From a virus (Duplodnaviria > Caudoviricetes), in IMG/VR virus record IMGVR_UViG_3300022407_003597, positions 1 to 57,731 of that record: a stretch of DNA of 57,731 bases. One strand, written 5' to 3'. How positions within the stretch are numbered: position 1 is the stretch's first letter; each line of letters begins with the position of its first letter. Positions 1 to 57,731 of this stretch are shown piece by piece. The position numbers and the translations under genes were made by a program. The notes under the pieces are model-generated. The model had not been told where the DNA came from. It saw only the letters and a program-made list of their open reading frames with translations, and did no database searches.

Positions 1-11
1 TCTTCCGATCT
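1..11 (+). other. Probable Illumina adapter remnant (artefact)
   Basis: TCTTCCGATCT equals the 3' end of the TruSeq adapter (..GCTCTTCCGATCT) and sits at the contig start. Confidence 0.85.
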
Positions 12-196
12 GAGAAAGAGGACCCGATCCGCGACATTTTTCCTAACTCCCCTTACTCCTTTAGAAATTCTCTACACAGAGGCCGCTAATCGATTGCAGG
101 GCTAGCTTTTGTCGGAGGGCCGGCAGGGGGAAGGCCCTGAGCCCCGCGAATTGCACACAGAGGCTGTGGTTCGAGTGAGGTGTCCGTACCCCGGGC

Positions 197-799
197 GAGT
201 TAGAGAATTTTTAGCTTTTTCGGGCGACTGACATGACTGACAGAGTTGGACCCTCCAGGGACCCCATATAGAAAAAGAAAAAACCGAAAATGTTACAAAT
301 AGCCAAAACCATTTTTCATTTTTTCCATATACGGCCTAAACGCCAAACTATGTCAGTCATGTCAGTTTCCATGTTATGGAATAAAAAATTTCTAATTTGA
401 TTGGCTGGCTAACTTTTTGATTGGCTGGCTACTCGAACAGGGGCAAAAGTTAAAAAATCACTACTCCACACTGACATTGTTACAAATGAACTTTGTCAGT
501 CACTGACATAGTTGGTGACGGAGAGCGTTAGGTTTTAGAAAAAAGCTAGAGAATTTTTAGCTGTGCCTCCGTGAGTCCTTCGAAAACTCGGAAAATCGGT
601 GCGGGAAAACGCGCGTTTTTGACGGAAAAATCGCACTTTTTTCGGAAATCGAGTGTGATTTTTTAGCTTTTTTGGACCAACTCTGTCAGTTTGAGGGGGT
701 GACTGACAGAGTTTGAAGGGGGTCGGCGAGCAACTATGTCAGTCGGGCAAAAAAAAAGACCCGCACTGCGGCGGGCCTGAGTTAGAGAATTTTTAGCTT
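197..799. repeat. Non-coding left-end repeat region (ACTGACA-core and TAGAGAATTTTTAGCT repeats)
   Basis: ACTGACA-core motifs in both orientations at about 227, 236, 345-366, 470, 489-515, 677, 701, 731; GAGTTAGAGAATTTTTAGCTT at 197-217 and 779-799, partial at 547-562; TTTGATTGGCTGGCTA tandem at about 396-431. Confidence 0.85.
749..778 (-). terminator. Rho-independent terminator of the leftward primase operon
   Basis: Minus strand AGGCCCGC-cgcagt-GCGGGTCT followed by a T run, just downstream of the 798..1100 gene. Confidence 0.8.
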
Positions 800-1100
800 A
801 ATGGGGCAGTTGGTAGGTATAGACCCAACGTGGAAATCCCATGCCAGCCATGTTCCAAAGTCCGTCTGCGTGGCGGAGTAGGCGACCTGTGTGAAACATA
901 CGAGCCAAGTCCCGTCCAAGTTGCTTGCACTTGTCCGCCCCAAACGGCATGCCAACACAATCAGCGCCGGTGGCTTCGATATAGTCATTCACGAAGTACG
1001 CATCGAGAATGTTGACCCTGACATACTTGATTTCTCCTAAGCGTTTTGCTTGGAGGTGCATGTACTCTTCTATCCAGCGGTAACGGTCTTCAGGTTTCAC
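798..1100 (-). CDS. Hypothetical protein (possible winged-helix)
   Basis: 100-aa ORF; GTGA overlap with the primase stop; followed by a terminator. Confidence 0.7.
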   Translation of the reverse strand: MKPEDRYRWIEEYMHLQAKRLGEIKYVRVNILDAYFVNDYIEATGADCVGMPFGADKCKQLGRDLARMFHTGRLLRHADGLWNMAGMGFPRWVYTYQLPH

Positions 1101-3658
1101 AGCTCATCATCCAGGTTGTAGGCCCAGTCCTCTTCACCACGCAGCACCACACCTCGGATCAGGTCGCGGCCGCTGGCGTCGGTGCCGAAGAAGACCTGCA
1201 TGCCGGCCATGTGCGGTGAGTTGAACTCGTCGTAGAGCTTGATCTTGCCGAAGGGCCTGCGGTTGGTCTGACGGCACCAGTCAACGTAGGCGCGGTAGAA
1301 GTCGACACGATAGGCCGATTCGTCTGGTTTCAGGCGGCACACATCCTGGTCAAGCAAGAACTCGATCAGCGTGTTGGTGCGACGACGCCACTGCCCCATG
1401 AGCTTGTCGTGGACCTTGTTGACCTCGAAGTAGTTGCGTTCCTGCAGACGCTTGGCACCCTGTAGCGCCCAGGCCAGGATTTGCGGCAACTCGGCGTCGA
1501 TGATGCGCTGGGCCAGATTGCGGTCGATCTCGGTGTCCTTGCCGATGAGCGAGTTGCGGAACTCCACGATCAGCCAGCGAGAATAGAACGCCTCGCTGTG
1601 GTCCCTGGTGTTGATGAAGTGGTTGGAGTTGAAGATGTGGGTGGCCGAGTTGTGGAACGTGAATGGCCGCATCGTCGGGTGCCGCGCGGTGAGCCGGTCA
1701 CGGCCGATCACTGACTTGAAGCTGCTGGCCGGTATCGGCTCATCGTCAGGCAGCTCGCCCACCGCGTTCAGGCGCTTGCCTGCCAGATTGGCGATGTAGT
1801 ATTCGTCGTTCCAATTGAACGGTGACACGGCCGTCTGCGTGTCCTTGTGCAGTGTGGCTTCGATGATTTTCATCAGCGTTGATTTGCCGCTGCGTCCAAG
1901 CCCCTTGAACAGCACGGCTTTCTCGAACGTGCCCATCACGCCTAAGACTGTGGCCCCGATGATCTCCTGTACCAGACCTACCTGTTCATCTTTGCCTTCG
2001 CCGTCGAAGGTCTGATCAAGGAATGTCTGGAACAATGGCATCTCGCCAACTTCAGGTCGCACTGGTGCGAGGACGCGCTGTCGATGTTGAGGCCCGATCT
2101 TCTCGCGTTCGATCTTGCCTTCCTTGTTGACGAAATAGAAACGGCCTTCACATGCGAGGCCGACAGGTGCGTCATTGAAGAAATCCTCGTTGCCTTCCAT
2201 CGCAACGGTGTAGGCGTGATTGGCGATTGCCATGTAGTCACTGCGGCGCATGCAGTTCTCAAGGCCGTCGAAGTAGCGCGCCACATCGACAGATGCATCA
2301 TTGGGCAAGGTGCCCTGCCATACGCCACGCAACTTGCTGTAGCTGAACAGCATGCCTTCAACACTCACTGCCTCTTCACCACCACTTCGTTCTTCGATCT
2401 TGGTGAGCAATGCCTTGGCGTAGTTCGCGTGCGTCGGGGCTTCGACCTCAGCATCTTCCTTCTTGGCTTTTTCCTTTGCGGCTTTCAGGGCAACGCGCAG
2501 ATCACCGATGCTGTCACCGTTCAGGCGTTTGATCGCCTTCAGCACCGAGGTTTCATCGGTGGCATCGAGCTTGGACGTGGCAAGTTCGTTGATGATCTTC
2601 TTGATGGCACGCGTGGGCTTGTCTTCGAGAAGGCGCATGTCATCGACGGCCTCCAGCAGGCGTTCGACGATCTCTTCGGCTTCTTCTTCGGTTGGCGTGG
2701 ATGAACGGGACGAGTCCCATCCGGCATCCTTTGCCATCTTGTAGAGGGTGGCAAGCGTGACTTCCTTGCCGCGAGATTTTTTCTGAGCCCCACGCCATAC
2801 CGTGCGAAACTCCTTGGCGTCATGCTTCTCGCTCGTCTCCGACCAGGCGCGTGCAAGGTCTTCGGCACATTCCCAACGAGTCCACTTGAGGGCGAACAGG
2901 ATGTTGCGCCATTCGTCGTAGCTGTAGTCGCTGCTGCCCGGTGTCATCGCTTCGAGTGCGCTCTGCACCCGTTCGATCTCGTCCTTCGTCTCTTCAGGCG
3001 GCGGTATCTCAGCAATGGCGTCGAAGTCATCTGCAGAGTCCGGATCGTCTTCATTCGAGATCGTGCCGTCGCCAATGCGCTCCCAGCCCAGCTCTTCAGC
3101 CTTGCGTTCGAACTCGTGGCAGACGCGCTCCGCGTCATCCTTCGTCAGGATTGGTAGGTCCAGACTGTCCACTGTGAGAGGACTGTCCCAATCCCATTCG
3201 TAGGGCTTGCCGGTGTCGGGGTGGATGTGATCGGCAACGAACTGCTGACCGTTGCCTAGGATTTCCACTCGTTCGCCCTTGCGTGGTCCGTTCGGTGAGC
3301 GGAAGAGGGCGCTGGTGATCTTGCGGAACGGCGTGTCCGCGATGAACATGAAAAGGGCCTTGGGGCGCTTGCCAAATCGCAGGGGCGCATCGGCGATGTT
3401 CTCGCGGACCCAGGTGATCATGTGATCGCTCATCTCGGCGTCGAGTGAATCTATGTCGATGGCCGGGTTGAACTTGGCGATCACGCCGATGCCTGAGTTG
3501 GCGTGGGCCGATTTGAGCAGCTTGGCGTACTGCTCGGGCGTCGTGGCGTAGTTTTGCTCCCATCCCTTGTTCCGAGGCCCCTTGGTGCCAGGCGGGATTG
3601 GGATGATGGCGTAACCTCGCTCGATATAGACGAGGCCGTTGTCTCTGAATGACTTCAT
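1097..3658 (-). CDS. DNA primase-polymerase / PriCT-2 / D5-like SF3 helicase fusion
   Basis: N-terminal Prim-Pol features (IIPIPPGTKGP, AIDID, HIHPDTGKPYEW), PriCT-2-like YDEWRNILFALK, Walker A GLGRSGKST. Confidence 0.9.
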   Translation of the reverse strand: MKSFRDNGLVYIERGYAIIPIPPGTKGPRNKGWEQNYATTPEQYAKLLKSAHANSGIGVIAKFNPAIDIDSLDAEMSDHMITWVRENIADAPLRFGKRPKALFMFIADTPFRKITSALFRSPNGPRKGERVEILGNGQQFVADHIHPDTGKPYEWDWDSPLTVDSLDLPILTKDDAERVCHEFERKAEELGWERIGDGTISNEDDPDSADDFDAIAEIPPPEETKDEIERVQSALEAMTPGSSDYSYDEWRNILFALKWTRWECAEDLARAWSETSEKHDAKEFRTVWRGAQKKSRGKEVTLATLYKMAKDAGWDSSRSSTPTEEEAEEIVERLLEAVDDMRLLEDKPTRAIKKIINELATSKLDATDETSVLKAIKRLNGDSIGDLRVALKAAKEKAKKEDAEVEAPTHANYAKALLTKIEERSGGEEAVSVEGMLFSYSKLRGVWQGTLPNDASVDVARYFDGLENCMRRSDYMAIANHAYTVAMEGNEDFFNDAPVGLACEGRFYFVNKEGKIEREKIGPQHRQRVLAPVRPEVGEMPLFQTFLDQTFDGEGKDEQVGLVQEIIGATVLGVMGTFEKAVLFKGLGRSGKSTLMKIIEATLHKDTQTAVSPFNWNDEYYIANLAGKRLNAVGELPDDEPIPASSFKSVIGRDRLTARHPTMRPFTFHNSATHIFNSNHFINTRDHSEAFYSRWLIVEFRNSLIGKDTEIDRNLAQRIIDAELPQILAWALQGAKRLQERNYFEVNKVHDKLMGQWRRRTNTLIEFLLDQDVCRLKPDESAYRVDFYRAYVDWCRQTNRRPFGKIKLYDEFNSPHMAGMQVFFGTDASGRDLIRGVVLRGEEDWAYNLDDEL

Positions 3659-3696
3659 GTGTTGTTCTCTTGGGTGAAGTTGATGGAGGGACTACT

Positions 3697-3969
3697 TCAC
3701 ACTTCAAGAGGACGCAACAGCCATTCGGCCTTCAAGCTGCCTTTCAGTTGGGATTCGATGTGCTTGGCACTGCTCTCGCTGAAGAAGCCGCGCTTGATGT
3801 AGATCATCACGGTCGTGTGCGAGAGATGCACGATCCGGGCGAATGATCGGATGGAGACTTCATTGGTTTTTGCCATCGTCACGGCGAGGATCATGTATTG
3901 AAGGCGGGCCGATGCCTTTTCGACGCCCTTCAATGACTCGACGTGCTTGGGGAACTGTGTGATATTCAT
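3697..3969 (-). CDS. HTH DNA-binding protein (Cro-like regulator)
   Basis: GGAGA RBS before ATG at 3969; SIRSFARIVHLSHTTVMIYIKRG helix-turn-helix pattern; position upstream of primase as in Chi-like phages. Confidence 0.7.
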   Translation of the reverse strand: MNITQFPKHVESLKGVEKASARLQYMILAVTMAKTNEVSIRSFARIVHLSHTTVMIYIKRGFFSESSAKHIESQLKGSLKAEWLLRPLEV

Positions 3970-3989
3970 GCAACTATCTCCGGGTTGAG

Positions 3990-4040
3990 GCGCACTATAG
4001 CAAAAAAGTCTTGCGGACTCACCATTTGGTGTATAGTTGC
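3990..4040. promoter_or_regulatory. Divergent promoter region
   Basis: Leftward extended -10 TGCTATAGT (3994-4002); rightward TATAGT (4032-4037); palindrome CACCATTTGGTG at 4020-4031. Confidence 0.5.
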
Positions 4041-4139
4041 GGCTCTTTGATTGATTTGCTGACATTGCGCAGCGTGACCGGCGCGGGATTGGCCCGTACT
4101 GTGTCGGTCCCATCCACAGGGCTTGAAACCGGAGAAATC

Positions 4140-4502
4140 ATGAGTTTGGAAGAACAGATCGAGAAGTTGACCAAGGCCGTCGAAGCCAACACGGCGGCAC
4201 TGCTCAAGGGTGGCGGCGGCGCGGCGGCGAGCAGTGGCAGCGGCGAAACCAAGGCCCCCAAGACGACCGCCTCCAAGACGACGACCGCTTACGAGGCCCA
4301 ACACACCAAGAGCGAGGCCAACGCGGTCATCAACGAGGTGAAGGAAAAGCTCGGTGTCGCCAAGGCCAAGGCCATCATCAAGGAAGTCGGCTTTGACCGG
4401 CTGGAGCAGGTCACCAAGCCCGAGCACATCGACCAGCTCTACAAGCTGTCCAAGGAAGCGCTGGGCGAGGAAGAAGGCGGCGGCGACGGCGGCGGGCTGT
4501 AA
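4140..4502 (+). CDS. Replication-module hypothetical protein
   Basis: GGAGA RBS, strong GC3 codon bias, N-terminal coiled coil plus Ala/Gly/Thr linker; ends GDGGGL. Confidence 0.8.
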   Translation: MSLEEQIEKLTKAVEANTAALLKGGGGAAASSGSGETKAPKTTASKTTTAYEAQHTKSEANAVINEVKEKLGVAKAKAIIKEVGFDRLEQVTKPEHIDQLYKLSKEALGEEEGGGDGGGL

Positions 4503-4601
4503 GCCGGCCTGGGCACTGAGAGAACACCCAACGCCTGCCTCTTGAGAGCGGTCGGCGTCGGGTATGAGAAGATATTCATCAACTGAACTGGAGAAATCAA
4601 C

Positions 4602-4784
4602 ATGGCGAAAGAAACCCCGAATTTCAAGAAGGGCGCGAACGTGCTGACGCCCAAGGGCGAAAAAGGCGTTGTGGTCGGCAAGCGCGAGTCCACCATCGGC
4701 TTCTTCTACGAGGTCAACGTCGGCGGCAGCGGCAAGGACAAGATCATCAAGTCCTTCCGGCCCGCCGCCCTGGCCGCGCGCTGA
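4602..4784 (+). CDS. Small basic protein, possible SH3/KOW-like beta fold
   Basis: GGAGA RBS, strong codon bias, FKKGANVLTPKGEKGVVVG pattern; followed by a terminator. Confidence 0.7.
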   Translation: MAKETPNFKKGANVLTPKGEKGVVVGKRESTIGFFYEVNVGGSGKDKIIKSFRPAALAAR

Positions 4785-4804
4785 CACGCGGTTCGTGATC
4801 ATTC

Positions 4805-4829
4805 ACCCCGGCCGTTGCGCCGGGGTTTT
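4805..4829 (+). terminator. Rho-independent terminator
   Basis: ACCCCGGC-cgttgc-GCCGGGGT-TTT. Confidence 0.65.
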
Positions 4830-4865
4830 CATTAGTGCAGCTTTTGGCTGTAGCAGTGAGAACCA

Positions 4866-6194
4866 ATGACCGAACACCGCATCAATCTCTCAACCTTGGC
4901 GAGGATCAAGGACAACTCGGGCCACAGCATCTACGGTCCCAGTTCGTCTCATATGTACCTGCATTGCGCGGGTTCTTTGATCCCGAACCTGCTTGCCAAG
5001 GATACGGCGGGTGATGACGCGGCTTACGGCACGGTGGCGCACGGTGTCACCGAACAGTGGTTGAAGTCCGGGCATCGGCCGGATCATCTTGTTGGCACCA
5101 ATGAGTTTGTCCCGAGCGGCAAGTGGGGCTTTCTGATTGACATTGATGACGAGATGTTGGACTACGCACAGCAGTGCGTCGACTGGGTTGAGTTCCTACC
5201 TGGTGTCCATTACATCGAGCGGCGTGTTGACTTCTCACGGTTGACTCCGATTCCCAATCAGCGCGGCACGGCCGACTTCATTGCCATTGACGACGAGCGT
5301 ATGGTGGTGGCTGATTGGAAGTTCGGTAAGGGTGTGCGTGTGTACGCCGAGGACAATTCACAAGGCATGCTGTACGCTCTTGGCGCGCTGTTCGAGTTCG
5401 ATTCGCGCTACAACGGCAGGCATCGAATCAAGGAGATTGAGATACGCATCGGCCAGCCCCGCATGGACAACTTCGACGTGTGGGTCATCAGCGCTGAGGA
5501 TTTGATCAAGTGGGGCGAGTGGGCGAAGGAGCGCATGGCCGAGGCGTGGGTGATCAACGCCCCTCGGACGCCAGGTACGAGCCAATGCAGGTTTTGTCGT
5601 GTCAACATCGACTGTGCTGCTTACGCCAAGCTGCTAGTTGACATGACCGAAGGGGTCTTTGAGAACCTTGAGCAATCAGTGAGCGAACAAGACATGATTG
5701 CGTTCAAAGAGCGCATCGAAGACCTGGATTTCTCGCCAAATTTCGCTGACGTTGGTAAACTAACGACTGAGCACCTTGAATTGCTGATGCCGTATAGAAC
5801 GACGGCTGAGGGGTGGTGGAATCGAGTTGACAATGAACTGATGCGGCGCATTGCCGCTGGAGAGAGACTGAAGGGCCACAAGATTGTCGAGGGACGTTCT
5901 CGCAGAGCGTTCAATGACAAGGACAAGGCTGTTCAGATGCTGACTGAGAACAAAGTGCCTTACGACAAGGCGGTTGTGAGCGAGCTGGTATCGCCTGCGG
6001 TCGCTGAAAAGCTCCTGCGTGAAGTGGGACTGAAGACGAAGGTACTCCCGAGTTTGTTCGAGGGCTTGATCTATAAGCCACCGGGCAAGCCAACTCTCGT
6101 GCCGTTGCATGACAAGCGGCCCGAGATTGCACCAAGCGACGACGGTGTATTCACTGACGTTGAATCTGAAACCGATGAACCTGAAGGAATCTGA
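4866..6194 (+). CDS. Cas4-like PD-(D/E)XK exonuclease (DUF2800 family)
   Basis: HS..GPSS...C.GS, GTVAH, GTADF, DWKFGKG, Q..LYALG, CRFCR motifs; canonical position before SSB. Confidence 0.88.
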   Translation: MTEHRINLSTLARIKDNSGHSIYGPSSSHMYLHCAGSLIPNLLAKDTAGDDAAYGTVAHGVTEQWLKSGHRPDHLVGTNEFVPSGKWGFLIDIDDEMLDYAQQCVDWVEFLPGVHYIERRVDFSRLTPIPNQRGTADFIAIDDERMVVADWKFGKGVRVYAEDNSQGMLYALGALFEFDSRYNGRHRIKEIEIRIGQPRMDNFDVWVISAEDLIKWGEWAKERMAEAWVINAPRTPGTSQCRFCRVNIDCAAYAKLLVDMTEGVFENLEQSVSEQDMIAFKERIEDLDFSPNFADVGKLTTEHLELLMPYRTTAEGWWNRVDNELMRRIAAGERLKGHKIVEGRSRRAFNDKDKAVQMLTENKVPYDKAVVSELVSPAVAEKLLREVGLKTKVLPSLFEGLIYKPPGKPTLVPLHDKRPEIAPSDDGVFTDVESETDEPEGI

Positions 6195-6195
6195 A

Positions 6196-6837
6196 ATGAG
6201 CAAACTGGAAAAAGTCAAAGACGGGAGGAACTACACCCTGTTCGTCGACGGCAAGGGGGAGAAGTACATCGCCATTCGTGGCGTCCGTGCGTCCTACCCT
6301 TTCATCGGCAGTCCCAGTGAAGGCGAGGACGACGACGGCAACTCGCGCAAGAACTTCCGCGTGGTCGGCATGCTGCCCAAGAGCACACACCGTGAGGCCA
6401 AGGATGCGGTCAAGGCACTGATCCAGGAACTGATCGAGACGAACAAGTCCAAGGTGCCTGCCGACAAGTGGTTTCTCGCGGACGGCAACGAGAAGGAAGA
6501 AGAGGTCATGCATGAGCACTTCCTCGTCACTGCCGCCAACAACAAGCGGCCGGTGGCGCGCGACAACCGCGCCGAGGTCATGGACGACATTGCCAAGATC
6601 GACGATATGTTCTACGGCGGCTGCTGGATCAACATGCTGATCCGGCCCTGGTTCTTCAACGGCAAGGCCAAGGGCAGTTCCAAGACCTTCCCCAAGCGCA
6701 TCTCGGCCAACCTGGTCAGCGTCCAGTTCGTGAAGAACGACGATCCGTTCGGCAACGGCCGCGTCGATGAGAGCGATGTGTGGGACACCGAGGGTGACGG
6801 TGTTGGTGACGATGGCGTGGACGACGACGGCCTGTGA
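6196..6837 (+). CDS. Single-stranded DNA-binding protein (DUF2815 family)
   Basis: VRASYP, FYGGCW, NL.SVQFVK.DDPFG motifs and acidic tail ending DDDGL. Confidence 0.85.
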   Translation: MSKLEKVKDGRNYTLFVDGKGEKYIAIRGVRASYPFIGSPSEGEDDDGNSRKNFRVVGMLPKSTHREAKDAVKALIQELIETNKSKVPADKWFLADGNEKEEEVMHEHFLVTAANNKRPVARDNRAEVMDDIAKIDDMFYGGCWINMLIRPWFFNGKAKGSSKTFPKRISANLVSVQFVKNDDPFGNGRVDESDVWDTEGDGVGDDGVDDDGL

Positions 6838-6859
6838 TCACCTGACGATGTGATCACCT

Positions 6860-6893
6860 AACTCCCGAGTGGCGTTTGCGACTCGGGAGTTTT
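6860..6893 (+). terminator. Hairpin/terminator between SSB and polymerase genes
   Basis: AACTCCCGAGT..ACTCGGGAGTT 11-bp stem followed by TT. Confidence 0.6.
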
Positions 6894-6908
6894 CACTTGG
6901 AGATTCAT

Positions 6909-9017
6909 ATGGCGTACAAAGACAAGCGTCCAACCGCTGTGTTCGATGAAGAGTGCTACCCTAACTATTGGAGCATCGGTTTTAAGTGCGTCGACACGGG
7001 TCGGACAAAATTCTTCGAGATGAAGGACGACGGTCCGCTTGATCGGATGGGTATCAAGAGAATTTTGAAGAACTGGCGTGTCGTTGGCTTCAATTCGACC
7101 AACTACGACATGCCGATGCTGTCACTCGCAATGCGTGATGGCGTCACGAACGGTGAACTCAAGCGGGCCAGTGATGCAATCATTCTGAGCGACATGCGGC
7201 CGTGGCAGTTCTTTGATCACTACGGCACGTCGCTGCCTGACTGGATCGATCACATCGACTTGATGGAGGTGTCCCCTGGATCACCTACGAAACCATCGTT
7301 GAAGGTTTACGCGGGTCGTTTGCACCATAAGACGATGCGTGATCTTCCGTATGAGCCTGACATGGTGATGACTGAGGCCGAACTGGATGGTCCTGACGGC
7401 GTTCGTGTGTATCACGGCAACGATCTGAACGTCACGGACGATTTCCACACTGAGTTGAAAGCACAGATTGAGATTCGTGCTGAGATGAGCGACGTTTATG
7501 GTATTGATCTGCGCAGCAAGAGTGATGCACAGATTGCCGAGGCGGTGATCGTCGCTGAGTGCGAACGCATGAACAAGCGACGGATATACCGTCAAGACAT
7601 TAAGCCTGGCACGTTCTTCTACAAAGCGCCAGAGCACATCAAATTCAAGACGAAGCAGTTCCAGGACATGCTTCGTATGATCACCACGTCTGCTTTCACC
7701 GTTGATCGCGCCGGCATTGTTCACATGCCAAAGGCTCTTGAGGATTTTTCGCTGACCATCAATGGCGGCACGTATCGCATGGGCAGTGGAGGGCTGCACT
7801 CGTCCGAGAGCGCGCAATTCCTTCAGATCGACGACCTGTATGAACTCGTAGACACGGATGCCACGAGCTACTATCCGAAGTTGATCATCGATGGTGGTTA
7901 CTTTCCAGCCCACATCGGCTCAGTGTTCCTTCGAGTCTATCGAGTTCTGTACGAGCGTCGATTGGCTGCAAAGAAGGCTGCGACCATTACTGAGGAACTG
8001 ATCAAGCGGGCCGTTGATCCTGATGAGATTGCCAAACTGAAGTGGATACTGCGCAATAATCAGAACATCGCTGAGACGTTGAAGATTATTCTGAATGGAG
8101 CCTTTGGAAAGCTGGGTTCTCCGTTCTCCAAGATTTATTCTCCATCATTGATGATCCAGACCACGCTGACTGGCCAGCTTGATATGCTGATGCTGATCGA
8201 GGATTTGGAACTTCGAGGATTGCACTGCGTGTCGGCCAACACTGATGGCTTCGTGTCTTACATAGAGCGCTCGCGCCGCGACGAATTCAATGCGGTCGTA
8301 TTCGATTGGGAATGTACCACTGGGCTTAGCACAGAGAAGACGTACTACCGAATTCTCGCCTCGCGCGATGTTAACAACTACATCGCCATCGGTGTCGACG
8401 GCAAGGTCAAGACCAAGGGCACCTATGCTCCTGCTGGTCCTGGACAGAAGGGCGCTGCAGGCATGAAGAAGAATCCGAACGCCGAGGTTTCTATCGATGC
8501 AGTCATTGCTCTGCTGAAGGAAGGAACGCCGATAGATGAGACTGTGCGCAAGTGCGTGGACATTCGCAAGTTCGTGATGATTCGCAAGGTCAAAGGTGGT
8601 GCAGAGAAGGGTGGAGAGAGCATTGGCAAGGTGATACGTTGGGCGTATCGGGCCAATGAAAGGAACGCCATAAACTACAAGATGAATGGGAACACGGTCC
8701 CTCGAACTGAAGGTGCGTGGCCGTTGATGGAACTTCCTGAAGAGTTCCCTGATTGGATTGATCATGATTGGTATGTGCGCGAGGCTCATGCAATCATGCA
8801 GGATATCGGAATGCCGGTCTTAGACCCGACGTTGCGCGGCCGTAAGGGCCATATGAACGCCCGCCTTCCTGATCAGAAGACGTACCACGTTGTCAAACTA
8901 CCAGTTGGTGTTGCGCTTTGTGGCAGAGGACCCGACAGCATGCGAGACGCTTGGATCGAGGATGGCTACCTCGGTCAGAAGATTTGCAGCAAGTGCCTAC
9001 GGGAGCAAACACTGTGA
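6909..9017 (+). CDS. DNA polymerase, family B type, with N-terminal 3'-5' exonuclease
   Basis: Exo motifs FDEECY, GFNSTNYD, YHGND; polymerase motifs DATSYYP, KIILNGAFGK, SANTDG; GGAGA RBS. Confidence 0.88.
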   Translation: MAYKDKRPTAVFDEECYPNYWSIGFKCVDTGRTKFFEMKDDGPLDRMGIKRILKNWRVVGFNSTNYDMPMLSLAMRDGVTNGELKRASDAIILSDMRPWQFFDHYGTSLPDWIDHIDLMEVSPGSPTKPSLKVYAGRLHHKTMRDLPYEPDMVMTEAELDGPDGVRVYHGNDLNVTDDFHTELKAQIEIRAEMSDVYGIDLRSKSDAQIAEAVIVAECERMNKRRIYRQDIKPGTFFYKAPEHIKFKTKQFQDMLRMITTSAFTVDRAGIVHMPKALEDFSLTINGGTYRMGSGGLHSSESAQFLQIDDLYELVDTDATSYYPKLIIDGGYFPAHIGSVFLRVYRVLYERRLAAKKAATITEELIKRAVDPDEIAKLKWILRNNQNIAETLKIILNGAFGKLGSPFSKIYSPSLMIQTTLTGQLDMLMLIEDLELRGLHCVSANTDGFVSYIERSRRDEFNAVVFDWECTTGLSTEKTYYRILASRDVNNYIAIGVDGKVKTKGTYAPAGPGQKGAAGMKKNPNAEVSIDAVIALLKEGTPIDETVRKCVDIRKFVMIRKVKGGAEKGGESIGKVIRWAYRANERNAINYKMNGNTVPRTEGAWPLMELPEEFPDWIDHDWYVREAHAIMQDIGMPVLDPTLRGRKGHMNARLPDQKTYHVVKLPVGVALCGRGPDSMRDAWIEDGYLGQKICSKCLREQTL

Positions 9018-9304
9018 GCTTTTACGAAAAGCCAGTCAAGGAGATTGACGACATTGAGAAGCCTGCGATGAAGTTCGCAGAGCGTCGTGGTTGGTTTCAA
9101 TGCAAGATGACCTCACCGTCGATCAATGGCATGCCTGATCGTTTCCTTGCTCGTTGGGATAGAGGTGTGGTGCTTATTGAGTTCAAGGCTCCTGGTAAGC
9201 CTCTTCGAACTATTCAGGTCGAACGTATTGACGAGCTTCGCAAGCAAGGTGTCGAGGTTCATGTCTTCGACAATCTGCAAGATGCAAAAGATTTCCTTCG
9301 ATGA
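9014..9304 (+). CDS. VRR-NUC domain nuclease
   Basis: E..IE, GMPDR, IEFKAPG..L...Q motifs; GTGA overlap with polymerase stop. Confidence 0.88.
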   Translation: MSFYEKPVKEIDDIEKPAMKFAERRGWFQCKMTSPSINGMPDRFLARWDRGVVLIEFKAPGKPLRTIQVERIDELRKQGVEVHVFDNLQDAKDFLR

Positions 9305-10880
9305 GCGGATACGGGCGAAGTTTGACCGGGTAGTGCGCGGCCCGGAGGACATGCACGACTATCAGTTGGAAGCTGAGGATTCGATTTATAACGTTCCGTT
9401 CTCTCATCTGTTCATCGACCTTGGGCTAGGCAAGACGATCATTTCGTTGAGCTTAATCGTTCGTTTGCTTCAAGCGTTCTTGACTGAGAAAGTTCTTGTC
9501 GTTGGCCCTTTGAAAGTCATGACAGGGACGTGGCCTGATGAGATCGGTCTTTGGAGTCATACTGCTCCATACAACTTCACTTTGATTCGTGAAGATGACG
9601 ACGACCCGCGCATACGTGCAGCCCGTGCGCAGGATCGAAGAGAGCTAGAGGAAAGAAATTGGATACGATCCAACGCTCTTTTCATCGGCGGTGATCTTGT
9701 TCTACCTCCAACCAATGAGACACGCACAAGGCACTTGATTCGTGAGCAACTAGCCAAGTCAAGGCAGAGCATTCACTTCATAAATAAGGAGCAACTGGTC
9801 TGGTTGGTGAACTTGTTCGGTGCAAAGTGGCCGTACAGAACCGTGTTCATTGACGAGTTGTCGATGTTCAAGGACCACGCAAGCGATGGCTTTCGTGCGT
9901 TAGCCAAGGTGCGACGCACACCTGGCCTTATAACACGTCTTCACGGATTGACAGCAACTCCCGCTGCTGAGACTTACTTGCACTTGTGGTCACAGCTCTA
10001 TCTTGTTGACCTTGGGCAGCGGTTAGGTAAGAACGTCACGACTTACCGAAACAGATATTTCACCTACAACAAGTATCAACGCAAATGGTACTTGCGGCCA
10101 GGGGCCAAGGACGAAATCCTCGACAAGATCAAGGACGTGTGCTTTGTCTATAGAGCTAAGGACCATTTGAAGCTGGAGGAACCGCTCATCGTCAAGGTTC
10201 CGGTGTCATTGTCCAAGGCTACGGTGGCCAAGTATGAAGAACTGTCAGAAGAGAGCATTGTTCGTTTGAATGACGGTTCTGTGATTGAAAGCAAGAACGC
10301 GGCTGCACTGAGTGGATCGTTGCTTCAGTTGGCAAGTGGATCGTTGTATGAGACGCAGGATGTAAAGGACTGGGAAACCGATGACATAAAGAAGGTCCGT
10401 AAGGTTCACCACATACACGACGACAAGATAGAGGCGTTGCGTGAGATCGTCGAATCGATGGACGGCGAGCCACTGCTAGTCTCGTACAACTTCAAGTCGT
10501 CACTTGATCGTCTGAAGAAGGCTTTTCCTAGCGCCAAGGTCATGGACAGGGAAGGCAAGTTGCGAACTGCCTGGAACGCTCGTCAGATTCCACTTCTGTT
10601 CATTCATCCGAAGTCTGGCGGGCATGGCATGAATCTGCAGGCGGGAGGGCACAATCTTGTTTTCTTCGATTTGGTGTGGTCGCTTGAGCTTTATCTGCAA
10701 TTGATAGGCCGTCTCGCACGTCAGGGGCAGGCCAATCCGGTTGTGGTTCGTTTGTTGTTGGCGATAGGCACCATAGATTGGGAAGTCGCAAAGGCGCTTG
10801 GTCTAAAGGAGGAAGGCCAAGAGGAACTACTTCGAATCCTTCAAAGGCTAGTCAAGCAGTACCGATTGAAGCGGGGGTAA
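9282..10880 (+). CDS. SNF2-like superfamily 2 helicase
   Basis: DLGLGKT, IDELS, LTATP, GHGMNLQ, QLIGRLARQGQ motifs; start uncertain (9261 or 9282). Confidence 0.9.
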   Translation: MQKISFDERIRAKFDRVVRGPEDMHDYQLEAEDSIYNVPFSHLFIDLGLGKTIISLSLIVRLLQAFLTEKVLVVGPLKVMTGTWPDEIGLWSHTAPYNFTLIREDDDDPRIRAARAQDRRELEERNWIRSNALFIGGDLVLPPTNETRTRHLIREQLAKSRQSIHFINKEQLVWLVNLFGAKWPYRTVFIDELSMFKDHASDGFRALAKVRRTPGLITRLHGLTATPAAETYLHLWSQLYLVDLGQRLGKNVTTYRNRYFTYNKYQRKWYLRPGAKDEILDKIKDVCFVYRAKDHLKLEEPLIVKVPVSLSKATVAKYEELSEESIVRLNDGSVIESKNAAALSGSLLQLASGSLYETQDVKDWETDDIKKVRKVHHIHDDKIEALREIVESMDGEPLLVSYNFKSSLDRLKKAFPSAKVMDREGKLRTAWNARQIPLLFIHPKSGGHGMNLQAGGHNLVFFDLVWSLELYLQLIGRLARQGQANPVVVRLLLAIGTIDWEVAKALGLKEEGQEELLRILQRLVKQYRLKRG

Positions 10881-10940
10881 ACTGCCATTCGCCCGTCGTG
10901 TTCAGGGGTGACATGACGGTGCTATTTGCTGGTAACAGCG

Positions 10941-10998
10941 AGGCCCGTACACAGAGGCGTATCTCCCGCCTGTTGGCTGTTGTACGGGCCTTCTTTTT
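10941..10998 (+). terminator. Long hairpin terminator after the helicase gene
   Basis: AGGCCCGTACA..TGTACGGGCCT stem with inner AGGCG/CGCCT stem, followed by TCTTTTT. Confidence 0.7.
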
Positions 10999-11003
10999 CA
11001 GCT

Positions 11004-11032
11004 CTGCGTGTTTTGTGCATTGCACATAAAAT
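11004..11032 (+). promoter_or_regulatory. Putative late promoter with TGTGCATTGCACA palindrome
   Basis: Palindrome 11014-11026 directly followed by -10-like TAAAAT; similar arrangement at 15777-15804. Confidence 0.55.
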
Positions 11033-11039
11033 ACCTGCT

Positions 11040-11264
11040 ATGAAAAGCAGAGCAGACCCTCATGACTTGCTCCTTCTACTGGAGGGTCGCTGCGCTATGT
11101 CGGCCGCAGAGGCTTCGTGTCTGCTCGGCATGTCCTATTTCACGTACATGCAGTATCGTAACGGCACGCGCCCGTTGCAGCTTTACCATCAACGTCACAT
11201 TGAGGCCGTACTGCTCTTGAGCCGTTCGGCCTTATCGTCTTTGAAGCAGGAGATTCTTAAATGA
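11040..11264 (+). CDS. Small XRE-like HTH protein
   Basis: MSAAEASCLLGMSYFTYMQYRNG.R HTH pattern; ATGA overlap with terS. Confidence 0.7.
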   Translation: MKSRADPHDLLLLLEGRCAMSAAEASCLLGMSYFTYMQYRNGTRPLQLYHQRHIEAVLLLSRSALSSLKQEILK

Positions 11265-11836
11265 GCGAAGACCGTAAGCGTCCTGGTCCTAAGCCCCTCG
11301 ATCAAGAGAGCCAGGCCATGCTCTATGAAGGGTTGAACGTATCGCAGTATGCCGTTCTTTTCAAGATGGACGTGAACACTGTGAAGAAGAAGTTGCATGA
11401 GGTTAATCCGAGTGGCAAACGAAACGGCGTAGACATTTGGGACTTGGCTGAGGCTGCACCGTATCTTGTGAAGCCGGCCTATGACATTGAGAAGTACATC
11501 AAGCAGATGAACCATGCCGATTTGCCTAAGCAACTGACCAAGGAGTTCTGGGCTGGATTGAAGAGTCGCCAAGAGTATCTGACAAACGAAGGTGATCTGT
11601 GGCCTACGGAAAAAGTGATTGCCGATGTTGGTGAATTGGTCAAGTTGATCAAGGTCAGCGTTAGATTGATGCGGGATCGTGTAGAGAAAACGACTGAGTT
11701 GTCTGATCGTCAGCGCAAGCTAATTGACGACTTAGGCGACGACATGCTTTCAGAACTGTTGAGAATGACGGAAGAGAAGTTCAAGCCGAAACCAAAAGCA
11801 GAACCTGAAGAGAAGGACGATGACGATGAACTATGA
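11261..11836 (+). CDS. terS: Terminase small subunit (DUF1441-like)
   Basis: Directly upstream of TerL; N-terminal wHTH, LP..LTKEFW.G, GDLW.TE.V patterns typical of Chi-like TerS; ends DDDDEL. Confidence 0.8.
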   Translation: MSEDRKRPGPKPLDQESQAMLYEGLNVSQYAVLFKMDVNTVKKKLHEVNPSGKRNGVDIWDLAEAAPYLVKPAYDIEKYIKQMNHADLPKQLTKEFWAGLKSRQEYLTNEGDLWPTEKVIADVGELVKLIKVSVRLMRDRVEKTTELSDRQRKLIDDLGDDMLSELLRMTEEKFKPKPKAEPEEKDDDDEL

Positions 11837-13913
11837 GATACCGATTGCTGAAGATCGAAGCATCGGACATTTGATCGTCGGTCTTGCACAGATATGGCAA
11901 CCGCCAGAGAGGTTGACCGTAAGCGAAGCTGCTGAAGAGTACGTCTACATCAATCAGCCTGGTGCCTACGTTGGCAAGTATTCAGGCGAGATGACTCCTT
12001 ACATGCGAGAGCCATCGGACCTGTTTAACTCTCATGAGTTCGAAGGCATCATCTTTGTGAGTAGTGCGCAATCCGGGAAGACTCAGGCGTTGATCCTGAA
12101 TCCGATCGCTTACTCGGTCAAATGCGATCCGATGGACATGATGGTCGTCTGTCCGACTAACACGGCTGCGCGTGACTTTTCGATTCGTCGTATAGATCGT
12201 TTGAATCGATACAGTGACGTGATGCGTGATCTGTTGATGCCAGGCTCGAACAACGACAACGTGTTTGATAAACACTACAAGAACGGCATGTTGCTTTCAT
12301 TGTCTTGGCCTTCACCAAGCGAACTGGCAGGCAAGCCTATCGGTCGAGTTGTGCTGACTGACCGTGACCGCATGGAAGATGATGTTGGTGGTGACGGTGA
12401 GCCTTACGATCTGGCAGCGAAACGGACAACGACGTTCGGTTCGTATGCGATGACGATTGCTGAGTCGTCGCCATCTCGGCCTGTTGAGAATCCGAAGTGG
12501 ATAGCTAAGACGCCGCACGAAGCTCCGCCCGCTGCTGGAATTTTGTCGTTGTACAACAGAGGTGATCGTCGGCGGTGGCAATGGCCTTGCCCACATTGCG
12601 ACAGATATTTCGAAGGAACGTTCGAAATGTTGGAATGGGACAGTGATCATCCTGGCACCAACCTCGACAAGGGAATGACGGCACGCATGCGCTGTCCACT
12701 TTGTGGAGAATTGATCCATCCTGATTCACGCGACATGATGAATGCATGGGGTCTTTGGGTGAAGGACGGTCAATCGGTTGACAGGCTTGGGCTAGTAATC
12801 GGTCCTGCGTCAAGGAGCCGCATCGCTTCGTTTTGGTTGCGAGGTGTAGCCGCTACTTTCATTACTTGGTCGAAGCTGGTCAACTTGTATCTCGATGCCA
12901 ATGACACCTACGAGAGAACAGGTTCGGAAGAGGCGTTGAAGAAGTTCTACAACAACGATCTCGGTGAACCGTATATATCGAAGAAGTCACTTGATGATCG
13001 CCGTCTTCCTGAGACACTGAAAGCTCGTGAGGATTCAAGCCTAGGCGAACGAAGTGTTCCGTCAGGCGTCAGGTTTTTGGTAGCAACGGTCGACGTTCAA
13101 AAGAATATGTTCGTCGTCCAAGTATTTGGTGTTCTTCCTGGCATGCCGTTTGACGCTGTTCTGATTGACCGTTACGACATTCGTAAATCAAAGCGTACGG
13201 ATGGCGATGGTGAGCACCTGTGGGTCAAGCCGAACGTCTATGACGAAGACTGGGATGAGATTCTTGAGCACGTCATTGAACGAGAGTACGTGCTTGGCGA
13301 TGGCAGCGGGCGAATGATGGGCATCAGATTTGTCGGCTGCGATTCTGGTGGTAGAGAGGGTGTTACGACGCGCGCCTACAACTTCTATCGTCGATTGCGC
13401 GAAAAAAACAAGCACCGTCGTTTCGTACTGACCAAAGGTGATCCGTCCCCGAACAATCCGCGAACTCGCATAACCTATCCCGACAGCAGCCGCAAGGATC
13501 GCAACAGCGGCGCGCGCGGTGATGTTCCAGTTCTGCTCATCAACTCCAACATCGTGAAGGATGAACTGAGCGGCCGGCTTGATTGCCTGATTCCTGGCAA
13601 AGGCATGATCCGCTTCCCATCGTGGCTCTCGGACAAGTTCTATGAAGAGTTGTGTGCAGAGATTCGCACGGCTAAGGGTTGGGAGAACCCGAGCAATAGT
13701 CGAAACGAAGCATGGGATTTGGGGTATTACTTCATTGCCATTTGCGTCTCAGAATTCATTCGGGTTGAGCATCTGGATTGGGCGAATCCTCCTGGCTGGG
13801 CGGCTGAGTTCGACAAGAATGAACTTGTGCGTGCAGCCCAAGAAAGCGCCAGATTCAGAAGCTCCGTAGAATCCGAACTCGATTTTTCTTCGTTTGGCAA
13901 GGCACTCGGCTGA
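11820..13913 (+). CDS. terL: Terminase large subunit (lambda gpA family)
   Basis: TPYMREP, SAQSGKT Walker A, CPHC/CPLC Zn motifs, TVDVQ, DSGG, RNEAWDL. Confidence 0.93.
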   Translation: MTMNYEIPIAEDRSIGHLIVGLAQIWQPPERLTVSEAAEEYVYINQPGAYVGKYSGEMTPYMREPSDLFNSHEFEGIIFVSSAQSGKTQALILNPIAYSVKCDPMDMMVVCPTNTAARDFSIRRIDRLNRYSDVMRDLLMPGSNNDNVFDKHYKNGMLLSLSWPSPSELAGKPIGRVVLTDRDRMEDDVGGDGEPYDLAAKRTTTFGSYAMTIAESSPSRPVENPKWIAKTPHEAPPAAGILSLYNRGDRRRWQWPCPHCDRYFEGTFEMLEWDSDHPGTNLDKGMTARMRCPLCGELIHPDSRDMMNAWGLWVKDGQSVDRLGLVIGPASRSRIASFWLRGVAATFITWSKLVNLYLDANDTYERTGSEEALKKFYNNDLGEPYISKKSLDDRRLPETLKAREDSSLGERSVPSGVRFLVATVDVQKNMFVVQVFGVLPGMPFDAVLIDRYDIRKSKRTDGDGEHLWVKPNVYDEDWDEILEHVIEREYVLGDGSGRMMGIRFVGCDSGGREGVTTRAYNFYRRLREKNKHRRFVLTKGDPSPNNPRTRITYPDSSRKDRNSGARGDVPVLLINSNIVKDELSGRLDCLIPGKGMIRFPSWLSDKFYEELCAEIRTAKGWENPSNSRNEAWDLGYYFIAICVSEFIRVEHLDWANPPGWAAEFDKNELVRAAQESARFRSSVESELDFSSFGKALG

Positions 13914-13923
13914 GTGAATCAAT

Positions 13924-14160
13924 ATGGCAACATGCGACTCGATCACCCTGGCCCGTCTGGCTGAAGCACAGACTGCCTATCACGAACTGCTTACGGGTCA
14001 AATGGCCCGTGTGGTCGTGGATTTGGACGGCAAACGTGTGGAATTCACAGCCGCCAACAAGGGTGCGCTTTATTCCTACATCCTTCAATTGCAGGCTTTG
14101 TGCCCGAGCGCGCCTGGAGTGACTGTCGCCAATTACGGTCCCGCTCGCTTCATTTTCTGA
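13924..14160 (+). CDS. Head-to-tail joining protein (gpW-like)
   Basis: LAEAQTAYHELLTG..RVEFTAAN..L..YI..L; lies between terL and portal. Confidence 0.88.
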   Translation: MATCDSITLARLAEAQTAYHELLTGQMARVVVDLDGKRVEFTAANKGALYSYILQLQALCPSAPGVTVANYGPARFIF

Positions 14161-14171
14161 GGTTGCACAAC

Positions 14172-15773
14172 ATGACCATCAAGACGGCTGATCTGTTTCG
14201 AGTGACCACCAAGGCCATTGGTGGCGGCATCGAAGGTGCTGAACGGAGCAACCGAGAAACTGCATCGTGGTCCCCTGCGGTTATCTCGCCTGATCGCAAG
14301 ATCAATCCTGTGAAGGAAATGGCCGACGCGCGTTCTGCCGACATGGTGCAGAACGATGGCTACGCGATGGGCGCGATGCACACTCACAAGGACTCGATTG
14401 TCGGTGCGCAATATCGCCTGAACGCACAGCCGAATTGGGCCATCCTCGGTGCTGACGAGACGTGGGCACAAGAGTTTCAGGAGACTGTCGAAGGGCGTTT
14501 CAATCTGATGGCGGACAGCCATTCTTGCTGGTTCGATGCCCAGCGCAAGAACACCTTCACTGGATTGATTCGCCTTGGCGTCGGCCAGCATATGTTGACG
14601 GGGGAAGTGCTTGCCACGGCGGAATGGATTCGTCAGGTTGACCGACCTTTCAAGACGGCAGTCCAGATGATCGCACCGACGCGCCTGAGCAATCCTGACA
14701 TGCGTATGGACGATCGCACGTTGCGTCGTGGCATTGAGATTGACCAGTACGGTGCAGCTCAGGGCTACCACTTTCGGATGAGCTATCCGAACGATTTTTT
14801 CGATTTCACACAAGAGCAGCGTTGGAGATACGTGCCCGCGAAGAAGCCGTGGGGCCGCGCCCAAGTGATACACATCATTGAGCAGATGCAGCCGGAACAG
14901 ACGCGCGGTGTCAGTGACATGGTGTCTGTGCTCAAGCAGATGAAGATGACCAAGCAGTTCAACGAGATTGTGTTGCAGAACGCAGTCGTGAACGCAAGCT
15001 ATGCCGCTGCCATCGAATCTGAGCTGCCGAAGGAAATGGTGTTTGGCGCGCTTGGTGCCGGACAGGCCGGTTTGTCTGGTGTGCTTCAAGAGTACCTGAA
15101 GGCTCTCGGCAGTTACACCAGTACCTCGGACAACATCGCCATCGACGGCGTTCGGATTCCTCACCTTTTTCCCGGCACCAAGTTGAACTTGAAGCCGATG
15201 GGCACCCCTGGTGGTGTCGGAACGGATTACGAGAACAGCCTCCTTCGTCACATCGCCGCCGCCCTCGGTCTATCGTTCGAAGAGTTCAGCAAGGATTACA
15301 CCAAGACCAACTACAGCAGCGCGCGCGCTTCGCGTTCTGATACCGGCCGATATATGCAGGCACGCAAGAAGGTGATTGCTGACCGCTGGGCGTCTGCTAT
15401 CTTTGCTTTGTGGTTTGAAGAGGAATGGAACGCCGGGAATATTCCTGTTCCTCGTGGCAAGAGCCGTTCCATTTTCTATGACCCGGTTTTCCGAGAAGCC
15501 CTGCTGCAGTGCGAATGGATCGGGTCGTCGATGGGACAGATCGATGAGCTGAAAGAAACTCAGGCCGCGATCATGAAGATCAAGTCCGGCCTGTCCACCT
15601 TCGAAAAAGAGTGCGCCCGTCTTGGCGAAGACTTCCGTCGAGTCTTCACGCAGCGTGCGCGTGAAGAAGCAATGCTGAAGAAGCTGGGCTTGTCGGTTGA
15701 CCTTAAGGGCACCAAGCCTGGTGCCAACGATGCGCAACAAACGATGCGGGCCGAGGAAACCGAAGAAGAGTAA
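14172..15773 (+). CDS. Portal protein (lambda family)
   Basis: AR..D.VQND, EQTRGVS, IAAALG..FE.FS.DY..TNYSSARA, IDELKE. Confidence 0.93.
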   Translation: MTIKTADLFRVTTKAIGGGIEGAERSNRETASWSPAVISPDRKINPVKEMADARSADMVQNDGYAMGAMHTHKDSIVGAQYRLNAQPNWAILGADETWAQEFQETVEGRFNLMADSHSCWFDAQRKNTFTGLIRLGVGQHMLTGEVLATAEWIRQVDRPFKTAVQMIAPTRLSNPDMRMDDRTLRRGIEIDQYGAAQGYHFRMSYPNDFFDFTQEQRWRYVPAKKPWGRAQVIHIIEQMQPEQTRGVSDMVSVLKQMKMTKQFNEIVLQNAVVNASYAAAIESELPKEMVFGALGAGQAGLSGVLQEYLKALGSYTSTSDNIAIDGVRIPHLFPGTKLNLKPMGTPGGVGTDYENSLLRHIAAALGLSFEEFSKDYTKTNYSSARASRSDTGRYMQARKKVIADRWASAIFALWFEEEWNAGNIPVPRGKSRSIFYDPVFREALLQCEWIGSSMGQIDELKETQAAIMKIKSGLSTFEKECARLGEDFRRVFTQRAREEAMLKKLGLSVDLKGTKPGANDAQQTMRAEETEEE

Positions 15774-15827
15774 GCCCTGCAAAAAGATTGCATTGCAAAT
15801 AAACTTCGATTTGAAGGAACAAACCAA

Positions 15828-17141
15828 ATGCCGAAAGAACACAATCCGGTGATTCACGAAGCCGTTACCCGCATGCACATGAAAGCGGTTGCGTTGTCGC
15901 CGCTTTGCATCAGCGTGGCGGCGGACCTGTCTCGAACAGCCAGTGTGAGCCAGCAGCAAATGATCGAAGCGATGAATGCGCGTCGATCTGAAATCTGTGC
16001 CGCATACGGTTTCAACGCACCTGAGCAGCGTAAGAGCTTTCCCTTTGCCAATGGGCTCGCCTTCATCTCGATCACCGGCATTCTGATCAATCGCTACAGC
16101 TACAGCGGCTACGGTGTGACCGGCTACAACTTCATTCGTTCGCAGTTGAACGATGCGATCAACGATGACGAGGTTCAGGGCATCGTCTTTGATGTGAACA
16201 GCCCGGGCGGTGAAGTTGCAGGTCTGACTGAACTGGCCGATGAGATTCGCGCCAGTCGTTCGAAGAAGCCGAGCTTGGCTGTGGTGGACACCAACTGCTA
16301 CAGCGCGGCCTACGGGCTCGGGTCTGCAGCCTCTCGCATCGTTTGCGTGCCGAGTGGTGGTGTCGGCTCTGTCGGCGTCGTGATGATGCACATCGACATT
16401 TCCGAGATGCTGGCCGATTATGGCTACAAGATCACGTTCATCTATGAGTCCGATCACAAGGTCGACGGCAACGCATACGAGAAGTTGAGCGCCGATGTGA
16501 AGAAGGACTTTCAGGCCGACATTCACTACTACTACGAGAAATTCTGCTCGCTCATTTCGATGAACATGGGCATCACCGAACAGGCAGTGCGCGATACGAA
16601 GTCGCGTTGCTACCGGGCCGACGAAGCGGTTTCGCTTGGCCTGATTCATGCGATGGATACGCCGAGTGTGGCGGTTCGCGCATTTTTGGACGAGCTTTCC
16701 GGCTCGAATCATCAACCCGAAGAAGGAACAGAAATGTCCACTGCACCTGAAACGAAGCCGGGGGCCAATGTCGAAGCGACCACCCCGCAGGCTGACGCCG
16801 CGAAAGCGGCCACCGAAGCTCGCAATGCCGAGCGTTCCCGCATTGCCGCCATCACTGGCTGCGATGAAGCCAAAGACCGGGCCAAGCTGGCAAGCCATTT
16901 GGCGATGAACACCGAGATGAGCGTTGACGACGCCAAGAAGGTTCTCGCCGCCTCGGCCACCGAGCAAGCCGCCGTGCCTGCCGCTGCTGCCAATGGCTTC
17001 GATGCAGCCATGAACGCCAGTCAGCATCCCAACGTCGGCGGCGACTCCGGCAATGGCGACAAGCCCGACGAGAAGCAGGCTCAAATCTCGGCCATCCTGG
17101 CCGCGCAGTCTGCTGCCACCGGCATCAAGCACACGGCCTGA
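15828..17141 (+). CDS. Prohead protease (S49) with C-terminal scaffold domain
   Basis: DVNSPGGEV, YSAAY.LGS, GSVGVV motifs; Ala-rich C-terminal domain. Confidence 0.9.
   Translation: MPKEHNPVIHEAVTRMHMKAVALSPLCISVAADLSRTASVSQQQMIEAMNARRSEICAAYGFNAPEQRKSFPFANGLAFISITGILINRYSYSGYGVTGYNFIRSQLNDAINDDEVQGIVFDVNSPGGEVAGLTELADEIRASRSKKPSLAVVDTNCYSAAYGLGSAASRIVCVPSGGVGSVGVVMMHIDISEMLADYGYKITFIYESDHKVDGNAYEKLSADVKKDFQADIHYYYEKFCSLISMNMGITEQAVRDTKSRCYRADEAVSLGLIHAMDTPSVAVRAFLDELSGSNHQPEEGTEMSTAPETKPGANVEATTPQADAAKAATEARNAERSRIAAITGCDEAKDRAKLASHLAMNTEMSVDDAKKVLAASATEQAAVPAAAANGFDAAMNASQHPNVGGDSGNGDKPDEKQAQISAILAAQSAATGIKHTA
16734..17141 (+). CDS. Putative nested scaffolding protein (Nu3-like, in-frame internal start)
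   Basis: AAGGAA RBS before in-frame ATG (MSTAPETK); analogous to lambda C/Nu3. Confidence 0.6.
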   Translation: MSTAPETKPGANVEATTPQADAAKAATEARNAERSRIAAITGCDEAKDRAKLASHLAMNTEMSVDDAKKVLAASATEQAAVPAAAANGFDAAMNASQHPNVGGDSGNGDKPDEKQAQISAILAAQSAATGIKHTA

Positions 17142-17178
17142 GTAATCAGGTTTTTAACTCAACTTCAAGGAGTTCATC

Positions 17179-17580
17179 ATGAGTGATTTGGCAAAAGGTG
17201 AGGTGCTCGGCACCTACACGCCCGAGCTGTTGTTTGCTGGCGATGCGCCTGTCATCACGGGCGCGGCGAAAGCCGATTCTGGCTCTGCTGCGATCAGCAA
17301 GGGGCAGGTTCTGTACGTGCAGGACGACGGCGAGGTGACGACGGTGATCCCCGTGAACACGGGCGTGACGACGTTGACCAATGCGCTGCGGCTGGTCATC
17401 GCAGCTCAGCCTGGCGTGGCGAGCGGCGACATTCCGTTCTACAGGGGCGGCTGCTTCAACTACGCCGCGATCGCCTTTGGCGTTCTGGACGATGCCAGCA
17501 ACCCGTGCACGACGGTGGCTGCGGCCAACGCCTTCTTCGGCGGCACGCCCATCAGCTTCGGCGCACTGCCCCCGCAGTAA
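17179..17580 (+). CDS. Head decoration protein (gpD-like)
   Basis: LFAGDAPV.T and Y.GG.FN..A motifs; lies between protease and capsid genes. Confidence 0.85.
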   Translation: MSDLAKGEVLGTYTPELLFAGDAPVITGAAKADSGSAAISKGQVLYVQDDGEVTTVIPVNTGVTTLTNALRLVIAAQPGVASGDIPFYRGGCFNYAAIAFGVLDDASNPCTTVAAANAFFGGTPISFGALPPQ

Positions 17581-17621
17581 GCGTCTCAGCGTCTCAATCA
17601 AACTCAGGAAAGGAGCCAATC

Positions 17622-18680
17622 ATGGCTGGCATCTACGAAACTTCGACGCTCTTGAGCGTCATGTCACACCAACGGGTGATCGTCCCGTTCTACCTGCGGT
17701 TCTTCACATCGCAGATCAACTTCGAAACCGAAAGCATCGACTTTGACCGCGTGAACAGCGATTACCGGCGTCTGGCCCCGTTCGTGGCCCCCAACGTCCA
17801 AGGCAAGGTCCTGGGCGCTTCGGGCTTCAACACGGTCAGCTTCCGGCCGGCCTACGTCAAGCCCAAGCACAACATCGATCCGTCCATGTCCATTCCGCGC
17901 CAACCCGGTGAGGCCCTTGCGACCGGCTCCCTGACGCTGGGCCAGCGCCGCGATGCCGTGATCGCCGAGCGGCTGCGTCAGCACCGCACGATGCTGACGA
18001 ACCGGAACGAATGGCTGGCCGCTCGTGCCATCATCGACGCGCAAGTGACCATCCAGGGCGAGAACTACCCGGCCACGACCGTGAACTTCCTGCGTGATGC
18101 GTCCCTCAGCTACACGCTGTCGAGTACTGCCAAGTGGGACACGGCCTCCGGCAGTTTCACGGGCGACTGCCTGAACGATATCAAGGTGGCCCGTTCCAAC
18201 GCCAGCGCGCGCAGTGGCGGCGTGACGCGCACGGTCATCTTCGGTGGCGATGCGTGGGGCTACTTCGCCGACAAGGTGGACCTGAAGGAGCTGATGAACA
18301 CCAACTACGCCGACAGCCTGAGCCGCGTGAAGACCATGACGGATGGCGTCGAGGGTGTCGAGTACGTTGGCACGATCCAGGGCTGGAACGGTGGTGGCCG
18401 CATGGAGTGCTTCGTCGACACGTCGAAGTACGTCGACGACACCAACACCGAGCAGTTCTTCCTCGATCAGAAGACCGTCGTCGGAGTGGCGGACAACATC
18501 GAGGGCGTCCGCTGCTTCGGTGCCATCAAGGACGTGAAGGCCGGGCTCCAGTCGATGGAAATCTTCACGAAGATGTGGGAATCCGAGGACCCCAGCTCCG
18601 AGTTCATCATGAGCCAGTCTGCGCCGCTGATGGTTCCCAAGCGGCCCAACGCCTCTTGGAAGATCAAGACGGCGACGTAA
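17622..18680 (+). CDS. Major capsid protein (lambda gpE family)
   Basis: LAPFVAPNVQG, F.PAYVKPK, QSAPLMVP motifs; AGGAG RBS; strong codon bias. Confidence 0.93.
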   Translation: MAGIYETSTLLSVMSHQRVIVPFYLRFFTSQINFETESIDFDRVNSDYRRLAPFVAPNVQGKVLGASGFNTVSFRPAYVKPKHNIDPSMSIPRQPGEALATGSLTLGQRRDAVIAERLRQHRTMLTNRNEWLAARAIIDAQVTIQGENYPATTVNFLRDASLSYTLSSTAKWDTASGSFTGDCLNDIKVARSNASARSGGVTRTVIFGGDAWGYFADKVDLKELMNTNYADSLSRVKTMTDGVEGVEYVGTIQGWNGGGRMECFVDTSKYVDDTNTEQFFLDQKTVVGVADNIEGVRCFGAIKDVKAGLQSMEIFTKMWESEDPSSEFIMSQSAPLMVPKRPNASWKIKTAT

Positions 18681-18702
18681 CAGCCAACCGGCTGCATCCT
18701 CG

Positions 18703-18728
18703 GGGACGGCCCGAAGGCCGTCCCTTTT
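18703..18728 (+). terminator. Terminator after the capsid gene
   Basis: GGGACGGCC-cgaa-GGCCGTCCC-TTTT. Confidence 0.75.
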
Positions 18729-18752
18729 CAACTCTTTCAGGAGATTTCAATC

Positions 18753-19040
18753 ATGCCGCAACGTCAAACCCTCCAGTCGATCACGGTCGTGCGCAACAAG
18801 AAGAACGTCGTCGTTCCGCCCGGCCAGATTTTCGATTTCACCGATGAAGAAATCGACGAGCTGATGCCGCAGAACGCCATCACCGCCAAGGTGACGGTGG
18901 ACCTGTCTTCGGACCCTGCTGCCGCTCTGAAGGCCGGCGAGATCACCGATCCCAACAGTTCCGGCCCTGCCACGGAAACGGAAGCCGCCGCACCGGGCAA
19001 GAAACGCAAGGGCACGCCCTCGGACGAGCAACAGCTCTGA
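18753..19040 (+). CDS. Small head-associated protein, paralog A
   Basis: AGGAGA RBS; N-terminus similar to the next gene. Confidence 0.8.
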   Translation: MPQRQTLQSITVVRNKKNVVVPPGQIFDFTDEEIDELMPQNAITAKVTVDLSSDPAAALKAGEITDPNSSGPATETEAAAPGKKRKGTPSDEQQL

Positions 19041-19046
19041 GCACTC

Positions 19047-19071
19047 GAAGGCCCATCCTAGGGCCTTCTTT
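19047..19071 (+). terminator. Terminator-like hairpin
   Basis: GAAGGCCC-atccta-GGGCCTTC-TTT. Confidence 0.6.
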
Positions 19072-19097
19072 CAATCAACTGCAGAAAGGAACTCATC

Positions 19098-19298
19098 ATG
19101 CCCAAGCGCATTGTCAAACAGCCGGTGACGGTCTACCGTCAAGGCAAAGCCGTCTCGCCCAAAATCGGCGATCTCTTCGAGTTCACGGACAAGGAAGTTG
19201 CCGAGATCAGCAGCATGACGCCGAAGGCACTTGTCATGCCCAAGGGCGAAGCGGCCCCGGCCCCGGCCGTCGTTCCGAAGAAGGACGACAAGCTGTGA
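19098..19298 (+). CDS. Small head-associated protein, paralog B
   Basis: AAGGAA RBS; MPKR...VTVYR..K......FEFTD.E pattern. Confidence 0.8.
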   Translation: MPKRIVKQPVTVYRQGKAVSPKIGDLFEFTDKEVAEISSMTPKALVMPKGEAAPAPAVVPKKDDKL

Positions 19299-19642
19299 GC
19301 TTCGATTTCGCTTCTGCGCAAGCGAAGCTGCGCCGCAAGGTCCAAAAGACCTTCGGCGTTGCTGCTTTGTATTCGGACTCCTTGTTGATTGAACCTGTCG
19401 ATATCGTTGCCCGCTTCATCAATCCCAACAGCATGCAGGTTGGCGATTTGCAGAACGGTGGCTACGCACAGATCGAGCAGGGCAGTGAACAAGTAGCCTT
19501 AATCCATTCGGACTATCCTGATTTGGTGTTCAATCGAGGTGGGCGTGTAGAGCTTACAAGCCTGGGCTTCACTGTGATTTTGCAAGTGAAGATGGAGATT
19601 ACCGGACCTGTTGAGCAGATTTGGCAAGTGACCAGGGTATGA
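19295..19642 (+). CDS. Putative head-tail joining (stopper-like) protein
   Basis: Position, size, overlapping start/stop codons. Confidence 0.65.
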   Translation: MSFDFASAQAKLRRKVQKTFGVAALYSDSLLIEPVDIVARFINPNSMQVGDLQNGGYAQIEQGSEQVALIHSDYPDLVFNRGGRVELTSLGFTVILQVKMEITGPVEQIWQVTRV

Positions 19643-20223
19643 GTGTTCTTATTGCATCGCCTGATTTGAAGAAGATGGCTCAGATTTTCGATGCGTTCCC
19701 TGAGACGGCTGAGACAGCAATGGTCCTTGCCATCAACCAGGTTGCCGAACGTGACGGCATGGCGATCATGCAGAAGGACATGCAGCAACAAATTGATTTC
19801 CCTGCGGGCTATTTGAAAAGCAGGATGACGGTCAAGCGTAGAGCCACTAAAGGGTCAATGGAGGCTTTGATTTCAGGCAGGGATCGTGCAACCTCCCTCG
19901 CTCGATTTGCCGCAGGGCAGACGCCAAAAAACACAAGAGGGAGAGGGGTTCGGGTTCAATTGCGCGGTGGTCAGGTTCGTCATCTGCGCAGTTCATTCTT
20001 GGTCAATTTGAAGAACGGGAACACAGGTCTTGCAGTTCGGTTGAAGCCTGGTGAAAGTCTGCGCAACAGCGACAGTGCTGTGAAGTTGGCGAACAATCTC
20101 TATCTTCTTTACGGACCTTCCGTTGATCAGGTGTTTCGTGGTGTTGCCGAGTACCGGGCTCCTGAGATTGGAGAAATGGTGTCTCAGCAGTTTTTCCGAC
20201 AATTGATAAGGCTGTCCAAATGA
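19639..20223 (+). CDS. Putative neck/tail completion protein (gpZ-like)
   Basis: Basic protein with AIN..A, TSLARF, LYGPSVDQVF motifs. Confidence 0.75.
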   Translation: MSVLIASPDLKKMAQIFDAFPETAETAMVLAINQVAERDGMAIMQKDMQQQIDFPAGYLKSRMTVKRRATKGSMEALISGRDRATSLARFAAGQTPKNTRGRGVRVQLRGGQVRHLRSSFLVNLKNGNTGLAVRLKPGESLRNSDSAVKLANNLYLLYGPSVDQVFRGVAEYRAPEIGEMVSQQFFRQLIRLSK

Positions 20224-20729
20224 TCACCTCTTACCGTCTTGACGTTCTGTTGGCATTGACCGCTCTGTTGAAGCAGATCGTGCCTGTGGAAGATGAGCAC
20301 GATTTCGACTTGAGCAATGCCGTCTTTCGTGGCCGTGCATTTTTCGGTGCAGAGTCTCCTGACACCATGATTGCAATTCTCGAATCTCCGCGTCCCGACG
20401 TTGGTTCGACGGCCGGTGACAATGGGGAAGAGCGTTCTGAGCGTTGGCCTCTGCTCATTCAAGGTTGGACGACTGACGATCCGGCGAACCCAACCGACCC
20501 GTTGTACCTGTTGCTTCAGGTTGTCGAAGATCAATTGCAGAAGGTTGTCGAAACTCGTCCTGCGAGTGGGCTGCCTCTGTATCCCGAGGCATATATGCTC
20601 GGCAAGCGCGTGACAACGTTCACGTTCGGTCCTGGCGTGGTGCGCCCTCCTTCCGAGGGGGTTTCGTCCAAAGCGTTCTTCTACTTGCCTGTGTACGTTG
20701 GCCTGGTCAAGGCCAAGCGTGCAGGGTAG
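20220..20729 (+). CDS. Putative tail terminator protein
   Basis: VFRGR..FG, ILESP, NPTDP.Y, VVRPP motifs; directly before the major tail gene. Confidence 0.7.
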   Translation: MITSYRLDVLLALTALLKQIVPVEDEHDFDLSNAVFRGRAFFGAESPDTMIAILESPRPDVGSTAGDNGEERSERWPLLIQGWTTDDPANPTDPLYLLLQVVEDQLQKVVETRPASGLPLYPEAYMLGKRVTTFTFGPGVVRPPSEGVSSKAFFYLPVYVGLVKAKRAG

Positions 20730-20787
20730 GGTGGGCTTTGTGATAATTTGGCTTTCAACCTTTCTTTACTTCCTCTAGGAGTCAATC

Positions 20788-21606
20788 ATGCCCATCACAT
20801 CCGATCTCGGCGGCAAGAACTACACGCTCGGCCGTGGCCGCGTGTTCTTCGACCGTTTCCCCTCCAATGACGCCGTGACCGCATCGACGCGCGGGACCGG
20901 CGAACGCTACCTGGGCAACACGCCCGAGTTCAGCACCACGAGCGAGAGCGAAAACCTGGATCACTTCGACAGCGACAGCGGTGTGCGCGTCAAGGACGCA
21001 TCCGTGCAGCTCTCTCTGAACCGCACCGGCTCGTTCACCTGTGACAACGTGGATTCCGAGAACGTGGCGCTGTTCTTCCTGGGCTCGGCCAGCACCAAGT
21101 CGCAGGCTTCGGCTGATGACGCGGTCGAAACCCTCACCGTCCGCAAAGGTCTGTTCTACCAACTGGGCACGACCGAGAGCAATCCGTCCGGCGTGCGCAA
21201 GGTGAGCAGTGTGGTGGTCAAGAAGGGCACGCCTGGTTTCGCCGTCACCGTGACGGCCTCCGGAAACTACGAGGTCGACGAGGACCTGGGCCGTATCTTC
21301 ATCGATCCCGATTCGGCCGACATTCCCGATGACACCGTGATCCAGGTCACGTACGATGTGGCCGCGACCACGCGCAGCTACGTGGTGTCCTCCAGCGACT
21401 CCATCTACGGCGCGATTCGTTTCGTCTCCGACAACCCGCGTGGCACGAACCAGGACTACTTCTTCCCCTACGTGAAGCTGGCACCGGACGGCGACTACAA
21501 CCTCAAGGGCGAGGAATGGATGACCATGGGCTTCACCATGGAAATCCTGAAGAAGGCGTCCAACATCGAAGCGACCTATATCGACGGCCGTCCGGTCGCG
21601 GCATAA
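20788..21606 (+). CDS. Major tail tube protein
   Basis: NYTLGRG.VFF, ERYLGNTPEF, DNP.G...DY.FP.V.L.PDGD..LKG; strong codon bias. Confidence 0.88.
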   Translation: MPITSDLGGKNYTLGRGRVFFDRFPSNDAVTASTRGTGERYLGNTPEFSTTSESENLDHFDSDSGVRVKDASVQLSLNRTGSFTCDNVDSENVALFFLGSASTKSQASADDAVETLTVRKGLFYQLGTTESNPSGVRKVSSVVVKKGTPGFAVTVTASGNYEVDEDLGRIFIDPDSADIPDDTVIQVTYDVAATTRSYVVSSSDSIYGAIRFVSDNPRGTNQDYFFPYVKLAPDGDYNLKGEEWMTMGFTMEILKKASNIEATYIDGRPVAA

Positions 21607-21615
21607 GGGGACAAA

Positions 21616-22044
21616 ATGCCACTCTCAGACTTCACCCCTGAGAAGCGCAGCATTCAGATGAAGGGAGGCTCCTTTGACGTGGGGGGCCTCTCCCTTCAGG
21701 ATGTTGCGATTCTCGTTCGAGAACATCTCGACGATCTGCAAGCTCTTTTCGAATTGTTCGAGAAGGGCGGCACGACGGAACAGTTCAAGGCACTGATTCC
21801 GACCGTCGTTACCCAGGCACCTGGCTTTGTTGCCAATGTGATTGCGTTGGCAGCGGGCGAACCTGAAGGCGCGGACAACGCCATGCGCCTCCCGGCACCT
21901 GTGCAGATCGAGGCTGTCACACACGTTGTCGATCTGACCTTCGGAGATGTTGGCGGCATAAAAAAAGCCATGGAGCAAGTCACGGCGCTCCTGGGTCAGA
22001 ACCGTCTGAAGACTCTCTCGAAGACGACGATGAAGGGCCAGTAA
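21616..22044 (+). CDS. Tail assembly chaperone (gpG-like)
   Basis: Between major tail and tape measure genes; contains slippery A AAA AAA at 21960-21966. Confidence 0.85.
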   Translation: MPLSDFTPEKRSIQMKGGSFDVGGLSLQDVAILVREHLDDLQALFELFEKGGTTEQFKALIPTVVTQAPGFVANVIALAAGEPEGADNAMRLPAPVQIEAVTHVVDLTFGDVGGIKKAMEQVTALLGQNRLKTLSKTTMKGQ

Positions 22045-22283
22045 TCAGGCTCTATCGCGGGCTTCGCCGTGACGTGAGTTTGCTTCTTGAGTCGGGACAC
22101 CGCGAAGCCCGTCGTTACCCGCTGGGAATGATTTGGTCTGAGGTCAACATCATTCGCCAGCGTGCCGACATTCGGCGACGTAGAGACGCCGCTGTCATGC
22201 AGATGGTTGTCGGCTCTCTCCTTTCCAAGAAGGCAAGCAAGCAACTGAAAGAAATTCTGGAAAAGGTGAGCCAAAGTGATTGA
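21960..22283 (+). CDS. Tail assembly chaperone -1 frameshift extension (gpT-like part)
   Basis: The -1 frame is open from the slippery heptamer through ORF 22074..22283 (LL..GH..A..YPLG). Confidence 0.8.
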   Translation, partial: KKSHGASHGAPGSEPSEDSLEDDDEGPVIRLYRGLRRDVSLLLESGHREARRYPLGMIWSEVNIIRQRADIRRRRDAAVMQMVVGSLLSKKASKQLKEILEKVSQSD

Positions 22284-25200
22284 CGTTAAAGAAGTCCTGC
22301 TGCGCGTCACCTCTCAGATCAAAGGCCAGAAGGAGCTGTCGGGGATCGCCAAGAGCCTCGAAGAGATCGCATCGGCCATCGATACACAAACTGCCGCTGC
22401 CAAGCGCGGTGAGCAGTCAATCGACTCGCTCAAGGCGTCTGAGGCTGCACTGCTTGAGGTGCAGCGCGGCCTTGAGGACAACACCAGGGTCATCAATGCC
22501 TTCCAGCGTCTGGACGGGCAAATCCTCAAAGCCCAAGAGCGCGCCGTGGCTGCTGCAACGGCCTACGAGACGTACCGCAAGAAGATTGACGAGACTGGCG
22601 GCGCTACGGACGCGCAGAACGTCAAGTTGGACAGCCTATCGGCCAAGTCCGAACGTGCGGCCCAACGTGTGGCATTGCTGCAGAAAGAGCAAGGTAATCT
22701 CGCTAAGCAGTTGAAGGACTCTGGCGTTGCGACTGACAACTTCGCTGAGTCTGAAGCACGCATCCTTGACCTATTTGCTCGCTATGGCAACGAGCTGACC
22801 AAAGTCCGTGGCGCAATTCGCAGCTACGGCGATGACGTTCGCCGCGCCCGTGATGCTGAACGTGAGCTGGGTGCCGAGCAGGCGCTGCAGAAGAAGCTGG
22901 TAGACGCGGCAAGTCTTGCGAAGGCGCATGACTACGTTCAATTCTGGACAGAAGCCCTCGAAGCTGCTGACCGTGCTGAGACACAGGCCGCTACAAATCG
23001 CGGTCTTCTCAAGATCGCAAATGACGCCAAGACCGCTGCCACCGCGTATAGCAGTCTGGCTCGCGCATCGAACAATCTTCGCCCTGGCGTGCAGAGTTTG
23101 CGAGATGCGGTCAATTCGCTTATCGATCCGACGAGTAAGGTCACTGGCAACTTCGCTTCCATGGAGAAGGAAGTCGAGGACCTTACCAAGTCGGTATCTG
23201 CCATCAATGGCCCTGTTGAGAATTATCGAGCTACCCTCAGTCGGCTTGAGGTGACACAGAAGGCCATCGTTTCTCAAAGCAGCTTGGTCGACAATTTGAA
23301 TTCTCAAGTTGTGGCATTGCGTGCAGCACGAAGTGAATACACGACCGCGCGCACTGAGGTTGCTCGCTATGCGGCAGCAGTGGCCCAGGGCGGTGAGGCC
23401 GGTCAGAGCTTCGTCCGATCGCTTGCTGACGCGCAGAAGCGTGCCAGTGCTGCGGCATCCGCCCTCGGGCAACAGATCGGCCGAACTCGTGAAGCTCGTA
23501 ATGCAGCGCGTGAGGCTGGTATTGCGACGAATGCTTTGGCTGATGCTCAGGAACGCCTGACGCGTTCTGCCAAGACCAGCACTTCCAACGTAACATCGTT
23601 GGCTGCTGCAATGAAGAAGTACGGGAAAGCAGCCAACGACGCTAATGAAGCAAACGGTCGTGGGCGCACCACACTTGATCTTTACCAACGGATTCGCGGC
23701 CAGATTCTTTCGGTGACAGCGGCCTACGTTGGTCTATTCGGTGCCATTCGAGAAGTCAATCAAGTCATCCAGGCGTCTAACGATCGTCAGGCAATTCGGA
23801 ATCAACTGGCTATCTCTGTCGGCAGTGACCGTGATGCCATCGACGCTGAGTACGCTTACATCAAAGGACAGAGCGATCGTATTGGTTTGGAATTCGACCG
23901 TACGGCACGCGGCTATGCCAAGTTTGCAGCATCGGCGACTTTGGCCGGACGGGCACGTCAGGAGATTCGCTACATCTTCGAGACGTTTGCTGAAGTTGGT
24001 CGTGTAGCCAACCTTAGCACCGATGACCTAGATGGGGTGCTGAAAGCCCTTGAGCAGATCATGTCCAAGGGTTCCATCCAGGCGGAAGAACTGCGCGGCC
24101 AGTTGGGTGATCGCTTGTTTGGTGCTTTCCAAGTTGCAGCCAAGGCTCTGGAGGACCAATTCCCGAATCTCAGCAAGGCCCTCGAACAAGGTCAAGTCTC
24201 GGCCAACAATCTGTTGCTGATTGCTGAGAAATACCGTTCGATGGTTGGCGATCAACTGCCGAGTGCAGTCACCTCGCTTGTGGCTCAACAGGCACGCTTG
24301 AACAATTCACTATTCGAGTTTCGTCTTGCAGTTGGTGACAGCGGCTTTCTCGACTCGTTCACCGAGGCGATTGTTCTGCTGACCAATTTCTTCAAAAGCG
24401 ACGATGGGAAGAAGTTCGCAAATGAACTCGGCAATGCATTCAAGGCGTTTACCGACACGTTGATCGTTGCTTTGAAGAACCTGGAGGCCGTGAAGACGGT
24501 CTTGGTCGCCATTGCAGCGATAGCCGGTGCTCTGTTCTTGCGCCGCCTGGGCAAAGACCTTCTTGGCATGGCGGCGGATGTTCGTACCAGCTATACCCGC
24601 ATAGCTGCTTACCTGGCAGGTTTGCTTGAACGTGTGCAGACTTTGGCTCGGGTGTTTCCGGTTGCTGCCAAGTTGATCGTTCGTTTTCTTGGGGTTATCG
24701 GTCTTGCGATTGCCGCGTGGCAACTCGGTTCGTGGATCATGGAGAAGTTTGACGACGTGAAAACGGCGCTGACTTACTTCAAGACGTGGCTTGACGAAGC
24801 CATTCTTTGGATCACTGGCGGTGTTGAACTTGCGTCGACGGCCATCGCAACGATGATCGTCAATGCCTTCAAGTTTCTCTACAACTCAGTCGCCAACGTG
24901 TTGAAGCGCATCTTGACAGTGCTCGCCTCGTTTGCGTTTGCCGTTGGCGCAACACCGATGGGCAATGCGTTGAAGACGATTGCCGATTCGTTGGAGGTCA
25001 GTTACGAGAGCATCTACGACGCCACCAAGACGGCGCGTGAGCGCATGGAGAAGGAACTACGAGAGATTCGCCGAGTTCGGGCAGAGGCGCTAGGAATGAG
25101 TGAGGACATGAGCCGGACTGCAACCCAGGCTGATGTTCGTCGTATCGACAATCAAATCGCACTGTCCAATCCAACTGCCATTCCGCCTTTCGTTCCGACA

Positions 25201-26694
25201 ACCCCGCAAGGTGCCAGTGACGCCGATCTGGAGAAGAAGCGCCGTGCGGTGGAAGACATTCGCCGCTCACTCGAAGCCTTGGAAGCGAAGATCAACCGTT
25301 CGCAGACCGACAGTCTTGACGCGCAATTGAAGGCTATCGATCTTCAGTACCTGACGCTCGGTCGCAGGATCGATCGCTTCGGAAAGTTGTTCGGTCGGGC
25401 TGAGGCGGTTGAGTTCGCAACCCAACTGACCGCACTGACCAACGAGCTTCGCGCTGTGACGATTGAGCGTTTCAACAAGGACCTTGCCGATCAAACTGAG
25501 CAAATGCTTGACCGCGTTGAGAGTGTTGAGTCAGCAGCAGGTAAGAAGCAACTGAACAACTTGGAAGTTCGTCAAGCTGCCATTCGTAAGCAGTACGAGA
25601 GCTATTTCCGCGAGTTGAATGCTCTGTGGATTACCTTCATCGATAACGGCCTCGATACAACGCCGTTGATCGCCATGCACGCCCGTCTTGAGGCTGCCGT
25701 TGGTGAGCTGCAAAAGGCAGAAGCACTCAACGATTCGCGCAACGAGCTGGAGAACCGTGAGAAGCGCTTGAATCAGATTCTTGCAGTCCGTACGGCGCAG
25801 ATCGAGGTCATCAATGCAAAGCGTGAAACTGGTGCCATCAACGATGTTGAAGCAGCGAAGGAAATCAATCGGATCAACCGCGAGTCGATTCCTGTCATCC
25901 AGGACGCCTACGAGGCAACGCGGCAGTGGGCCATCGTGCACAAGGAGGTGTTTGCCAATGAAGAGGACTTCCAACTTTTCATGGCTAACCTTGAGGCCAT
26001 TCGACTGAAGGCCCAACAGGTCAAGACCGAGTTCACTGAGATGCAATTGATCGTCGGTTCACTCGGTGCTGGGGCCATCAACGAAGGTTTGGGCAGTGTC
26101 TATGACAACCTGCAGAAGGTCTACCAGGGCCAGATGAGCATGCGTGAGGGTTGGAATGCGATTGGCGAGGCGTTCCAAGAGTTCGCTGCTCAGTTCCTTC
26201 GTGATCTTGCCATCATGATGGCGCGCTTGGCGATCTTCCGAGCGATGCAAAACAGCGGCAACCCTTGGTTGGCTGCTGTTGGCAATGCAGGCGCTGCAGG
26301 ATCAGGCGGTGGAAACGCGCAAGTCAAGCACTCAGGTGGTATTGTTGGCGGCACATCCAATCGCACTCGTGCATTGAACTTCAACCCGTCCAACTACACC
26401 ATTCCGCGCTACCACTCGGGTGGCCTTCCTGGTATCAACTCGTCGGAGGTGCTGACGATCCTTGAGAAGGGAGAAGAGGTTCTGGATAAGGAGAGCCCGC
26501 GTAACGCTCTCAATGGTGGTTTGCAGAACATGATGCAGGGCGGCAGCGCATCGGGCTCTAAGTCTCAGCGCATCGTCCTTGTTGACGATCGTTCTAAGAT
26601 TCCCGAGGCGATGGCTGGCGCTGAAGGCGACCAGGTGATCATCCAAAGCGTCCGTCGCAATCTGCCGACGTTCAAGCAACTGTTGGGAGGCTAA
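22276..26694 (+). CDS. Tail tape measure protein
   Basis: 1472 aa, Ala-rich helical; QIMSKG.IQAEELRGQLGDRL domain; central hydrophobic segments; C-terminal HSGG motifs. Confidence 0.93.
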   Translation: MIDVKEVLLRVTSQIKGQKELSGIAKSLEEIASAIDTQTAAAKRGEQSIDSLKASEAALLEVQRGLEDNTRVINAFQRLDGQILKAQERAVAAATAYETYRKKIDETGGATDAQNVKLDSLSAKSERAAQRVALLQKEQGNLAKQLKDSGVATDNFAESEARILDLFARYGNELTKVRGAIRSYGDDVRRARDAERELGAEQALQKKLVDAASLAKAHDYVQFWTEALEAADRAETQAATNRGLLKIANDAKTAATAYSSLARASNNLRPGVQSLRDAVNSLIDPTSKVTGNFASMEKEVEDLTKSVSAINGPVENYRATLSRLEVTQKAIVSQSSLVDNLNSQVVALRAARSEYTTARTEVARYAAAVAQGGEAGQSFVRSLADAQKRASAAASALGQQIGRTREARNAAREAGIATNALADAQERLTRSAKTSTSNVTSLAAAMKKYGKAANDANEANGRGRTTLDLYQRIRGQILSVTAAYVGLFGAIREVNQVIQASNDRQAIRNQLAISVGSDRDAIDAEYAYIKGQSDRIGLEFDRTARGYAKFAASATLAGRARQEIRYIFETFAEVGRVANLSTDDLDGVLKALEQIMSKGSIQAEELRGQLGDRLFGAFQVAAKALEDQFPNLSKALEQGQVSANNLLLIAEKYRSMVGDQLPSAVTSLVAQQARLNNSLFEFRLAVGDSGFLDSFTEAIVLLTNFFKSDDGKKFANELGNAFKAFTDTLIVALKNLEAVKTVLVAIAAIAGALFLRRLGKDLLGMAADVRTSYTRIAAYLAGLLERVQTLARVFPVAAKLIVRFLGVIGLAIAAWQLGSWIMEKFDDVKTALTYFKTWLDEAILWITGGVELASTAIATMIVNAFKFLYNSVANVLKRILTVLASFAFAVGATPMGNALKTIADSLEVSYESIYDATKTARERMEKELREIRRVRAEALGMSEDMSRTATQADVRRIDNQIALSNPTAIPPFVPTTPQGASDADLEKKRRAVEDIRRSLEALEAKINRSQTDSLDAQLKAIDLQYLTLGRRIDRFGKLFGRAEAVEFATQLTALTNELRAVTIERFNKDLADQTEQMLDRVESVESAAGKKQLNNLEVRQAAIRKQYESYFRELNALWITFIDNGLDTTPLIAMHARLEAAVGELQKAEALNDSRNELENREKRLNQILAVRTAQIEVINAKRETGAINDVEAAKEINRINRESIPVIQDAYEATRQWAIVHKEVFANEEDFQLFMANLEAIRLKAQQVKTEFTEMQLIVGSLGAGAINEGLGSVYDNLQKVYQGQMSMREGWNAIGEAFQEFAAQFLRDLAIMMARLAIFRAMQNSGNPWLAAVGNAGAAGSGGGNAQVKHSGGIVGGTSNRTRALNFNPSNYTIPRYHSGGLPGINSSEVLTILEKGEEVLDKESPRNALNGGLQNMMQGGSASGSKSQRIVLVDDRSKIPEAMAGAEGDQVIIQSVRRNLPTFKQLLGG

Positions 26695-26696
26695 GC

Positions 26697-28475
26697 GTGG
26701 CTTCCCAAGTTTATGAATCTGCGATCCCATCTCCATATGGCGAAGAATTCGTCAACGGGGAGATGGCCTTGTCGCCTTCGGAAATCCCCTCAGACACACC
26801 TATCGGAACTCACTACCTGTCGACTCGCCGCGTTTTCAAGTCAGGCGTTTACAACATCAAGGCTTGGATTTATCCAGCAGGCACATTGACGATTGACGGT
26901 GTGACGTTGAACAGCATCAATGGGTTGTTGAAGACGCAGATCAACGTGCCTGCCGGTGAGCAACGTATTGACGTGACCTTGACCAAGAGCACTGAAGGAC
27001 AGGCGTGCTTCGTTGCATTCCTGCTGTTCTATGCCGATCTATCGATCTACGCATCACGGGCAGAAGGCTGGGTGACAGACACTTCGGTTGTTCTTGAGAA
27101 CGAATTGCCGGAAGCCGAAGACCCAAGATTCACCATGAGTGTTTTTCCGTTTACACCCAACTGGGAAAACGGAATTTCGGAACGCTTCACCTACCTGACC
27201 AATGTCATGGTCAGTGAGAGTGGTGCAGAGCAACGCCGCGCCATGCGTGTCTACCCGCGCCGCTCGATCGAAGCCGACTTCTTGCGCGCCAGTATGCAGC
27301 GGTCAAGGCTGGATGCGTTCTTTACTGGTGTCGGATACAAGGAGTTCCTGCTGCCGCTTTGGCATGAGCAGTTCTATTCGACAGACCCTGTGGTCGAGCT
27401 TGAGACACATCACTTCTACACCGTCACGGGTGACACGCTGGATAAGCGTGAGATCGAGGTTGGCACCATCATTCTCATCACCCAGGGCAATCCGCTTGAA
27501 TACGACCTGTGCCTTGTCGGCGGTATCAACCTTGAGACTGGCATGGTGGCATGGGATACCAACCATCGGCCGACACGATTCTGGCCTGCCGGATCGACCA
27601 AGCTGATCCCTGTCGTTCGTGCCTTGCTGGCTGAGAAGACGACGATGAACAACCCGAATGACAGCGTTGGACAGATCAGTCTTCGATTCGATGTGATGGA
27701 GCCGATGAAGTTCTTTTCACATGACTGGAATGAACGGATACCGCTTTTTTCCTTCAAGGCGGACTACCAGACTCCCATTGAGATTGGTTACGACAGATAC
27801 GTGCACGTCCTGGACAATGACGTAGCGATGCCTGAGTACACGGAGCCGGTAAGCCGAGCCATCACGTCTGAGCGTGGTGGCTTCAAGTTCTTCGGTCGTG
27901 ACCAGATGATTGCGTTTCGCAAGTTCATCAGCGGGGCTCGTGGTCGTGCGTTGAACTTCTACGTGCCAACCTACACTCATGATCTGGTCCCTGTGTATCC
28001 ATACGATCTCGGTGGCACGGTTTTCCTTGAGATCAAGCACATCGGTTTCTTGGAGATGATGCCGAACCCGCAATGGGTTCGCAAGATCATTGCAATCGTG
28101 CCAGACGATGGGTCTGAAGTGATCTACCGTGTGATCCTTGGTGTCGATGAGCAGGAAACAGAGCAAGGCGAGAAGATTGAACGTCTTCAGCTCGACGAGC
28201 CGTTGCCGTCCATCCTTGGTAGTCGCATTAAGCGAATCCAGTTCCTGGTCTACGCTCGTTTCGACCAGGATGGCTTTGAACTGAAGCACCACGTTGACAA
28301 CTCTGCTGTTCTACAAACGTCTCTCAGCTTTGTTTCTGTCCCGAACGTCAACGATTTCGACGGCATTGAGTTTGTCACTGATGATGAGGGGACTTGGTTG
28401 AAGATTCTCTATAGCTGGAGAAACTGGGAAGACGTGAGCTGGAGTCAGCTCGAAGATGAATCTTGGGAGCTTTGA
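26697..28475 (+). CDS. Distal tail / virion structural protein
   Basis: Follows TMP; PNW..GI.ER..YLT.V..SESG.EQRR..R..PRR motif. Confidence 0.8.
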   Translation: MASQVYESAIPSPYGEEFVNGEMALSPSEIPSDTPIGTHYLSTRRVFKSGVYNIKAWIYPAGTLTIDGVTLNSINGLLKTQINVPAGEQRIDVTLTKSTEGQACFVAFLLFYADLSIYASRAEGWVTDTSVVLENELPEAEDPRFTMSVFPFTPNWENGISERFTYLTNVMVSESGAEQRRAMRVYPRRSIEADFLRASMQRSRLDAFFTGVGYKEFLLPLWHEQFYSTDPVVELETHHFYTVTGDTLDKREIEVGTIILITQGNPLEYDLCLVGGINLETGMVAWDTNHRPTRFWPAGSTKLIPVVRALLAEKTTMNNPNDSVGQISLRFDVMEPMKFFSHDWNERIPLFSFKADYQTPIEIGYDRYVHVLDNDVAMPEYTEPVSRAITSERGGFKFFGRDQMIAFRKFISGARGRALNFYVPTYTHDLVPVYPYDLGGTVFLEIKHIGFLEMMPNPQWVRKIIAIVPDDGSEVIYRVILGVDEQETEQGEKIERLQLDEPLPSILGSRIKRIQFLVYARFDQDGFELKHHVDNSAVLQTSLSFVSVPNVNDFDGIEFVTDDEGTWLKILYSWRNWEDVSWSQLEDESWEL

Positions 28476-28476
28476 A

Positions 28477-29298
28477 ATGCCACTTGACGAATACGAAGAC
28501 TCACTGGGCCAAGCCCGCCCGCTTTACTTCTATCTGTTCACGTTGAACGGAAAGCAGTGGAGGTACGTGTCAGCTCAAGAAGGCATCACGTTGGAAATCG
28601 ACGGCCACTACTGGGAACCGATGCCTATCTCGCACAACGGTATCAAGCAAAGTGGAGACACTGTGTCCGATGCTTTGGAGATTGAATGCCCGCGCAGTGT
28701 TGCACCTGTTCAACTGTTCAACTTGCGTGCTCCATCGTCCATGATCGGAGTTCGCATTTTTCACAAAGACGCTTCCGACAATGAGATGGCTACCGTCTTT
28801 GTCGGTGAGGTGATTCAGATCAATGCTACTGCCCCAGGTGCAGCCAAGATCACATGCGAAACTTTGAGTGCCACCTTCAAACGAACAGGTCTTCGTTTGT
28901 CGTGGCAACGTGCGTGCCCGTATGCCCTTTACGATCTGAACACCTGCAAGATCGACAAGTCTGTCTACATGATTCAACGGACAATAACGTCTGTGAATGG
29001 CTTCCTGATCCAACTATCGGGTGCCAATCTCACTTCCAATTTTATTGGCGGTTTCATCGAATGGGTTCATCCGGTTAAAGGCACTGAATTTTTGACCATT
29101 GAGGATATCAATTCGTCCCAAATTCTGATGTTCGGAGACACGGTTGATCTGTACGCCGGTTTGCAGATCAAAGCCTATCCAGGTTGTGCCAGGACGCCGG
29201 CAGCATGCCAAGGTTTCAACAACTACGACAACTACGGTGGCATACCCAACATGCCTGGCAAGTCGCCATTCGACGGTGTTGACAGCCCTGTGTTTTAA
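28477..29298 (+). CDS. Tail tip assembly protein (DUF2163/BR0599-like, Cys-containing)
   Basis: WQR.CPYALYD...C, YPGC.RT...C..FNN..NYGG.P..P.KSPF. Confidence 0.85.
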   Translation: MPLDEYEDSLGQARPLYFYLFTLNGKQWRYVSAQEGITLEIDGHYWEPMPISHNGIKQSGDTVSDALEIECPRSVAPVQLFNLRAPSSMIGVRIFHKDASDNEMATVFVGEVIQINATAPGAAKITCETLSATFKRTGLRLSWQRACPYALYDLNTCKIDKSVYMIQRTITSVNGFLIQLSGANLTSNFIGGFIEWVHPVKGTEFLTIEDINSSQILMFGDTVDLYAGLQIKAYPGCARTPAACQGFNNYDNYGGIPNMPGKSPFDGVDSPVF

Positions 29299-29309
29299 GG
29301 AGATTCATC

Positions 29310-29555
29310 ATGGGTTACGAGTATTTCATATGGATGGTCGTTGCGTGGATCGTCAGCTACGCAATCACCCCTCGTCCGAAAGGACCTGACGACGCAGCCC
29401 GACAATCCTTTGATGAGATTGACTTCCCTCGGGCTGAAGAGGGCACACCCCAGGCCGTTACGTTCGGTGAATGCTGGACGCCAGACTGGTGTGTTCTCGC
29501 TGTTGGCGACTACAGAACCACGTCGATCGTGAAGCGCGGTGGAGGCAAAAAGTGA
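29310..29555 (+). CDS. Small tail assembly protein
   Basis: Hydrophobic N-terminus, DFP.AEEGTPQ.V.FG, ends GGGKK. Confidence 0.8.
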   Translation: MGYEYFIWMVVAWIVSYAITPRPKGPDDAARQSFDEIDFPRAEEGTPQAVTFGECWTPDWCVLAVGDYRTTSIVKRGGGKK

Positions 29556-29752
29556 ACGTGACCATTCAACATATCCGACAGGCGCGGGAAAAGCACGGTG
29601 GCTATTGTCCAGGTGGGATTCGTTATTGGTGCGAACGTCACGGTCTGGACTTCAGAAAAGCGCTTACGCAAGGCTATCCGATCGAAGAGATCGAAGCCAT
29701 TGACGATGTGTTTGCGAAGCGAGTTGTGGCAATTGCCAAAGGAGAACAGTAA
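29552..29752 (+). CDS. Small tail assembly protein
   Basis: GYC..G.R.W.ERHGLD motif; GTGA overlap. Confidence 0.75.
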   Translation: MNVTIQHIRQAREKHGGYCPGGIRYWCERHGLDFRKALTQGYPIEEIEAIDDVFAKRVVAIAKGEQ

Positions 29753-31560
29753 TGAGCGGCGGTGGCGGCGGCAAGTCATATGTCAGTGGATATCGCTATT
29801 TGTTCGGCATCCACATGGGCCTCGGACGTGGTCCTGTCGATGAGCTGAGCGAGATTCAGGTAGGCGATCGGACTGCCTGGGTGGGCTCAGTTACCGACAA
29901 CGCTGTGATTGATATCAATGCTCCGAATTTGTTTGGAGGTGAAGACAAGGAAGGTGGCATTAAAGGTCCGCTTCATGTTTTGATGGGTGGACCTACTCAA
30001 GTTGCGCCTACGGCGTTGCGAGCGCTGTTTGACGGCGGTATGCCTTACAACGTAACGATTTCCGGAGTTAGCTTGCCTGGTTCAATGCCGGGTGTTTACG
30101 CTCGCAGCTACACCAACGGAATTTATTCATACAACAAAGCAGGCTCAGGTATCAACATCGACGGTGCTGGTCGCTGGATGGTTTCAGTCGGAGGCCGTTT
30201 CTTCAGAACATTGGACTCGTTCAAGTCGCCCGATCTTTGCCCACCCAACCGATGGAGAGAGGTGACTTTCACATTTAGCGGATGGGACTATGAAACTGGT
30301 CAAGAAATAATCATCGAAAATTATTTCTCAGTGAACATGGCCTGCTCTGGCGAATACGAGAAGATGCCGGGCTATCGTCAGATGTTCACTGCGTATTTCA
30401 ATGGCGTGGTATCGATGAATAATCCGTACCCTAAGCCGTGGAAATTCAGATTCACTCGTCGTCAAAAAGATTGGGACGGCGAGGTCTGGCATCCTGAGCT
30501 TTGCAGCATCGACATTCCGCATGAAGATGCTGCATATGGCAACATCAAAGCGATGAATGGCGTTCACATCATCTATGAATGCATCACCAATCGTAAATGG
30601 GGTCGCGGTCTGTCGCGTGATCTGATCGACGATGCTGCGTTTTTGAATGCTGCCCAGACTCTCTACACAGAGAAGTTTGGCCTATGCATGCGCTGGGTTA
30701 ACAGTGAAGTCATCGAGAACTTCATTCAGTTCGTTGCAGACCACATCGGAGCAACTATCTTCCTTGACCGCTTCACGGGACTTCTCAGCATCAAACTGAT
30801 TCGGTCTGACTACTCTCCGGAAAACTCGCCTGTCTTCACCAACGAAACCGGCTTGATTTCGATCAAGGACGCGATCGTCGGAACTGTCGGCCAAGGCGTG
30901 AACGAGGTGGAGGTGACTTACCGCGATCCTAAGTTGAACGAGGATAGAACTGTCAAGGCTTTCAATCTCGCAGCGTTCCAAGCCTCAGGTGCCATCGTCA
31001 ACACGTTGAAGAAGAGCTACATTGGACTGCCGACTCCTGACCTTGCGCTGAAGGTCGCGCAGCGTGATCTGCGCGCGGCTAGCGTCAACTTGCGTCGGTA
31101 CACAGTCACGCTCGATCGTCGCGGTCGCTCTATCGTTCCTGGTAGTGTGTTCTACATCCAGGACCCAGTCCGGTCCATAGGACTGACTGCTTTACGCGCG
31201 GGCATGGTGTCCGAGGGTGAGGCCAAGAACGCCACGATCACCATTACTGCGGTGCAGGACGTTTTTTCGTTGCCTCAAGTGCCGTGGAATACACCTGTGC
31301 AGAACACATGGGTTCCGGCCGACACAGGCACTGGCTGTCTTGACGTTCACCGTGTATTCGAGATGCCGTACTTCATCTTGGCTGGCGCGCTCAGGCGTGC
31401 AGATTTGGCCTTTGTCAGAGAGAATGACGGCATCATCGGCACGCTGTGCGCTCGCGGCAAGCCCATGAATGGGGCTTACAAGATTGCGGCGCGCAGTGGT
31501 GCTCCGACCCCTGACGATGAACCAAACACTGAAGACTACTTCTGCGGGTATGTGCCATGA
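29752..31560 (+). CDS. Tail tip / central fibre protein, N-terminal part
   Basis: GYRY..GIHMGLGRGPVD, LFGG..KEGG, NNPYPKPW, AMN..HIIYE..TN..WG.G. Confidence 0.85.
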   Translation: MSGGGGGKSYVSGYRYLFGIHMGLGRGPVDELSEIQVGDRTAWVGSVTDNAVIDINAPNLFGGEDKEGGIKGPLHVLMGGPTQVAPTALRALFDGGMPYNVTISGVSLPGSMPGVYARSYTNGIYSYNKAGSGINIDGAGRWMVSVGGRFFRTLDSFKSPDLCPPNRWREVTFTFSGWDYETGQEIIIENYFSVNMACSGEYEKMPGYRQMFTAYFNGVVSMNNPYPKPWKFRFTRRQKDWDGEVWHPELCSIDIPHEDAAYGNIKAMNGVHIIYECITNRKWGRGLSRDLIDDAAFLNAAQTLYTEKFGLCMRWVNSEVIENFIQFVADHIGATIFLDRFTGLLSIKLIRSDYSPENSPVFTNETGLISIKDAIVGTVGQGVNEVEVTYRDPKLNEDRTVKAFNLAAFQASGAIVNTLKKSYIGLPTPDLALKVAQRDLRAASVNLRRYTVTLDRRGRSIVPGSVFYIQDPVRSIGLTALRAGMVSEGEAKNATITITAVQDVFSLPQVPWNTPVQNTWVPADTGTGCLDVHRVFEMPYFILAGALRRADLAFVRENDGIIGTLCARGKPMNGAYKIAARSGAPTPDDEPNTEDYFCGYVP

Positions 31561-32774
31561 GCGCTGCTGACTACGAACTTACCGCCTCCGACATGCCCTT
31601 CTGCCCGCTTGGCACGCTGGGTGCAGACATGGGCTACTCCCATAGCTCATTCCAACTTCGCGGCTTGCTGAACACGCGTCCTGAGGACGTTGAGGTGGGC
31701 ATGGCCGTCATGATCGACGATGAGATCATGCAAGTCACGGCCATCGAATATCCGGTCATCACTGTTGGCACAATGCGTGGATGCGCTGACACAGTGCCTG
31801 CCATTCATCGCACCGATGCCTACGTTTGGTTCTTCAACGAATCCATCGGATCGGATTGGAAAGCCTACTCGGCTGGCGACACCATAGGTGTCAAGTTGTT
31901 GCCGTACACGCCGACCGGCAATCCGATCCCAACCGAGGCTGCGCCGCCTCATCAGATCGATTTCAATTGGCGGCAACATCGACCGTACCCACCAGGGAAC
32001 GTGCTGTGTCAAGGCACACCGTGGTTCGACTCGCTCAAGGAGATGCCACTTGAGTCCAACACTCTGACTTGGAACTGGGCTCATCGTGACCGACTCGTGC
32101 AGGCAGACCAGCTTGTTGGACACACAGAGGGGAACATCGGTCCTGAGATTGGTACGACATATCGAATCGAAGTTCGGGACGTGGATGAGAACGTTCTTCG
32201 AATTGTCGAAGGACTGACTGGTACTACTTGGACGTACACCCGCGAGATGATCGAAGACGACGGCTTCACATCGCAGGAGGCTTACGTCGATCTCTTCAGT
32301 GCGCGTGACGGCTATCTGTCTTTGCAGAAATACCGAACTGAGATTTTCATCTTCGGTGGCGACGGCGTGATCGTGTCGTTCGGTGATCTTGGCTGGCCCG
32401 GCGTCAAGACCAACTGCGGCGTCAGTGGGACTATCTTGGACAACCAAGGTGTTCAGACTTGGGAAGGCTACGGAGACGATTCGTGGACAGACCTTGGTTC
32501 TGAAACTTGGGCCAACACACCTTCTACGCCAATCACCTACGAGCACCCTGTCGTTGACCTGGGCGAACAAAGACTCTGGTATGTGGCCGTGTCCTTACTT
32601 GCTCAAGGCCCAGTGTCGGCTGAAGTCGCCCTGAGCGACGATGGTGTTACGTTCGGCGATTGGGAGTTCGCGGGCTTCGAAGCCACGACTCGATACATCA
32701 AGACGCGCGTGACCGTCACAGGTTCCAACCCCAACCTGCAAATTGCAAGGTTGTCCGTTTATCCGAGGGATTAA
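31557..32774 (+). CDS. Tail tip protein, C-terminal part
   Basis: IDDEI, RGC.DTVP..H, RPYPPGNV, W.HRDR..QAD, GPE.GTTY motifs; extra C-terminal beta domain. Confidence 0.8.
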   Translation: MSAADYELTASDMPFCPLGTLGADMGYSHSSFQLRGLLNTRPEDVEVGMAVMIDDEIMQVTAIEYPVITVGTMRGCADTVPAIHRTDAYVWFFNESIGSDWKAYSAGDTIGVKLLPYTPTGNPIPTEAAPPHQIDFNWRQHRPYPPGNVLCQGTPWFDSLKEMPLESNTLTWNWAHRDRLVQADQLVGHTEGNIGPEIGTTYRIEVRDVDENVLRIVEGLTGTTWTYTREMIEDDGFTSQEAYVDLFSARDGYLSLQKYRTEIFIFGGDGVIVSFGDLGWPGVKTNCGVSGTILDNQGVQTWEGYGDDSWTDLGSETWANTPSTPITYEHPVVDLGEQRLWYVAVSLLAQGPVSAEVALSDDGVTFGDWEFAGFEATTRYIKTRVTVTGSNPNLQIARLSVYPRD

Positions 32775-32777
32775 GAC

Positions 32778-34742
32778 ATGGCACAAATCGACCAATCGAA
32801 CATGGACCAGCCTGTCAAGAAGGCAGGTAAGGCTCGTTCGGCCATCAACTACATGGCAACGCTTCTGAATGGGTTGATGGGCTACCTGTCATCGCCGTTG
32901 GACGCGGATGAACAAACTGCGTTTCGCAACGGTATCAACGCGCCAAGCAAAAGCGGTGGTGGCGCAACAGGTACGTGGTCGATTGGTATCTCAGGCAACG
33001 CCTCCACGGTCACGTCGATAACATCAGGGCACGTTACGGACGCTCTTGGGTTCACACCGCTTGACGCTGCTGAGAAGGGGGCCACCAACGGCGTGGCACC
33101 GTTGGTCGGCGGATTTGTTCCAGCAGGAAACTTGCCGTCCTATGTTGACGACGTTGTTGAAGTTGAGGACTTCGCCTCGTTGCCAGTGACAGGCGAGACT
33201 GGAAAAATCTACGTCCTGGAAGAAGAACACACGACGGTCGAGGGTACGACGCATCAGTTCCGTTGGAGTGGCAGCACGTACATCCCGATCATCTCAGCAC
33301 CCGGTTCAACAGATGCTGTAGCAGAGGGCTCAAACCTCTACTTCACGACCGCCAGGGTGCTCGGCACTGTCCTTGCCGGCATATCGTTCGTCACTAGCAC
33401 TGCTGTCACTGCAGCCGACACCGTGCTTGTGGGCATCGGCAAGTTGCAGGCTCAGGTGACGGCCCTGAACAGCAGCAAGGAGTCCTCGATCGCGGCAGGG
33501 AGCACGGCTCAATACTGGCGCGGTGACAAGACCTGGGTGGCCTTCGCGGCTGACGTGCTTGGTACGGCCTTGACCGGCCTGTCTGTTCTCAGCGCTACCG
33601 TTGTCGAGGCTACCGACACCGTGCTTGTGGGCATCGGCAAGTTGCAGGCTCAGGTGTCAGGGTTGCGCGCGGACGTTGACGCATTGGCAATCGGGTCAAG
33701 TGAGTTTCTGAGCCCTGTGGTTGTGACGATCAGCACAGCAGCAGCGACAGCGGCAAAGACAGGCACGGCAAGTGATGATGCGGTGTCAGGTCGCGTCTAT
33801 GTGCTTGAGTTCACCAACTCGAACACCGCCGCGTCACCTACGTTGGCGATCAATGGCGGTTCGGCCTATCCATTGAAGCTGAGTGGTGCAAACGGCAACA
33901 ACGTCACTGTCACGGGAAGTTCGATCCTCGTTTGGTTTGACGGGGCTGAGTTTCAACTTTTCGGTTCTCAGAGCAGCCGATTGAATCAAGGCGCGAGTGC
34001 AGATATCGCATCGGCGTCCACGCTTGACCTGACAACTCGGGACGGCAATGTCGTTCGAGTGACTGGCACCAATGCAATCACGGCCGTCACTTTGCCGAAC
34101 GGTGAGCAGGTTTTCGTGATTGCGGACGGCGCTCTGCCGCTCACCTATCACGCAACGAACATGCCGTTGCCTGGTGGCGCTAGCTATACATGCTCTGCTG
34201 GCGATGCTGTTCTTTTTACAAGAGATCGCACAGGCGCATTGAACATTCAGATTTTCAAGAAGAACGCTTTGAATGGAACTGCTTTTGTCAGCACGCAAGC
34301 TACAACAAGTGGTTCTGAGAAAACCTGGTCAGTACCAACAGGTGTTCGTCGAATTGCCATTCATCTACTTTCCGTAACTCCTAGCGTTGATTCAGTCTTA
34401 TACGTTCGAATCGGGACAGGTGGTGTAGTTGCAACAACTGGGTATGCCACGACGAGCGGTGTCTTTAACGGTTCAAATGCAACGGCAACAACAACTGCAA
34501 CGACTGGCTTCATTGCAGTTGGAATTACAGCGGCCACAACATTGTCTGGGACCTTCATTCTTGAACTGGTCGATCCGTCGACTGACATATGGACGTGCAG
34601 CGCAAATCTAGCGGGTAGCAATGCTGCATCATACTTAGTTGCAGGCTACGTCGACCTTTCAGGGGCAGCCAATATAGTGGCTCTTGGATGCGGTGTTGGA
34701 GCATTTGATGGCGGAAATGCCAGCGTCACGTACTCGTACTAA
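32778..34742 (+). CDS. Tail fibre protein 1
   Basis: Ala/Gly/Thr-rich; ALGFTP, LPSYVDDV, TD.VAEG.NLYFT.AR, repeated DTVLVGIGKLQAQV. Confidence 0.85.
   Translation: MAQIDQSNMDQPVKKAGKARSAINYMATLLNGLMGYLSSPLDADEQTAFRNGINAPSKSGGGATGTWSIGISGNASTVTSITSGHVTDALGFTPLDAAEKGATNGVAPLVGGFVPAGNLPSYVDDVVEVEDFASLPVTGETGKIYVLEEEHTTVEGTTHQFRWSGSTYIPIISAPGSTDAVAEGSNLYFTTARVLGTVLAGISFVTSTAVTAADTVLVGIGKLQAQVTALNSSKESSIAAGSTAQYWRGDKTWVAFAADVLGTALTGLSVLSATVVEATDTVLVGIGKLQAQVSGLRADVDALAIGSSEFLSPVVVTISTAAATAAKTGTASDDAVSGRVYVLEFTNSNTAASPTLAINGGSAYPLKLSGANGNNVTVTGSSILVWFDGAEFQLFGSQSSRLNQGASADIASASTLDLTTRDGNVVRVTGTNAITAVTLPNGEQVFVIADGALPLTYHATNMPLPGGASYTCSAGDAVLFTRDRTGALNIQIFKKNALNGTAFVSTQATTSGSEKTWSVPTGVRRIAIHLLSVTPSVDSVLYVRIGTGGVVATTGYATTSGVFNGSNATATTTATTGFIAVGITAATTLSGTFILELVDPSTDIWTCSANLAGSNAASYLVAGYVDLSGAANIVALGCGVGAFDGGNASVTYSY
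33415..33656 (+). repeat. Exact 44-nt direct repeat inside fibre 1
   Basis: CCGACACCGTGCTTGTGGGCATCGGCAAGTTGCAGGCTCAGGTG at 33415-33458 and 33613-33656. Confidence 0.9.
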
Positions 34743-34744
34743 TC

Positions 34745-35449
34745 ATGAAAAAAGCAATCTTTCTTTTATTTTTTTGCGTTCATTCGGCAATGGCGCAAAA
34801 CTATTGGGAGCCTCATTTTGAGGCTCGTTCCGCAATGGCGGCGTACCACGCTCAGACATTAGGCACAGGTAAAACTCTGCTTATTGGCGACTCCAACACG
34901 GAGGCTTTTTGGTGGAACAATCTGAGCGGTTGTCCTGCGATCAATGCAGGCATGGGTGGCGCTCGAATTCGGGATATTTCAACTCGGGCCGCAGCGATTG
35001 CTGCAGTCACGCAGCCCAAGCATGTGCACCTAATGATCGGCACCAACAACGTCACGCTGCCGTCAGGCCACGCGGAATTGGCGACGATGCAGGCTGATAT
35101 TGAAACCATCATTGCATCGTTCCAGGCTTATGGAGCGCAGGTTGTCGTTTGGCCTGCCGCGCCGTTCACATCGAATTGGAGCACTGACAACACCCGACGC
35201 GACCAAATAAATGCAGCAGCCCAAGCCGCAGCAAGCGCTCGTGGAGCCTACTGGGATTGGTATTGGCCCAACACGATCACGATTTACGGCTCAACAAACA
35301 ACGGGCAAGTGACTAGCGGTTATGCAGTAACTGGTGCAGTTGTTGGTGATGGCGTTCACTTCTCAGCAAACACTCATGTGTCGAGGTATTACCGCATTGA
35401 AGTTTGGCGTCAGCACATCAAGATGAACACTGGAATTGACTGTCAATAA
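34745..35449 (+). CDS. Secreted SGNH/GDSL hydrolase (esterase)
   Basis: Signal peptide MKKAIFLLFFCVHSAMA; blocks GDSN, NAGMGG, GTNN, DGVH. Confidence 0.85.
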   Translation: MKKAIFLLFFCVHSAMAQNYWEPHFEARSAMAAYHAQTLGTGKTLLIGDSNTEAFWWNNLSGCPAINAGMGGARIRDISTRAAAIAAVTQPKHVHLMIGTNNVTLPSGHAELATMQADIETIIASFQAYGAQVVVWPAAPFTSNWSTDNTRRDQINAAAQAAASARGAYWDWYWPNTITIYGSTNNGQVTSGYAVTGAVVGDGVHFSANTHVSRYYRIEVWRQHIKMNTGIDCQ

Positions 35450-35466
35450 ATATCAAGAGAAAACAA

Positions 35467-36195
35467 ATGAGCGCCATCCACGCATCTGTCGTCGGCTCGT
35501 GTGCCGCGAGTCAGTTCTTCGAGTTCAATGAAACGGTGACGACTACCGTTCTGAACTACAACCTGGCAGCTCGTGCGGTGGCTGCTGGGTGGGATTCAGT
35601 GACTCGCTTAAAGTCTAGGGTCATCGTTTCAGGATCAGGTCGCATAGGTTCCAACAATGCGTCAATCGCTGGCTTTGATACCGGAATATGCCCATTTGGA
35701 AGCGACATTTTGCTGACGATCAACTCTGGTTTGTATTTGGTTGGAAAGGGCGGCGACGGCGGTGGAGCAAGCGGGTCTTCTGCTTACAAAGGAAGCCCCG
35801 GGGGTCCTGCCTTGCAGGCTAGGTGTCCGATGGGGATAAATAACTCGGGTGTGATTGGCGGCGGTGGCGGCGGTGGAAATCTAGGTTATGGCAACGGCGG
35901 AAGTCCGTACTTCATCACCGGAAGCGGAGGGGCAGGCGAACAAGTCGGAATTGCTAATTCAGCAGGTAAGAGCCCGGGAAATCCAGGTTCGATAGCCTCT
36001 GGTGGAGCAAGGGTCTATTATCCGAACGGAACTCAATACAACGGAAAGGGTGGCGACCTCGGCCAAGCTGGCCAAGACTCAAGTTACTACTACTACCCTT
36101 TGTATGAAACTGCAGGCGCGCCGGGTGCAGCAGTCATCGGCAACTCGTTCATCACCTGGATCAACCTCGGCACACGACTCGGCGCTATCACGTAA
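35467..36195 (+). CDS. Glycine-rich receptor-binding adhesin (T-even gp38-like)
   Basis: GKGGDGG, G.PGGPAL, INNSGVIGGGGGGG, C-terminal GAAV.G....W...G...G. Confidence 0.7.
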   Translation: MSAIHASVVGSCAASQFFEFNETVTTTVLNYNLAARAVAAGWDSVTRLKSRVIVSGSGRIGSNNASIAGFDTGICPFGSDILLTINSGLYLVGKGGDGGGASGSSAYKGSPGGPALQARCPMGINNSGVIGGGGGGGNLGYGNGGSPYFITGSGGAGEQVGIANSAGKSPGNPGSIASGGARVYYPNGTQYNGKGGDLGQAGQDSSYYYYPLYETAGAPGAAVIGNSFITWINLGTRLGAIT

Positions 36196-36207
36196 GGACA
36201 ACAGACC

Positions 36208-37062
36208 ATGGCACAGATCGACCAAACCAACCTGGACAGTGGCGACGACTTCCCGCGCCTCGCACGAGCGGCATTGAACGCCATTGCCACATGGGCCAAC
36301 ATGCTGATGGGATACGTGACCTCAACCATAAGCACAGAAGAACTCGCCGCAATACGCGCATCACTTGATGTGCCCAAGCGTGATGGCACAGATGCCACCG
36401 GAACATGGGATATTGCTGTTGAGAACGGTGTTGTCACAAACACAGCACAGACGATCACCGGCCGCAAGACCTTCTCGTCATCACGCGCGTCGTACAGCGA
36501 AGACTCGTCACAAGCAGCGGTTGTCTCGGCATCTGGTGCCGCTGCGGACTTCGCCACACTCTCTTACGCAATTCTCGACGGTGGTTACTCTGTCCAATCG
36601 GGCTATCGTCTCAACGGTGGCTCCGTGCATCAGATCGGATGGTTCAAGACCAACGGCGATCCTGTCTTCGTTTTCGACCCGACCACTGCGCCGACTGGCC
36701 TGTTGGCGATGCAAGGCGACGGCGTTGTTTCCGGATCAGGGGTCACGACCGATCAGTTGGTTGCCAATATCCAAGGACTGGTGACAGGCTCGTCGACGGG
36801 TGACTTAATAGCCAGCGATGCAGGACGTGTCTGCTCAGGCACCGCCAACCGTACAGTACCTGCCAACGTGTTTTCCGTGGGCCAAGTCGTCACCATCGAC
36901 AACACCGGAGGCAGTACCTTTACCATCTCACCCGGCGCTGGCCTGACGTTGCGTAAGGGGGGCACTGCACTCACTGGTGCCGTCACGGTCATGGCCCACG
37001 GACAAGTCACTCTTCTATTCCGTTCCGCAACTTTGGCAGTCGCCGCAGGACACCTCCAATGA
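36208..37062 (+). CDS. Tail fibre protein 2
   Basis: N-terminus homologous to fibre 1 (MAQIDQ.N.D...AR.A.N..AT..N.LMGY, ATGTW.I); QTITG.KTF motif. Confidence 0.8.
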   Translation: MAQIDQTNLDSGDDFPRLARAALNAIATWANMLMGYVTSTISTEELAAIRASLDVPKRDGTDATGTWDIAVENGVVTNTAQTITGRKTFSSSRASYSEDSSQAAVVSASGAAADFATLSYAILDGGYSVQSGYRLNGGSVHQIGWFKTNGDPVFVFDPTTAPTGLLAMQGDGVVSGSGVTTDQLVANIQGLVTGSSTGDLIASDAGRVCSGTANRTVPANVFSVGQVVTIDNTGGSTFTISPGAGLTLRKGGTALTGAVTVMAHGQVTLLFRSATLAVAAGHLQ

Positions 37063-37424
37063 CCCAAAAAATCGAATTCATCGCAGTAAGCGCGTCAGGG
37101 ATCAGCGTTCTCAACATCGCAACCGGCCTACACCCGGCTCTGCTGATCGCAGGTTTCATCGGAGGCTTGTGGGCACAGACCTACGCACCGTCCAAGAGCT
37201 TCTTCGGACGGATCGGCATGTCTTTGATCGCCTCACTGGTCAGTGGGTGGTTCACGCCTGCCGTCGTGGCGGTCATGACCGCGCACTTCAATTTCTTGCA
37301 AGGTGTTTCACCTCGTCTGTTGGAACTGCCGACCGCTGTGATTTTCGGTCTGCTGGTCCACACGGTGATCGGCCCGTTTGCCATCAAGTTCGTCAAGCGC
37401 AAGCTGAATGAGAGGATCAAATGA
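37059..37424 (+). CDS. Putative holin
   Basis: About three hydrophobic segments, basic C-terminus, upstream of the endolysin. Confidence 0.65.
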   Translation: MTQKIEFIAVSASGISVLNIATGLHPALLIAGFIGGLWAQTYAPSKSFFGRIGMSLIASLVSGWFTPAVVAVMTAHFNFLQGVSPRLLELPTAVIFGLLVHTVIGPFAIKFVKRKLNERIK

Positions 37425-37720
37425 TCGACACAATCATTCAAATCGTAGCCCTGATCGCGGCCGTCATCATGCTCCTGCGTGCCGACAGTGCGATCAAGAA
37501 CATGGGCCGTCAGACTCGCACGATAGTGCGAATGATCTTTGTCAGCATGGCCGGCACTGCTGCATTCCAGATCAGTGAAATCCTCTTCCACGATCATGTG
37601 CCAACCGTGTTCGAGTTGGTTTTCATGATCGGACTGGTCCTGCTCTTCTTCTTCGACAGCCGGCTCACTGCCTTCATCAAAAATGAATATCGAACTACTC
37701 CGCGCCGTCTACGGAATTGA
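37421..37720 (+). CDS. Membrane protein of the lysis cassette (holin/antiholin candidate)
   Basis: Three hydrophobic segments; overlaps both neighbours. Confidence 0.6.
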   Translation: MIDTIIQIVALIAAVIMLLRADSAIKNMGRQTRTIVRMIFVSMAGTAAFQISEILFHDHVPTVFELVFMIGLVLLFFFDSRLTAFIKNEYRTTPRRLRN

Positions 37721-38243
37721 TGCGCAGCGCGCGGCTGCGTGGCTACCCTACATGCGGGAAGCCCTGGCCTTCGCCTCCATCACCACCATGCAGCGCAAAG
37801 CCTGCTGGCTGGCCCAGATCGGCCACGAGAGCGGCTGTTTGCGCTACACCAAGGAGTTGTGGGGTCCCACCAGCCAGCAGCGGCGCTACGACCCGGTCAC
37901 GACCCTTTCCGGGCGTCTTGGCAACATCCACCCGGGCGACGGCGAGCGCTACATGGGCCGGGGGCTCATCCAGACCACCGGCCGGGCCAACTACGCCTTG
38001 ACCACGGTGATGCTGCGCCAGCTCCTGGGCACCAACGATGTGCCCGACTTCGAGGCCCGGCCGGAACTGCTGCAGCTCACACGCTGGGCCGCGCTGTCGG
38101 CCGCGCTGTTCTGGCGCGTCAAGGACTTGAACCGCTGGGCGGATAGCCTGGACTTCCAAGAGCTTACCCGCCGCATCAATGGAGGCTACAACGGCCTCGC
38201 ACACCGGCAGGCTCTTTATACCCGCGCGATAATTGCGCTTTGA
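37683..38243 (+). CDS. Endolysin, glycoside hydrolase family 19
   Basis: AQIGHESG, GDG.RY.GRGLIQ.TGRANY, TRRINGG.NGL..R. Confidence 0.92.
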   Translation: MNIELLRAVYGIDAQRAAAWLPYMREALAFASITTMQRKACWLAQIGHESGCLRYTKELWGPTSQQRRYDPVTTLSGRLGNIHPGDGERYMGRGLIQTTGRANYALTTVMLRQLLGTNDVPDFEARPELLQLTRWAALSAALFWRVKDLNRWADSLDFQELTRRINGGYNGLAHRQALYTRAIIAL

Positions 38244-38255
38244 CAGGAGAAAATC

Positions 38256-38855
38256 ATGGACATTATTGGAAGCCTGATCGGCGGCGTCCTGAGCGGCGGC
38301 GCGACTGGCCTGATTGGCATCATCGTGCAGCGCTGGTTCGACAACAAGAAACAAAAGAACGATCTTGAGTTGGTCAAGCTGAACCACGAGAACGCCATCG
38401 CGCTCGCCAAGATCGAAAGTGAGTCGGCCAAACAAGTCGCCACGGTGCGCGCCGAAGCTGACATGGCAGTTGCCAGATCGGACGAGAACGCACGGGCCGA
38501 CGAGGCGGCAGCGAAGAGCCTGGTCGCCAGTTACGAGCACGACAAGGCCACTTACGGCGGTGCCAAGGCCGTAGGCCGCAAGGGCTGGGTCGGAGGGCTG
38601 GCCGCGCTGATGATGACAACGGTGGACTTCCTGCGCGGCTCCATCCGGCCTGGCATGACGGTCTACCTCTGCTATGTGGTCACGGTCCTGTTCTACTGGG
38701 CCAAGGACCTCGCTCAACAGAACGGCGTCACGCTGTCGCAGCCTCAGGTCGAGAATCTGCTGCTTCAGATCGTGGCGACCATCCTGTACGTGTTCACGAC
38801 CGTGACGCTTTGGTGGTTCGGTACACGTCCTGCAAACCAAGGCAAGGAGAAGTAA
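38256..38855 (+). CDS. Membrane protein resembling the GTA 3TM holin family
   Basis: N-terminal TM, coiled coil, R..IRP..T and WWFG.R motifs. Confidence 0.65.
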   Translation: MDIIGSLIGGVLSGGATGLIGIIVQRWFDNKKQKNDLELVKLNHENAIALAKIESESAKQVATVRAEADMAVARSDENARADEAAAKSLVASYEHDKATYGGAKAVGRKGWVGGLAALMMTTVDFLRGSIRPGMTVYLCYVVTVLFYWAKDLAQQNGVTLSQPQVENLLLQIVATILYVFTTVTLWWFGTRPANQGKEK

Positions 38856-38857
38856 GC

Positions 38858-39103
38858 ATGCGTGCGAAATTCAAGGTGACGAATGTGGTAGTGGTCAACA
38901 ACGCTGACCAGAGTCAAGAGACTGTGACCTTCGCGGCGGTTGGCCCCAACACCACCTACCCCGCAGACGGCTCGGACGAGAACAACACGTTTGCCAAGTT
39001 CACGCCGACCGCCGACCTGGTCATGGTGATTCGGAACCCGACGCTGCTGGGCAAGTACCAGGTCGGCCAGACTCACTACGCGGACTTCACGCCTGCCGAC
39101 TGA
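38858..39103 (+). CDS. Hypothetical protein
   Basis: AGGAGA RBS; MRAKF.V, E.NTFAKFTP, Y.DFTPA pattern. Confidence 0.75.
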   Translation: MRAKFKVTNVVVVNNADQSQETVTFAAVGPNTTYPADGSDENNTFAKFTPTADLVMVIRNPTLLGKYQVGQTHYADFTPAD

Positions 39104-39119
39104 GCACACCACGCGTTAG

Positions 39120-39154
39120 AAAAGAGAAGGGGAGCACGATGCTCCCCTTTTTTT
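39120..39154. terminator. Bidirectional terminator between convergent operons
   Basis: AAGGGGAGCA-cga-TGCTCCCCTT with A-rich 5' flank and T run. Confidence 0.85.
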
Positions 39155-39172
39155 ATTGGCCGCTGAAACAGG

Positions 39173-39835
39173 TCACGACCCAACGTCACCTTCCTTCACG
39201 AAGACCCCGGACGGCAGCATGGTGCCCTTGCGATCCTTGATCTGGTCCCAAGCCAGCTCCAGGCACTCCACTGGGTCAATGTCCAGCAGGGCACAGGTGT
39301 TGATCAGGCAGACCAGCACATCACCGACGCCGTCCTTGGTTTCGGCCCTGCGACCCTTCTGGATGGCGTCGGCCAGCTCGCCCATCTCACTGACCATCTT
39401 CATGAACTGTGCAGTCGGCGTGCTGTTGGGGATGATCTTGCGAGCCTCAGCCCAGTGGATCACCTCGCTCTGCAGCGCCTCGAACGAGAAGAAGCTACGT
39501 TGCGCCATGTTGTCTCCCTTGGTTTCGTCAAAGAACTTGAGGTAGTCGACAGGAGTCGTCTTCGACACGCCGACCATCCAGGTAAACGCGGCCTTGGCGG
39601 CGTCCGTCACACCTTGCGGTGAGTTCAAAGCGGTCATCCGCTCGTTGATCTGTTCGAGGGTCAGGTTGAACGCTGCCGCGTTCAGCACCGATCCCATGAC
39701 GTAGGCCGCATGCACCCTCAACGAGTGCGTGTGCAGTTCTTCGTCCTTGATTGGCTCTGCGGGAAGCAGTGCCTCCAGAGCTTTGATCTGCTCCACGATG
39801 AGCAAGGTGCTCACTGGTTTTGCTTCAGAGTTCAT
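39173..39835 (-). CDS. MazG-like nucleotide pyrophosphohydrolase with N-terminal extra domain
   Basis: W...R.I, K..SE.GELA, DG.GD..V, CL..A...IKDRKG in the C-terminal 111 aa. Confidence 0.8.
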   Translation of the reverse strand: MNSEAKPVSTLLIVEQIKALEALLPAEPIKDEELHTHSLRVHAAYVMGSVLNAAAFNLTLEQINERMTALNSPQGVTDAAKAAFTWMVGVSKTTPVDYLKFFDETKGDNMAQRSFFSFEALQSEVIHWAEARKIIPNSTPTAQFMKMVSEMGELADAIQKGRRAETKDGVGDVLVCLINTCALLDIDPVECLELAWDQIKDRKGTMLPSGVFVKEGDVGS

Positions 39836-40049
39836 CGTCGGCCTCCTGTTCCAGCTCGGGTGCGCGGTCCATCATGTACTGGCCCACGGCACGACTGATC
39901 TCGGCCACTTGCGAGGTGTCCCAGTAGACGCCACGGAAGCCCCTGCCATCGGGGCGCGCCACGGGGGTGAAGCCAAGCTGCTTGATCAGGTCGGACGTGA
40001 CCGCGACGTTCAGCTTGGCGTTGAGTTCGGATGTGGAAATGGTGCTCAT
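39825..40049 (-). CDS. Hypothetical protein (ends ADDEL)
   Basis: AGGAGA RBS, 74-aa ORF. Confidence 0.75.
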   Translation of the reverse strand: MSTISTSELNAKLNVAVTSDLIKQLGFTPVARPDGRGFRGVYWDTSQVAEISRAVGQYMMDRAPELEQEADDEL

Positions 40050-40058
40050 GTGCTCTCC

Positions 40059-40511
40059 TTAAGAATGAGGGTTGGGTTCCGGGGTGAGAGGTGGTTGTGC
40101 ATTGGGGACGATGCCGCCAGTCACGTTTCTCGGCGGCGGCGGAGAAGGTGCTTTTGGGTAGCCGTTACCACCGCCGCCGCTGCCCGCGAACTGACCGTCG
40201 TTCGCCACAATACACAGCCGGCCTTGGTCAGATGGCGGCTCCTGTGCCTCCAGGTAGATCACGATCCCGGCCAGGTAGTTGATCGCGCCAAGCAGTTCGT
40301 TGATCTTGCGATCGGTCGTGGGCAGGTTCAGCCCTTCCTGGATTTTCTTGATAGCCTGGAAGGCCATGCCGCGTTCGCTGCGCAACAGACGGCTGATGGT
40401 CTGCATGGGCTGCTCTTCGAACGGCAAGCCGCCTGCGTGACGCTCTGCACCCTTGCCCTCGGCGGCTTGAGCGTAGGCCATGTCGAGGACACGGCGTAGT
40501 GATTGGTACAT
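40059..40511 (-). CDS. Phage hypothetical protein, all-alpha
   Basis: GKG.ERHA...PF..Q, QA.KK..E, ELLGAINYLA pattern; Pro/Gly tail. Confidence 0.75.
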   Translation of the reverse strand: MYQSLRRVLDMAYAQAAEGKGAERHAGGLPFEEQPMQTISRLLRSERGMAFQAIKKIQEGLNLPTTDRKINELLGAINYLAGIVIYLEAQEPPSDQGRLCIVANDGQFAGSGGGGNGYPKAPSPPPPRNVTGGIVPNAQPPLTPEPNPHS

Positions 40512-40513
40512 GA

Positions 40514-40783
40514 TTAAAGGTCCTCGTTGAGTTGAACGTCGCTTTGCGACAAGACAACGACCTGACTGACGTTCTCACTGATCTTGTCAGTTGTCAGGCC
40601 GAAGAATGCTTTGACACGCTCAACGTCCTTGCCGTTGTTGCACATCACCGCAAACTGAAGCACGCCATGTTCGTCTTGCACCGTGACGGCCTTGGCGTCC
40701 AGGGCATAGCCGTTGGTGCGCTTGTGAAACAGACCGATCACCTCGACCTGGATCATGTGCGATGCCAATGTCTCAGAACTCAT
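40514..40783 (-). CDS. Hypothetical protein (ends NEDL)
   Basis: Tightly packed ORF with ATGA overlap. Confidence 0.7.
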   Translation of the reverse strand: MSSETLASHMIQVEVIGLFHKRTNGYALDAKAVTVQDEHGVLQFAVMCNNGKDVERVKAFFGLTTDKISENVSQVVVLSQSDVQLNEDL

Positions 40784-40992
40784 AGTTCATCATCCTCTCG
40801 GCCGAAGTGGCACCCATCTTTGGTGCTGACAATTGGTGCCTTGAAAATCAGGTGGTGGTTGCCGGTGGGCGAGTTGCGCGGCTCAGTCCAAGGTGGGAAG
40901 ACCAGATGACAAAGGCCAATCCCCGCCTTTGCGTCCGTCAACTCGAACATGGCGCAACTGCCGCACCTGACGACCGCCGTGGGTGTTCTCAC
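40780..40992 (-). CDS. Small Cys-rich protein (ends EDDEL)
   Basis: GTG start overlapping the upstream stop; CGSC..C..C. Confidence 0.65.
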   Translation of the reverse strand: MRTPTAVVRCGSCAMFELTDAKAGIGLCHLVFPPWTEPRNSPTGNHHLIFKAPIVSTKDGCHFGREDDEL

Positions 40993-41159
40993 GGGAGCCA
41001 GCGCGACAAGAGCGAGAGAGCCATGCCGATGGCGTAGAGCGTGAAGACGGCGGCGTATGCCGCGCTCTTGGCTCGACCTGTTGCCATGTTGGCGATCAGA
41101 ATGACAAGCCAGAAGGCTGTCCAGAAGATTGGGACCAGTGTCCAAAGTTGAATAGTCAT
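40989..41159 (-). CDS. Small two-TM membrane protein (56 aa, below ORF-track cutoff)
   Basis: MTIQLWTLVPIFWTAFWLVILIANMATGRAKSAAYAAVFTLYAIGMALSLLSRWLP; overlaps at both ends. Confidence 0.65.
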   Translation of the reverse strand: MTIQLWTLVPIFWTAFWLVILIANMATGRAKSAAYAAVFTLYAIGMALSLLSRWLP

Positions 41160-41704
41160 AGCTCATCGTCCTCGTTGGTGGTTGAAAGTCGTTTGAAACA
41201 CCCGGCGATCTGTCGAGCCTGGTGCTTGGCATCGTCCATGGCATTGTGAGGTGTGCCTGAGAACTCGATGCCTGGATCGCCCGCCGTGTCCATCAGCGTG
41301 CGAAGATCACGGATATTCCAGAACTTCCACGGTGGTATCAAGCCGTTGCCGGCCACGTCGTAAGCGTGCTCCAGGATCGTCGCTCCGTTACCCCAGACAC
41401 GCACACTGGCCGTGCCATGTGCGCGCATGAAATCAGCCAGGCCCATCAGAACGTCACGCAGGGGCAGCTTGTTCGATGACTGCGAAAACAGTTCCTTAGC
41501 CTTCGGACCTTGCGTGATCCACCAGGCGACGGTGCTGCCGTTGACATTGCCGTACTTGACGGCTTCGGCAAAATCGACCTCAGCGTAGAACTCCTGGGCC
41601 AGCTTGCCAGTTGTGCGGTTGAACATCACCGCGCCGACCGAGAGCACTGCGGCGTTGTAGCCGGTGCCTAGGGTTTCAATGTCGATTGAGCAATCTTCTT
41701 GCAT
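41156..41704 (-). CDS. DEDDh 3'-5' exonuclease (DUF5051/Rv2179c-like), ends EDDEL
   Basis: DIETLG, WGNGA, PW.FW..RD.RT, HNA.DDA..QA; ExoII FD appears missing. Confidence 0.85.
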   Translation of the reverse strand: MQEDCSIDIETLGTGYNAAVLSVGAVMFNRTTGKLAQEFYAEVDFAEAVKYGNVNGSTVAWWITQGPKAKELFSQSSNKLPLRDVLMGLADFMRAHGTASVRVWGNGATILEHAYDVAGNGLIPPWKFWNIRDLRTLMDTAGDPGIEFSGTPHNAMDDAKHQARQIAGCFKRLSTTNEDDEL

Positions 41705-41832
41705 TTCGTCTCCAGGTTTTTGATCTGTCGTTCGATCTGTAGCGCGGTGGCGGTCAACCCGAAACGAACCATCGTCGCATGCTTCGTTCGAAGCTCCTGC
41801 AGCCGTCGTTCGAGTTGGGCCAGCGTGCTCAC
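41668..41832 (-). CDS. Small coiled-coil protein (54 aa)
   Basis: MSTLAQLERRLQELRTKH...; GTGA overlap with upstream gene; fills the gap. Confidence 0.55.
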   Translation of the reverse strand: MSTLAQLERRLQELRTKHATMVRFGLTATALQIERQIKNLETKCKKIAQSTLKP

Positions 41833-42158
41833 GACATGGAACTCCAGCGGGCAACCGATGTGTCGCCTCGGTTATATGTTCCACGGAACATCCGGCCGCT
41901 GTGGTCCATCAAGTAGATGGCGATCCCGACAGGTGTGAAGTCGTCGATGGGGAGCCAGGTCAGCTCCGTGGTCGGTATGTGGTTGTCCACGATGGCGCGG
42001 GCCAGCGCGTAAGTCATCTTGTCACGCAACGGCACGCGGGCGTCCTGCTGATCGTGTAAGGTGATGCTGCCGAGGGTTGAGCTGCGAACGATCAGCTCGT
42101 CGTCGGTCCCTCCTGGTGAGATGACAGTCATATCTCCGATGATGACGATGCGACTCAT
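41829..42158 (-). CDS. Hypothetical protein
   Basis: ATGA overlap; W.PI....P pattern. Confidence 0.65.
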   Translation of the reverse strand: MSRIVIIGDMTVISPGGTDDELIVRSSTLGSITLHDQQDARVPLRDKMTYALARAIVDNHIPTTELTWLPIDDFTPVGIAIYLMDHSGRMFRGTYNRGDTSVARWSSMS

Positions 42159-42466
42159 AGTTCGTCGTCCCCTTCCATGATCGTCTCAAGCATCACAAAG
42201 CCGTTGGACAGTTCCTTGCGCTTCTTGTCGATCCACTTGCCTTTGTAAGTCCCGAGAGCTGCGAACTCATGGGCGTCAACCCATTGCATGATGCATACGT
42301 TGGCCTCAGTGGAGAGAGTGAGCCGCCCTCGCTTGACGCCAAGCAGCGCGGTCTTGTGGATCAACGGTACACCAGCCTCGTTCAATGCCTGGCACACAGC
42401 CAGGGAGGCTACTGACGTGCTCTGCATTGTCTTCAGATCGTTGTAAGACTTGCTGATGGTGATCAC
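42155..42466 (-). CDS. Hypothetical protein (ends GDDEL)
   Basis: AGGAGA RBS, GTGA overlap. Confidence 0.7.
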   Translation of the reverse strand: MITISKSYNDLKTMQSTSVASLAVCQALNEAGVPLIHKTALLGVKRGRLTLSTEANVCIMQWVDAHEFAALGTYKGKWIDKKRKELSNGFVMLETIMEGDDEL

Positions 42467-42678
42467 TTCTTCGTCTCCTTGATCAGGGCCTCGACACCCT
42501 GAGGTGTGATTCGGAATTGACCGTTTTCAACGGCAATGACGAGCCCTCGTTTGCGCAGTGAGGAAATGCCGTCCAGGTAGGCCGTCTGCCCTTTGCTCTG
42601 AATGTCCTTCAAAGCCGATTTCGCCTGTGAGTTCAAACGTCGCACTGGTTGTCCTTTCCGTTTGGTGCAGTATATCAC
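42463..42678 (-). CDS. Small basic winged-helix-like protein
   Basis: SL.KRGLV......F.IT..G..AL. Confidence 0.6.
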   Translation of the reverse strand: MIYCTKRKGQPVRRLNSQAKSALKDIQSKGQTAYLDGISSLRKRGLVIAVENGQFRITPQGVEALIKETKK

Positions 42679-42955
42679 GCGGTCAAGTCAGGGTTCAACA
42701 TATCGACGAACTCGCCGTTGTAAGTACCCGTCAGCTTGACCCAAGGCCCAGGCGGGTGGTTCTTGCCGTCCCACTGCACCAGAGCCTTGGCGGCATCGCT
42801 CATATGAGGGTAACAATAGCGACGTTCGTAGGTGCTGCCACCGTTGCCGTCAAGCGTGATGCCGACGACTATCGCGGTGGTGTAGATGAAGGTGCCGAAT
42901 GCCAGTTGGCGAGAGCCAGCATGTTGATCATCTCTTGATCCGTAAAGGTGGTCAC
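42675..42955 (-). pseudogene. Apparently frameshifted phage gene
   Basis: RBS plus GTG at 42955 gives MTTFTDQEMINMLALANWH then an early stop, while the RRYCY...AL..WDG..HPPGPW body is in another frame with no start of its own. Confidence 0.5.
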
Positions 42956-43284
42956 AACATCTCTCCGTTGTTGGTGATGAACTCGATTGCCTCATGGCAT
43001 GTTGTCGGAAGACCGCGCCGGTACATGCGCTGATAGAGCGTCGTGAGGCCGATCTTTTGCTGTTTGGCGATCTCCTTGAGTGAGGCACCGAACGCCAGCG
43101 ATCGAATCACGTCGTTGACGAACTTGTCCTTGGCATTGGCGTCCGATTGCAAATCGGTCAGCCCCAATACCGACGCAGTGATACGGATGGAGACGGACGG
43201 CCATCCAGTCTGCCGCGCAACCTCGGCCCAGGTGACGCCGTTGGCCTTGTAGTTGCGCAGCTCAGCTTCGGTCAACGTTCGCAT
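42952..43284 (-). CDS. Double HTH DNA-binding protein
   Basis: TWAEVARQTGW and SLKEIAKQQKIGLTTLY HTH patterns. Confidence 0.7.
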   Translation of the reverse strand: MRTLTEAELRNYKANGVTWAEVARQTGWPSVSIRITASVLGLTDLQSDANAKDKFVNDVIRSLAFGASLKEIAKQQKIGLTTLYQRMYRRGLPTTCHEAIEFITNNGEML

Positions 43285-43730
43285 GTGCGGTAGTCCAAGG
43301 TGAAGACCGGGATGGTGTTCGACGGTGCGCTGGCGGGGATCAGACACAGGTCGATCAGGGCCAGGACGTTCTCGATGCACGGGTTTAGCTGAGACCTCGT
43401 AATGAAAACGTTGTCGAGACGGACCTGTTCAAACTCATTCGTTCTGACCAGGGCGACGTGTGGATGCACCACGGTGAAAACCTCGGAGGCCCAGTCATTT
43501 CCGATGAGACGGCCGGCGTGACGCCAATGCTCGACACCCAAGAACACACTTGTCTCTTCGTAAAACTCGCGTGACATGGCTTGCACAGCAGTTTCACCAG
43601 GCTCGATCTTGCCGCCGATGCCGTTGATACGGCCTTCTTGCCACTTCGGCTTTTTCTTCTCGATCAAGGCCACACGGCGATACAGACCGACTTCAGGAGT
43701 GAAGGCAAAGCCTAAGACGTATTTGATCAT
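43272..43730 (-). CDS. Nudix hydrolase
   Basis: Nudix box GGKIEPGETAVQAMSREFYEETSV. Confidence 0.9.
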   Translation of the reverse strand: MIKYVLGFAFTPEVGLYRRVALIEKKKPKWQEGRINGIGGKIEPGETAVQAMSREFYEETSVFLGVEHWRHAGRLIGNDWASEVFTVVHPHVALVRTNEFEQVRLDNVFITRSQLNPCIENVLALIDLCLIPASAPSNTIPVFTLDYRTCER

Positions 43731-43957
43731 ATTGAACCGTACCTTTCATTGCAGATTGAACAGTAGCCGGTGCCGTCAGCGAACAGAACCATGTTGTCAG
43801 CCCCGTGCTTTTGACATTCAGGCAGATGTGAGCGCAAATCACGATCGGACCATGCGTGACGACGATGCGGGCAATCAACGTGGCTGCACTCCGAGCGCGC
43901 TCCGTTCATGCGTTCATGATTACGGTGGCAGATTTCACAGGGATGCTTCATTGCCAA
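43727..43957 (-). CDS. Small Zn-finger-like protein
   Basis: Multiple CxxC / CxxH motifs. Confidence 0.6.
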   Translation of the reverse strand: MAMKHPCEICHRNHERMNGARSECSHVDCPHRRHAWSDRDLRSHLPECQKHGADNMVLFADGTGYCSICNERYGSI

Positions 43958-44181
43958 GCCCAGTGCGTTTGATGGCCGCTCGCCAACACAGGACGGGCCA
44001 GGCGGGTGTTCGGTGGGTTGGATACCACGGCAACCTCATTGCAGCGAGTCCACTGCTGGCCCTTGCCAACGAAGAAGCCGGTTCGAACCTTGTCGACCAG
44101 CACCTCTCGTCCGTCCGCCATTCGAACTGTAGAGCCCTTGCGAACGATGGAGGCGCGGGTAATGTCGAGGTTGGAGTACAC
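43948..44181 (-). CDS. Hypothetical protein
   Basis: GGAGGA RBS, GTG start, fills the gap. Confidence 0.55.
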   Translation of the reverse strand: MYSNLDITRASIVRKGSTVRMADGREVLVDKVRTGFFVGKGQQWTRCNEVAVVSNPPNTRLARPVLASGHQTHWAWQ

Positions 44182-44182
44182 G

Positions 44183-44656
44183 TCAGAAGTCCTCCAGCGC
44201 CTGCGAGTACGGAACGAAGAGCGGATGACGAGGCGCGCCCCTCTTCGTTCGTCCCAGACACTTGACTTCTACGCCAGTTCCTCGAATGATGCCCATCACT
44301 CGATCAACGCGCTCTTCTGGAACAGGGTTTGCACCCCATCCGCACACGACAGTGCGAACCTGGCACATTATCCGCTCTAGCATCTCATCATCGTCCCGAT
44401 GAACTGGATACCCAGCCTGCCGAAGATCGGCCGGCTTCGTTGCGCGGTAGCTGAAGAGGTTGCCAACAACGATGCCGCCGAAACCAAGACGATCCGCAAA
44501 GCCAATGTCGCGAATGATCGTAGGATCGTTCTTGTCAGCGTCCGCAGTGCTCGGGTTGAGCATGACGAAACCAAGTGTCGGCAGCATCGGGTCCCATCTA
44601 CGACCGAGGGTGAAGCGATGCCGCTGGTCAGCAGAAAATTGTGCCCATTTTTGCAT
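44183..44656 (-). CDS. DUF1643 family protein
   Basis: R..L.R.W, FVMLNPSTAD...DPT, NLF..RAT.P, WG, P.HPL. Confidence 0.88.
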   Translation of the reverse strand: MQKWAQFSADQRHRFTLGRRWDPMLPTLGFVMLNPSTADADKNDPTIIRDIGFADRLGFGGIVVGNLFSYRATKPADLRQAGYPVHRDDDEMLERIMCQVRTVVCGWGANPVPEERVDRVMGIIRGTGVEVKCLGRTKRGAPRHPLFVPYSQALEDF

Positions 44657-44667
44657 GTCAGATTCTC

Positions 44668-45036
44668 CTAGCTGCAGGAACGAATGGCGTCGGGGCTGAT
44701 CATGCGAGGGTTGTATCGCACGCCAGGGATTGTCGGGTGAGGGATCAGTTCAGCTCCGATGTGGGGATCGATCGACTTGAAACCGCCGCGATGAACGCCG
44801 TCCAATGATGGATGGAATTGTCCACCCGACCCGCCGCCACCGAATGCAAACCACGAAGAGCACGACATATCTTCGTAGGAAAGGCGCAAGGCGTCGGCCA
44901 TGCCCTTGACCATGCCCCGAACGCAATAGCGTATCGCCCACTCCCGCTCCATTTCAGCCAACGCCTTCTGGGCCGACTGTTCGATGCCACGGTTGATGCG
45001 GCGCTTGGCAACCTCTGCCATGACGTGGTAGCTCAT
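44668..45036 (-). CDS. Hypothetical protein
   Basis: AGGAG RBS, 122 aa. Confidence 0.65.
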   Translation of the reverse strand: MSYHVMAEVAKRRINRGIEQSAQKALAEMEREWAIRYCVRGMVKGMADALRLSYEDMSCSSWFAFGGGGSGGQFHPSLDGVHRGGFKSIDPHIGAELIPHPTIPGVRYNPRMISPDAIRSCS

Positions 45037-45039
45037 AGA

Positions 45040-45534
45040 TCACTCCTTGAAGCCAGCAGCCTTGAACATTTTCACCACATCGACCTCGCCGACGTTCTTT
45101 TCGCTTGCCTTCTTCTCAGTGGCAGCTACTGCCATCGGCTCGGGCAGATACCGCTCGAACGCAGGCCAGCGCTTGCGAACGCCCGCCCAGGTGCTGACGG
45201 TACGAAGAGATTGTTCGAGGGTTCTCTGCAGCAGTCCGTGATGCTGATCTTGCTTGCGCTTGAGATCGCCCATTCTTTGTATCTTCGCCATGATCTGTTT
45301 GGGAACAAGAACATTGTTGTTGTACGGAACCATCAGGTAGAGGCCGTGGTAGACGTGTTGTTCATACGCGATCAAATCTTCATGCTTGATCAGCATTTCA
45401 GCCAATTCCTTGGGCAAAATCGCGTGAAGGTCTTCCGTGATGAGCTTGCAGGCCAGCTCTTCATAGTCAACCTTGGGCAGTGCGTGCATCACTTGCTTGA
45501 CGAATAGCGCCTTGTCGCCTTGTGTTAGTTTCAT
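45040..45534 (-). CDS. Hypothetical protein, possibly Nmad5-like
   Basis: MKLT start and L...L....T.......WP....YLP C-terminal pattern; family assignment from memory. Confidence 0.55.
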   Translation of the reverse strand: MKLTQGDKALFVKQVMHALPKVDYEELACKLITEDLHAILPKELAEMLIKHEDLIAYEQHVYHGLYLMVPYNNNVLVPKQIMAKIQRMGDLKRKQDQHHGLLQRTLEQSLRTVSTWAGVRKRWPAFERYLPEPMAVAATEKKASEKNVGEVDVVKMFKAAGFKE

Positions 45535-45549
45535 GCTTATCTCCAGTGA

Positions 45550-45816
45550 TTAATCAATCAATGTGACGTGTGCTGACCACCACTTGTTGGTCTTGCCGCT
45601 TTTGAAGTTGCGAACCAACAACCGCGCACCGAAGAAATCGTGGCCGACAACTTCGCCACGGAAGCAAACGTTGTTGTGGCTGTTAACCTCGACAGTGCTG
45701 TTCAACGGGTACGCGTTTCGCAGAGCAAGTGTCAACTCTTTTTCGGCCTTGCGAACAGCTACGTAGGCTTGTCCTACCGGGGATGCGTTCCAAATTTCAT
45801 GGTAGTCAGGGCTCAT
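45550..45816 (-). CDS. Hypothetical protein (SH3-like C-terminus)
   Basis: TGATG overlap with upstream gene. Confidence 0.65.
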   Translation of the reverse strand: MSPDYHEIWNASPVGQAYVAVRKAEKELTLALRNAYPLNSTVEVNSHNNVCFRGEVVGHDFFGARLLVRNFKSGKTNKWWSAHVTLID

Positions 45817-46103
45817 CACAGCTCGCCCCCCTCGTCCGTCATGCGCGGCGGCGCGCCCTCGGGCCAGTACAGCGTCCAAACGATCTGCGCGGCCTCCAGC
45901 TCGGCCGGCAGCAGGGCGATCTCTGCTGCCTGCGCTGCGTCCGTATCTGCCGCCACCGGCTCAGACCAATGCAGGCCGTTCCACCAGCGCCAGATGTTTT
46001 GCCGATAGCGCCCGATGATGCTGGATTGATACCAGCCCGGGCGAGGGGGATGGCCGCTGAACCAGCGCATCCCGTTGAAAAATCCGTGATAGTTGGGCAG
46101 CAT
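45816..46103 (-). CDS. Trp-rich hypothetical protein (ends EGGEL)
   Basis: AGGAGA RBS; PP.PGWY, WRWWNG..WS. Confidence 0.7.
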   Translation of the reverse strand: MLPNYHGFFNGMRWFSGHPPRPGWYQSSIIGRYRQNIWRWWNGLHWSEPVAADTDAAQAAEIALLPAELEAAQIVWTLYWPEGAPPRMTDEGGEL

Positions 46104-46112
46104 GGTGTCTCC

Positions 46113-46433
46113 TTAGCCTCTGCAGGCTTTGCGGTGCTTGGCCTGATTGCGCTTCTTCAGGGCCATGCGCTGCACATGCCTGTTGCTCCAGCCCGGGCCG
46201 GCGCGGCGGAAGTCCTTTCCAGTCAGGCCCGATGCGCCCCTGATAAGCCGTCGTGAGTTGATGAGGGCCAGACGTTCGAGCAGGGTCGCGGCAGGCGCTG
46301 ACTTGCCGTTGTTGACCGGACTGCGGGCCTGGGTTTCACTCGCAGCCCTCGTTACCGTAGGCGGCAATGCCATCGCACTCAGACCGGCCAATGCCGCGAG
46401 CAGGGCTGTACTTCTTCCATAACGCATCTTCAT
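46113..46433 (-). CDS. Basic hypothetical protein with hydrophobic N-terminus
   Basis: AGGAGA RBS; ends QRMALKKRNQAKHRKA. Confidence 0.65.
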   Translation of the reverse strand: MKMRYGRSTALLAALAGLSAMALPPTVTRAASETQARSPVNNGKSAPAATLLERLALINSRRLIRGASGLTGKDFRRAGPGWSNRHVQRMALKKRNQAKHRKACRG

Positions 46434-46477
46434 TTCTCCTTCGGTTGATGAACTTGGTACGGGCACTTAGATTGAAT

Positions 46478-46672
46478 CTAAGTCTCCTTCGGGGTGCGCT
46501 CCAACAGCTTGTCGAATCGCTCTTTCCACTCGACCACGGCCTGCTCAGCAAGCGTGGCACGGGTTCGGTATGCATCGCACTGAATTTGTATCTGGCTCCG
46601 TGTCGTTTGTTCTTCGCGCAGCCAGCGCCGCAGATTTGCGATGGTGGTTTTATCGCTGGGTGGTTTGCTCAT
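46478..46672 (-). CDS. Small coiled-coil protein
   Basis: ATGA overlap. Confidence 0.65.
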   Translation of the reverse strand: MSKPPSDKTTIANLRRWLREEQTTRSQIQIQCDAYRTRATLAEQAVVEWKERFDKLLERTPKET

Positions 46673-47625
46673 GATGCATTGCCCTTTCCTGTGACTTTGG
46701 CGATGGCGGTTCGAAACCCGGAAATCAGAGCTTCCGCCTCGTCGGCATCCAACACATCGTCGCGCAGTTTGTCCGTCAGCGGCTGCGCTTCTGCTGCTTG
46801 GTGGTGGGTGTAGAGGGGAGAATCACCCTCTATGGTGTACCGACACACAATGCGGCGGGCCAAGCGCAGGGCATCAAGTGCGGGCGACTTTGACGCAAGA
46901 AGCTGCCGGATTGCTGCGTCCAACAAGATAGCAACCTTTTCGGCGTCCGGGCCAGGCACATCTTCTGGCGGCGTTTCATCCCGGTGGTTCGCCCGCTCCG
47001 TCTCAGGCTTCGCCGGCACCTCGCGCTGCATTTCCACCGCCGCGTCCACCACTCGTGCGACGATTGCATCCCTGGTGCTGTCGTCGGAGCGGATAAATTC
47101 GCTCAGGGTTGCGGGCTTCGCGGCATGCATGCATGATCCAGCCACGCAATCTTGTCGCCCACAGAACGGGCATCCGCCAAAGGTGACGGGTCGCGTCTGA
47201 TTGAGCGCATTGACAGGCTTCGCGGCCTCGGCTTGCTCTACCTGCGGGGGTGTGGGGGATTCCAGCAACGCCACATCACCCTTGTGCTTCGCGTATTCCA
47301 GCGACATGGCTTTCAGTGCATTGCTTGCCACTGCTCCGTTGTCCAGAATGCGGGCGCGGCCGCCCACAGTGTCGTAATGCTTGCCTGCCGCATACCATCG
47401 CAACGCCTCTTCGGGTGTCCAGTCAGAGCGCTCCAGGTCAGCCGAAATATGTTCCGGGATCGGGTCGGCCATCTGCGGTGCTGGCTGCTCTGGTTGGGTG
47501 AGAGTCCGAACCGCGTTCACCAAAATCTGATGCGCAGGGGCACCCAATGCTTTTTGATCGATCAGTGTTTGAACAACGTCGGCAGCGTTCAGCGCCTCGC
47601 GCAGCAGTTCATTTTGTGTCGTCAT
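46669..47625 (-). CDS. Mosaic hypothetical protein
   Basis: 318 aa; modules separated by Pro/Gln/Ala linkers; CPFC...C....C. Confidence 0.7.
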   Translation of the reverse strand: MTTQNELLREALNAADVVQTLIDQKALGAPAHQILVNAVRTLTQPEQPAPQMADPIPEHISADLERSDWTPEEALRWYAAGKHYDTVGGRARILDNGAVASNALKAMSLEYAKHKGDVALLESPTPPQVEQAEAAKPVNALNQTRPVTFGGCPFCGRQDCVAGSCMHAAKPATLSEFIRSDDSTRDAIVARVVDAAVEMQREVPAKPETERANHRDETPPEDVPGPDAEKVAILLDAAIRQLLASKSPALDALRLARRIVCRYTIEGDSPLYTHHQAAEAQPLTDKLRDDVLDADEAEALISGFRTAIAKVTGKGNAS

Positions 47626-47635
47626 GATCTACACC

Positions 47636-48160
47636 TTATATAAGAGATTTAACTAGCAGTGCTTCGTCAAACGTCAATTGATCACAAAGTGACGGTTCGC
47701 CACACATAAATTTACGCCCCTCTCGAATGAGAAGTTCGGGTGTACGAAGTGCCTTGCCGGGCTTCTTATTCAGAGTGTCTATCCCCAATTTGATTTGCTT
47801 GCGCAGCTCATCGATGGAGTCTTGCAGCCCAGGTGAAGGCGATTCCTGTTCCACTTGCATTGAAGGCACCGTATCCGCATCCTTGCCCGATGCGGTGCGC
47901 AACACGCCGTTCGTCGCCGTGTCGCTCGGACGCCAGATATGCCCACAGCCGGCGCACAGATGCGAGCGATGAGGTGGGTTGGTCCACTCGCTGTAAGGCT
48001 CGTCGATGTGCTGCATGCCGCACTTCGGGCAGTACAGAACCATGTCGATGACTATCTCGGCAACGGCTTGACGGGCGTAGCGCTTCATCGCAAAGCCGGA
48101 GAACGCCAGACCCCCCTTGCGAGTGCGTTCGTCGGGTGCAGGAAGAGGGGGTAAGTTCAC
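47636..48160 (-). CDS. Zn-ribbon hypothetical protein
   Basis: AGGAGA RBS; LYCPKCG.QHID..W.NPPHRSHLC..CG.IW. Confidence 0.7.
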   Translation of the reverse strand: MNLPPLPAPDERTRKGGLAFSGFAMKRYARQAVAEIVIDMVLYCPKCGMQHIDEPYSEWTNPPHRSHLCAGCGHIWRPSDTATNGVLRTASGKDADTVPSMQVEQESPSPGLQDSIDELRKQIKLGIDTLNKKPGKALRTPELLIREGRKFMCGEPSLCDQLTFDEALLVKSLI

Positions 48161-48429
48161 GTTGTCTCCTTGCTGCGCACGATGGCGCTGTCCGGTTGCT
48201 TGGGAGGCTCGATCTTGCGCAGCCACACGGCCGCACAGTCAACCTCATTGCCAACGGCACCGTACTCGGTGATCAAGCCCTCACCGTGAACGCGCCAGAT
48301 GCGACCGAACTTGGAATGCTCACCGCGCAGCAGGCCAACTCGAACCTTCTTGCCGACGTTCGGGCCTTTGTCACCGAGTGCGCCCGCGATGATCTCGGCC
48401 TGATCACCTGATTGGATGGGTGTGCTCAT
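48157..48429 (-). CDS. Hypothetical protein (SH3-like)
   Basis: GD.A.II.G....N.GK.V.V, L.KI.PP pattern. Confidence 0.65.
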   Translation of the reverse strand: MSTPIQSGDQAEIIAGALGDKGPNVGKKVRVGLLRGEHSKFGRIWRVHGEGLITEYGAVGNEVDCAAVWLRKIEPPKQPDSAIVRSKETT

Positions 48430-48707
48430 GCCCGCTCCCTTGGATGCAGCACGCGCAGACAGCACACCCTGCATTTCTTGTTGCGCTCAGGGCCATACCA
48501 GCAAAGGAACTTGCGTCCTTGCCGCCACACCTTACCGGGGTAGACGCCACTCGGGATACTGCTGGCGTAGTTGGGCAATGAGAAGAAGTCAACCTCGTCG
48601 ACCACGGCATGCGTTTCGTAAAGCCGAACGCGGAGATGCATGTTCTTTGGTTGACCCCAATGCTTGCCCATCGGGTCAGTCATCGCAGGGAGTCTCCAGA
48701 CGCTCAT
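48426..48707 (-). CDS. Hypothetical protein
   Basis: P.MTDP.G.HW.QP, L..Y..S.PSGVY.GK.W. Confidence 0.7.
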   Translation of the reverse strand: MSVWRLPAMTDPMGKHWGQPKNMHLRVRLYETHAVVDEVDFFSLPNYASSIPSGVYPGKVWRQGRKFLCWYGPERNKKCRVCCLRVLHPRERA

Positions 48708-49213
48708 GCCAGCTCCCCCTTGCGCATCAGTTCAACGGCCTTGTTGAAGCCGAACCACATGGCGCTCAAGTGTTCGTCCTTGTAGTCATCCTTCTCATCA
48801 CGCGCCGTGAACTCTTCCTCGGTTGGGCAGTCAACCGGCATAAGTTCACAGGGTCCACCCAGGCCGGTGTGCCGGATGGAGTGAATGAAACGCTCAGAGA
48901 ACATCGCGTCTTCGAACTTGCGGCGCATCGTGTCAGCGCGTGTTTGTGCAAGTTCGGTGAACTCGATGGCAAACGGACCGCCCCGTGCCGGACATTGCAA
49001 CTCAGGGGCCTTGTCGATGGCGCGCAAGATCGGGCTGTTGAACCGCCAGACGCGCGCCAGCAGTTGAATCATCGGTGCCCGGTTGTCAGGTGCACTCTCG
49101 TCCGTCAGCATCTCCATCAATTGGAACAACACTGCGAACGCCTCGTCGGCGGTCTGGGCGGTCCAGCCGGTAACTGGCACGCGCGGGTAGGTGCGTTGAA
49201 CAGGATCGCTCAT
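48704..49213 (-). CDS. Hypothetical protein
   Basis: ATGA overlaps at both ends. Confidence 0.65.
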   Translation of the reverse strand: MSDPVQRTYPRVPVTGWTAQTADEAFAVLFQLMEMLTDESAPDNRAPMIQLLARVWRFNSPILRAIDKAPELQCPARGGPFAIEFTELAQTRADTMRRKFEDAMFSERFIHSIRHTGLGGPCELMPVDCPTEEEFTARDEKDDYKDEHLSAMWFGFNKAVELMRKGELA

Positions 49214-49686
49214 TTCATCATCTCCAGCGCCTTGTCGATTGCCCCGGTGAAGGACGAGTCGAATGCCGTTCGCTTGAACGTGGCACCGAACGTCACGCAC
49301 CAGTCCTTCGTTGCGTCGTCCTGGCTGATGGTGATGGGTTGTGACGAGCCGTCCTCGACGTGCCCACACAGTTCGCGCAGCCCGTTGAAACGGCGTTCGA
49401 TGGCGCGCAGGGACTCCAGCTCATCGGATGCGGGGGCTGGAGTGGTCAGACTCCGCTCGCGCACCGTATGCAGGGCACGGTTGTAATCAGCCCACGTCAT
49501 CCAAAGGATCATGCCGACCTTGCCGGCCTCGTCGCGGCAAAGAATGTCCGCAGGCGACAACTCGTTCGTCGTGAAGGTCACATTCGTGATCTTGGCACGG
49601 ATCGCCGCGCGGGTGATCGAGAAGTTCAGCAGTTGCAGCTTGATGTTGGTGTGCCCAACCTCGTCCAATAATTCGATGATGTTCAC
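49210..49686 (-). CDS. Hypothetical protein
   Basis: AAGGAA RBS; LRELCG.VE.GS...ITI.QDDATK.W pattern. Confidence 0.7.
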   Translation of the reverse strand: MNIIELLDEVGHTNIKLQLLNFSITRAAIRAKITNVTFTTNELSPADILCRDEAGKVGMILWMTWADYNRALHTVRERSLTTPAPASDELESLRAIERRFNGLRELCGHVEDGSSQPITISQDDATKDWCVTFGATFKRTAFDSSFTGAIDKALEMMK

Positions 49687-49696
49687 GGAGTTCCTT

Positions 49697-50209
49697 TCAG
49701 TAGAAGAAAATCTTGATGACCTTGCCGCGCTCCATCACGCAGACCCATTCACCATCCTCGGTGCGCTTCACCTCGGTGCGCCAGCCAGGGTAGTTGCACG
49801 TTTCAGGCTTGGGCTCGGGGCCAGGGTCACGAGCTGGCGGCGGACCAGGTTTGAACAGCGATGCGACCAACAGGCACAGAACGACGATGCCCAATAAGCC
49901 GACGAGTCCCTTGAGCACGTAGTTCGCGGTGCGAGTGACAGGGCCGGTCTTGAGTTGGATGGGTTTGTTGACTCGGATCATCAGACCAGTCCTTCCTTCT
50001 TGATGTGCCATACGGATGACAGTTCCTGTGATTCTTCGGCCAGTGCGCCGTTCGATTGACGGATTGACCTCGTAGAAGGTGACTGTGTCGCCTTGGTAAA
50101 AGGCCGCGTCAGAGCTGGTCCAGTAAAGAATATCCTGGCTATGCTCAACGCGCCTTGCGTAAACACAGAAGATGCTGGTGTTGCTGGGAATTTCGTGATG
50201 CCAGGTCAT
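49697..50209 (-). CDS. Hypothetical membrane-anchored protein
   Basis: Single TM (GLVGLLGIVVLCLLVASLF) followed by a Pro-rich segment. Confidence 0.65.
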   Translation of the reverse strand: MTWHHEIPSNTSIFCVYARRVEHSQDILYWTSSDAAFYQGDTVTFYEVNPSIERRTGRRITGTVIRMAHQEGRTGLMIRVNKPIQLKTGPVTRTANYVLKGLVGLLGIVVLCLLVASLFKPGPPPARDPGPEPKPETCNYPGWRTEVKRTEDGEWVCVMERGKVIKIFFY

Positions 50210-50436
50210 TGCGTAATCCTCTTCTGACCGAACGCCACGCCTTCGGTGGCATTGTTGAGTTGGCGTGCCAAGGATGGGTTGTTGACCAGATCGGCGGCTC
50301 TCACTGTCATCTGATCAACGGCACCGTGGCAATGAGCACGCAACTGCCACGTCTCTCCGAAGTCTTCGCTGTAGTGCTCAATGCGGTCAACTTGCTTGCC
50401 GCAGACCATGCAGAGGATGAACGGGGCGTGTTTCAT
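50206..50436 (-). CDS. Small Zn-binding-like protein
   Basis: C..C.K.VD, CHG. Confidence 0.65.
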   Translation of the reverse strand: MKHAPFILCMVCGKQVDRIEHYSEDFGETWQLRAHCHGAVDQMTVRAADLVNNPSLARQLNNATEGVAFGQKRITQ

Positions 50437-50708
50437 ACTGGCGCACCTTTGATTGAAGTGGACAGCACACGAATGTGGAGCATCACATTTGGCACACGCG
50501 TGTTTTTGATCATGTCAACGTCGTGGACCTTGCGAATCAGAGCTATGGCCGTGTTGCCTGTGAACTCTTGAGTACCGGGATTAAATTCACGGTAAATGAT
50601 TTCATCGCCCTCTTGGAATGAATGGCGTTTCTCCCGAATATCGCCAGTCTTACGGCCGCTTGCGATCCGGTTGAAAACTTCCGGCCAGCATGTCAGTTCA
50701 GTCCGCAT
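50433..50708 (-). CDS. ASCH/PUA-like (DUF3850) protein, copy B
   Basis: L..WPE.F..I.SG.KT.DIR.....FQ.GD....RE. Confidence 0.75.
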   Translation of the reverse strand: MRTELTCWPEVFNRIASGRKTGDIREKRHSFQEGDEIIYREFNPGTQEFTGNTAIALIRKVHDVDMIKNTRVPNVMLHIRVLSTSIKGAPV

Positions 50709-51171
50709 GACCACCCTCGCTGCAGTCGGGCTTCTTGAACTCGTAGTTGAGCGGTTTCGTGTTGGCCCACACCCCAGCTCGTTCCGGTGCCTGCTGTGCG
50801 ATCGGACCGTAGTTGCGGTTTTCGAACTTCTTCAGAATCTGCCGAAGCTCGTGCCGCCCACTCTCAATGACGCTCGCCATGATTCCTTCGGAGAACTGAA
50901 TGGGAGGCTTGAGGTTTGACCCACTGACAGCCAACCTTCGCACAGACAGCACCACGTAACCGTCAGGGATGCCGAAGCCGGTTTGGATGTGGCTGATAAC
51001 GACGGTCAAGATACGGCCGGTGTAACCGCTGTCGATCTGCCATTCGCGCAGGAAGAGCAGATCACCGACCTGAAAGTCCCGGTCATTCTTGCGAAACTCG
51101 GCAACCTTGACACCATCGATCAAGTCGTTGAACGGCTCGGGCGCGCACTTCAAGCTGTGGGTTTGCTTCAT
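50698..51171 (-). CDS. ASCH/PUA-like (DUF3850) protein, copy A
   Basis: H.LK..PE.F....G.K..EFRKNDRDFQVGD.L.LREW...YTGR, GYVVLS. Confidence 0.85.
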   Translation of the reverse strand: MKQTHSLKCAPEPFNDLIDGVKVAEFRKNDRDFQVGDLLFLREWQIDSGYTGRILTVVISHIQTGFGIPDGYVVLSVRRLAVSGSNLKPPIQFSEGIMASVIESGRHELRQILKKFENRNYGPIAQQAPERAGVWANTKPLNYEFKKPDCSEGGHAD

Positions 51172-51245
51172 AGTTTCTCCAAATAGGGTGGTAGCGGTAT
51201 TCAGGCAGTGCCCGGTCATTCCTGAATCACTGCAACATTTGGTGC

Positions 51246-51289
51246 ATTATGACAGTGTAATACAGCTTGTCAACAGGGTCTGTATTACA
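51246..51289 (-). promoter_or_regulatory. Sigma70-type leftward promoter with flanking inverted repeat
   Basis: TTGACA-16nt-CATAAT with TG extension; TGTAATACAG / CTGTATTACA flank the -35. Confidence 0.75.
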
Positions 51290-51317
51290 GGTGTGAACGA
51301 GGGTGGCGGCAGGAGTT

Positions 51318-51635
51318 CTAGAGGCGGGTCACGATGGCGACGACGTAGAGAATCCCGCTGTGAGTGATTAGCTCGCCCACCTCGGTCGAGAACTTCTTGC
51401 CGTCGCGTGCGGCCACCGCAGTGGCGGATGCGTTGCAATTGCCGCGCAAACGTTCCTTGGCGGCACGTAGACCTTCGTAAGCCGCTTCGTCGCTGTAGAG
51501 ATCGGCCCAGCGAACGGCGCGGCTGGCGCTCTCACCGACTCCCAAGTCGGCCAGCACGGCCATGAAGGACGATTGGCGACGAGGTGCGCCGCCCTTGAGC
51601 AAGGCGGCAGTCTTGGGGGCTGGTTTCTTCGGCAT
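51318..51635 (-). CDS. Hypothetical protein (possible DNA-binding)
   Basis: AGGAGA RBS; own promoter upstream. Confidence 0.75.
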   Translation of the reverse strand: MPKKPAPKTAALLKGGAPRRQSSFMAVLADLGVGESASRAVRWADLYSDEAAYEGLRAAKERLRGNCNASATAVAARDGKKFSTEVGELITHSGILYVVAIVTRL

Positions 51636-51652
51636 TGCGATTCTCCTGTGGT

Positions 51653-51697
51653 TGTGCAATGCACAGAACTATATCACATTGGAAATTGTTATGTAAA
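51653..51697 (-). promoter_or_regulatory. Leftward promoter with TGTGCATTGCACA palindrome near +1
   Basis: TTTACA...TGA-TATAGT followed by the palindrome at 51653-51665. Confidence 0.65.
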
Positions 51698-51833
51698 TTG
51701 GTTGGATAGGTGGGCTGTTGAATCAACTCGGCGTCGGGTGTAGATTGGAGATTGAGGTCATTACGGGGTTTGGTTGGGGGCTGGAGAGTTAAGAGCTAAC
51801 CGCCATCCGGATGCGCTAGATAACGGCGGACGG

Positions 51834-51977
51834 AATCTCAAAAATTTGGAACGGGCCAAGGTCGCAAAGCGAAAGAAAGTTTCTTGTTTAACGAGTTCAG
51901 TCAGGTTTTGTCGATTCACCATTCGCACGATTTCAAATCTCAAATTTTTAGGACGGGCCAAGGTGGCAAAGCGAAAG
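51834..51977 (+). repeat. About 42-nt imperfect direct repeat in the divergent intergenic region
   Basis: AATCTCAAA....ACGGGCCAAGGT(C/G)GCAAAGCGAAAG at 51834-51875 and 51936-51977. Confidence 0.85.
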
Positions 51978-52175
51978 TGGGGTGTTGTTTTCCGTTAGGA
52001 AAAGGCCGCATCGATCGATAGCCTGACGCGCTGCAGAGGAACAGTTTTCCCTCTGATTTAGCGATTGCTATGGGCATCCGAAATCAGCACTTCAGAATCA
52101 ATTTGTATAACGTAAAAATGGATAGAATAGATGGCACGGGCTAGGCGGTCTGGCCTGTTTAGAAAGAGGTTTGAA

Positions 52176-52307
52176 ATGTCGAAGCGCAAGAACAAGCCGG
52201 CCAGTTACTGGTTTGCGTGGTCCGTAGTGATCACGGTCCCGGCTCTGATCATCGCGGCCGTTGTCATGATGGCTATCACTGATCTGCAGCGGGCGGGGGT
52301 GCTGTAA
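52176..52307 (+). CDS. Small single-TM protein (43 aa)
   Basis: GAGGT RBS; MSKRKNKPASYWFAWSVVITVPALIIAAVVMMAITDLQRAGVL. Confidence 0.65.
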   Translation: MSKRKNKPASYWFAWSVVITVPALIIAAVVMMAITDLQRAGVL

Positions 52308-52510
52308 TGTCGACTATCAATGTGCGCGCTATGACGGCGCAAGAAATCAAAGACCTGGGGTTGTCCATGTACACCCTTGCGAAGTGGTCAGATGTGATCG
52401 GTCTTGTTTACCCGTGGGCTATCGCTGATCTGTGGGCACGCGGGTATTACCGGCAGTGGCAGGGCGTTCTTACCATGGACGCGCTGGGTAACTTCGTTTC
52501 GTTCGAATGA
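52307..52510 (+). CDS. Hypothetical protein
   Basis: TAATG overlap. Confidence 0.65.
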   Translation: MSTINVRAMTAQEIKDLGLSMYTLAKWSDVIGLVYPWAIADLWARGYYRQWQGVLTMDALGNFVSFE

Positions 52511-52534
52511 CACGAAACCACACTGGATAGCATC

Positions 52535-52756
52535 ATGAACACACGGTACACGCTAGGCCATAAGCTGCTGGTTGAAAACGCGCTCTTGCCAGTTGCGCAG
52601 CAGCGCTGGCGCTGTGAATGCGGAAATTGGGAAGGGGTCGCACCTGATCGTGGCCCCTTCAATTCCACCAGCACGCGGGCGCGCCTCGGAGTTGTCATAA
52701 CTGCGCACGGACGGCATTTGAAAGCGGCCAAAATCAAGGCTTCAAAAGCATCCTGA
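52535..52756 (+). CDS. Small Zn-finger-like protein
   Basis: GH.L, CECG.W, H..H. Confidence 0.65.
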   Translation: MNTRYTLGHKLLVENALLPVAQQRWRCECGNWEGVAPDRGPFNSTSTRARLGVVITAHGRHLKAAKIKASKAS

Positions 52757-52828
52757 CCATCCCAGCCGCCAGCCCTGTGACAGAGGGCATGCGCCACCAA
52801 CCTGAACCGAAACCACACTGGAGAGCAT

Positions 52829-53026
52829 ATGCGAACAGTTCATCAATCAGTGTTTGATAGTAAAGACGCAAAGCGCGTTGTGCGTCAAGGCCACCGCGCG
52901 GCTTGCGAAGAACTTTCGCGCAAGCCGCGCAGCATGCTGGCGGAAGGAAACCCAAATCACCCAAGTTATGACGCAAAACTTTTTGGGTACGACGAACGGG
53001 AATTTATGGCAAAACAATATCGTTGA
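52829..53026 (+). CDS. Hypothetical protein
   Basis: GGAGA RBS; LFGYD..EF.AKQY ending. Confidence 0.65.
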   Translation: MRTVHQSVFDSKDAKRVVRQGHRAACEELSRKPRSMLAEGNPNHPSYDAKLFGYDEREFMAKQYR

Positions 53027-53093
53027 CAGCACCAGCAGCTTGCCTCGTGACAGGGGGCATGCGCGGGGATTGTCCCGAACCTGGAGCATCACA

Positions 53094-53291
53094 ATGCAAA
53101 TCGAGTCCTACCCCATCAAGCATGGCACCGGCATTGCCCGGCGCGCCGATGTGCGCCGCGATCAAATCGCGCATGTTGCCATCCGCACGGGTGTTTCCCA
53201 CATGAGCGCACGCATCGCCCTGGAGGCCGAAAACTGGGACCTTGCCGACGCCATCCGGTCCATCCGCAATGAACGTAAGGAGGCGCACTGA
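53094..53291 (+). CDS. Small protein with UBA-like (EF-Ts N-terminal/NAC-like) three-helix pattern
   Basis: I..V..RTGVS...AR.ALEA.NWDL..AI..IR. Confidence 0.6.
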   Translation: MQIESYPIKHGTGIARRADVRRDQIAHVAIRTGVSHMSARIALEAENWDLADAIRSIRNERKEAH

Positions 53292-53293
53292 TC

Positions 53294-53593
53294 ATGAAAA
53301 AAATAATCAAATGGACCGCGTCGACGAAGGACCGAAAACTAATCGCGCGAATCGTGCAGCGTTCGGTAAACCTGGGCATCACGCCTGCAAATTGGGGTGT
53401 TGTGTCATTGTCGATGGACATTACGGCATGCCATCTCAACGGATGCCCGCTCAAACTGGCCGAACTGCTGGCGGCCGACAATTTCAACTTCACCCAAGAC
53501 ATAGTTGGAATTCAGCGTCATATCGACCGAGACGACAGCAGCCCCACATGCGGACAGCTGCTCGATTGTTTCCGGCCGCGCTTTGCGGCATAA
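53294..53593 (+). CDS. Phage protein (DUF6874-like)
   Basis: MDI.A.H.NGCPL.L..LL.AD.FNF..D..GI.RH.DR..G.L..CF.PRF. Confidence 0.7.
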   Translation: MKKIIKWTASTKDRKLIARIVQRSVNLGITPANWGVVSLSMDITACHLNGCPLKLAELLAADNFNFTQDIVGIQRHIDRDDSSPTCGQLLDCFRPRFAA

Positions 53594-53610
53594 CTCAACT
53601 GGAGTACATC

Positions 53611-54126
53611 ATGATTGAAATCACCGGGGCCGATGGCCCGAAGTCTGGCCCAGCATTTGCTGAAGCCCACGCTCAAGTCGGCTATGGCGGGCGCGTTTAT
53701 GAATTCATCGGCACTGCCGATCAGGCCGCGCGAAAGTGGCACGAGGTGAATGCTGTGGACTGCCGCAAGGGTGGCGCTGCAGACAAGCGCGGCAATACCT
53801 ACCGCTGGTTTCTGGCCCTGCGTCAAGGCGCGGTGCGGAAATACCGCGCCGAGCTGGAAAGAAAACGCGCTGCAGCGGGGGCCGAATTGCTGGCCGTGAT
53901 CTATCCAACGAAGCCACCGAAACCCGACAGCCGCATGGACCGCACCCCGCACGATCTGCCGTCCCTCGCGGCCTGGGCGGACGCTGGCTATCCCCAGCCT
54001 GTCATTGGCCGCGCGCTGGAAATGAAGCGTGCAATGGGCGTGAGCTGGCGCGTTCTTCAGCGTGCGCTTGAACTCAGATCGGCCAATCCTGCAGACGATC
54101 AACTGATGCGCGAGTTGGCATCATGA
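53611..54126 (+). CDS. Hypothetical protein
   Basis: GGAG RBS, 171 aa. Confidence 0.7.
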   Translation: MIEITGADGPKSGPAFAEAHAQVGYGGRVYEFIGTADQAARKWHEVNAVDCRKGGAADKRGNTYRWFLALRQGAVRKYRAELERKRAAAGAELLAVIYPTKPPKPDSRMDRTPHDLPSLAAWADAGYPQPVIGRALEMKRAMGVSWRVLQRALELRSANPADDQLMRELAS

Positions 54127-54566
54127 AAACAACTCTGCCGTATACCTGGGTTGTCCGTTACGATGTTGCCGCACTGTACGTGGCCGATGGTTTCACTTTC
54201 AGCGACCAGCGCGCGCTGGAGATGTTGTCTCGTGAAACGACGGGGTGCATGAGTACCGAAATCGCGGCGCGCGTGCTGGTCGCCCCCGACAGAGTGCGCA
54301 TTCTGAAGGAACAAGGCGCGCGGCCCGATGCAAAGGGAAGGGAAACCATCGTGGAAAAGGAACTGCGCATCGGGTCCCCTGCCGCATACAACCAAGGCAC
54401 GCTGCTGGACGCCCTGGTTTCCGCCTGGGCGCTACTGGATAGCGTGCCGTTCGTCTCCAAAGAAGGAGACACCGAAGAGGTGCGTTCGAAACTCAAGGGT
54501 GCTATCGGCATGCTCCAGGGAACAGCACCCATCTCCACCATCCACTGGGAAGAGGTGCAACCGTGA
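54123..54566 (+). CDS. Hypothetical protein
   Basis: W.V...V....VADGF pattern; ATGA overlap. Confidence 0.7.
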   Translation: MKTTLPYTWVVRYDVAALYVADGFTFSDQRALEMLSRETTGCMSTEIAARVLVAPDRVRILKEQGARPDAKGRETIVEKELRIGSPAAYNQGTLLDALVSAWALLDSVPFVSKEGDTEEVRSKLKGAIGMLQGTAPISTIHWEEVQP

Positions 54567-54633
54567 ATAACTACACTTGCCCCATGCTTTCAGGCGGTGA
54601 CTCGATGGTCTGCATCACGGGCTGGAGGTAATC

Positions 54634-54894
54634 ATGGCGTACATGCACAGATCACGCGGCCGTCTGCTGGAGATTGTCCGCGCCACCCCTGGCATGCCGT
54701 GGCAGGTATGCACCACTGTTCCCTTTGACGGCTTGTCAGTGTGGGAGTTCAAGACCCGCGAGGCATGCATAACGCTGGCCTGCTGGCTCAGAGACACGGC
54801 GCGCGGGGCTGGCGTCTCGGTCGTCATCACCATCCGCCCTGCGCGCGGCTACTTCGTCGACGAACACGGCATTACCTGGAGTACAGCAGTATGA
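54634..54894 (+). CDS. Hypothetical protein
   Basis: GGAGGT RBS. Confidence 0.6.
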   Translation: MAYMHRSRGRLLEIVRATPGMPWQVCTTVPFDGLSVWEFKTREACITLACWLRDTARGAGVSVVITIRPARGYFVDEHGITWSTAV

Positions 54895-55112
54895 GCTATG
54901 AAGTTTTCAGCCGCAAGGTTTACAAGCTGGTGCACACATCTTGGGGCGGGACGCGCTTCGCCCAGAACCCGGGCGCGCGCAAAACGCACATTGCAAACGT
55001 CGAGACGATCGAAGAAGCACGGGCGATCTGTGCCGATGGCCCGGCAAACAAGGCGCTTGCCGCTGGCCGTGAGTATCGGCATCTGTCCTTTTACGAATAC
55101 ACAAAGGTTTAA
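54891..55112 (+). CDS. Hypothetical protein
   Basis: GGAG RBS, ATGA overlap; T.EEAR.IC. Confidence 0.65.
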   Translation: MSYEVFSRKVYKLVHTSWGGTRFAQNPGARKTHIANVETIEEARAICADGPANKALAAGREYRHLSFYEYTKV

Positions 55113-55114
55113 TC

Positions 55115-55405
55115 ATGTTCACTAGAAAGCAATACATGGCCGGCGAATGCACCCATCGCCAATACTATGCCCAGTTCGTGAGCCCGCATGTAATTGCAGC
55201 GGTATCAAAAGCAATCGGCAAGCGCCGCATTCTCCAATCGACCAATGAGCATTTCAACGATATTCCATTGCGCGAATGGGACTGCATAGGTAAGGGCTTC
55301 GTTATGGCTCAATCGTTCGAAGCCTGCGGTGATTTCGCAACCCTTGCCGGCCTTGTTTGTATCGCTAAGGAAGCCGCGCAACAGATCAAGGAAAAAGCGC
55401 AATGA
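55115..55405 (+). CDS. Phage hypothetical protein
   Basis: H..YYAQFV, HFNDIPL..WD, VC.AKEAA. Confidence 0.7.
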   Translation: MFTRKQYMAGECTHRQYYAQFVSPHVIAAVSKAIGKRRILQSTNEHFNDIPLREWDCIGKGFVMAQSFEACGDFATLAGLVCIAKEAAQQIKEKAQ

Positions 55406-55794
55406 AAGCAACGATCAAACCGCAAGGCTTAGGCCGGCATATCCCCGAGTCCGTCGACCGCATGCGCTTGCGTAGCGTGTTGAATCTCGTGGTGTTGCAT
55501 GATGGGCGCATCCGCAACCCTATCACGGCGCGTTTCTACATGGCACCCAGTGGCGGGCGCACGCATTGCACGGTGTTCGTGCATTGGGAAGAGCATCACT
55601 ACGTGGGCTATGCCGCAGTAGGCGGTTACGGGTATCACCGAGCTAGCGCGGCCCTTCAGTCGGCGCTGGAGAAGGCCGGCATCCGCATTGATGAGGAAAT
55701 CGCGGGCCGAGGGGACGGCGCTATGGAGTCGGCCATGAACGCCATTGCTGACGCCATCGGATGCGGTCCTGTTCGTTATGTCGTGAGGAACTGA
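55402..55794 (+). CDS. Phage hypothetical protein
   Basis: GGYGYH..SAA...AL..AG motif. Confidence 0.7.
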   Translation: MKATIKPQGLGRHIPESVDRMRLRSVLNLVVLHDGRIRNPITARFYMAPSGGRTHCTVFVHWEEHHYVGYAAVGGYGYHRASAALQSALEKAGIRIDEEIAGRGDGAMESAMNAIADAIGCGPVRYVVRN

Positions 55795-55796
55795 CC

Positions 55797-56210
55797 ATGG
55801 AGCGCTCAGACCTTCTCAAAATCCGCGATGCGTTCATCACATGCGCAATCTGGGCCGACGCCCCGGAGGGTACACGGCCGCGCGCCACCGCGCAGGCTAA
55901 GCAATGCGCGCTTGCCTACATCGTCAGCGCATTCACGAGTGATCCGAAACTCAAACCACTGATTGCAAGCATCTTGCAAAACCAGGAATACGGATGGGAC
56001 AACGGACGACGCGATGCGCCTGCAGCCTTCGGCCATGATCTGTGGCTTACGTCTCAAGGGCACGGAACTGGGTTCTGGGACCGCGAGGCCTTGCGTGGCG
56101 ACGGCACCGGGAATGCAATGGCTCAGGCCGTCAGGTCCTGCGGCTACGCCCTCGATCATTGGTTTGAGGGTGGATGGATCAGGTTTCAAATGTACAAAAA
56201 AGCGACATGA
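55797..56210 (+). CDS. Phage hypothetical protein
   Basis: GHDLWLT..GHG.GFWDR motif. Confidence 0.75.
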   Translation: MERSDLLKIRDAFITCAIWADAPEGTRPRATAQAKQCALAYIVSAFTSDPKLKPLIASILQNQEYGWDNGRRDAPAAFGHDLWLTSQGHGTGFWDREALRGDGTGNAMAQAVRSCGYALDHWFEGGWIRFQMYKKAT

Positions 56211-56461
56211 CCAAATACCAATACATCGTAAGCGTCAGTATCGTGGACCGCTCGCGCGATAACTGGCCTGACGCAAGGTTTCTCACGGCAGAAAGCGCCG
56301 TGAATGCCGCAAACCTCGCCTACGGAGCGCTGCGGTTATTTACCATCGACGCGCTCTGTTCTACAAAATTCAACGTGCGCGACATTCGTAAATTAGAGCG
56401 CGTGACGCTGGAACCGACTACCCGGCACTTCAGCGTCAGCATCACGCGCACCCCTCGTTAA
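56207..56461 (+). CDS. Hypothetical protein
   Basis: ATGA overlap. Confidence 0.55.
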   Translation: MTKYQYIVSVSIVDRSRDNWPDARFLTAESAVNAANLAYGALRLFTIDALCSTKFNVRDIRKLERVTLEPTTRHFSVSITRTPR

Positions 56462-56473
56462 AAAGGAACGATC

Positions 56474-57100
56474 ATGTATCAGTACCTGAATCTGGCAATC
56501 GGTGCGCCTGCGCGTCTGCAGGCCCTAAAGCGCGCGGCCTTGCAGCGTCCCGGGCATACTTGGCGCGACGTTCGTTACAGCACGTTCAAAACCGCTAGCG
56601 GCGCATGGCACGCAGGTAAGAACGGAACAGAATCCGTTTACTGCATGCACGGCGATAACCACTCCATGCGCGAGATGGGGGCCGCTGAACAAGTGAATCA
56701 CATCCGGCACACGGGATGGTATACAGACCCTTACGGCGAAAACACAATGCGCGGCATCGTTATTTCCCTGCCTCATGCCCGCTATCTTGCCGGCTACGTG
56801 TTCAGCATGAATGATGAACGGGTCATACGGCCTCAACTCCATACGGACAAGGTAGATGCCGCTTACATGGCCGATGAGCACGCGCGAGTTGCGGCTGAAC
56901 GTGAGATGGAGTATCGGACACGATGGCAGGAAGGCCAGCGGCTGCACGATAAGGTGCAAGACGCGATGCATCGACTGCGTGAATGCCGCGTCCTGCGCCA
57001 TCGGGACGCGCGCTATACCGACGAGGCGCACGAATGCATCGAGCGCATCCGCATGGCGCGCCTTGAACTGTCCACCAACTACAGCGACATGGAGTATTGA
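56474..57100 (+). CDS. Phage hypothetical protein
   Basis: AAGGAA RBS; H.GWYTD....RG.V..LPH.R.LAGY, AA..AD..A...AE.E. Confidence 0.75.
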   Translation: MYQYLNLAIGAPARLQALKRAALQRPGHTWRDVRYSTFKTASGAWHAGKNGTESVYCMHGDNHSMREMGAAEQVNHIRHTGWYTDPYGENTMRGIVISLPHARYLAGYVFSMNDERVIRPQLHTDKVDAAYMADEHARVAAEREMEYRTRWQEGQRLHDKVQDAMHRLRECRVLRHRDARYTDEAHECIERIRMARLELSTNYSDMEY

Positions 57101-57252
57101 TGCGCCCACTACTCGCAATCCTCTGCCTAGCCGCAGGCATCATCGCGGGGGCCAATGCCTCAGTTAAGTCGGGCACCATCCTGCCTTTCTTCGCCCATGT
57201 CTTCATCGGCATTGTGGGTGCAGCCCTCGTTCTACCTGGGAAGGGAAGATAA
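57100..57252 (+). CDS. Small two-TM membrane protein (50 aa)
   Basis: TGATG overlap, GGAG RBS; MRPLLAILCLAAGIIAGANASVKSGTILPFFAHVFIGIVGAALVLPGKGR. Confidence 0.6.
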   Translation: MRPLLAILCLAAGIIAGANASVKSGTILPFFAHVFIGIVGAALVLPGKGR

Positions 57253-57254
57253 TC

Positions 57255-57455
57255 ATGGCGCATCATCAGTTTACTGTGGTCATAACAAATTCAACGGGTG
57301 CACGTCGCTATTACATTGATAGCAAGCGCGTTCCGTTTGAAACCTATGAATTGAAAGTCATCATGTGCCGCATGTTCGGCCGTCACGAGTGCTTCACGCA
57401 GGACTGCACCAGCACGCATACACGACTGCACAGCTCAGGTAGTACGCACACCTAG
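57255..57455 (+). CDS. Hypothetical protein
   Basis: RYYID.KRV pattern; last gene before a terminator. Confidence 0.65.
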   Translation: MAHHQFTVVITNSTGARRYYIDSKRVPFETYELKVIMCRMFGRHECFTQDCTSTHTRLHSSGSTHT

Positions 57456-57480
57456 GCCATCGCAATCGATCACCCCAGAC

Positions 57481-57508
57481 ACCCGGCCACTGTGCCGGGT
57501 TTTCTTTT
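57481..57508 (+). terminator. Rho-independent terminator of the right-arm operon
   Basis: ACCCGGC-cactgt-GCCGGGT-TTTCTTTT. Confidence 0.85.
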
Positions 57509-57517
57509 GCCTTCATT

Positions 57518-57598
57518 GCTATCAATTCTATAGCGCTATGAAATAGATAGCGTCTGTTCTTAGCCCCTCTACATGGGCCGTGCTATCAAACACATAGC
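57518..57598. repeat. Three GCTAT-N7-ATAGC palindromes
   Basis: 57518-57534, 57535-57551, 57582-57598. Confidence 0.85.
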
Positions 57599-57731
57599 GC
57601 GCCATCCTGCTGGTTACCCATCACATGCATGGAGCTAACCCCCTGTAGCTCAGGTCCTGGGCTAGAGAATCACTAGTTACGTCGGGGCAATGGGTCCCTC
57701 TATGCATGGCTACGGGCGTCGGGTCTCTTTT

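Follow-up and report, generated by a model that had tools for sequence, protein, structure and literature searches.

Six unrelated proteins encoded in the DNA analysed here (57,731 nucleotides, hereafter the window), which belongs to a Chi/Nazgul-like, Casjensviridae-like siphophage, terminate in exactly Asp-Asp-Glu-Leu (DDEL), and the question arises whether these ends constitute a protein-level tag or a by-product of the manner in which consecutive genes overlap. A check of the ORF ends identified DDEL followed by TGA at each of the six places reported in the first-pass annotation, together with every near-variant tail and the synonymous codon variation described there. The ORF listing of the window comprises 519 ORFs, and no seventh DDEL end was found among window ORFs of at least 40 aa in all frames. 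On the basis of composition, 0.0014 such C-termini would be expected among 85 proteins, compared with the six observed (Poisson P(≥6) = 1.2e-20).

Acidic C-termini encoded in the window

Of the six proteins, the Prim-Pol/DUF5906 primase-helicase (1097..3658, minus strand) ends in LDDEL-TGA and overlaps by GTGA the 100-aa gene that follows it (798-1100); an acidic tail with a final L, I, F or M is present in 14/18 of its orthologs. The small terminase TerS (11261..11836, plus strand) ends in DDDDEL-TGA, its tail codons overlapping the beginning of the TerL ORF (11820-13913). Forty of 52 TerS orthologs end in Leu and seven more in I or F; in 46/51 loci the codon for this last Leu shares nucleotides with a conserved Tyr/Phe codon of TerL, so that selection acting here cannot be attributed to the TerS reading frame. 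The other four are encoded on the minus strand, and are a 74-aa protein of no known family (39825..40049; ADDEL-TGA), with the tail present in 3/3 family members, a Cys-rich protein of ~70 aa (40780..40992; EDDEL-TGA), an Rv2179c-like 3'-5' exonuclease (41156..41884; EDDEL-TGA) and a 103-aa protein (42155..42466; GDDEL-TGA), weak homologs of which end in VEDEL, EDDEL and DDEEL. The longest ORF ending at 40780 reaches 41244, and its upstream part has a negative coding score and holds a 56-aa two-TM ORF (40989-41159); the DDEL protein is probably 70 aa (GTG at 40992) or 56 aa long, rather than 154 aa. The tail of the exonuclease is a ~9-aa extension past the Pfam domain, which ends at residue 228 of 242, and occurs in 6/6 members of its clade versus 0/30 distant homologs.

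Looser forms of the tail are found on further proteins. The Enc34-type (T7 gp2.5-like) ssDNA-binding protein (SSB; PF10991; 6109..6837, plus strand) ends in DDDGL, and 17/18 orthologs end in L or I behind an acidic run. In its AF2 model the core has a pLDDT >90 and residues ~220 to 242 fall below 55, and the tail is thus predicted to be disordered. The DUF2800/PD-(D/E)XK exonuclease (4866..6194, plus strand) has a degenerate tail (EPEGI), with tails observed in 12/18 orthologs. The small protein encoded after the primase gene (4140..4502, plus strand) ends in the weak variant GDGGGL, its orthologs in EQEDV, EAEEV and AEEDM, and the proteins at the orthologous position in named phages in DDDEV, EGDGL or DDDDDI. 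It is confirmed as a real gene on the basis of its plus-strand homologs, and the longer ORF on the other strand (3966-4802) is probably its shadow. Directly after the major capsid gene, in the lambda FI position, a small protein (phrog_7559; 18753..19040, plus strand) ends in DEQQL and its paralog (19098..19298, plus strand) in DDKL, with counterparts of the latter at the same position in relatives ending in GDEDL, GADDL, AEDEV, EDDEV and KEEDL. Furthermore, near variants terminate an 89-aa protein (40514..40783, minus strand; NEDL-TAA) and a 95-aa protein (45816..46103, minus strand; EGGEL), and a loose variant a DUF1643 protein (44183..44656, minus strand; ALEDF). The ESWEL end of a tail protein (26697..28475, plus strand), present in 1/17 members of its family, is probably coincidental.

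The tail is C-terminus-specific and independent of gene junctions

Seventeen of 59 TerL-anchored records, the long ones, were taken as (near-)whole records, with G008, G015 and G018 left out, and genes in the G-numbered relatives were called with a crude, home-made caller. Among twelve related genomes, an acidic tail ending in L, I, F or M was observed on 126/798 called genes, compared with 11.7 expected. Approximately one in six proteins of the window phage and its relatives, mostly DNA-handling enzymes, carries an acidic, hydrophobic-capped tail. A count of C-terminal tetramers against expectation yielded a large excess: in the twelve genomes the strict motif [DE]3L occurs 60 times at the C-terminus versus 0.12 expected, and internally 30 times versus 30.9 expected. 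Under a broader definition 149/1207 genes have a tail as opposed to 27/7254 non-gene ORFs, and the strict tail was found in 1/363 cases at unrelated phage loci. Leu caps 91 % of the tails, and the residues just before them are rich in A, G, S, T and P. The carriers fall into 57 BLAST families, many confined to one genome, and include the primase-helicase, the Enc34/gp2.5-type SSB, two exonucleases, TerS and the FI-position head protein, to which the named relatives add ParB-like and RdgC-like proteins. Among orthologs the tail is kept despite 40-60 % protein divergence. The pattern is confirmed independently by the depositor annotation of named phages, where [DE]3V ends 9/72 CDS of the Chi-like KFS-SE1, and a tail is found on 9/47 CDS of Pseudomonas phage SS2019XI, 7/22 of UF_RH7, 6/22 of XAP3 and 4/16 of Redjac, the last with one additional, unannotated TerS ORF.

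It has been suggested that GAG GAY GAY GAR CTA TGA is kept as a cassette providing the SD and the overlapping ATG of the next gene, with the peptide as a by-product. Several features resemble ATGA/GTGA translational coupling: a 4-nt overlap ends four of the six DDEL genes (GTGA at 1097; ATGA at 40780, 41156 and 42155), SD-like GAGGA, GGGGA or AGGAGG lies immediately 5' of the DDEL codons, 12/13 loose tails of the window have a TGA stop, and CTA is over-represented as the codon of the last Leu (22 seen versus 5 expected). The claim that all six genes overlap the next start holds, as a 4-nt overlap, for these four only. The ATG within the CTATGA of TerS lies in a different frame from TerL, whose ORF starts at ATG 11820 or 11826, within the tail codons GAT GAC or GAT GAA, and the gene at 39825 ends in CTCTGA, the ORF that follows having its first ATG (39835) within GAT GAA. 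Unlike in such coupling, genes without an overlap and genes with TAA stops carry the motif just as often. Across the twelve genomes 71/126 tails are at gap, convergent or contig-end junctions, where overlap is impossible, some of these at operon ends followed by terminator-like hairpins. A tail is present at 19 % of the junctions that permit overlap versus 15 % of the gaps (p = 0.067), and on 16, 17 and 11 % of genes with TGA, TAA and TAG stops, respectively. In G004, TAA ends 11/15 tails, one of which has its GGAGG 3' of the stop. Within the window, at least 38 nt separate the SSB tail from the next gene, as measured to the start of its longest ORF, and 21/27 4-nt overlaps occur without a tail. 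Asp and Glu codons are used in the tails as in the genome at large (p = 0.64 and 0.10, respectively). In view of these stop codons, junctions, codons and tail-less overlaps, the cassette is rejected as the cause of the motif, and its chances are considered negligible. A small part of the idea survives, as the over-use of CTA is expected if CTA TGA is picked for an overlapping ATG. Persistence of the tail in relatives without a downstream overlap, together with the excess and the codon usage, strongly supports a protein-level tag common to unrelated proteins, as the first-pass annotation had envisaged.

Tail dialects and alternative explanations

The carriers of each genome share one tail dialect, and dialects differ between genomes. 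These include DDEL in the window, DDDL in two Pseudomonas phages, DDEV in Chi-like phages, Redjac and XAP3, and GGL in others, with AAGL also among the genome-specific variants and a GL dialect in G005, G013, G016 and G017. Val takes the place of the terminal Leu on every carrier of KFS-SE1, Redjac and XAP3. The penultimate E versus D varies by genome (chi-square p = 1.7e-6) where the proteome D/(D+E) is 0.48-0.55 everywhere, non-core tails match the dialect of four core families (Fisher p = 1.4e-4), and the observed dialect value was reached in 0/5000 within-family permutations, all of these statistics being inflated by kinship of the genomes. When only single-genome families were considered, the dialect test was not significant (13:5 versus 1:2, p = 0.25). 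XAP3, which has a Xanthomonas host, shares DDEV with the enterobacterial Chi and Redjac phages, and in this single cross-host case the dialect thus follows the phage and not the host. Given that the tail variant changes in concert between lineages, we infer one co-evolving, probably phage-encoded reader, and the dialects lend indirect support to the single hub initially proposed. No gene family present in tail-rich genomes yet absent from others was found, and by eye neither Pol type nor SSB subtype tracks the dialect.

The tails could alternatively lack a common reader and act in cis or generically, as DNA-mimic auto-inhibitors, solubility bristles or shields against C-terminus-directed host proteases. 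Acidic C-termini resist tail-specific proteolysis, and the fact that most identified carriers bind DNA also fits cis DNA-mimic tails. Furthermore, the Enc34 SSB without its tail is described as binding dsDNA as well as ssDNA (PMC5686142). However, a generic charge effect predicts neither the predominant Leu cap, nor the position-specific D-D-E order, nor a concerted, genome-wide change at the final one or two positions (L to V; E to D to G), and this explanation is regarded as possible, though rather improbable. A reader supplied by the host, with the tail either directing proteins to a host protease or adaptor or shielding them from it (degron or anti-degron), or mimicking the bacterial SSB tip to hijack SSB partners, is unlikely: the acidic run and hydrophobic alpha-carboxylate do resemble that tip, XAP3 has a separate protein with a canonical DDDIPF end, and DDDL is common to two Pseudomonas aeruginosa phages from separate genera, but the Pro-Phe of the tip is found on no tail, DDEV is the same on Xanthomonas and Enterobacterales, and a host factor conserved across hosts would leave the dialects wholly unexplained. 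The mosaicism of phage genomes and the many single-genome families among the carriers would be compatible with hitch-hiking, whereby new genes recombined inside the last codons of a replaced gene and took over its 3' end, the peptide itself not being under selection. This is highly improbable, considering that the residues are kept while synonymous sites are at genome equilibrium, that orthologs retain the tail across their divergence, and that the six window junctions share no DNA similarity past the motif.

A putative docking motif

The bacterial SSB tip DDDIPF serves DNA metabolism as a portable docking peptide, with one tail-bearer and many readers. The tails described here share its acidic run, terminal hydrophobic residue and free carboxylate, but lack Pro-Phe and show inverted polarity, in that many tail-bearers imply few readers. 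Sliding clamps, through the beta-clamp motif, the PIP box and the C-terminal tails of T4 gp45 clients, serve many unrelated clients at one hub, with competition or hand-off. Like those of clamp clients, the short terminal motif is common to many unrelated proteins, although it is acidic where clamp-client motifs are hydrophobic, and no match to a clamp family was found among 50 window ORFs scanned against PHROGs. The T7 tails end in Phe and occur on two carriers, as opposed to Leu, or Val in some relatives, on 10-15 carriers per genome here, including terminase, exonucleases, ParB-like, RdgC-like and small unknown proteins, and the Pfam family set of the primase-helicase, Prim-Pol/DUF5906, probably differs from that of T7 gp4. 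As in T7 gp2.5 and gp4, SSB and primase-helicase both bear a disordered acidic tail that closes with a hydrophobic residue, and the window SSB is of the same structural type as gp2.5, with its ortholog from the same phage family, Enc34 ORF6, described as gp2.5-like (PMC5686142). The acidic tails of T7 gp4 and gp2.5 are described as binding basic patches of gp5, where they compete (bioRxiv 10.64898/2026.05.20.726333; PMC10359462). The Enc34 ORF6 tail (16 acidic residues among the last 29) lies in the beta-sheet groove of a neighbouring molecule in the crystal, and the reverse cloning primer implies an Asp-Glu-Val end, fitting the DDEV dialect (PMC5686142). In the available text of that paper, the tail is treated as an SSB-only feature and other phage proteins with the same tail are not mentioned.

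We infer that the tails represent a protein-level docking motif, in which the T7 gp2.5/gp4 principle is widened to 10-15 clients and one co-evolving, probably phage-encoded reader, and this is given slightly better than an even chance. The motif consists of a disordered run of two to five Asp/Glu residues and a free C-terminal hydrophobic residue (Leu in the window), appended to many unrelated proteins across the whole Chi/Nazgul-like family. By charge and a single hydrophobic/carboxylate anchor, the tail would dock on a basic pocket of a partner common to the carriers. Candidate readers are the SSB groove, TerL and, in analogy to T7 gp5, the family-A DNA polymerase (6909..9017, plus strand; ending in REQTL after CxxC). 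Such docking may gather replication, recombination and packaging proteins in one place, where they would compete or exchange on the shared partner.

The DDEL ends of the window

The window, a complete-looking virus record of 57.7 kb, encodes a large terminase (TerL) sharing 55–59 % identity with the terminases of Chi-, Redjac- and Enc34/Nazgul-like siphophages (Casjensviridae). Megablast of the TerS-TerL region identified no near-identical DNA in the phage collection, and blastn of the 39.8–42.5 kb region against it gave four short matches only. The left replication module comprises a primase-helicase gene on the minus strand, followed by exonuclease, SSB, polymerase, VRR-NUC-like and SNF2 helicase genes on the plus strand. 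The genome also has a lambda-like block for packaging, head and tail, and the small early genes form a long minus-strand operon at 39–52 kb. The early operon genes include those for a MazG-like pyrophosphatase, a protein with a weak NUDIX-like match and a DUF1643 protein (39173–39835, 43272–43730 and 44183–44656, all minus strand), the first two of which lack a tail, here meaning an acidic C-terminal end with a hydrophobic cap.

Among the ORFs of at least 40 aa in all six frames, exactly six end in DDEL, and these are the six listed in the first-pass annotation; 0.0014 such ends would be expected from the amino acid composition of the window (P ~1e-20). They belong to a Prim-Pol/DUF5906 primase-helicase, the small terminase (TerS), an Rv2179c-like 3'-5' exonuclease and three small proteins without Pfam or PHROG match. 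All six ORFs stop with TGA, and both the synonymous codon variation among the six ends and all of the reported near-variants were likewise seen. The claim that each of the six stops overlaps the next start held in part, with a 4-nt overlap present in four and absent from the other two. The TerL ORF opens within the GAT GAC / GAT GAA tail codons of TerS, in a frame different from that of the CTATGA ATG, and the first ATG of the gene after 39825 lies inside GAT GAA. For the ORF ending at 40780 the DDEL end stood but the length did not, as it is probably only 56–70 aa long; it is preceded by a 56-aa ORF with two TM segments, which takes the ATGA overlap with the exonuclease.

This two-hydrophobic-helix ORF (40989–41159, minus strand), flanked by the genes for the Rv2179c-like exonuclease and the small DDEL protein, overlaps its upstream neighbour by ATGA and its downstream neighbour by GTGA, and has a higher coding score than the overlapping part of a 154-aa ORF. 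The plus-strand gene 4140–4502 is real, with homologs ending in EQEDV, EAEEV and AEEDM, and the longer opposite-strand ORF 3966–4802 (minus strand) is probably its shadow. The latter is the longest and best-scoring ORF there, while the homologs of relatives match the shorter plus-strand ORF instead, and a gene caller would likely mis-annotate it. The ESWEL end of the tail protein was set aside as probable coincidence, since such an end occurs in only 1/17 family members.

Gene junctions, stop codons and synonymous sites

The first-pass annotation had itself raised the alternative of a reused SD plus ATGA coupling cassette; on such a view the peptide would be a by-product. Of the junctions among 84 curated window genes, 27 permit a 4-nt overlap, six with an acidic tail and 21 without. 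The last residues of the latter 21 genes are K, V, P, Q, S, A or T, and coupling therefore needs no DDEL. A TerL-anchored scan yielded 59 loci, and 17 of their records, the long ones, were taken as whole or near-whole genomes, with G008, G015 and G018 left out of the genome sample. Genes were called by a simple codon-score method, which is heuristic in the relatives' genomes, and a loose tail was defined by L, I, F or M in last place and two or more D/E at positions -5 to -2. Loose tails number between five and fifteen in each of twelve genomes, the window among them, in total 126/798 genes against 11.7 expected from composition.

The motif is not confined to overlapping junctions, as the cassette would have it: 71/126 tails occur where the next gene cannot overlap, with 59 followed by a gap even when the longest downstream ORF is taken, nine at convergent junctions and three at contig ends. 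Tails are found at 19 % of overlap-capable junctions and at 15 % of gaps (Fisher p = 0.067), and their frequency is 16 % before TGA, 17 % before TAA and 11 % before TAG. In the relative G004, 11/15 tails stop with TAA, including one ADDEL end where the TAA is followed by GGAGG, and several operon-terminal primase-helicase genes keep the tail before a terminator-like hairpin. Nor are nucleotides kept rather than residues, with the D/E codons of the tails matching the usage of each genome (p = 0.64, 0.10). At the nucleotide level the sole signal is an excess of CTA as the terminal Leu codon (22 observed, 5 expected), as an overlapping ATG would select. The cassette explains the codon choice, and not the peptide. 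The junction, stop codon and synonymous-site data contradict both the cassette as the cause of the tails and hitch-hiking through junction-preserving recombination, and either origin is very improbable. The narrow claim that the motif is selected at the protein level carries high confidence.

The motif is specific to C-termini. The strict form [DE]3L was observed 60 times at C-termini against 0.12 expected, and 30 times internally against 30.9 expected. A wider rule (terminal Leu, two or more D/E at -8 to -2 and no K/R at -5 to -2) is satisfied by 149/1207 called genes in 18 genomes, as compared to 27/7254 rejected ORFs. Among thirty loci of unrelated phages, 1/363 ORF-genes has the strict form and 25, mostly encoding replication proteins, the loose form; with the same greedy caller the values for the window are 5/73 and 11/73, respectively. 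Exonuclease-anchored IMG/VR loci (≤39 % identity), too distant as orthologs, served as outgroup and baseline only. Across the 126 tails the profile, partly forced by the loose-tail definition but unforced in the preference for Leu among L/I/F/M and in the D-D-E order, reads L 91 % at -1; E 51 % and D 36 % at -2; D 51 % and E 29 % at -3; D 56 % and E 21 % at -4; and D 29 % and E 25 % at -5. The residues preceding the tails are rich in A, G, S, T and P. According to the AlphaFold2 model of the SSB, the tail is flexible, with a pLDDT above 90 in the OB core and below 55 from residue ~220 to 242.

Carrier families and genome-specific spellings

BLAST clustering of the 1207 proteins placed the tail-bearers in 57 families, many of them confined to one genome. 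The primase-helicase, which ends in LDDEL in the window, is tailed in 14/18 orthologs and the DUF2800/PD-(D/E)XK exonuclease in 12/18. The Enc34-type SSB satisfies the loose rule in 12/18 orthologs, with L or I after an acidic run in 17/18, and TerS does so in 11/18. Further conserved carriers include ~325–330-aa families whose members in named relatives are ParB-like, a small protein encoded after the primase gene, and another whose gene directly follows that of the major capsid protein, in the lambda FI position. The Rv2179c-like exonuclease is tailed in 6/6 cases; its Pfam domain stops at residue 228 of 242, and an acidic hydrophobic end was found in 0/30 distant homologs from other phages. 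The tail of this enzyme is an add-on.

In a wider set of TerS orthologs the end is Leu in 40/52 and Ile or Phe in seven more, with all three stop codons in use. The TerL frame is open through the TerS stop in 51/52 loci, and in these 51 the TerL-frame codon above the terminal Leu of TerS is Tyr in 29 and Phe in 17. Conservation at this position is not assignable to one frame. The TerS tail codons at 11816–11836 overlap the start of the TerL ORF, so that one DNA stretch holds two conserved features (46/51 loci, L032–L089). One relative (L033) keeps DDQTL and has a separate SD downstream.

Several further observations concern individual genes. The major capsid gene is directly followed by a pair of small paralogous genes (phrog_7559; 18753–19040 and 19098–19298, plus strand), both encoding acidic ends with a Leu cap, and the single FI-position gene in KFS-SE1, Redjac, XAP3 and UF_RH7 also follows the local dialect, i.e. 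the genome-specific spelling of the tail. The first 25–30 residues of the longest SSB ORF (6109–6837, plus strand) have low model confidence and no ortholog counterpart, and the true start is probably the ATG of Met-Ser-Lys ~35 codons in. The polymerase alignment (A1) includes one subgroup with a conserved end, Cys-x-Lys-Cys-[RK]-[RK]-E-[DS]-x-Leu, represented in the window polymerase (6909–9017, plus strand) by CSKCLREQTL. This may be a small metal-binding element, distinct from the flexible acidic tail.

The final two residues are constant across the tails of one genome but vary from genome to genome. Where the penultimate residue is D or E, it is E in 7/9 window tails, 12/13 in G004 and 11/13 in G010, and D in 11/11 in G007 and 7/7 in G009 (between-genome chi-square p = 1.7e-6, inflated, as are all the dialect statistics, by the kinship of the genomes), while the proteome-wide D/(D+E) ratio is 0.48–0.55 in all of these. 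Tails beyond the four universal carrier families are spelt as in those four (27+15 concordant, 7+5 discordant; p = 1.4e-4), and within-family residue shuffling reached the observed homogeneity in 0/5000 cases. For single-genome families alone the dialect test was not significant (p = 0.25). Seven to ten proteins each of G005, G013, G016 and G017 end in GL (DDMGGL, DEYNGL, DPAAGL), and the contrast of tail-rich and tail-poor genomes dissolves because the 'poor' ones spell a GL dialect. In G014, 0/70 called proteins have a Leu end, and core replication and packaging proteins end in DDPFA, DDDFD and IGWDE (loci L134–L136), perhaps a Phe-based dialect with one extra residue.

Depositor annotations of named phages show the same picture, and the pattern is therefore independent of the gene caller used here. 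In the non-structural half of Pseudomonas phage vB_Pae-SS2019XI, 9/47 CDS have L or F as the last residue after an acidic run (primase, exonuclease, DUF2815 SSB, RdgC-like, ParB-like and four hypothetical proteins), while the small plus-strand genes GP056–GP069 have such an end in 0/14. Burkholderia phage AH2 has a RusA-like protein ending in DDDL and a ParB-like protein ending in ADDL, and UF_RH7 has DDDL or DGL on 7/22 CDS, including the SNF2 helicase. Of the annotated CDS of KFS-SE1, a Chi-like phage of Salmonella, 9/72 end in [DE]3V (primase, the protein after the primase, exonuclease, SSB, TerS, the FI-position protein, RdgC-like and two hypothetical proteins). DDEV is the dialect of Redjac and XAP3 as well, and the published reverse primer for Enc34 ORF6 implies an Asp-Glu-Val end (PMC5686142). 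The host of XAP3 is Xanthomonas and those of the Chi-like phages and Redjac are Enterobacterales; with DDEV common to all, the dialect follows phage lineage over host in this single cross-case. XAP3 (L156) also encodes a 124-aa 'Cas4-like' protein (4623–4997) ending in DDDIPF beside six DDEV proteins, and thus has two tail types in one phage.

A proposed shared docking partner and its alternatives

Acidic C-terminal tails are textbook features of single proteins such as SSB, T7 gp2.5 and gp4, and acidic docking tails on SSBs and T7 gp4 are thus already known. The T7 tails end in an essential aromatic residue, Phe. The window shares with T7 an SSB of the gp2.5/Enc34 type (PF10991, E = 1.6e-15; phrog_112) with a disordered acidic tail, visible in the alignment of 18 orthologs, and a tailed primase-helicase (LDDEL) that belongs to a different protein family from gp4. 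The cap differs, being Leu in 91 % of the 126 tails and Val in Chi-like phages, rather than Phe. The Asp-Asp-Asp-Ile-Pro-Phe tip of the OB-fold bacterial SSB ends no window protein, while one XAP3 protein has such an end. Sliding-clamp clients have a phage or host clamp as their hub and a hydrophobic, QL[SD]LF-like consensus, which differs from the D-D-E-L consensus of the tails, and no clamp-described PHROG family was matched among the scanned window ORFs. Relative to the SSB tip and the PIP box, the proposed hub would follow the same logic with inverted polarity. KDEL/HDEL retrieval signals, in which a eukaryotic ER receptor reads a C-terminal xDEL, resemble the tails in letters only, the present genome being that of a tailed bacteriophage with relatives that spell DDDL, DDEV and GGL. 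Capsid-targeting, secretion-signal and termination-context readings, judged on inspection, misfit either the replication-enzyme carriers or the stop codon independence.

In T7, the acidic tails of gp4 and gp2.5 bind, and compete for, two basic polymerase patches (bioRxiv 10.64898/2026.05.20.726333), and the gp2.5 tail competes with ssDNA for the OB fold (PMC10359462). In crystals of the Enc34 SSB the tail occupies the groove of its neighbour, and the tailless protein binds dsDNA (PMC5686142). In most genomes of the present family the same few residues end 12–22 % of called genes, and the carriers have unrelated folds. The tails would be docking peptides for one shared partner, probably phage-encoded, that co-evolves with them, and on which clients would compete or exchange; the T7 arrangement, an SSB/helicase pair, would here have grown to take in most of the DNA-metabolism and packaging-accessory proteins of these phages. 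We consider this model slightly better than an even proposition, and prefer it as the simplest one to account as well for the uniformity of the cap and for dialects that shift in concert.

Tails that act only in cis or generically, through DNA mimicry, solubility or protection from C-terminal proteolysis, would fit the DNA-binding bias of the carriers but leave the Leu/Val cap and the dialects ill-fitting, which makes this reading unlikely. Recognition by a host protein is more doubtful still, since the XAP3 case speaks against it and no dialects would be expected from a conserved host protein. Returning to the shared partner, no protein family occurs in all tail-rich genomes while being absent from the tail-poor ones, neither polymerase type nor SSB subtype tracks the dialect (as judged by eye), and PHROG scans of twenty further early proteins gave no hub-like candidate. 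Complex prediction with the DNA polymerase alignment and the last 45 residues of the SSB alignment, run without controls, returned an ipSAE of 0.00 twice, a value that speaks neither for nor against binding. Candidate readers, i.e. proteins that would bind the tails, are the polymerase (by T7 precedent), the SSB groove (by the crystal contact) and, for TerS and the FI-position protein, TerL.

In its most specific form, which we advance tentatively as somewhat short of an even chance, a single phage-encoded reader would recognise the free acidic-Leu/Val carboxylate at the C-terminus of at least ten clients and act as a hub for replication, recombination and packaging across the Casjensviridae, with the co-evolved dialects (DDEL, DDDL, DDEV, GGL) as possible compatibility barriers between co-infecting relatives. 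A literature search at the level of titles and abstract openings returned no report of one 4–5-residue end shared by 10–15 unrelated proteins in each genome of a phage family and spelt differently by lineage. The family has cultured members, including Chi-like phages of Salmonella and E. coli and the Pseudomonas phages SS2019XI and UF_RH7. Should there be a single reader, it would determine how replication, recombination and packaging are wired together in Chi-like phages, and would provide a first functional clue for dozens of hypothetical early proteins, as clients of a DNA-metabolism hub, together with a simple sequence rule that predicts such clients. It would furthermore represent a natural case of motif-reader co-evolution, which may limit module exchange between phages.
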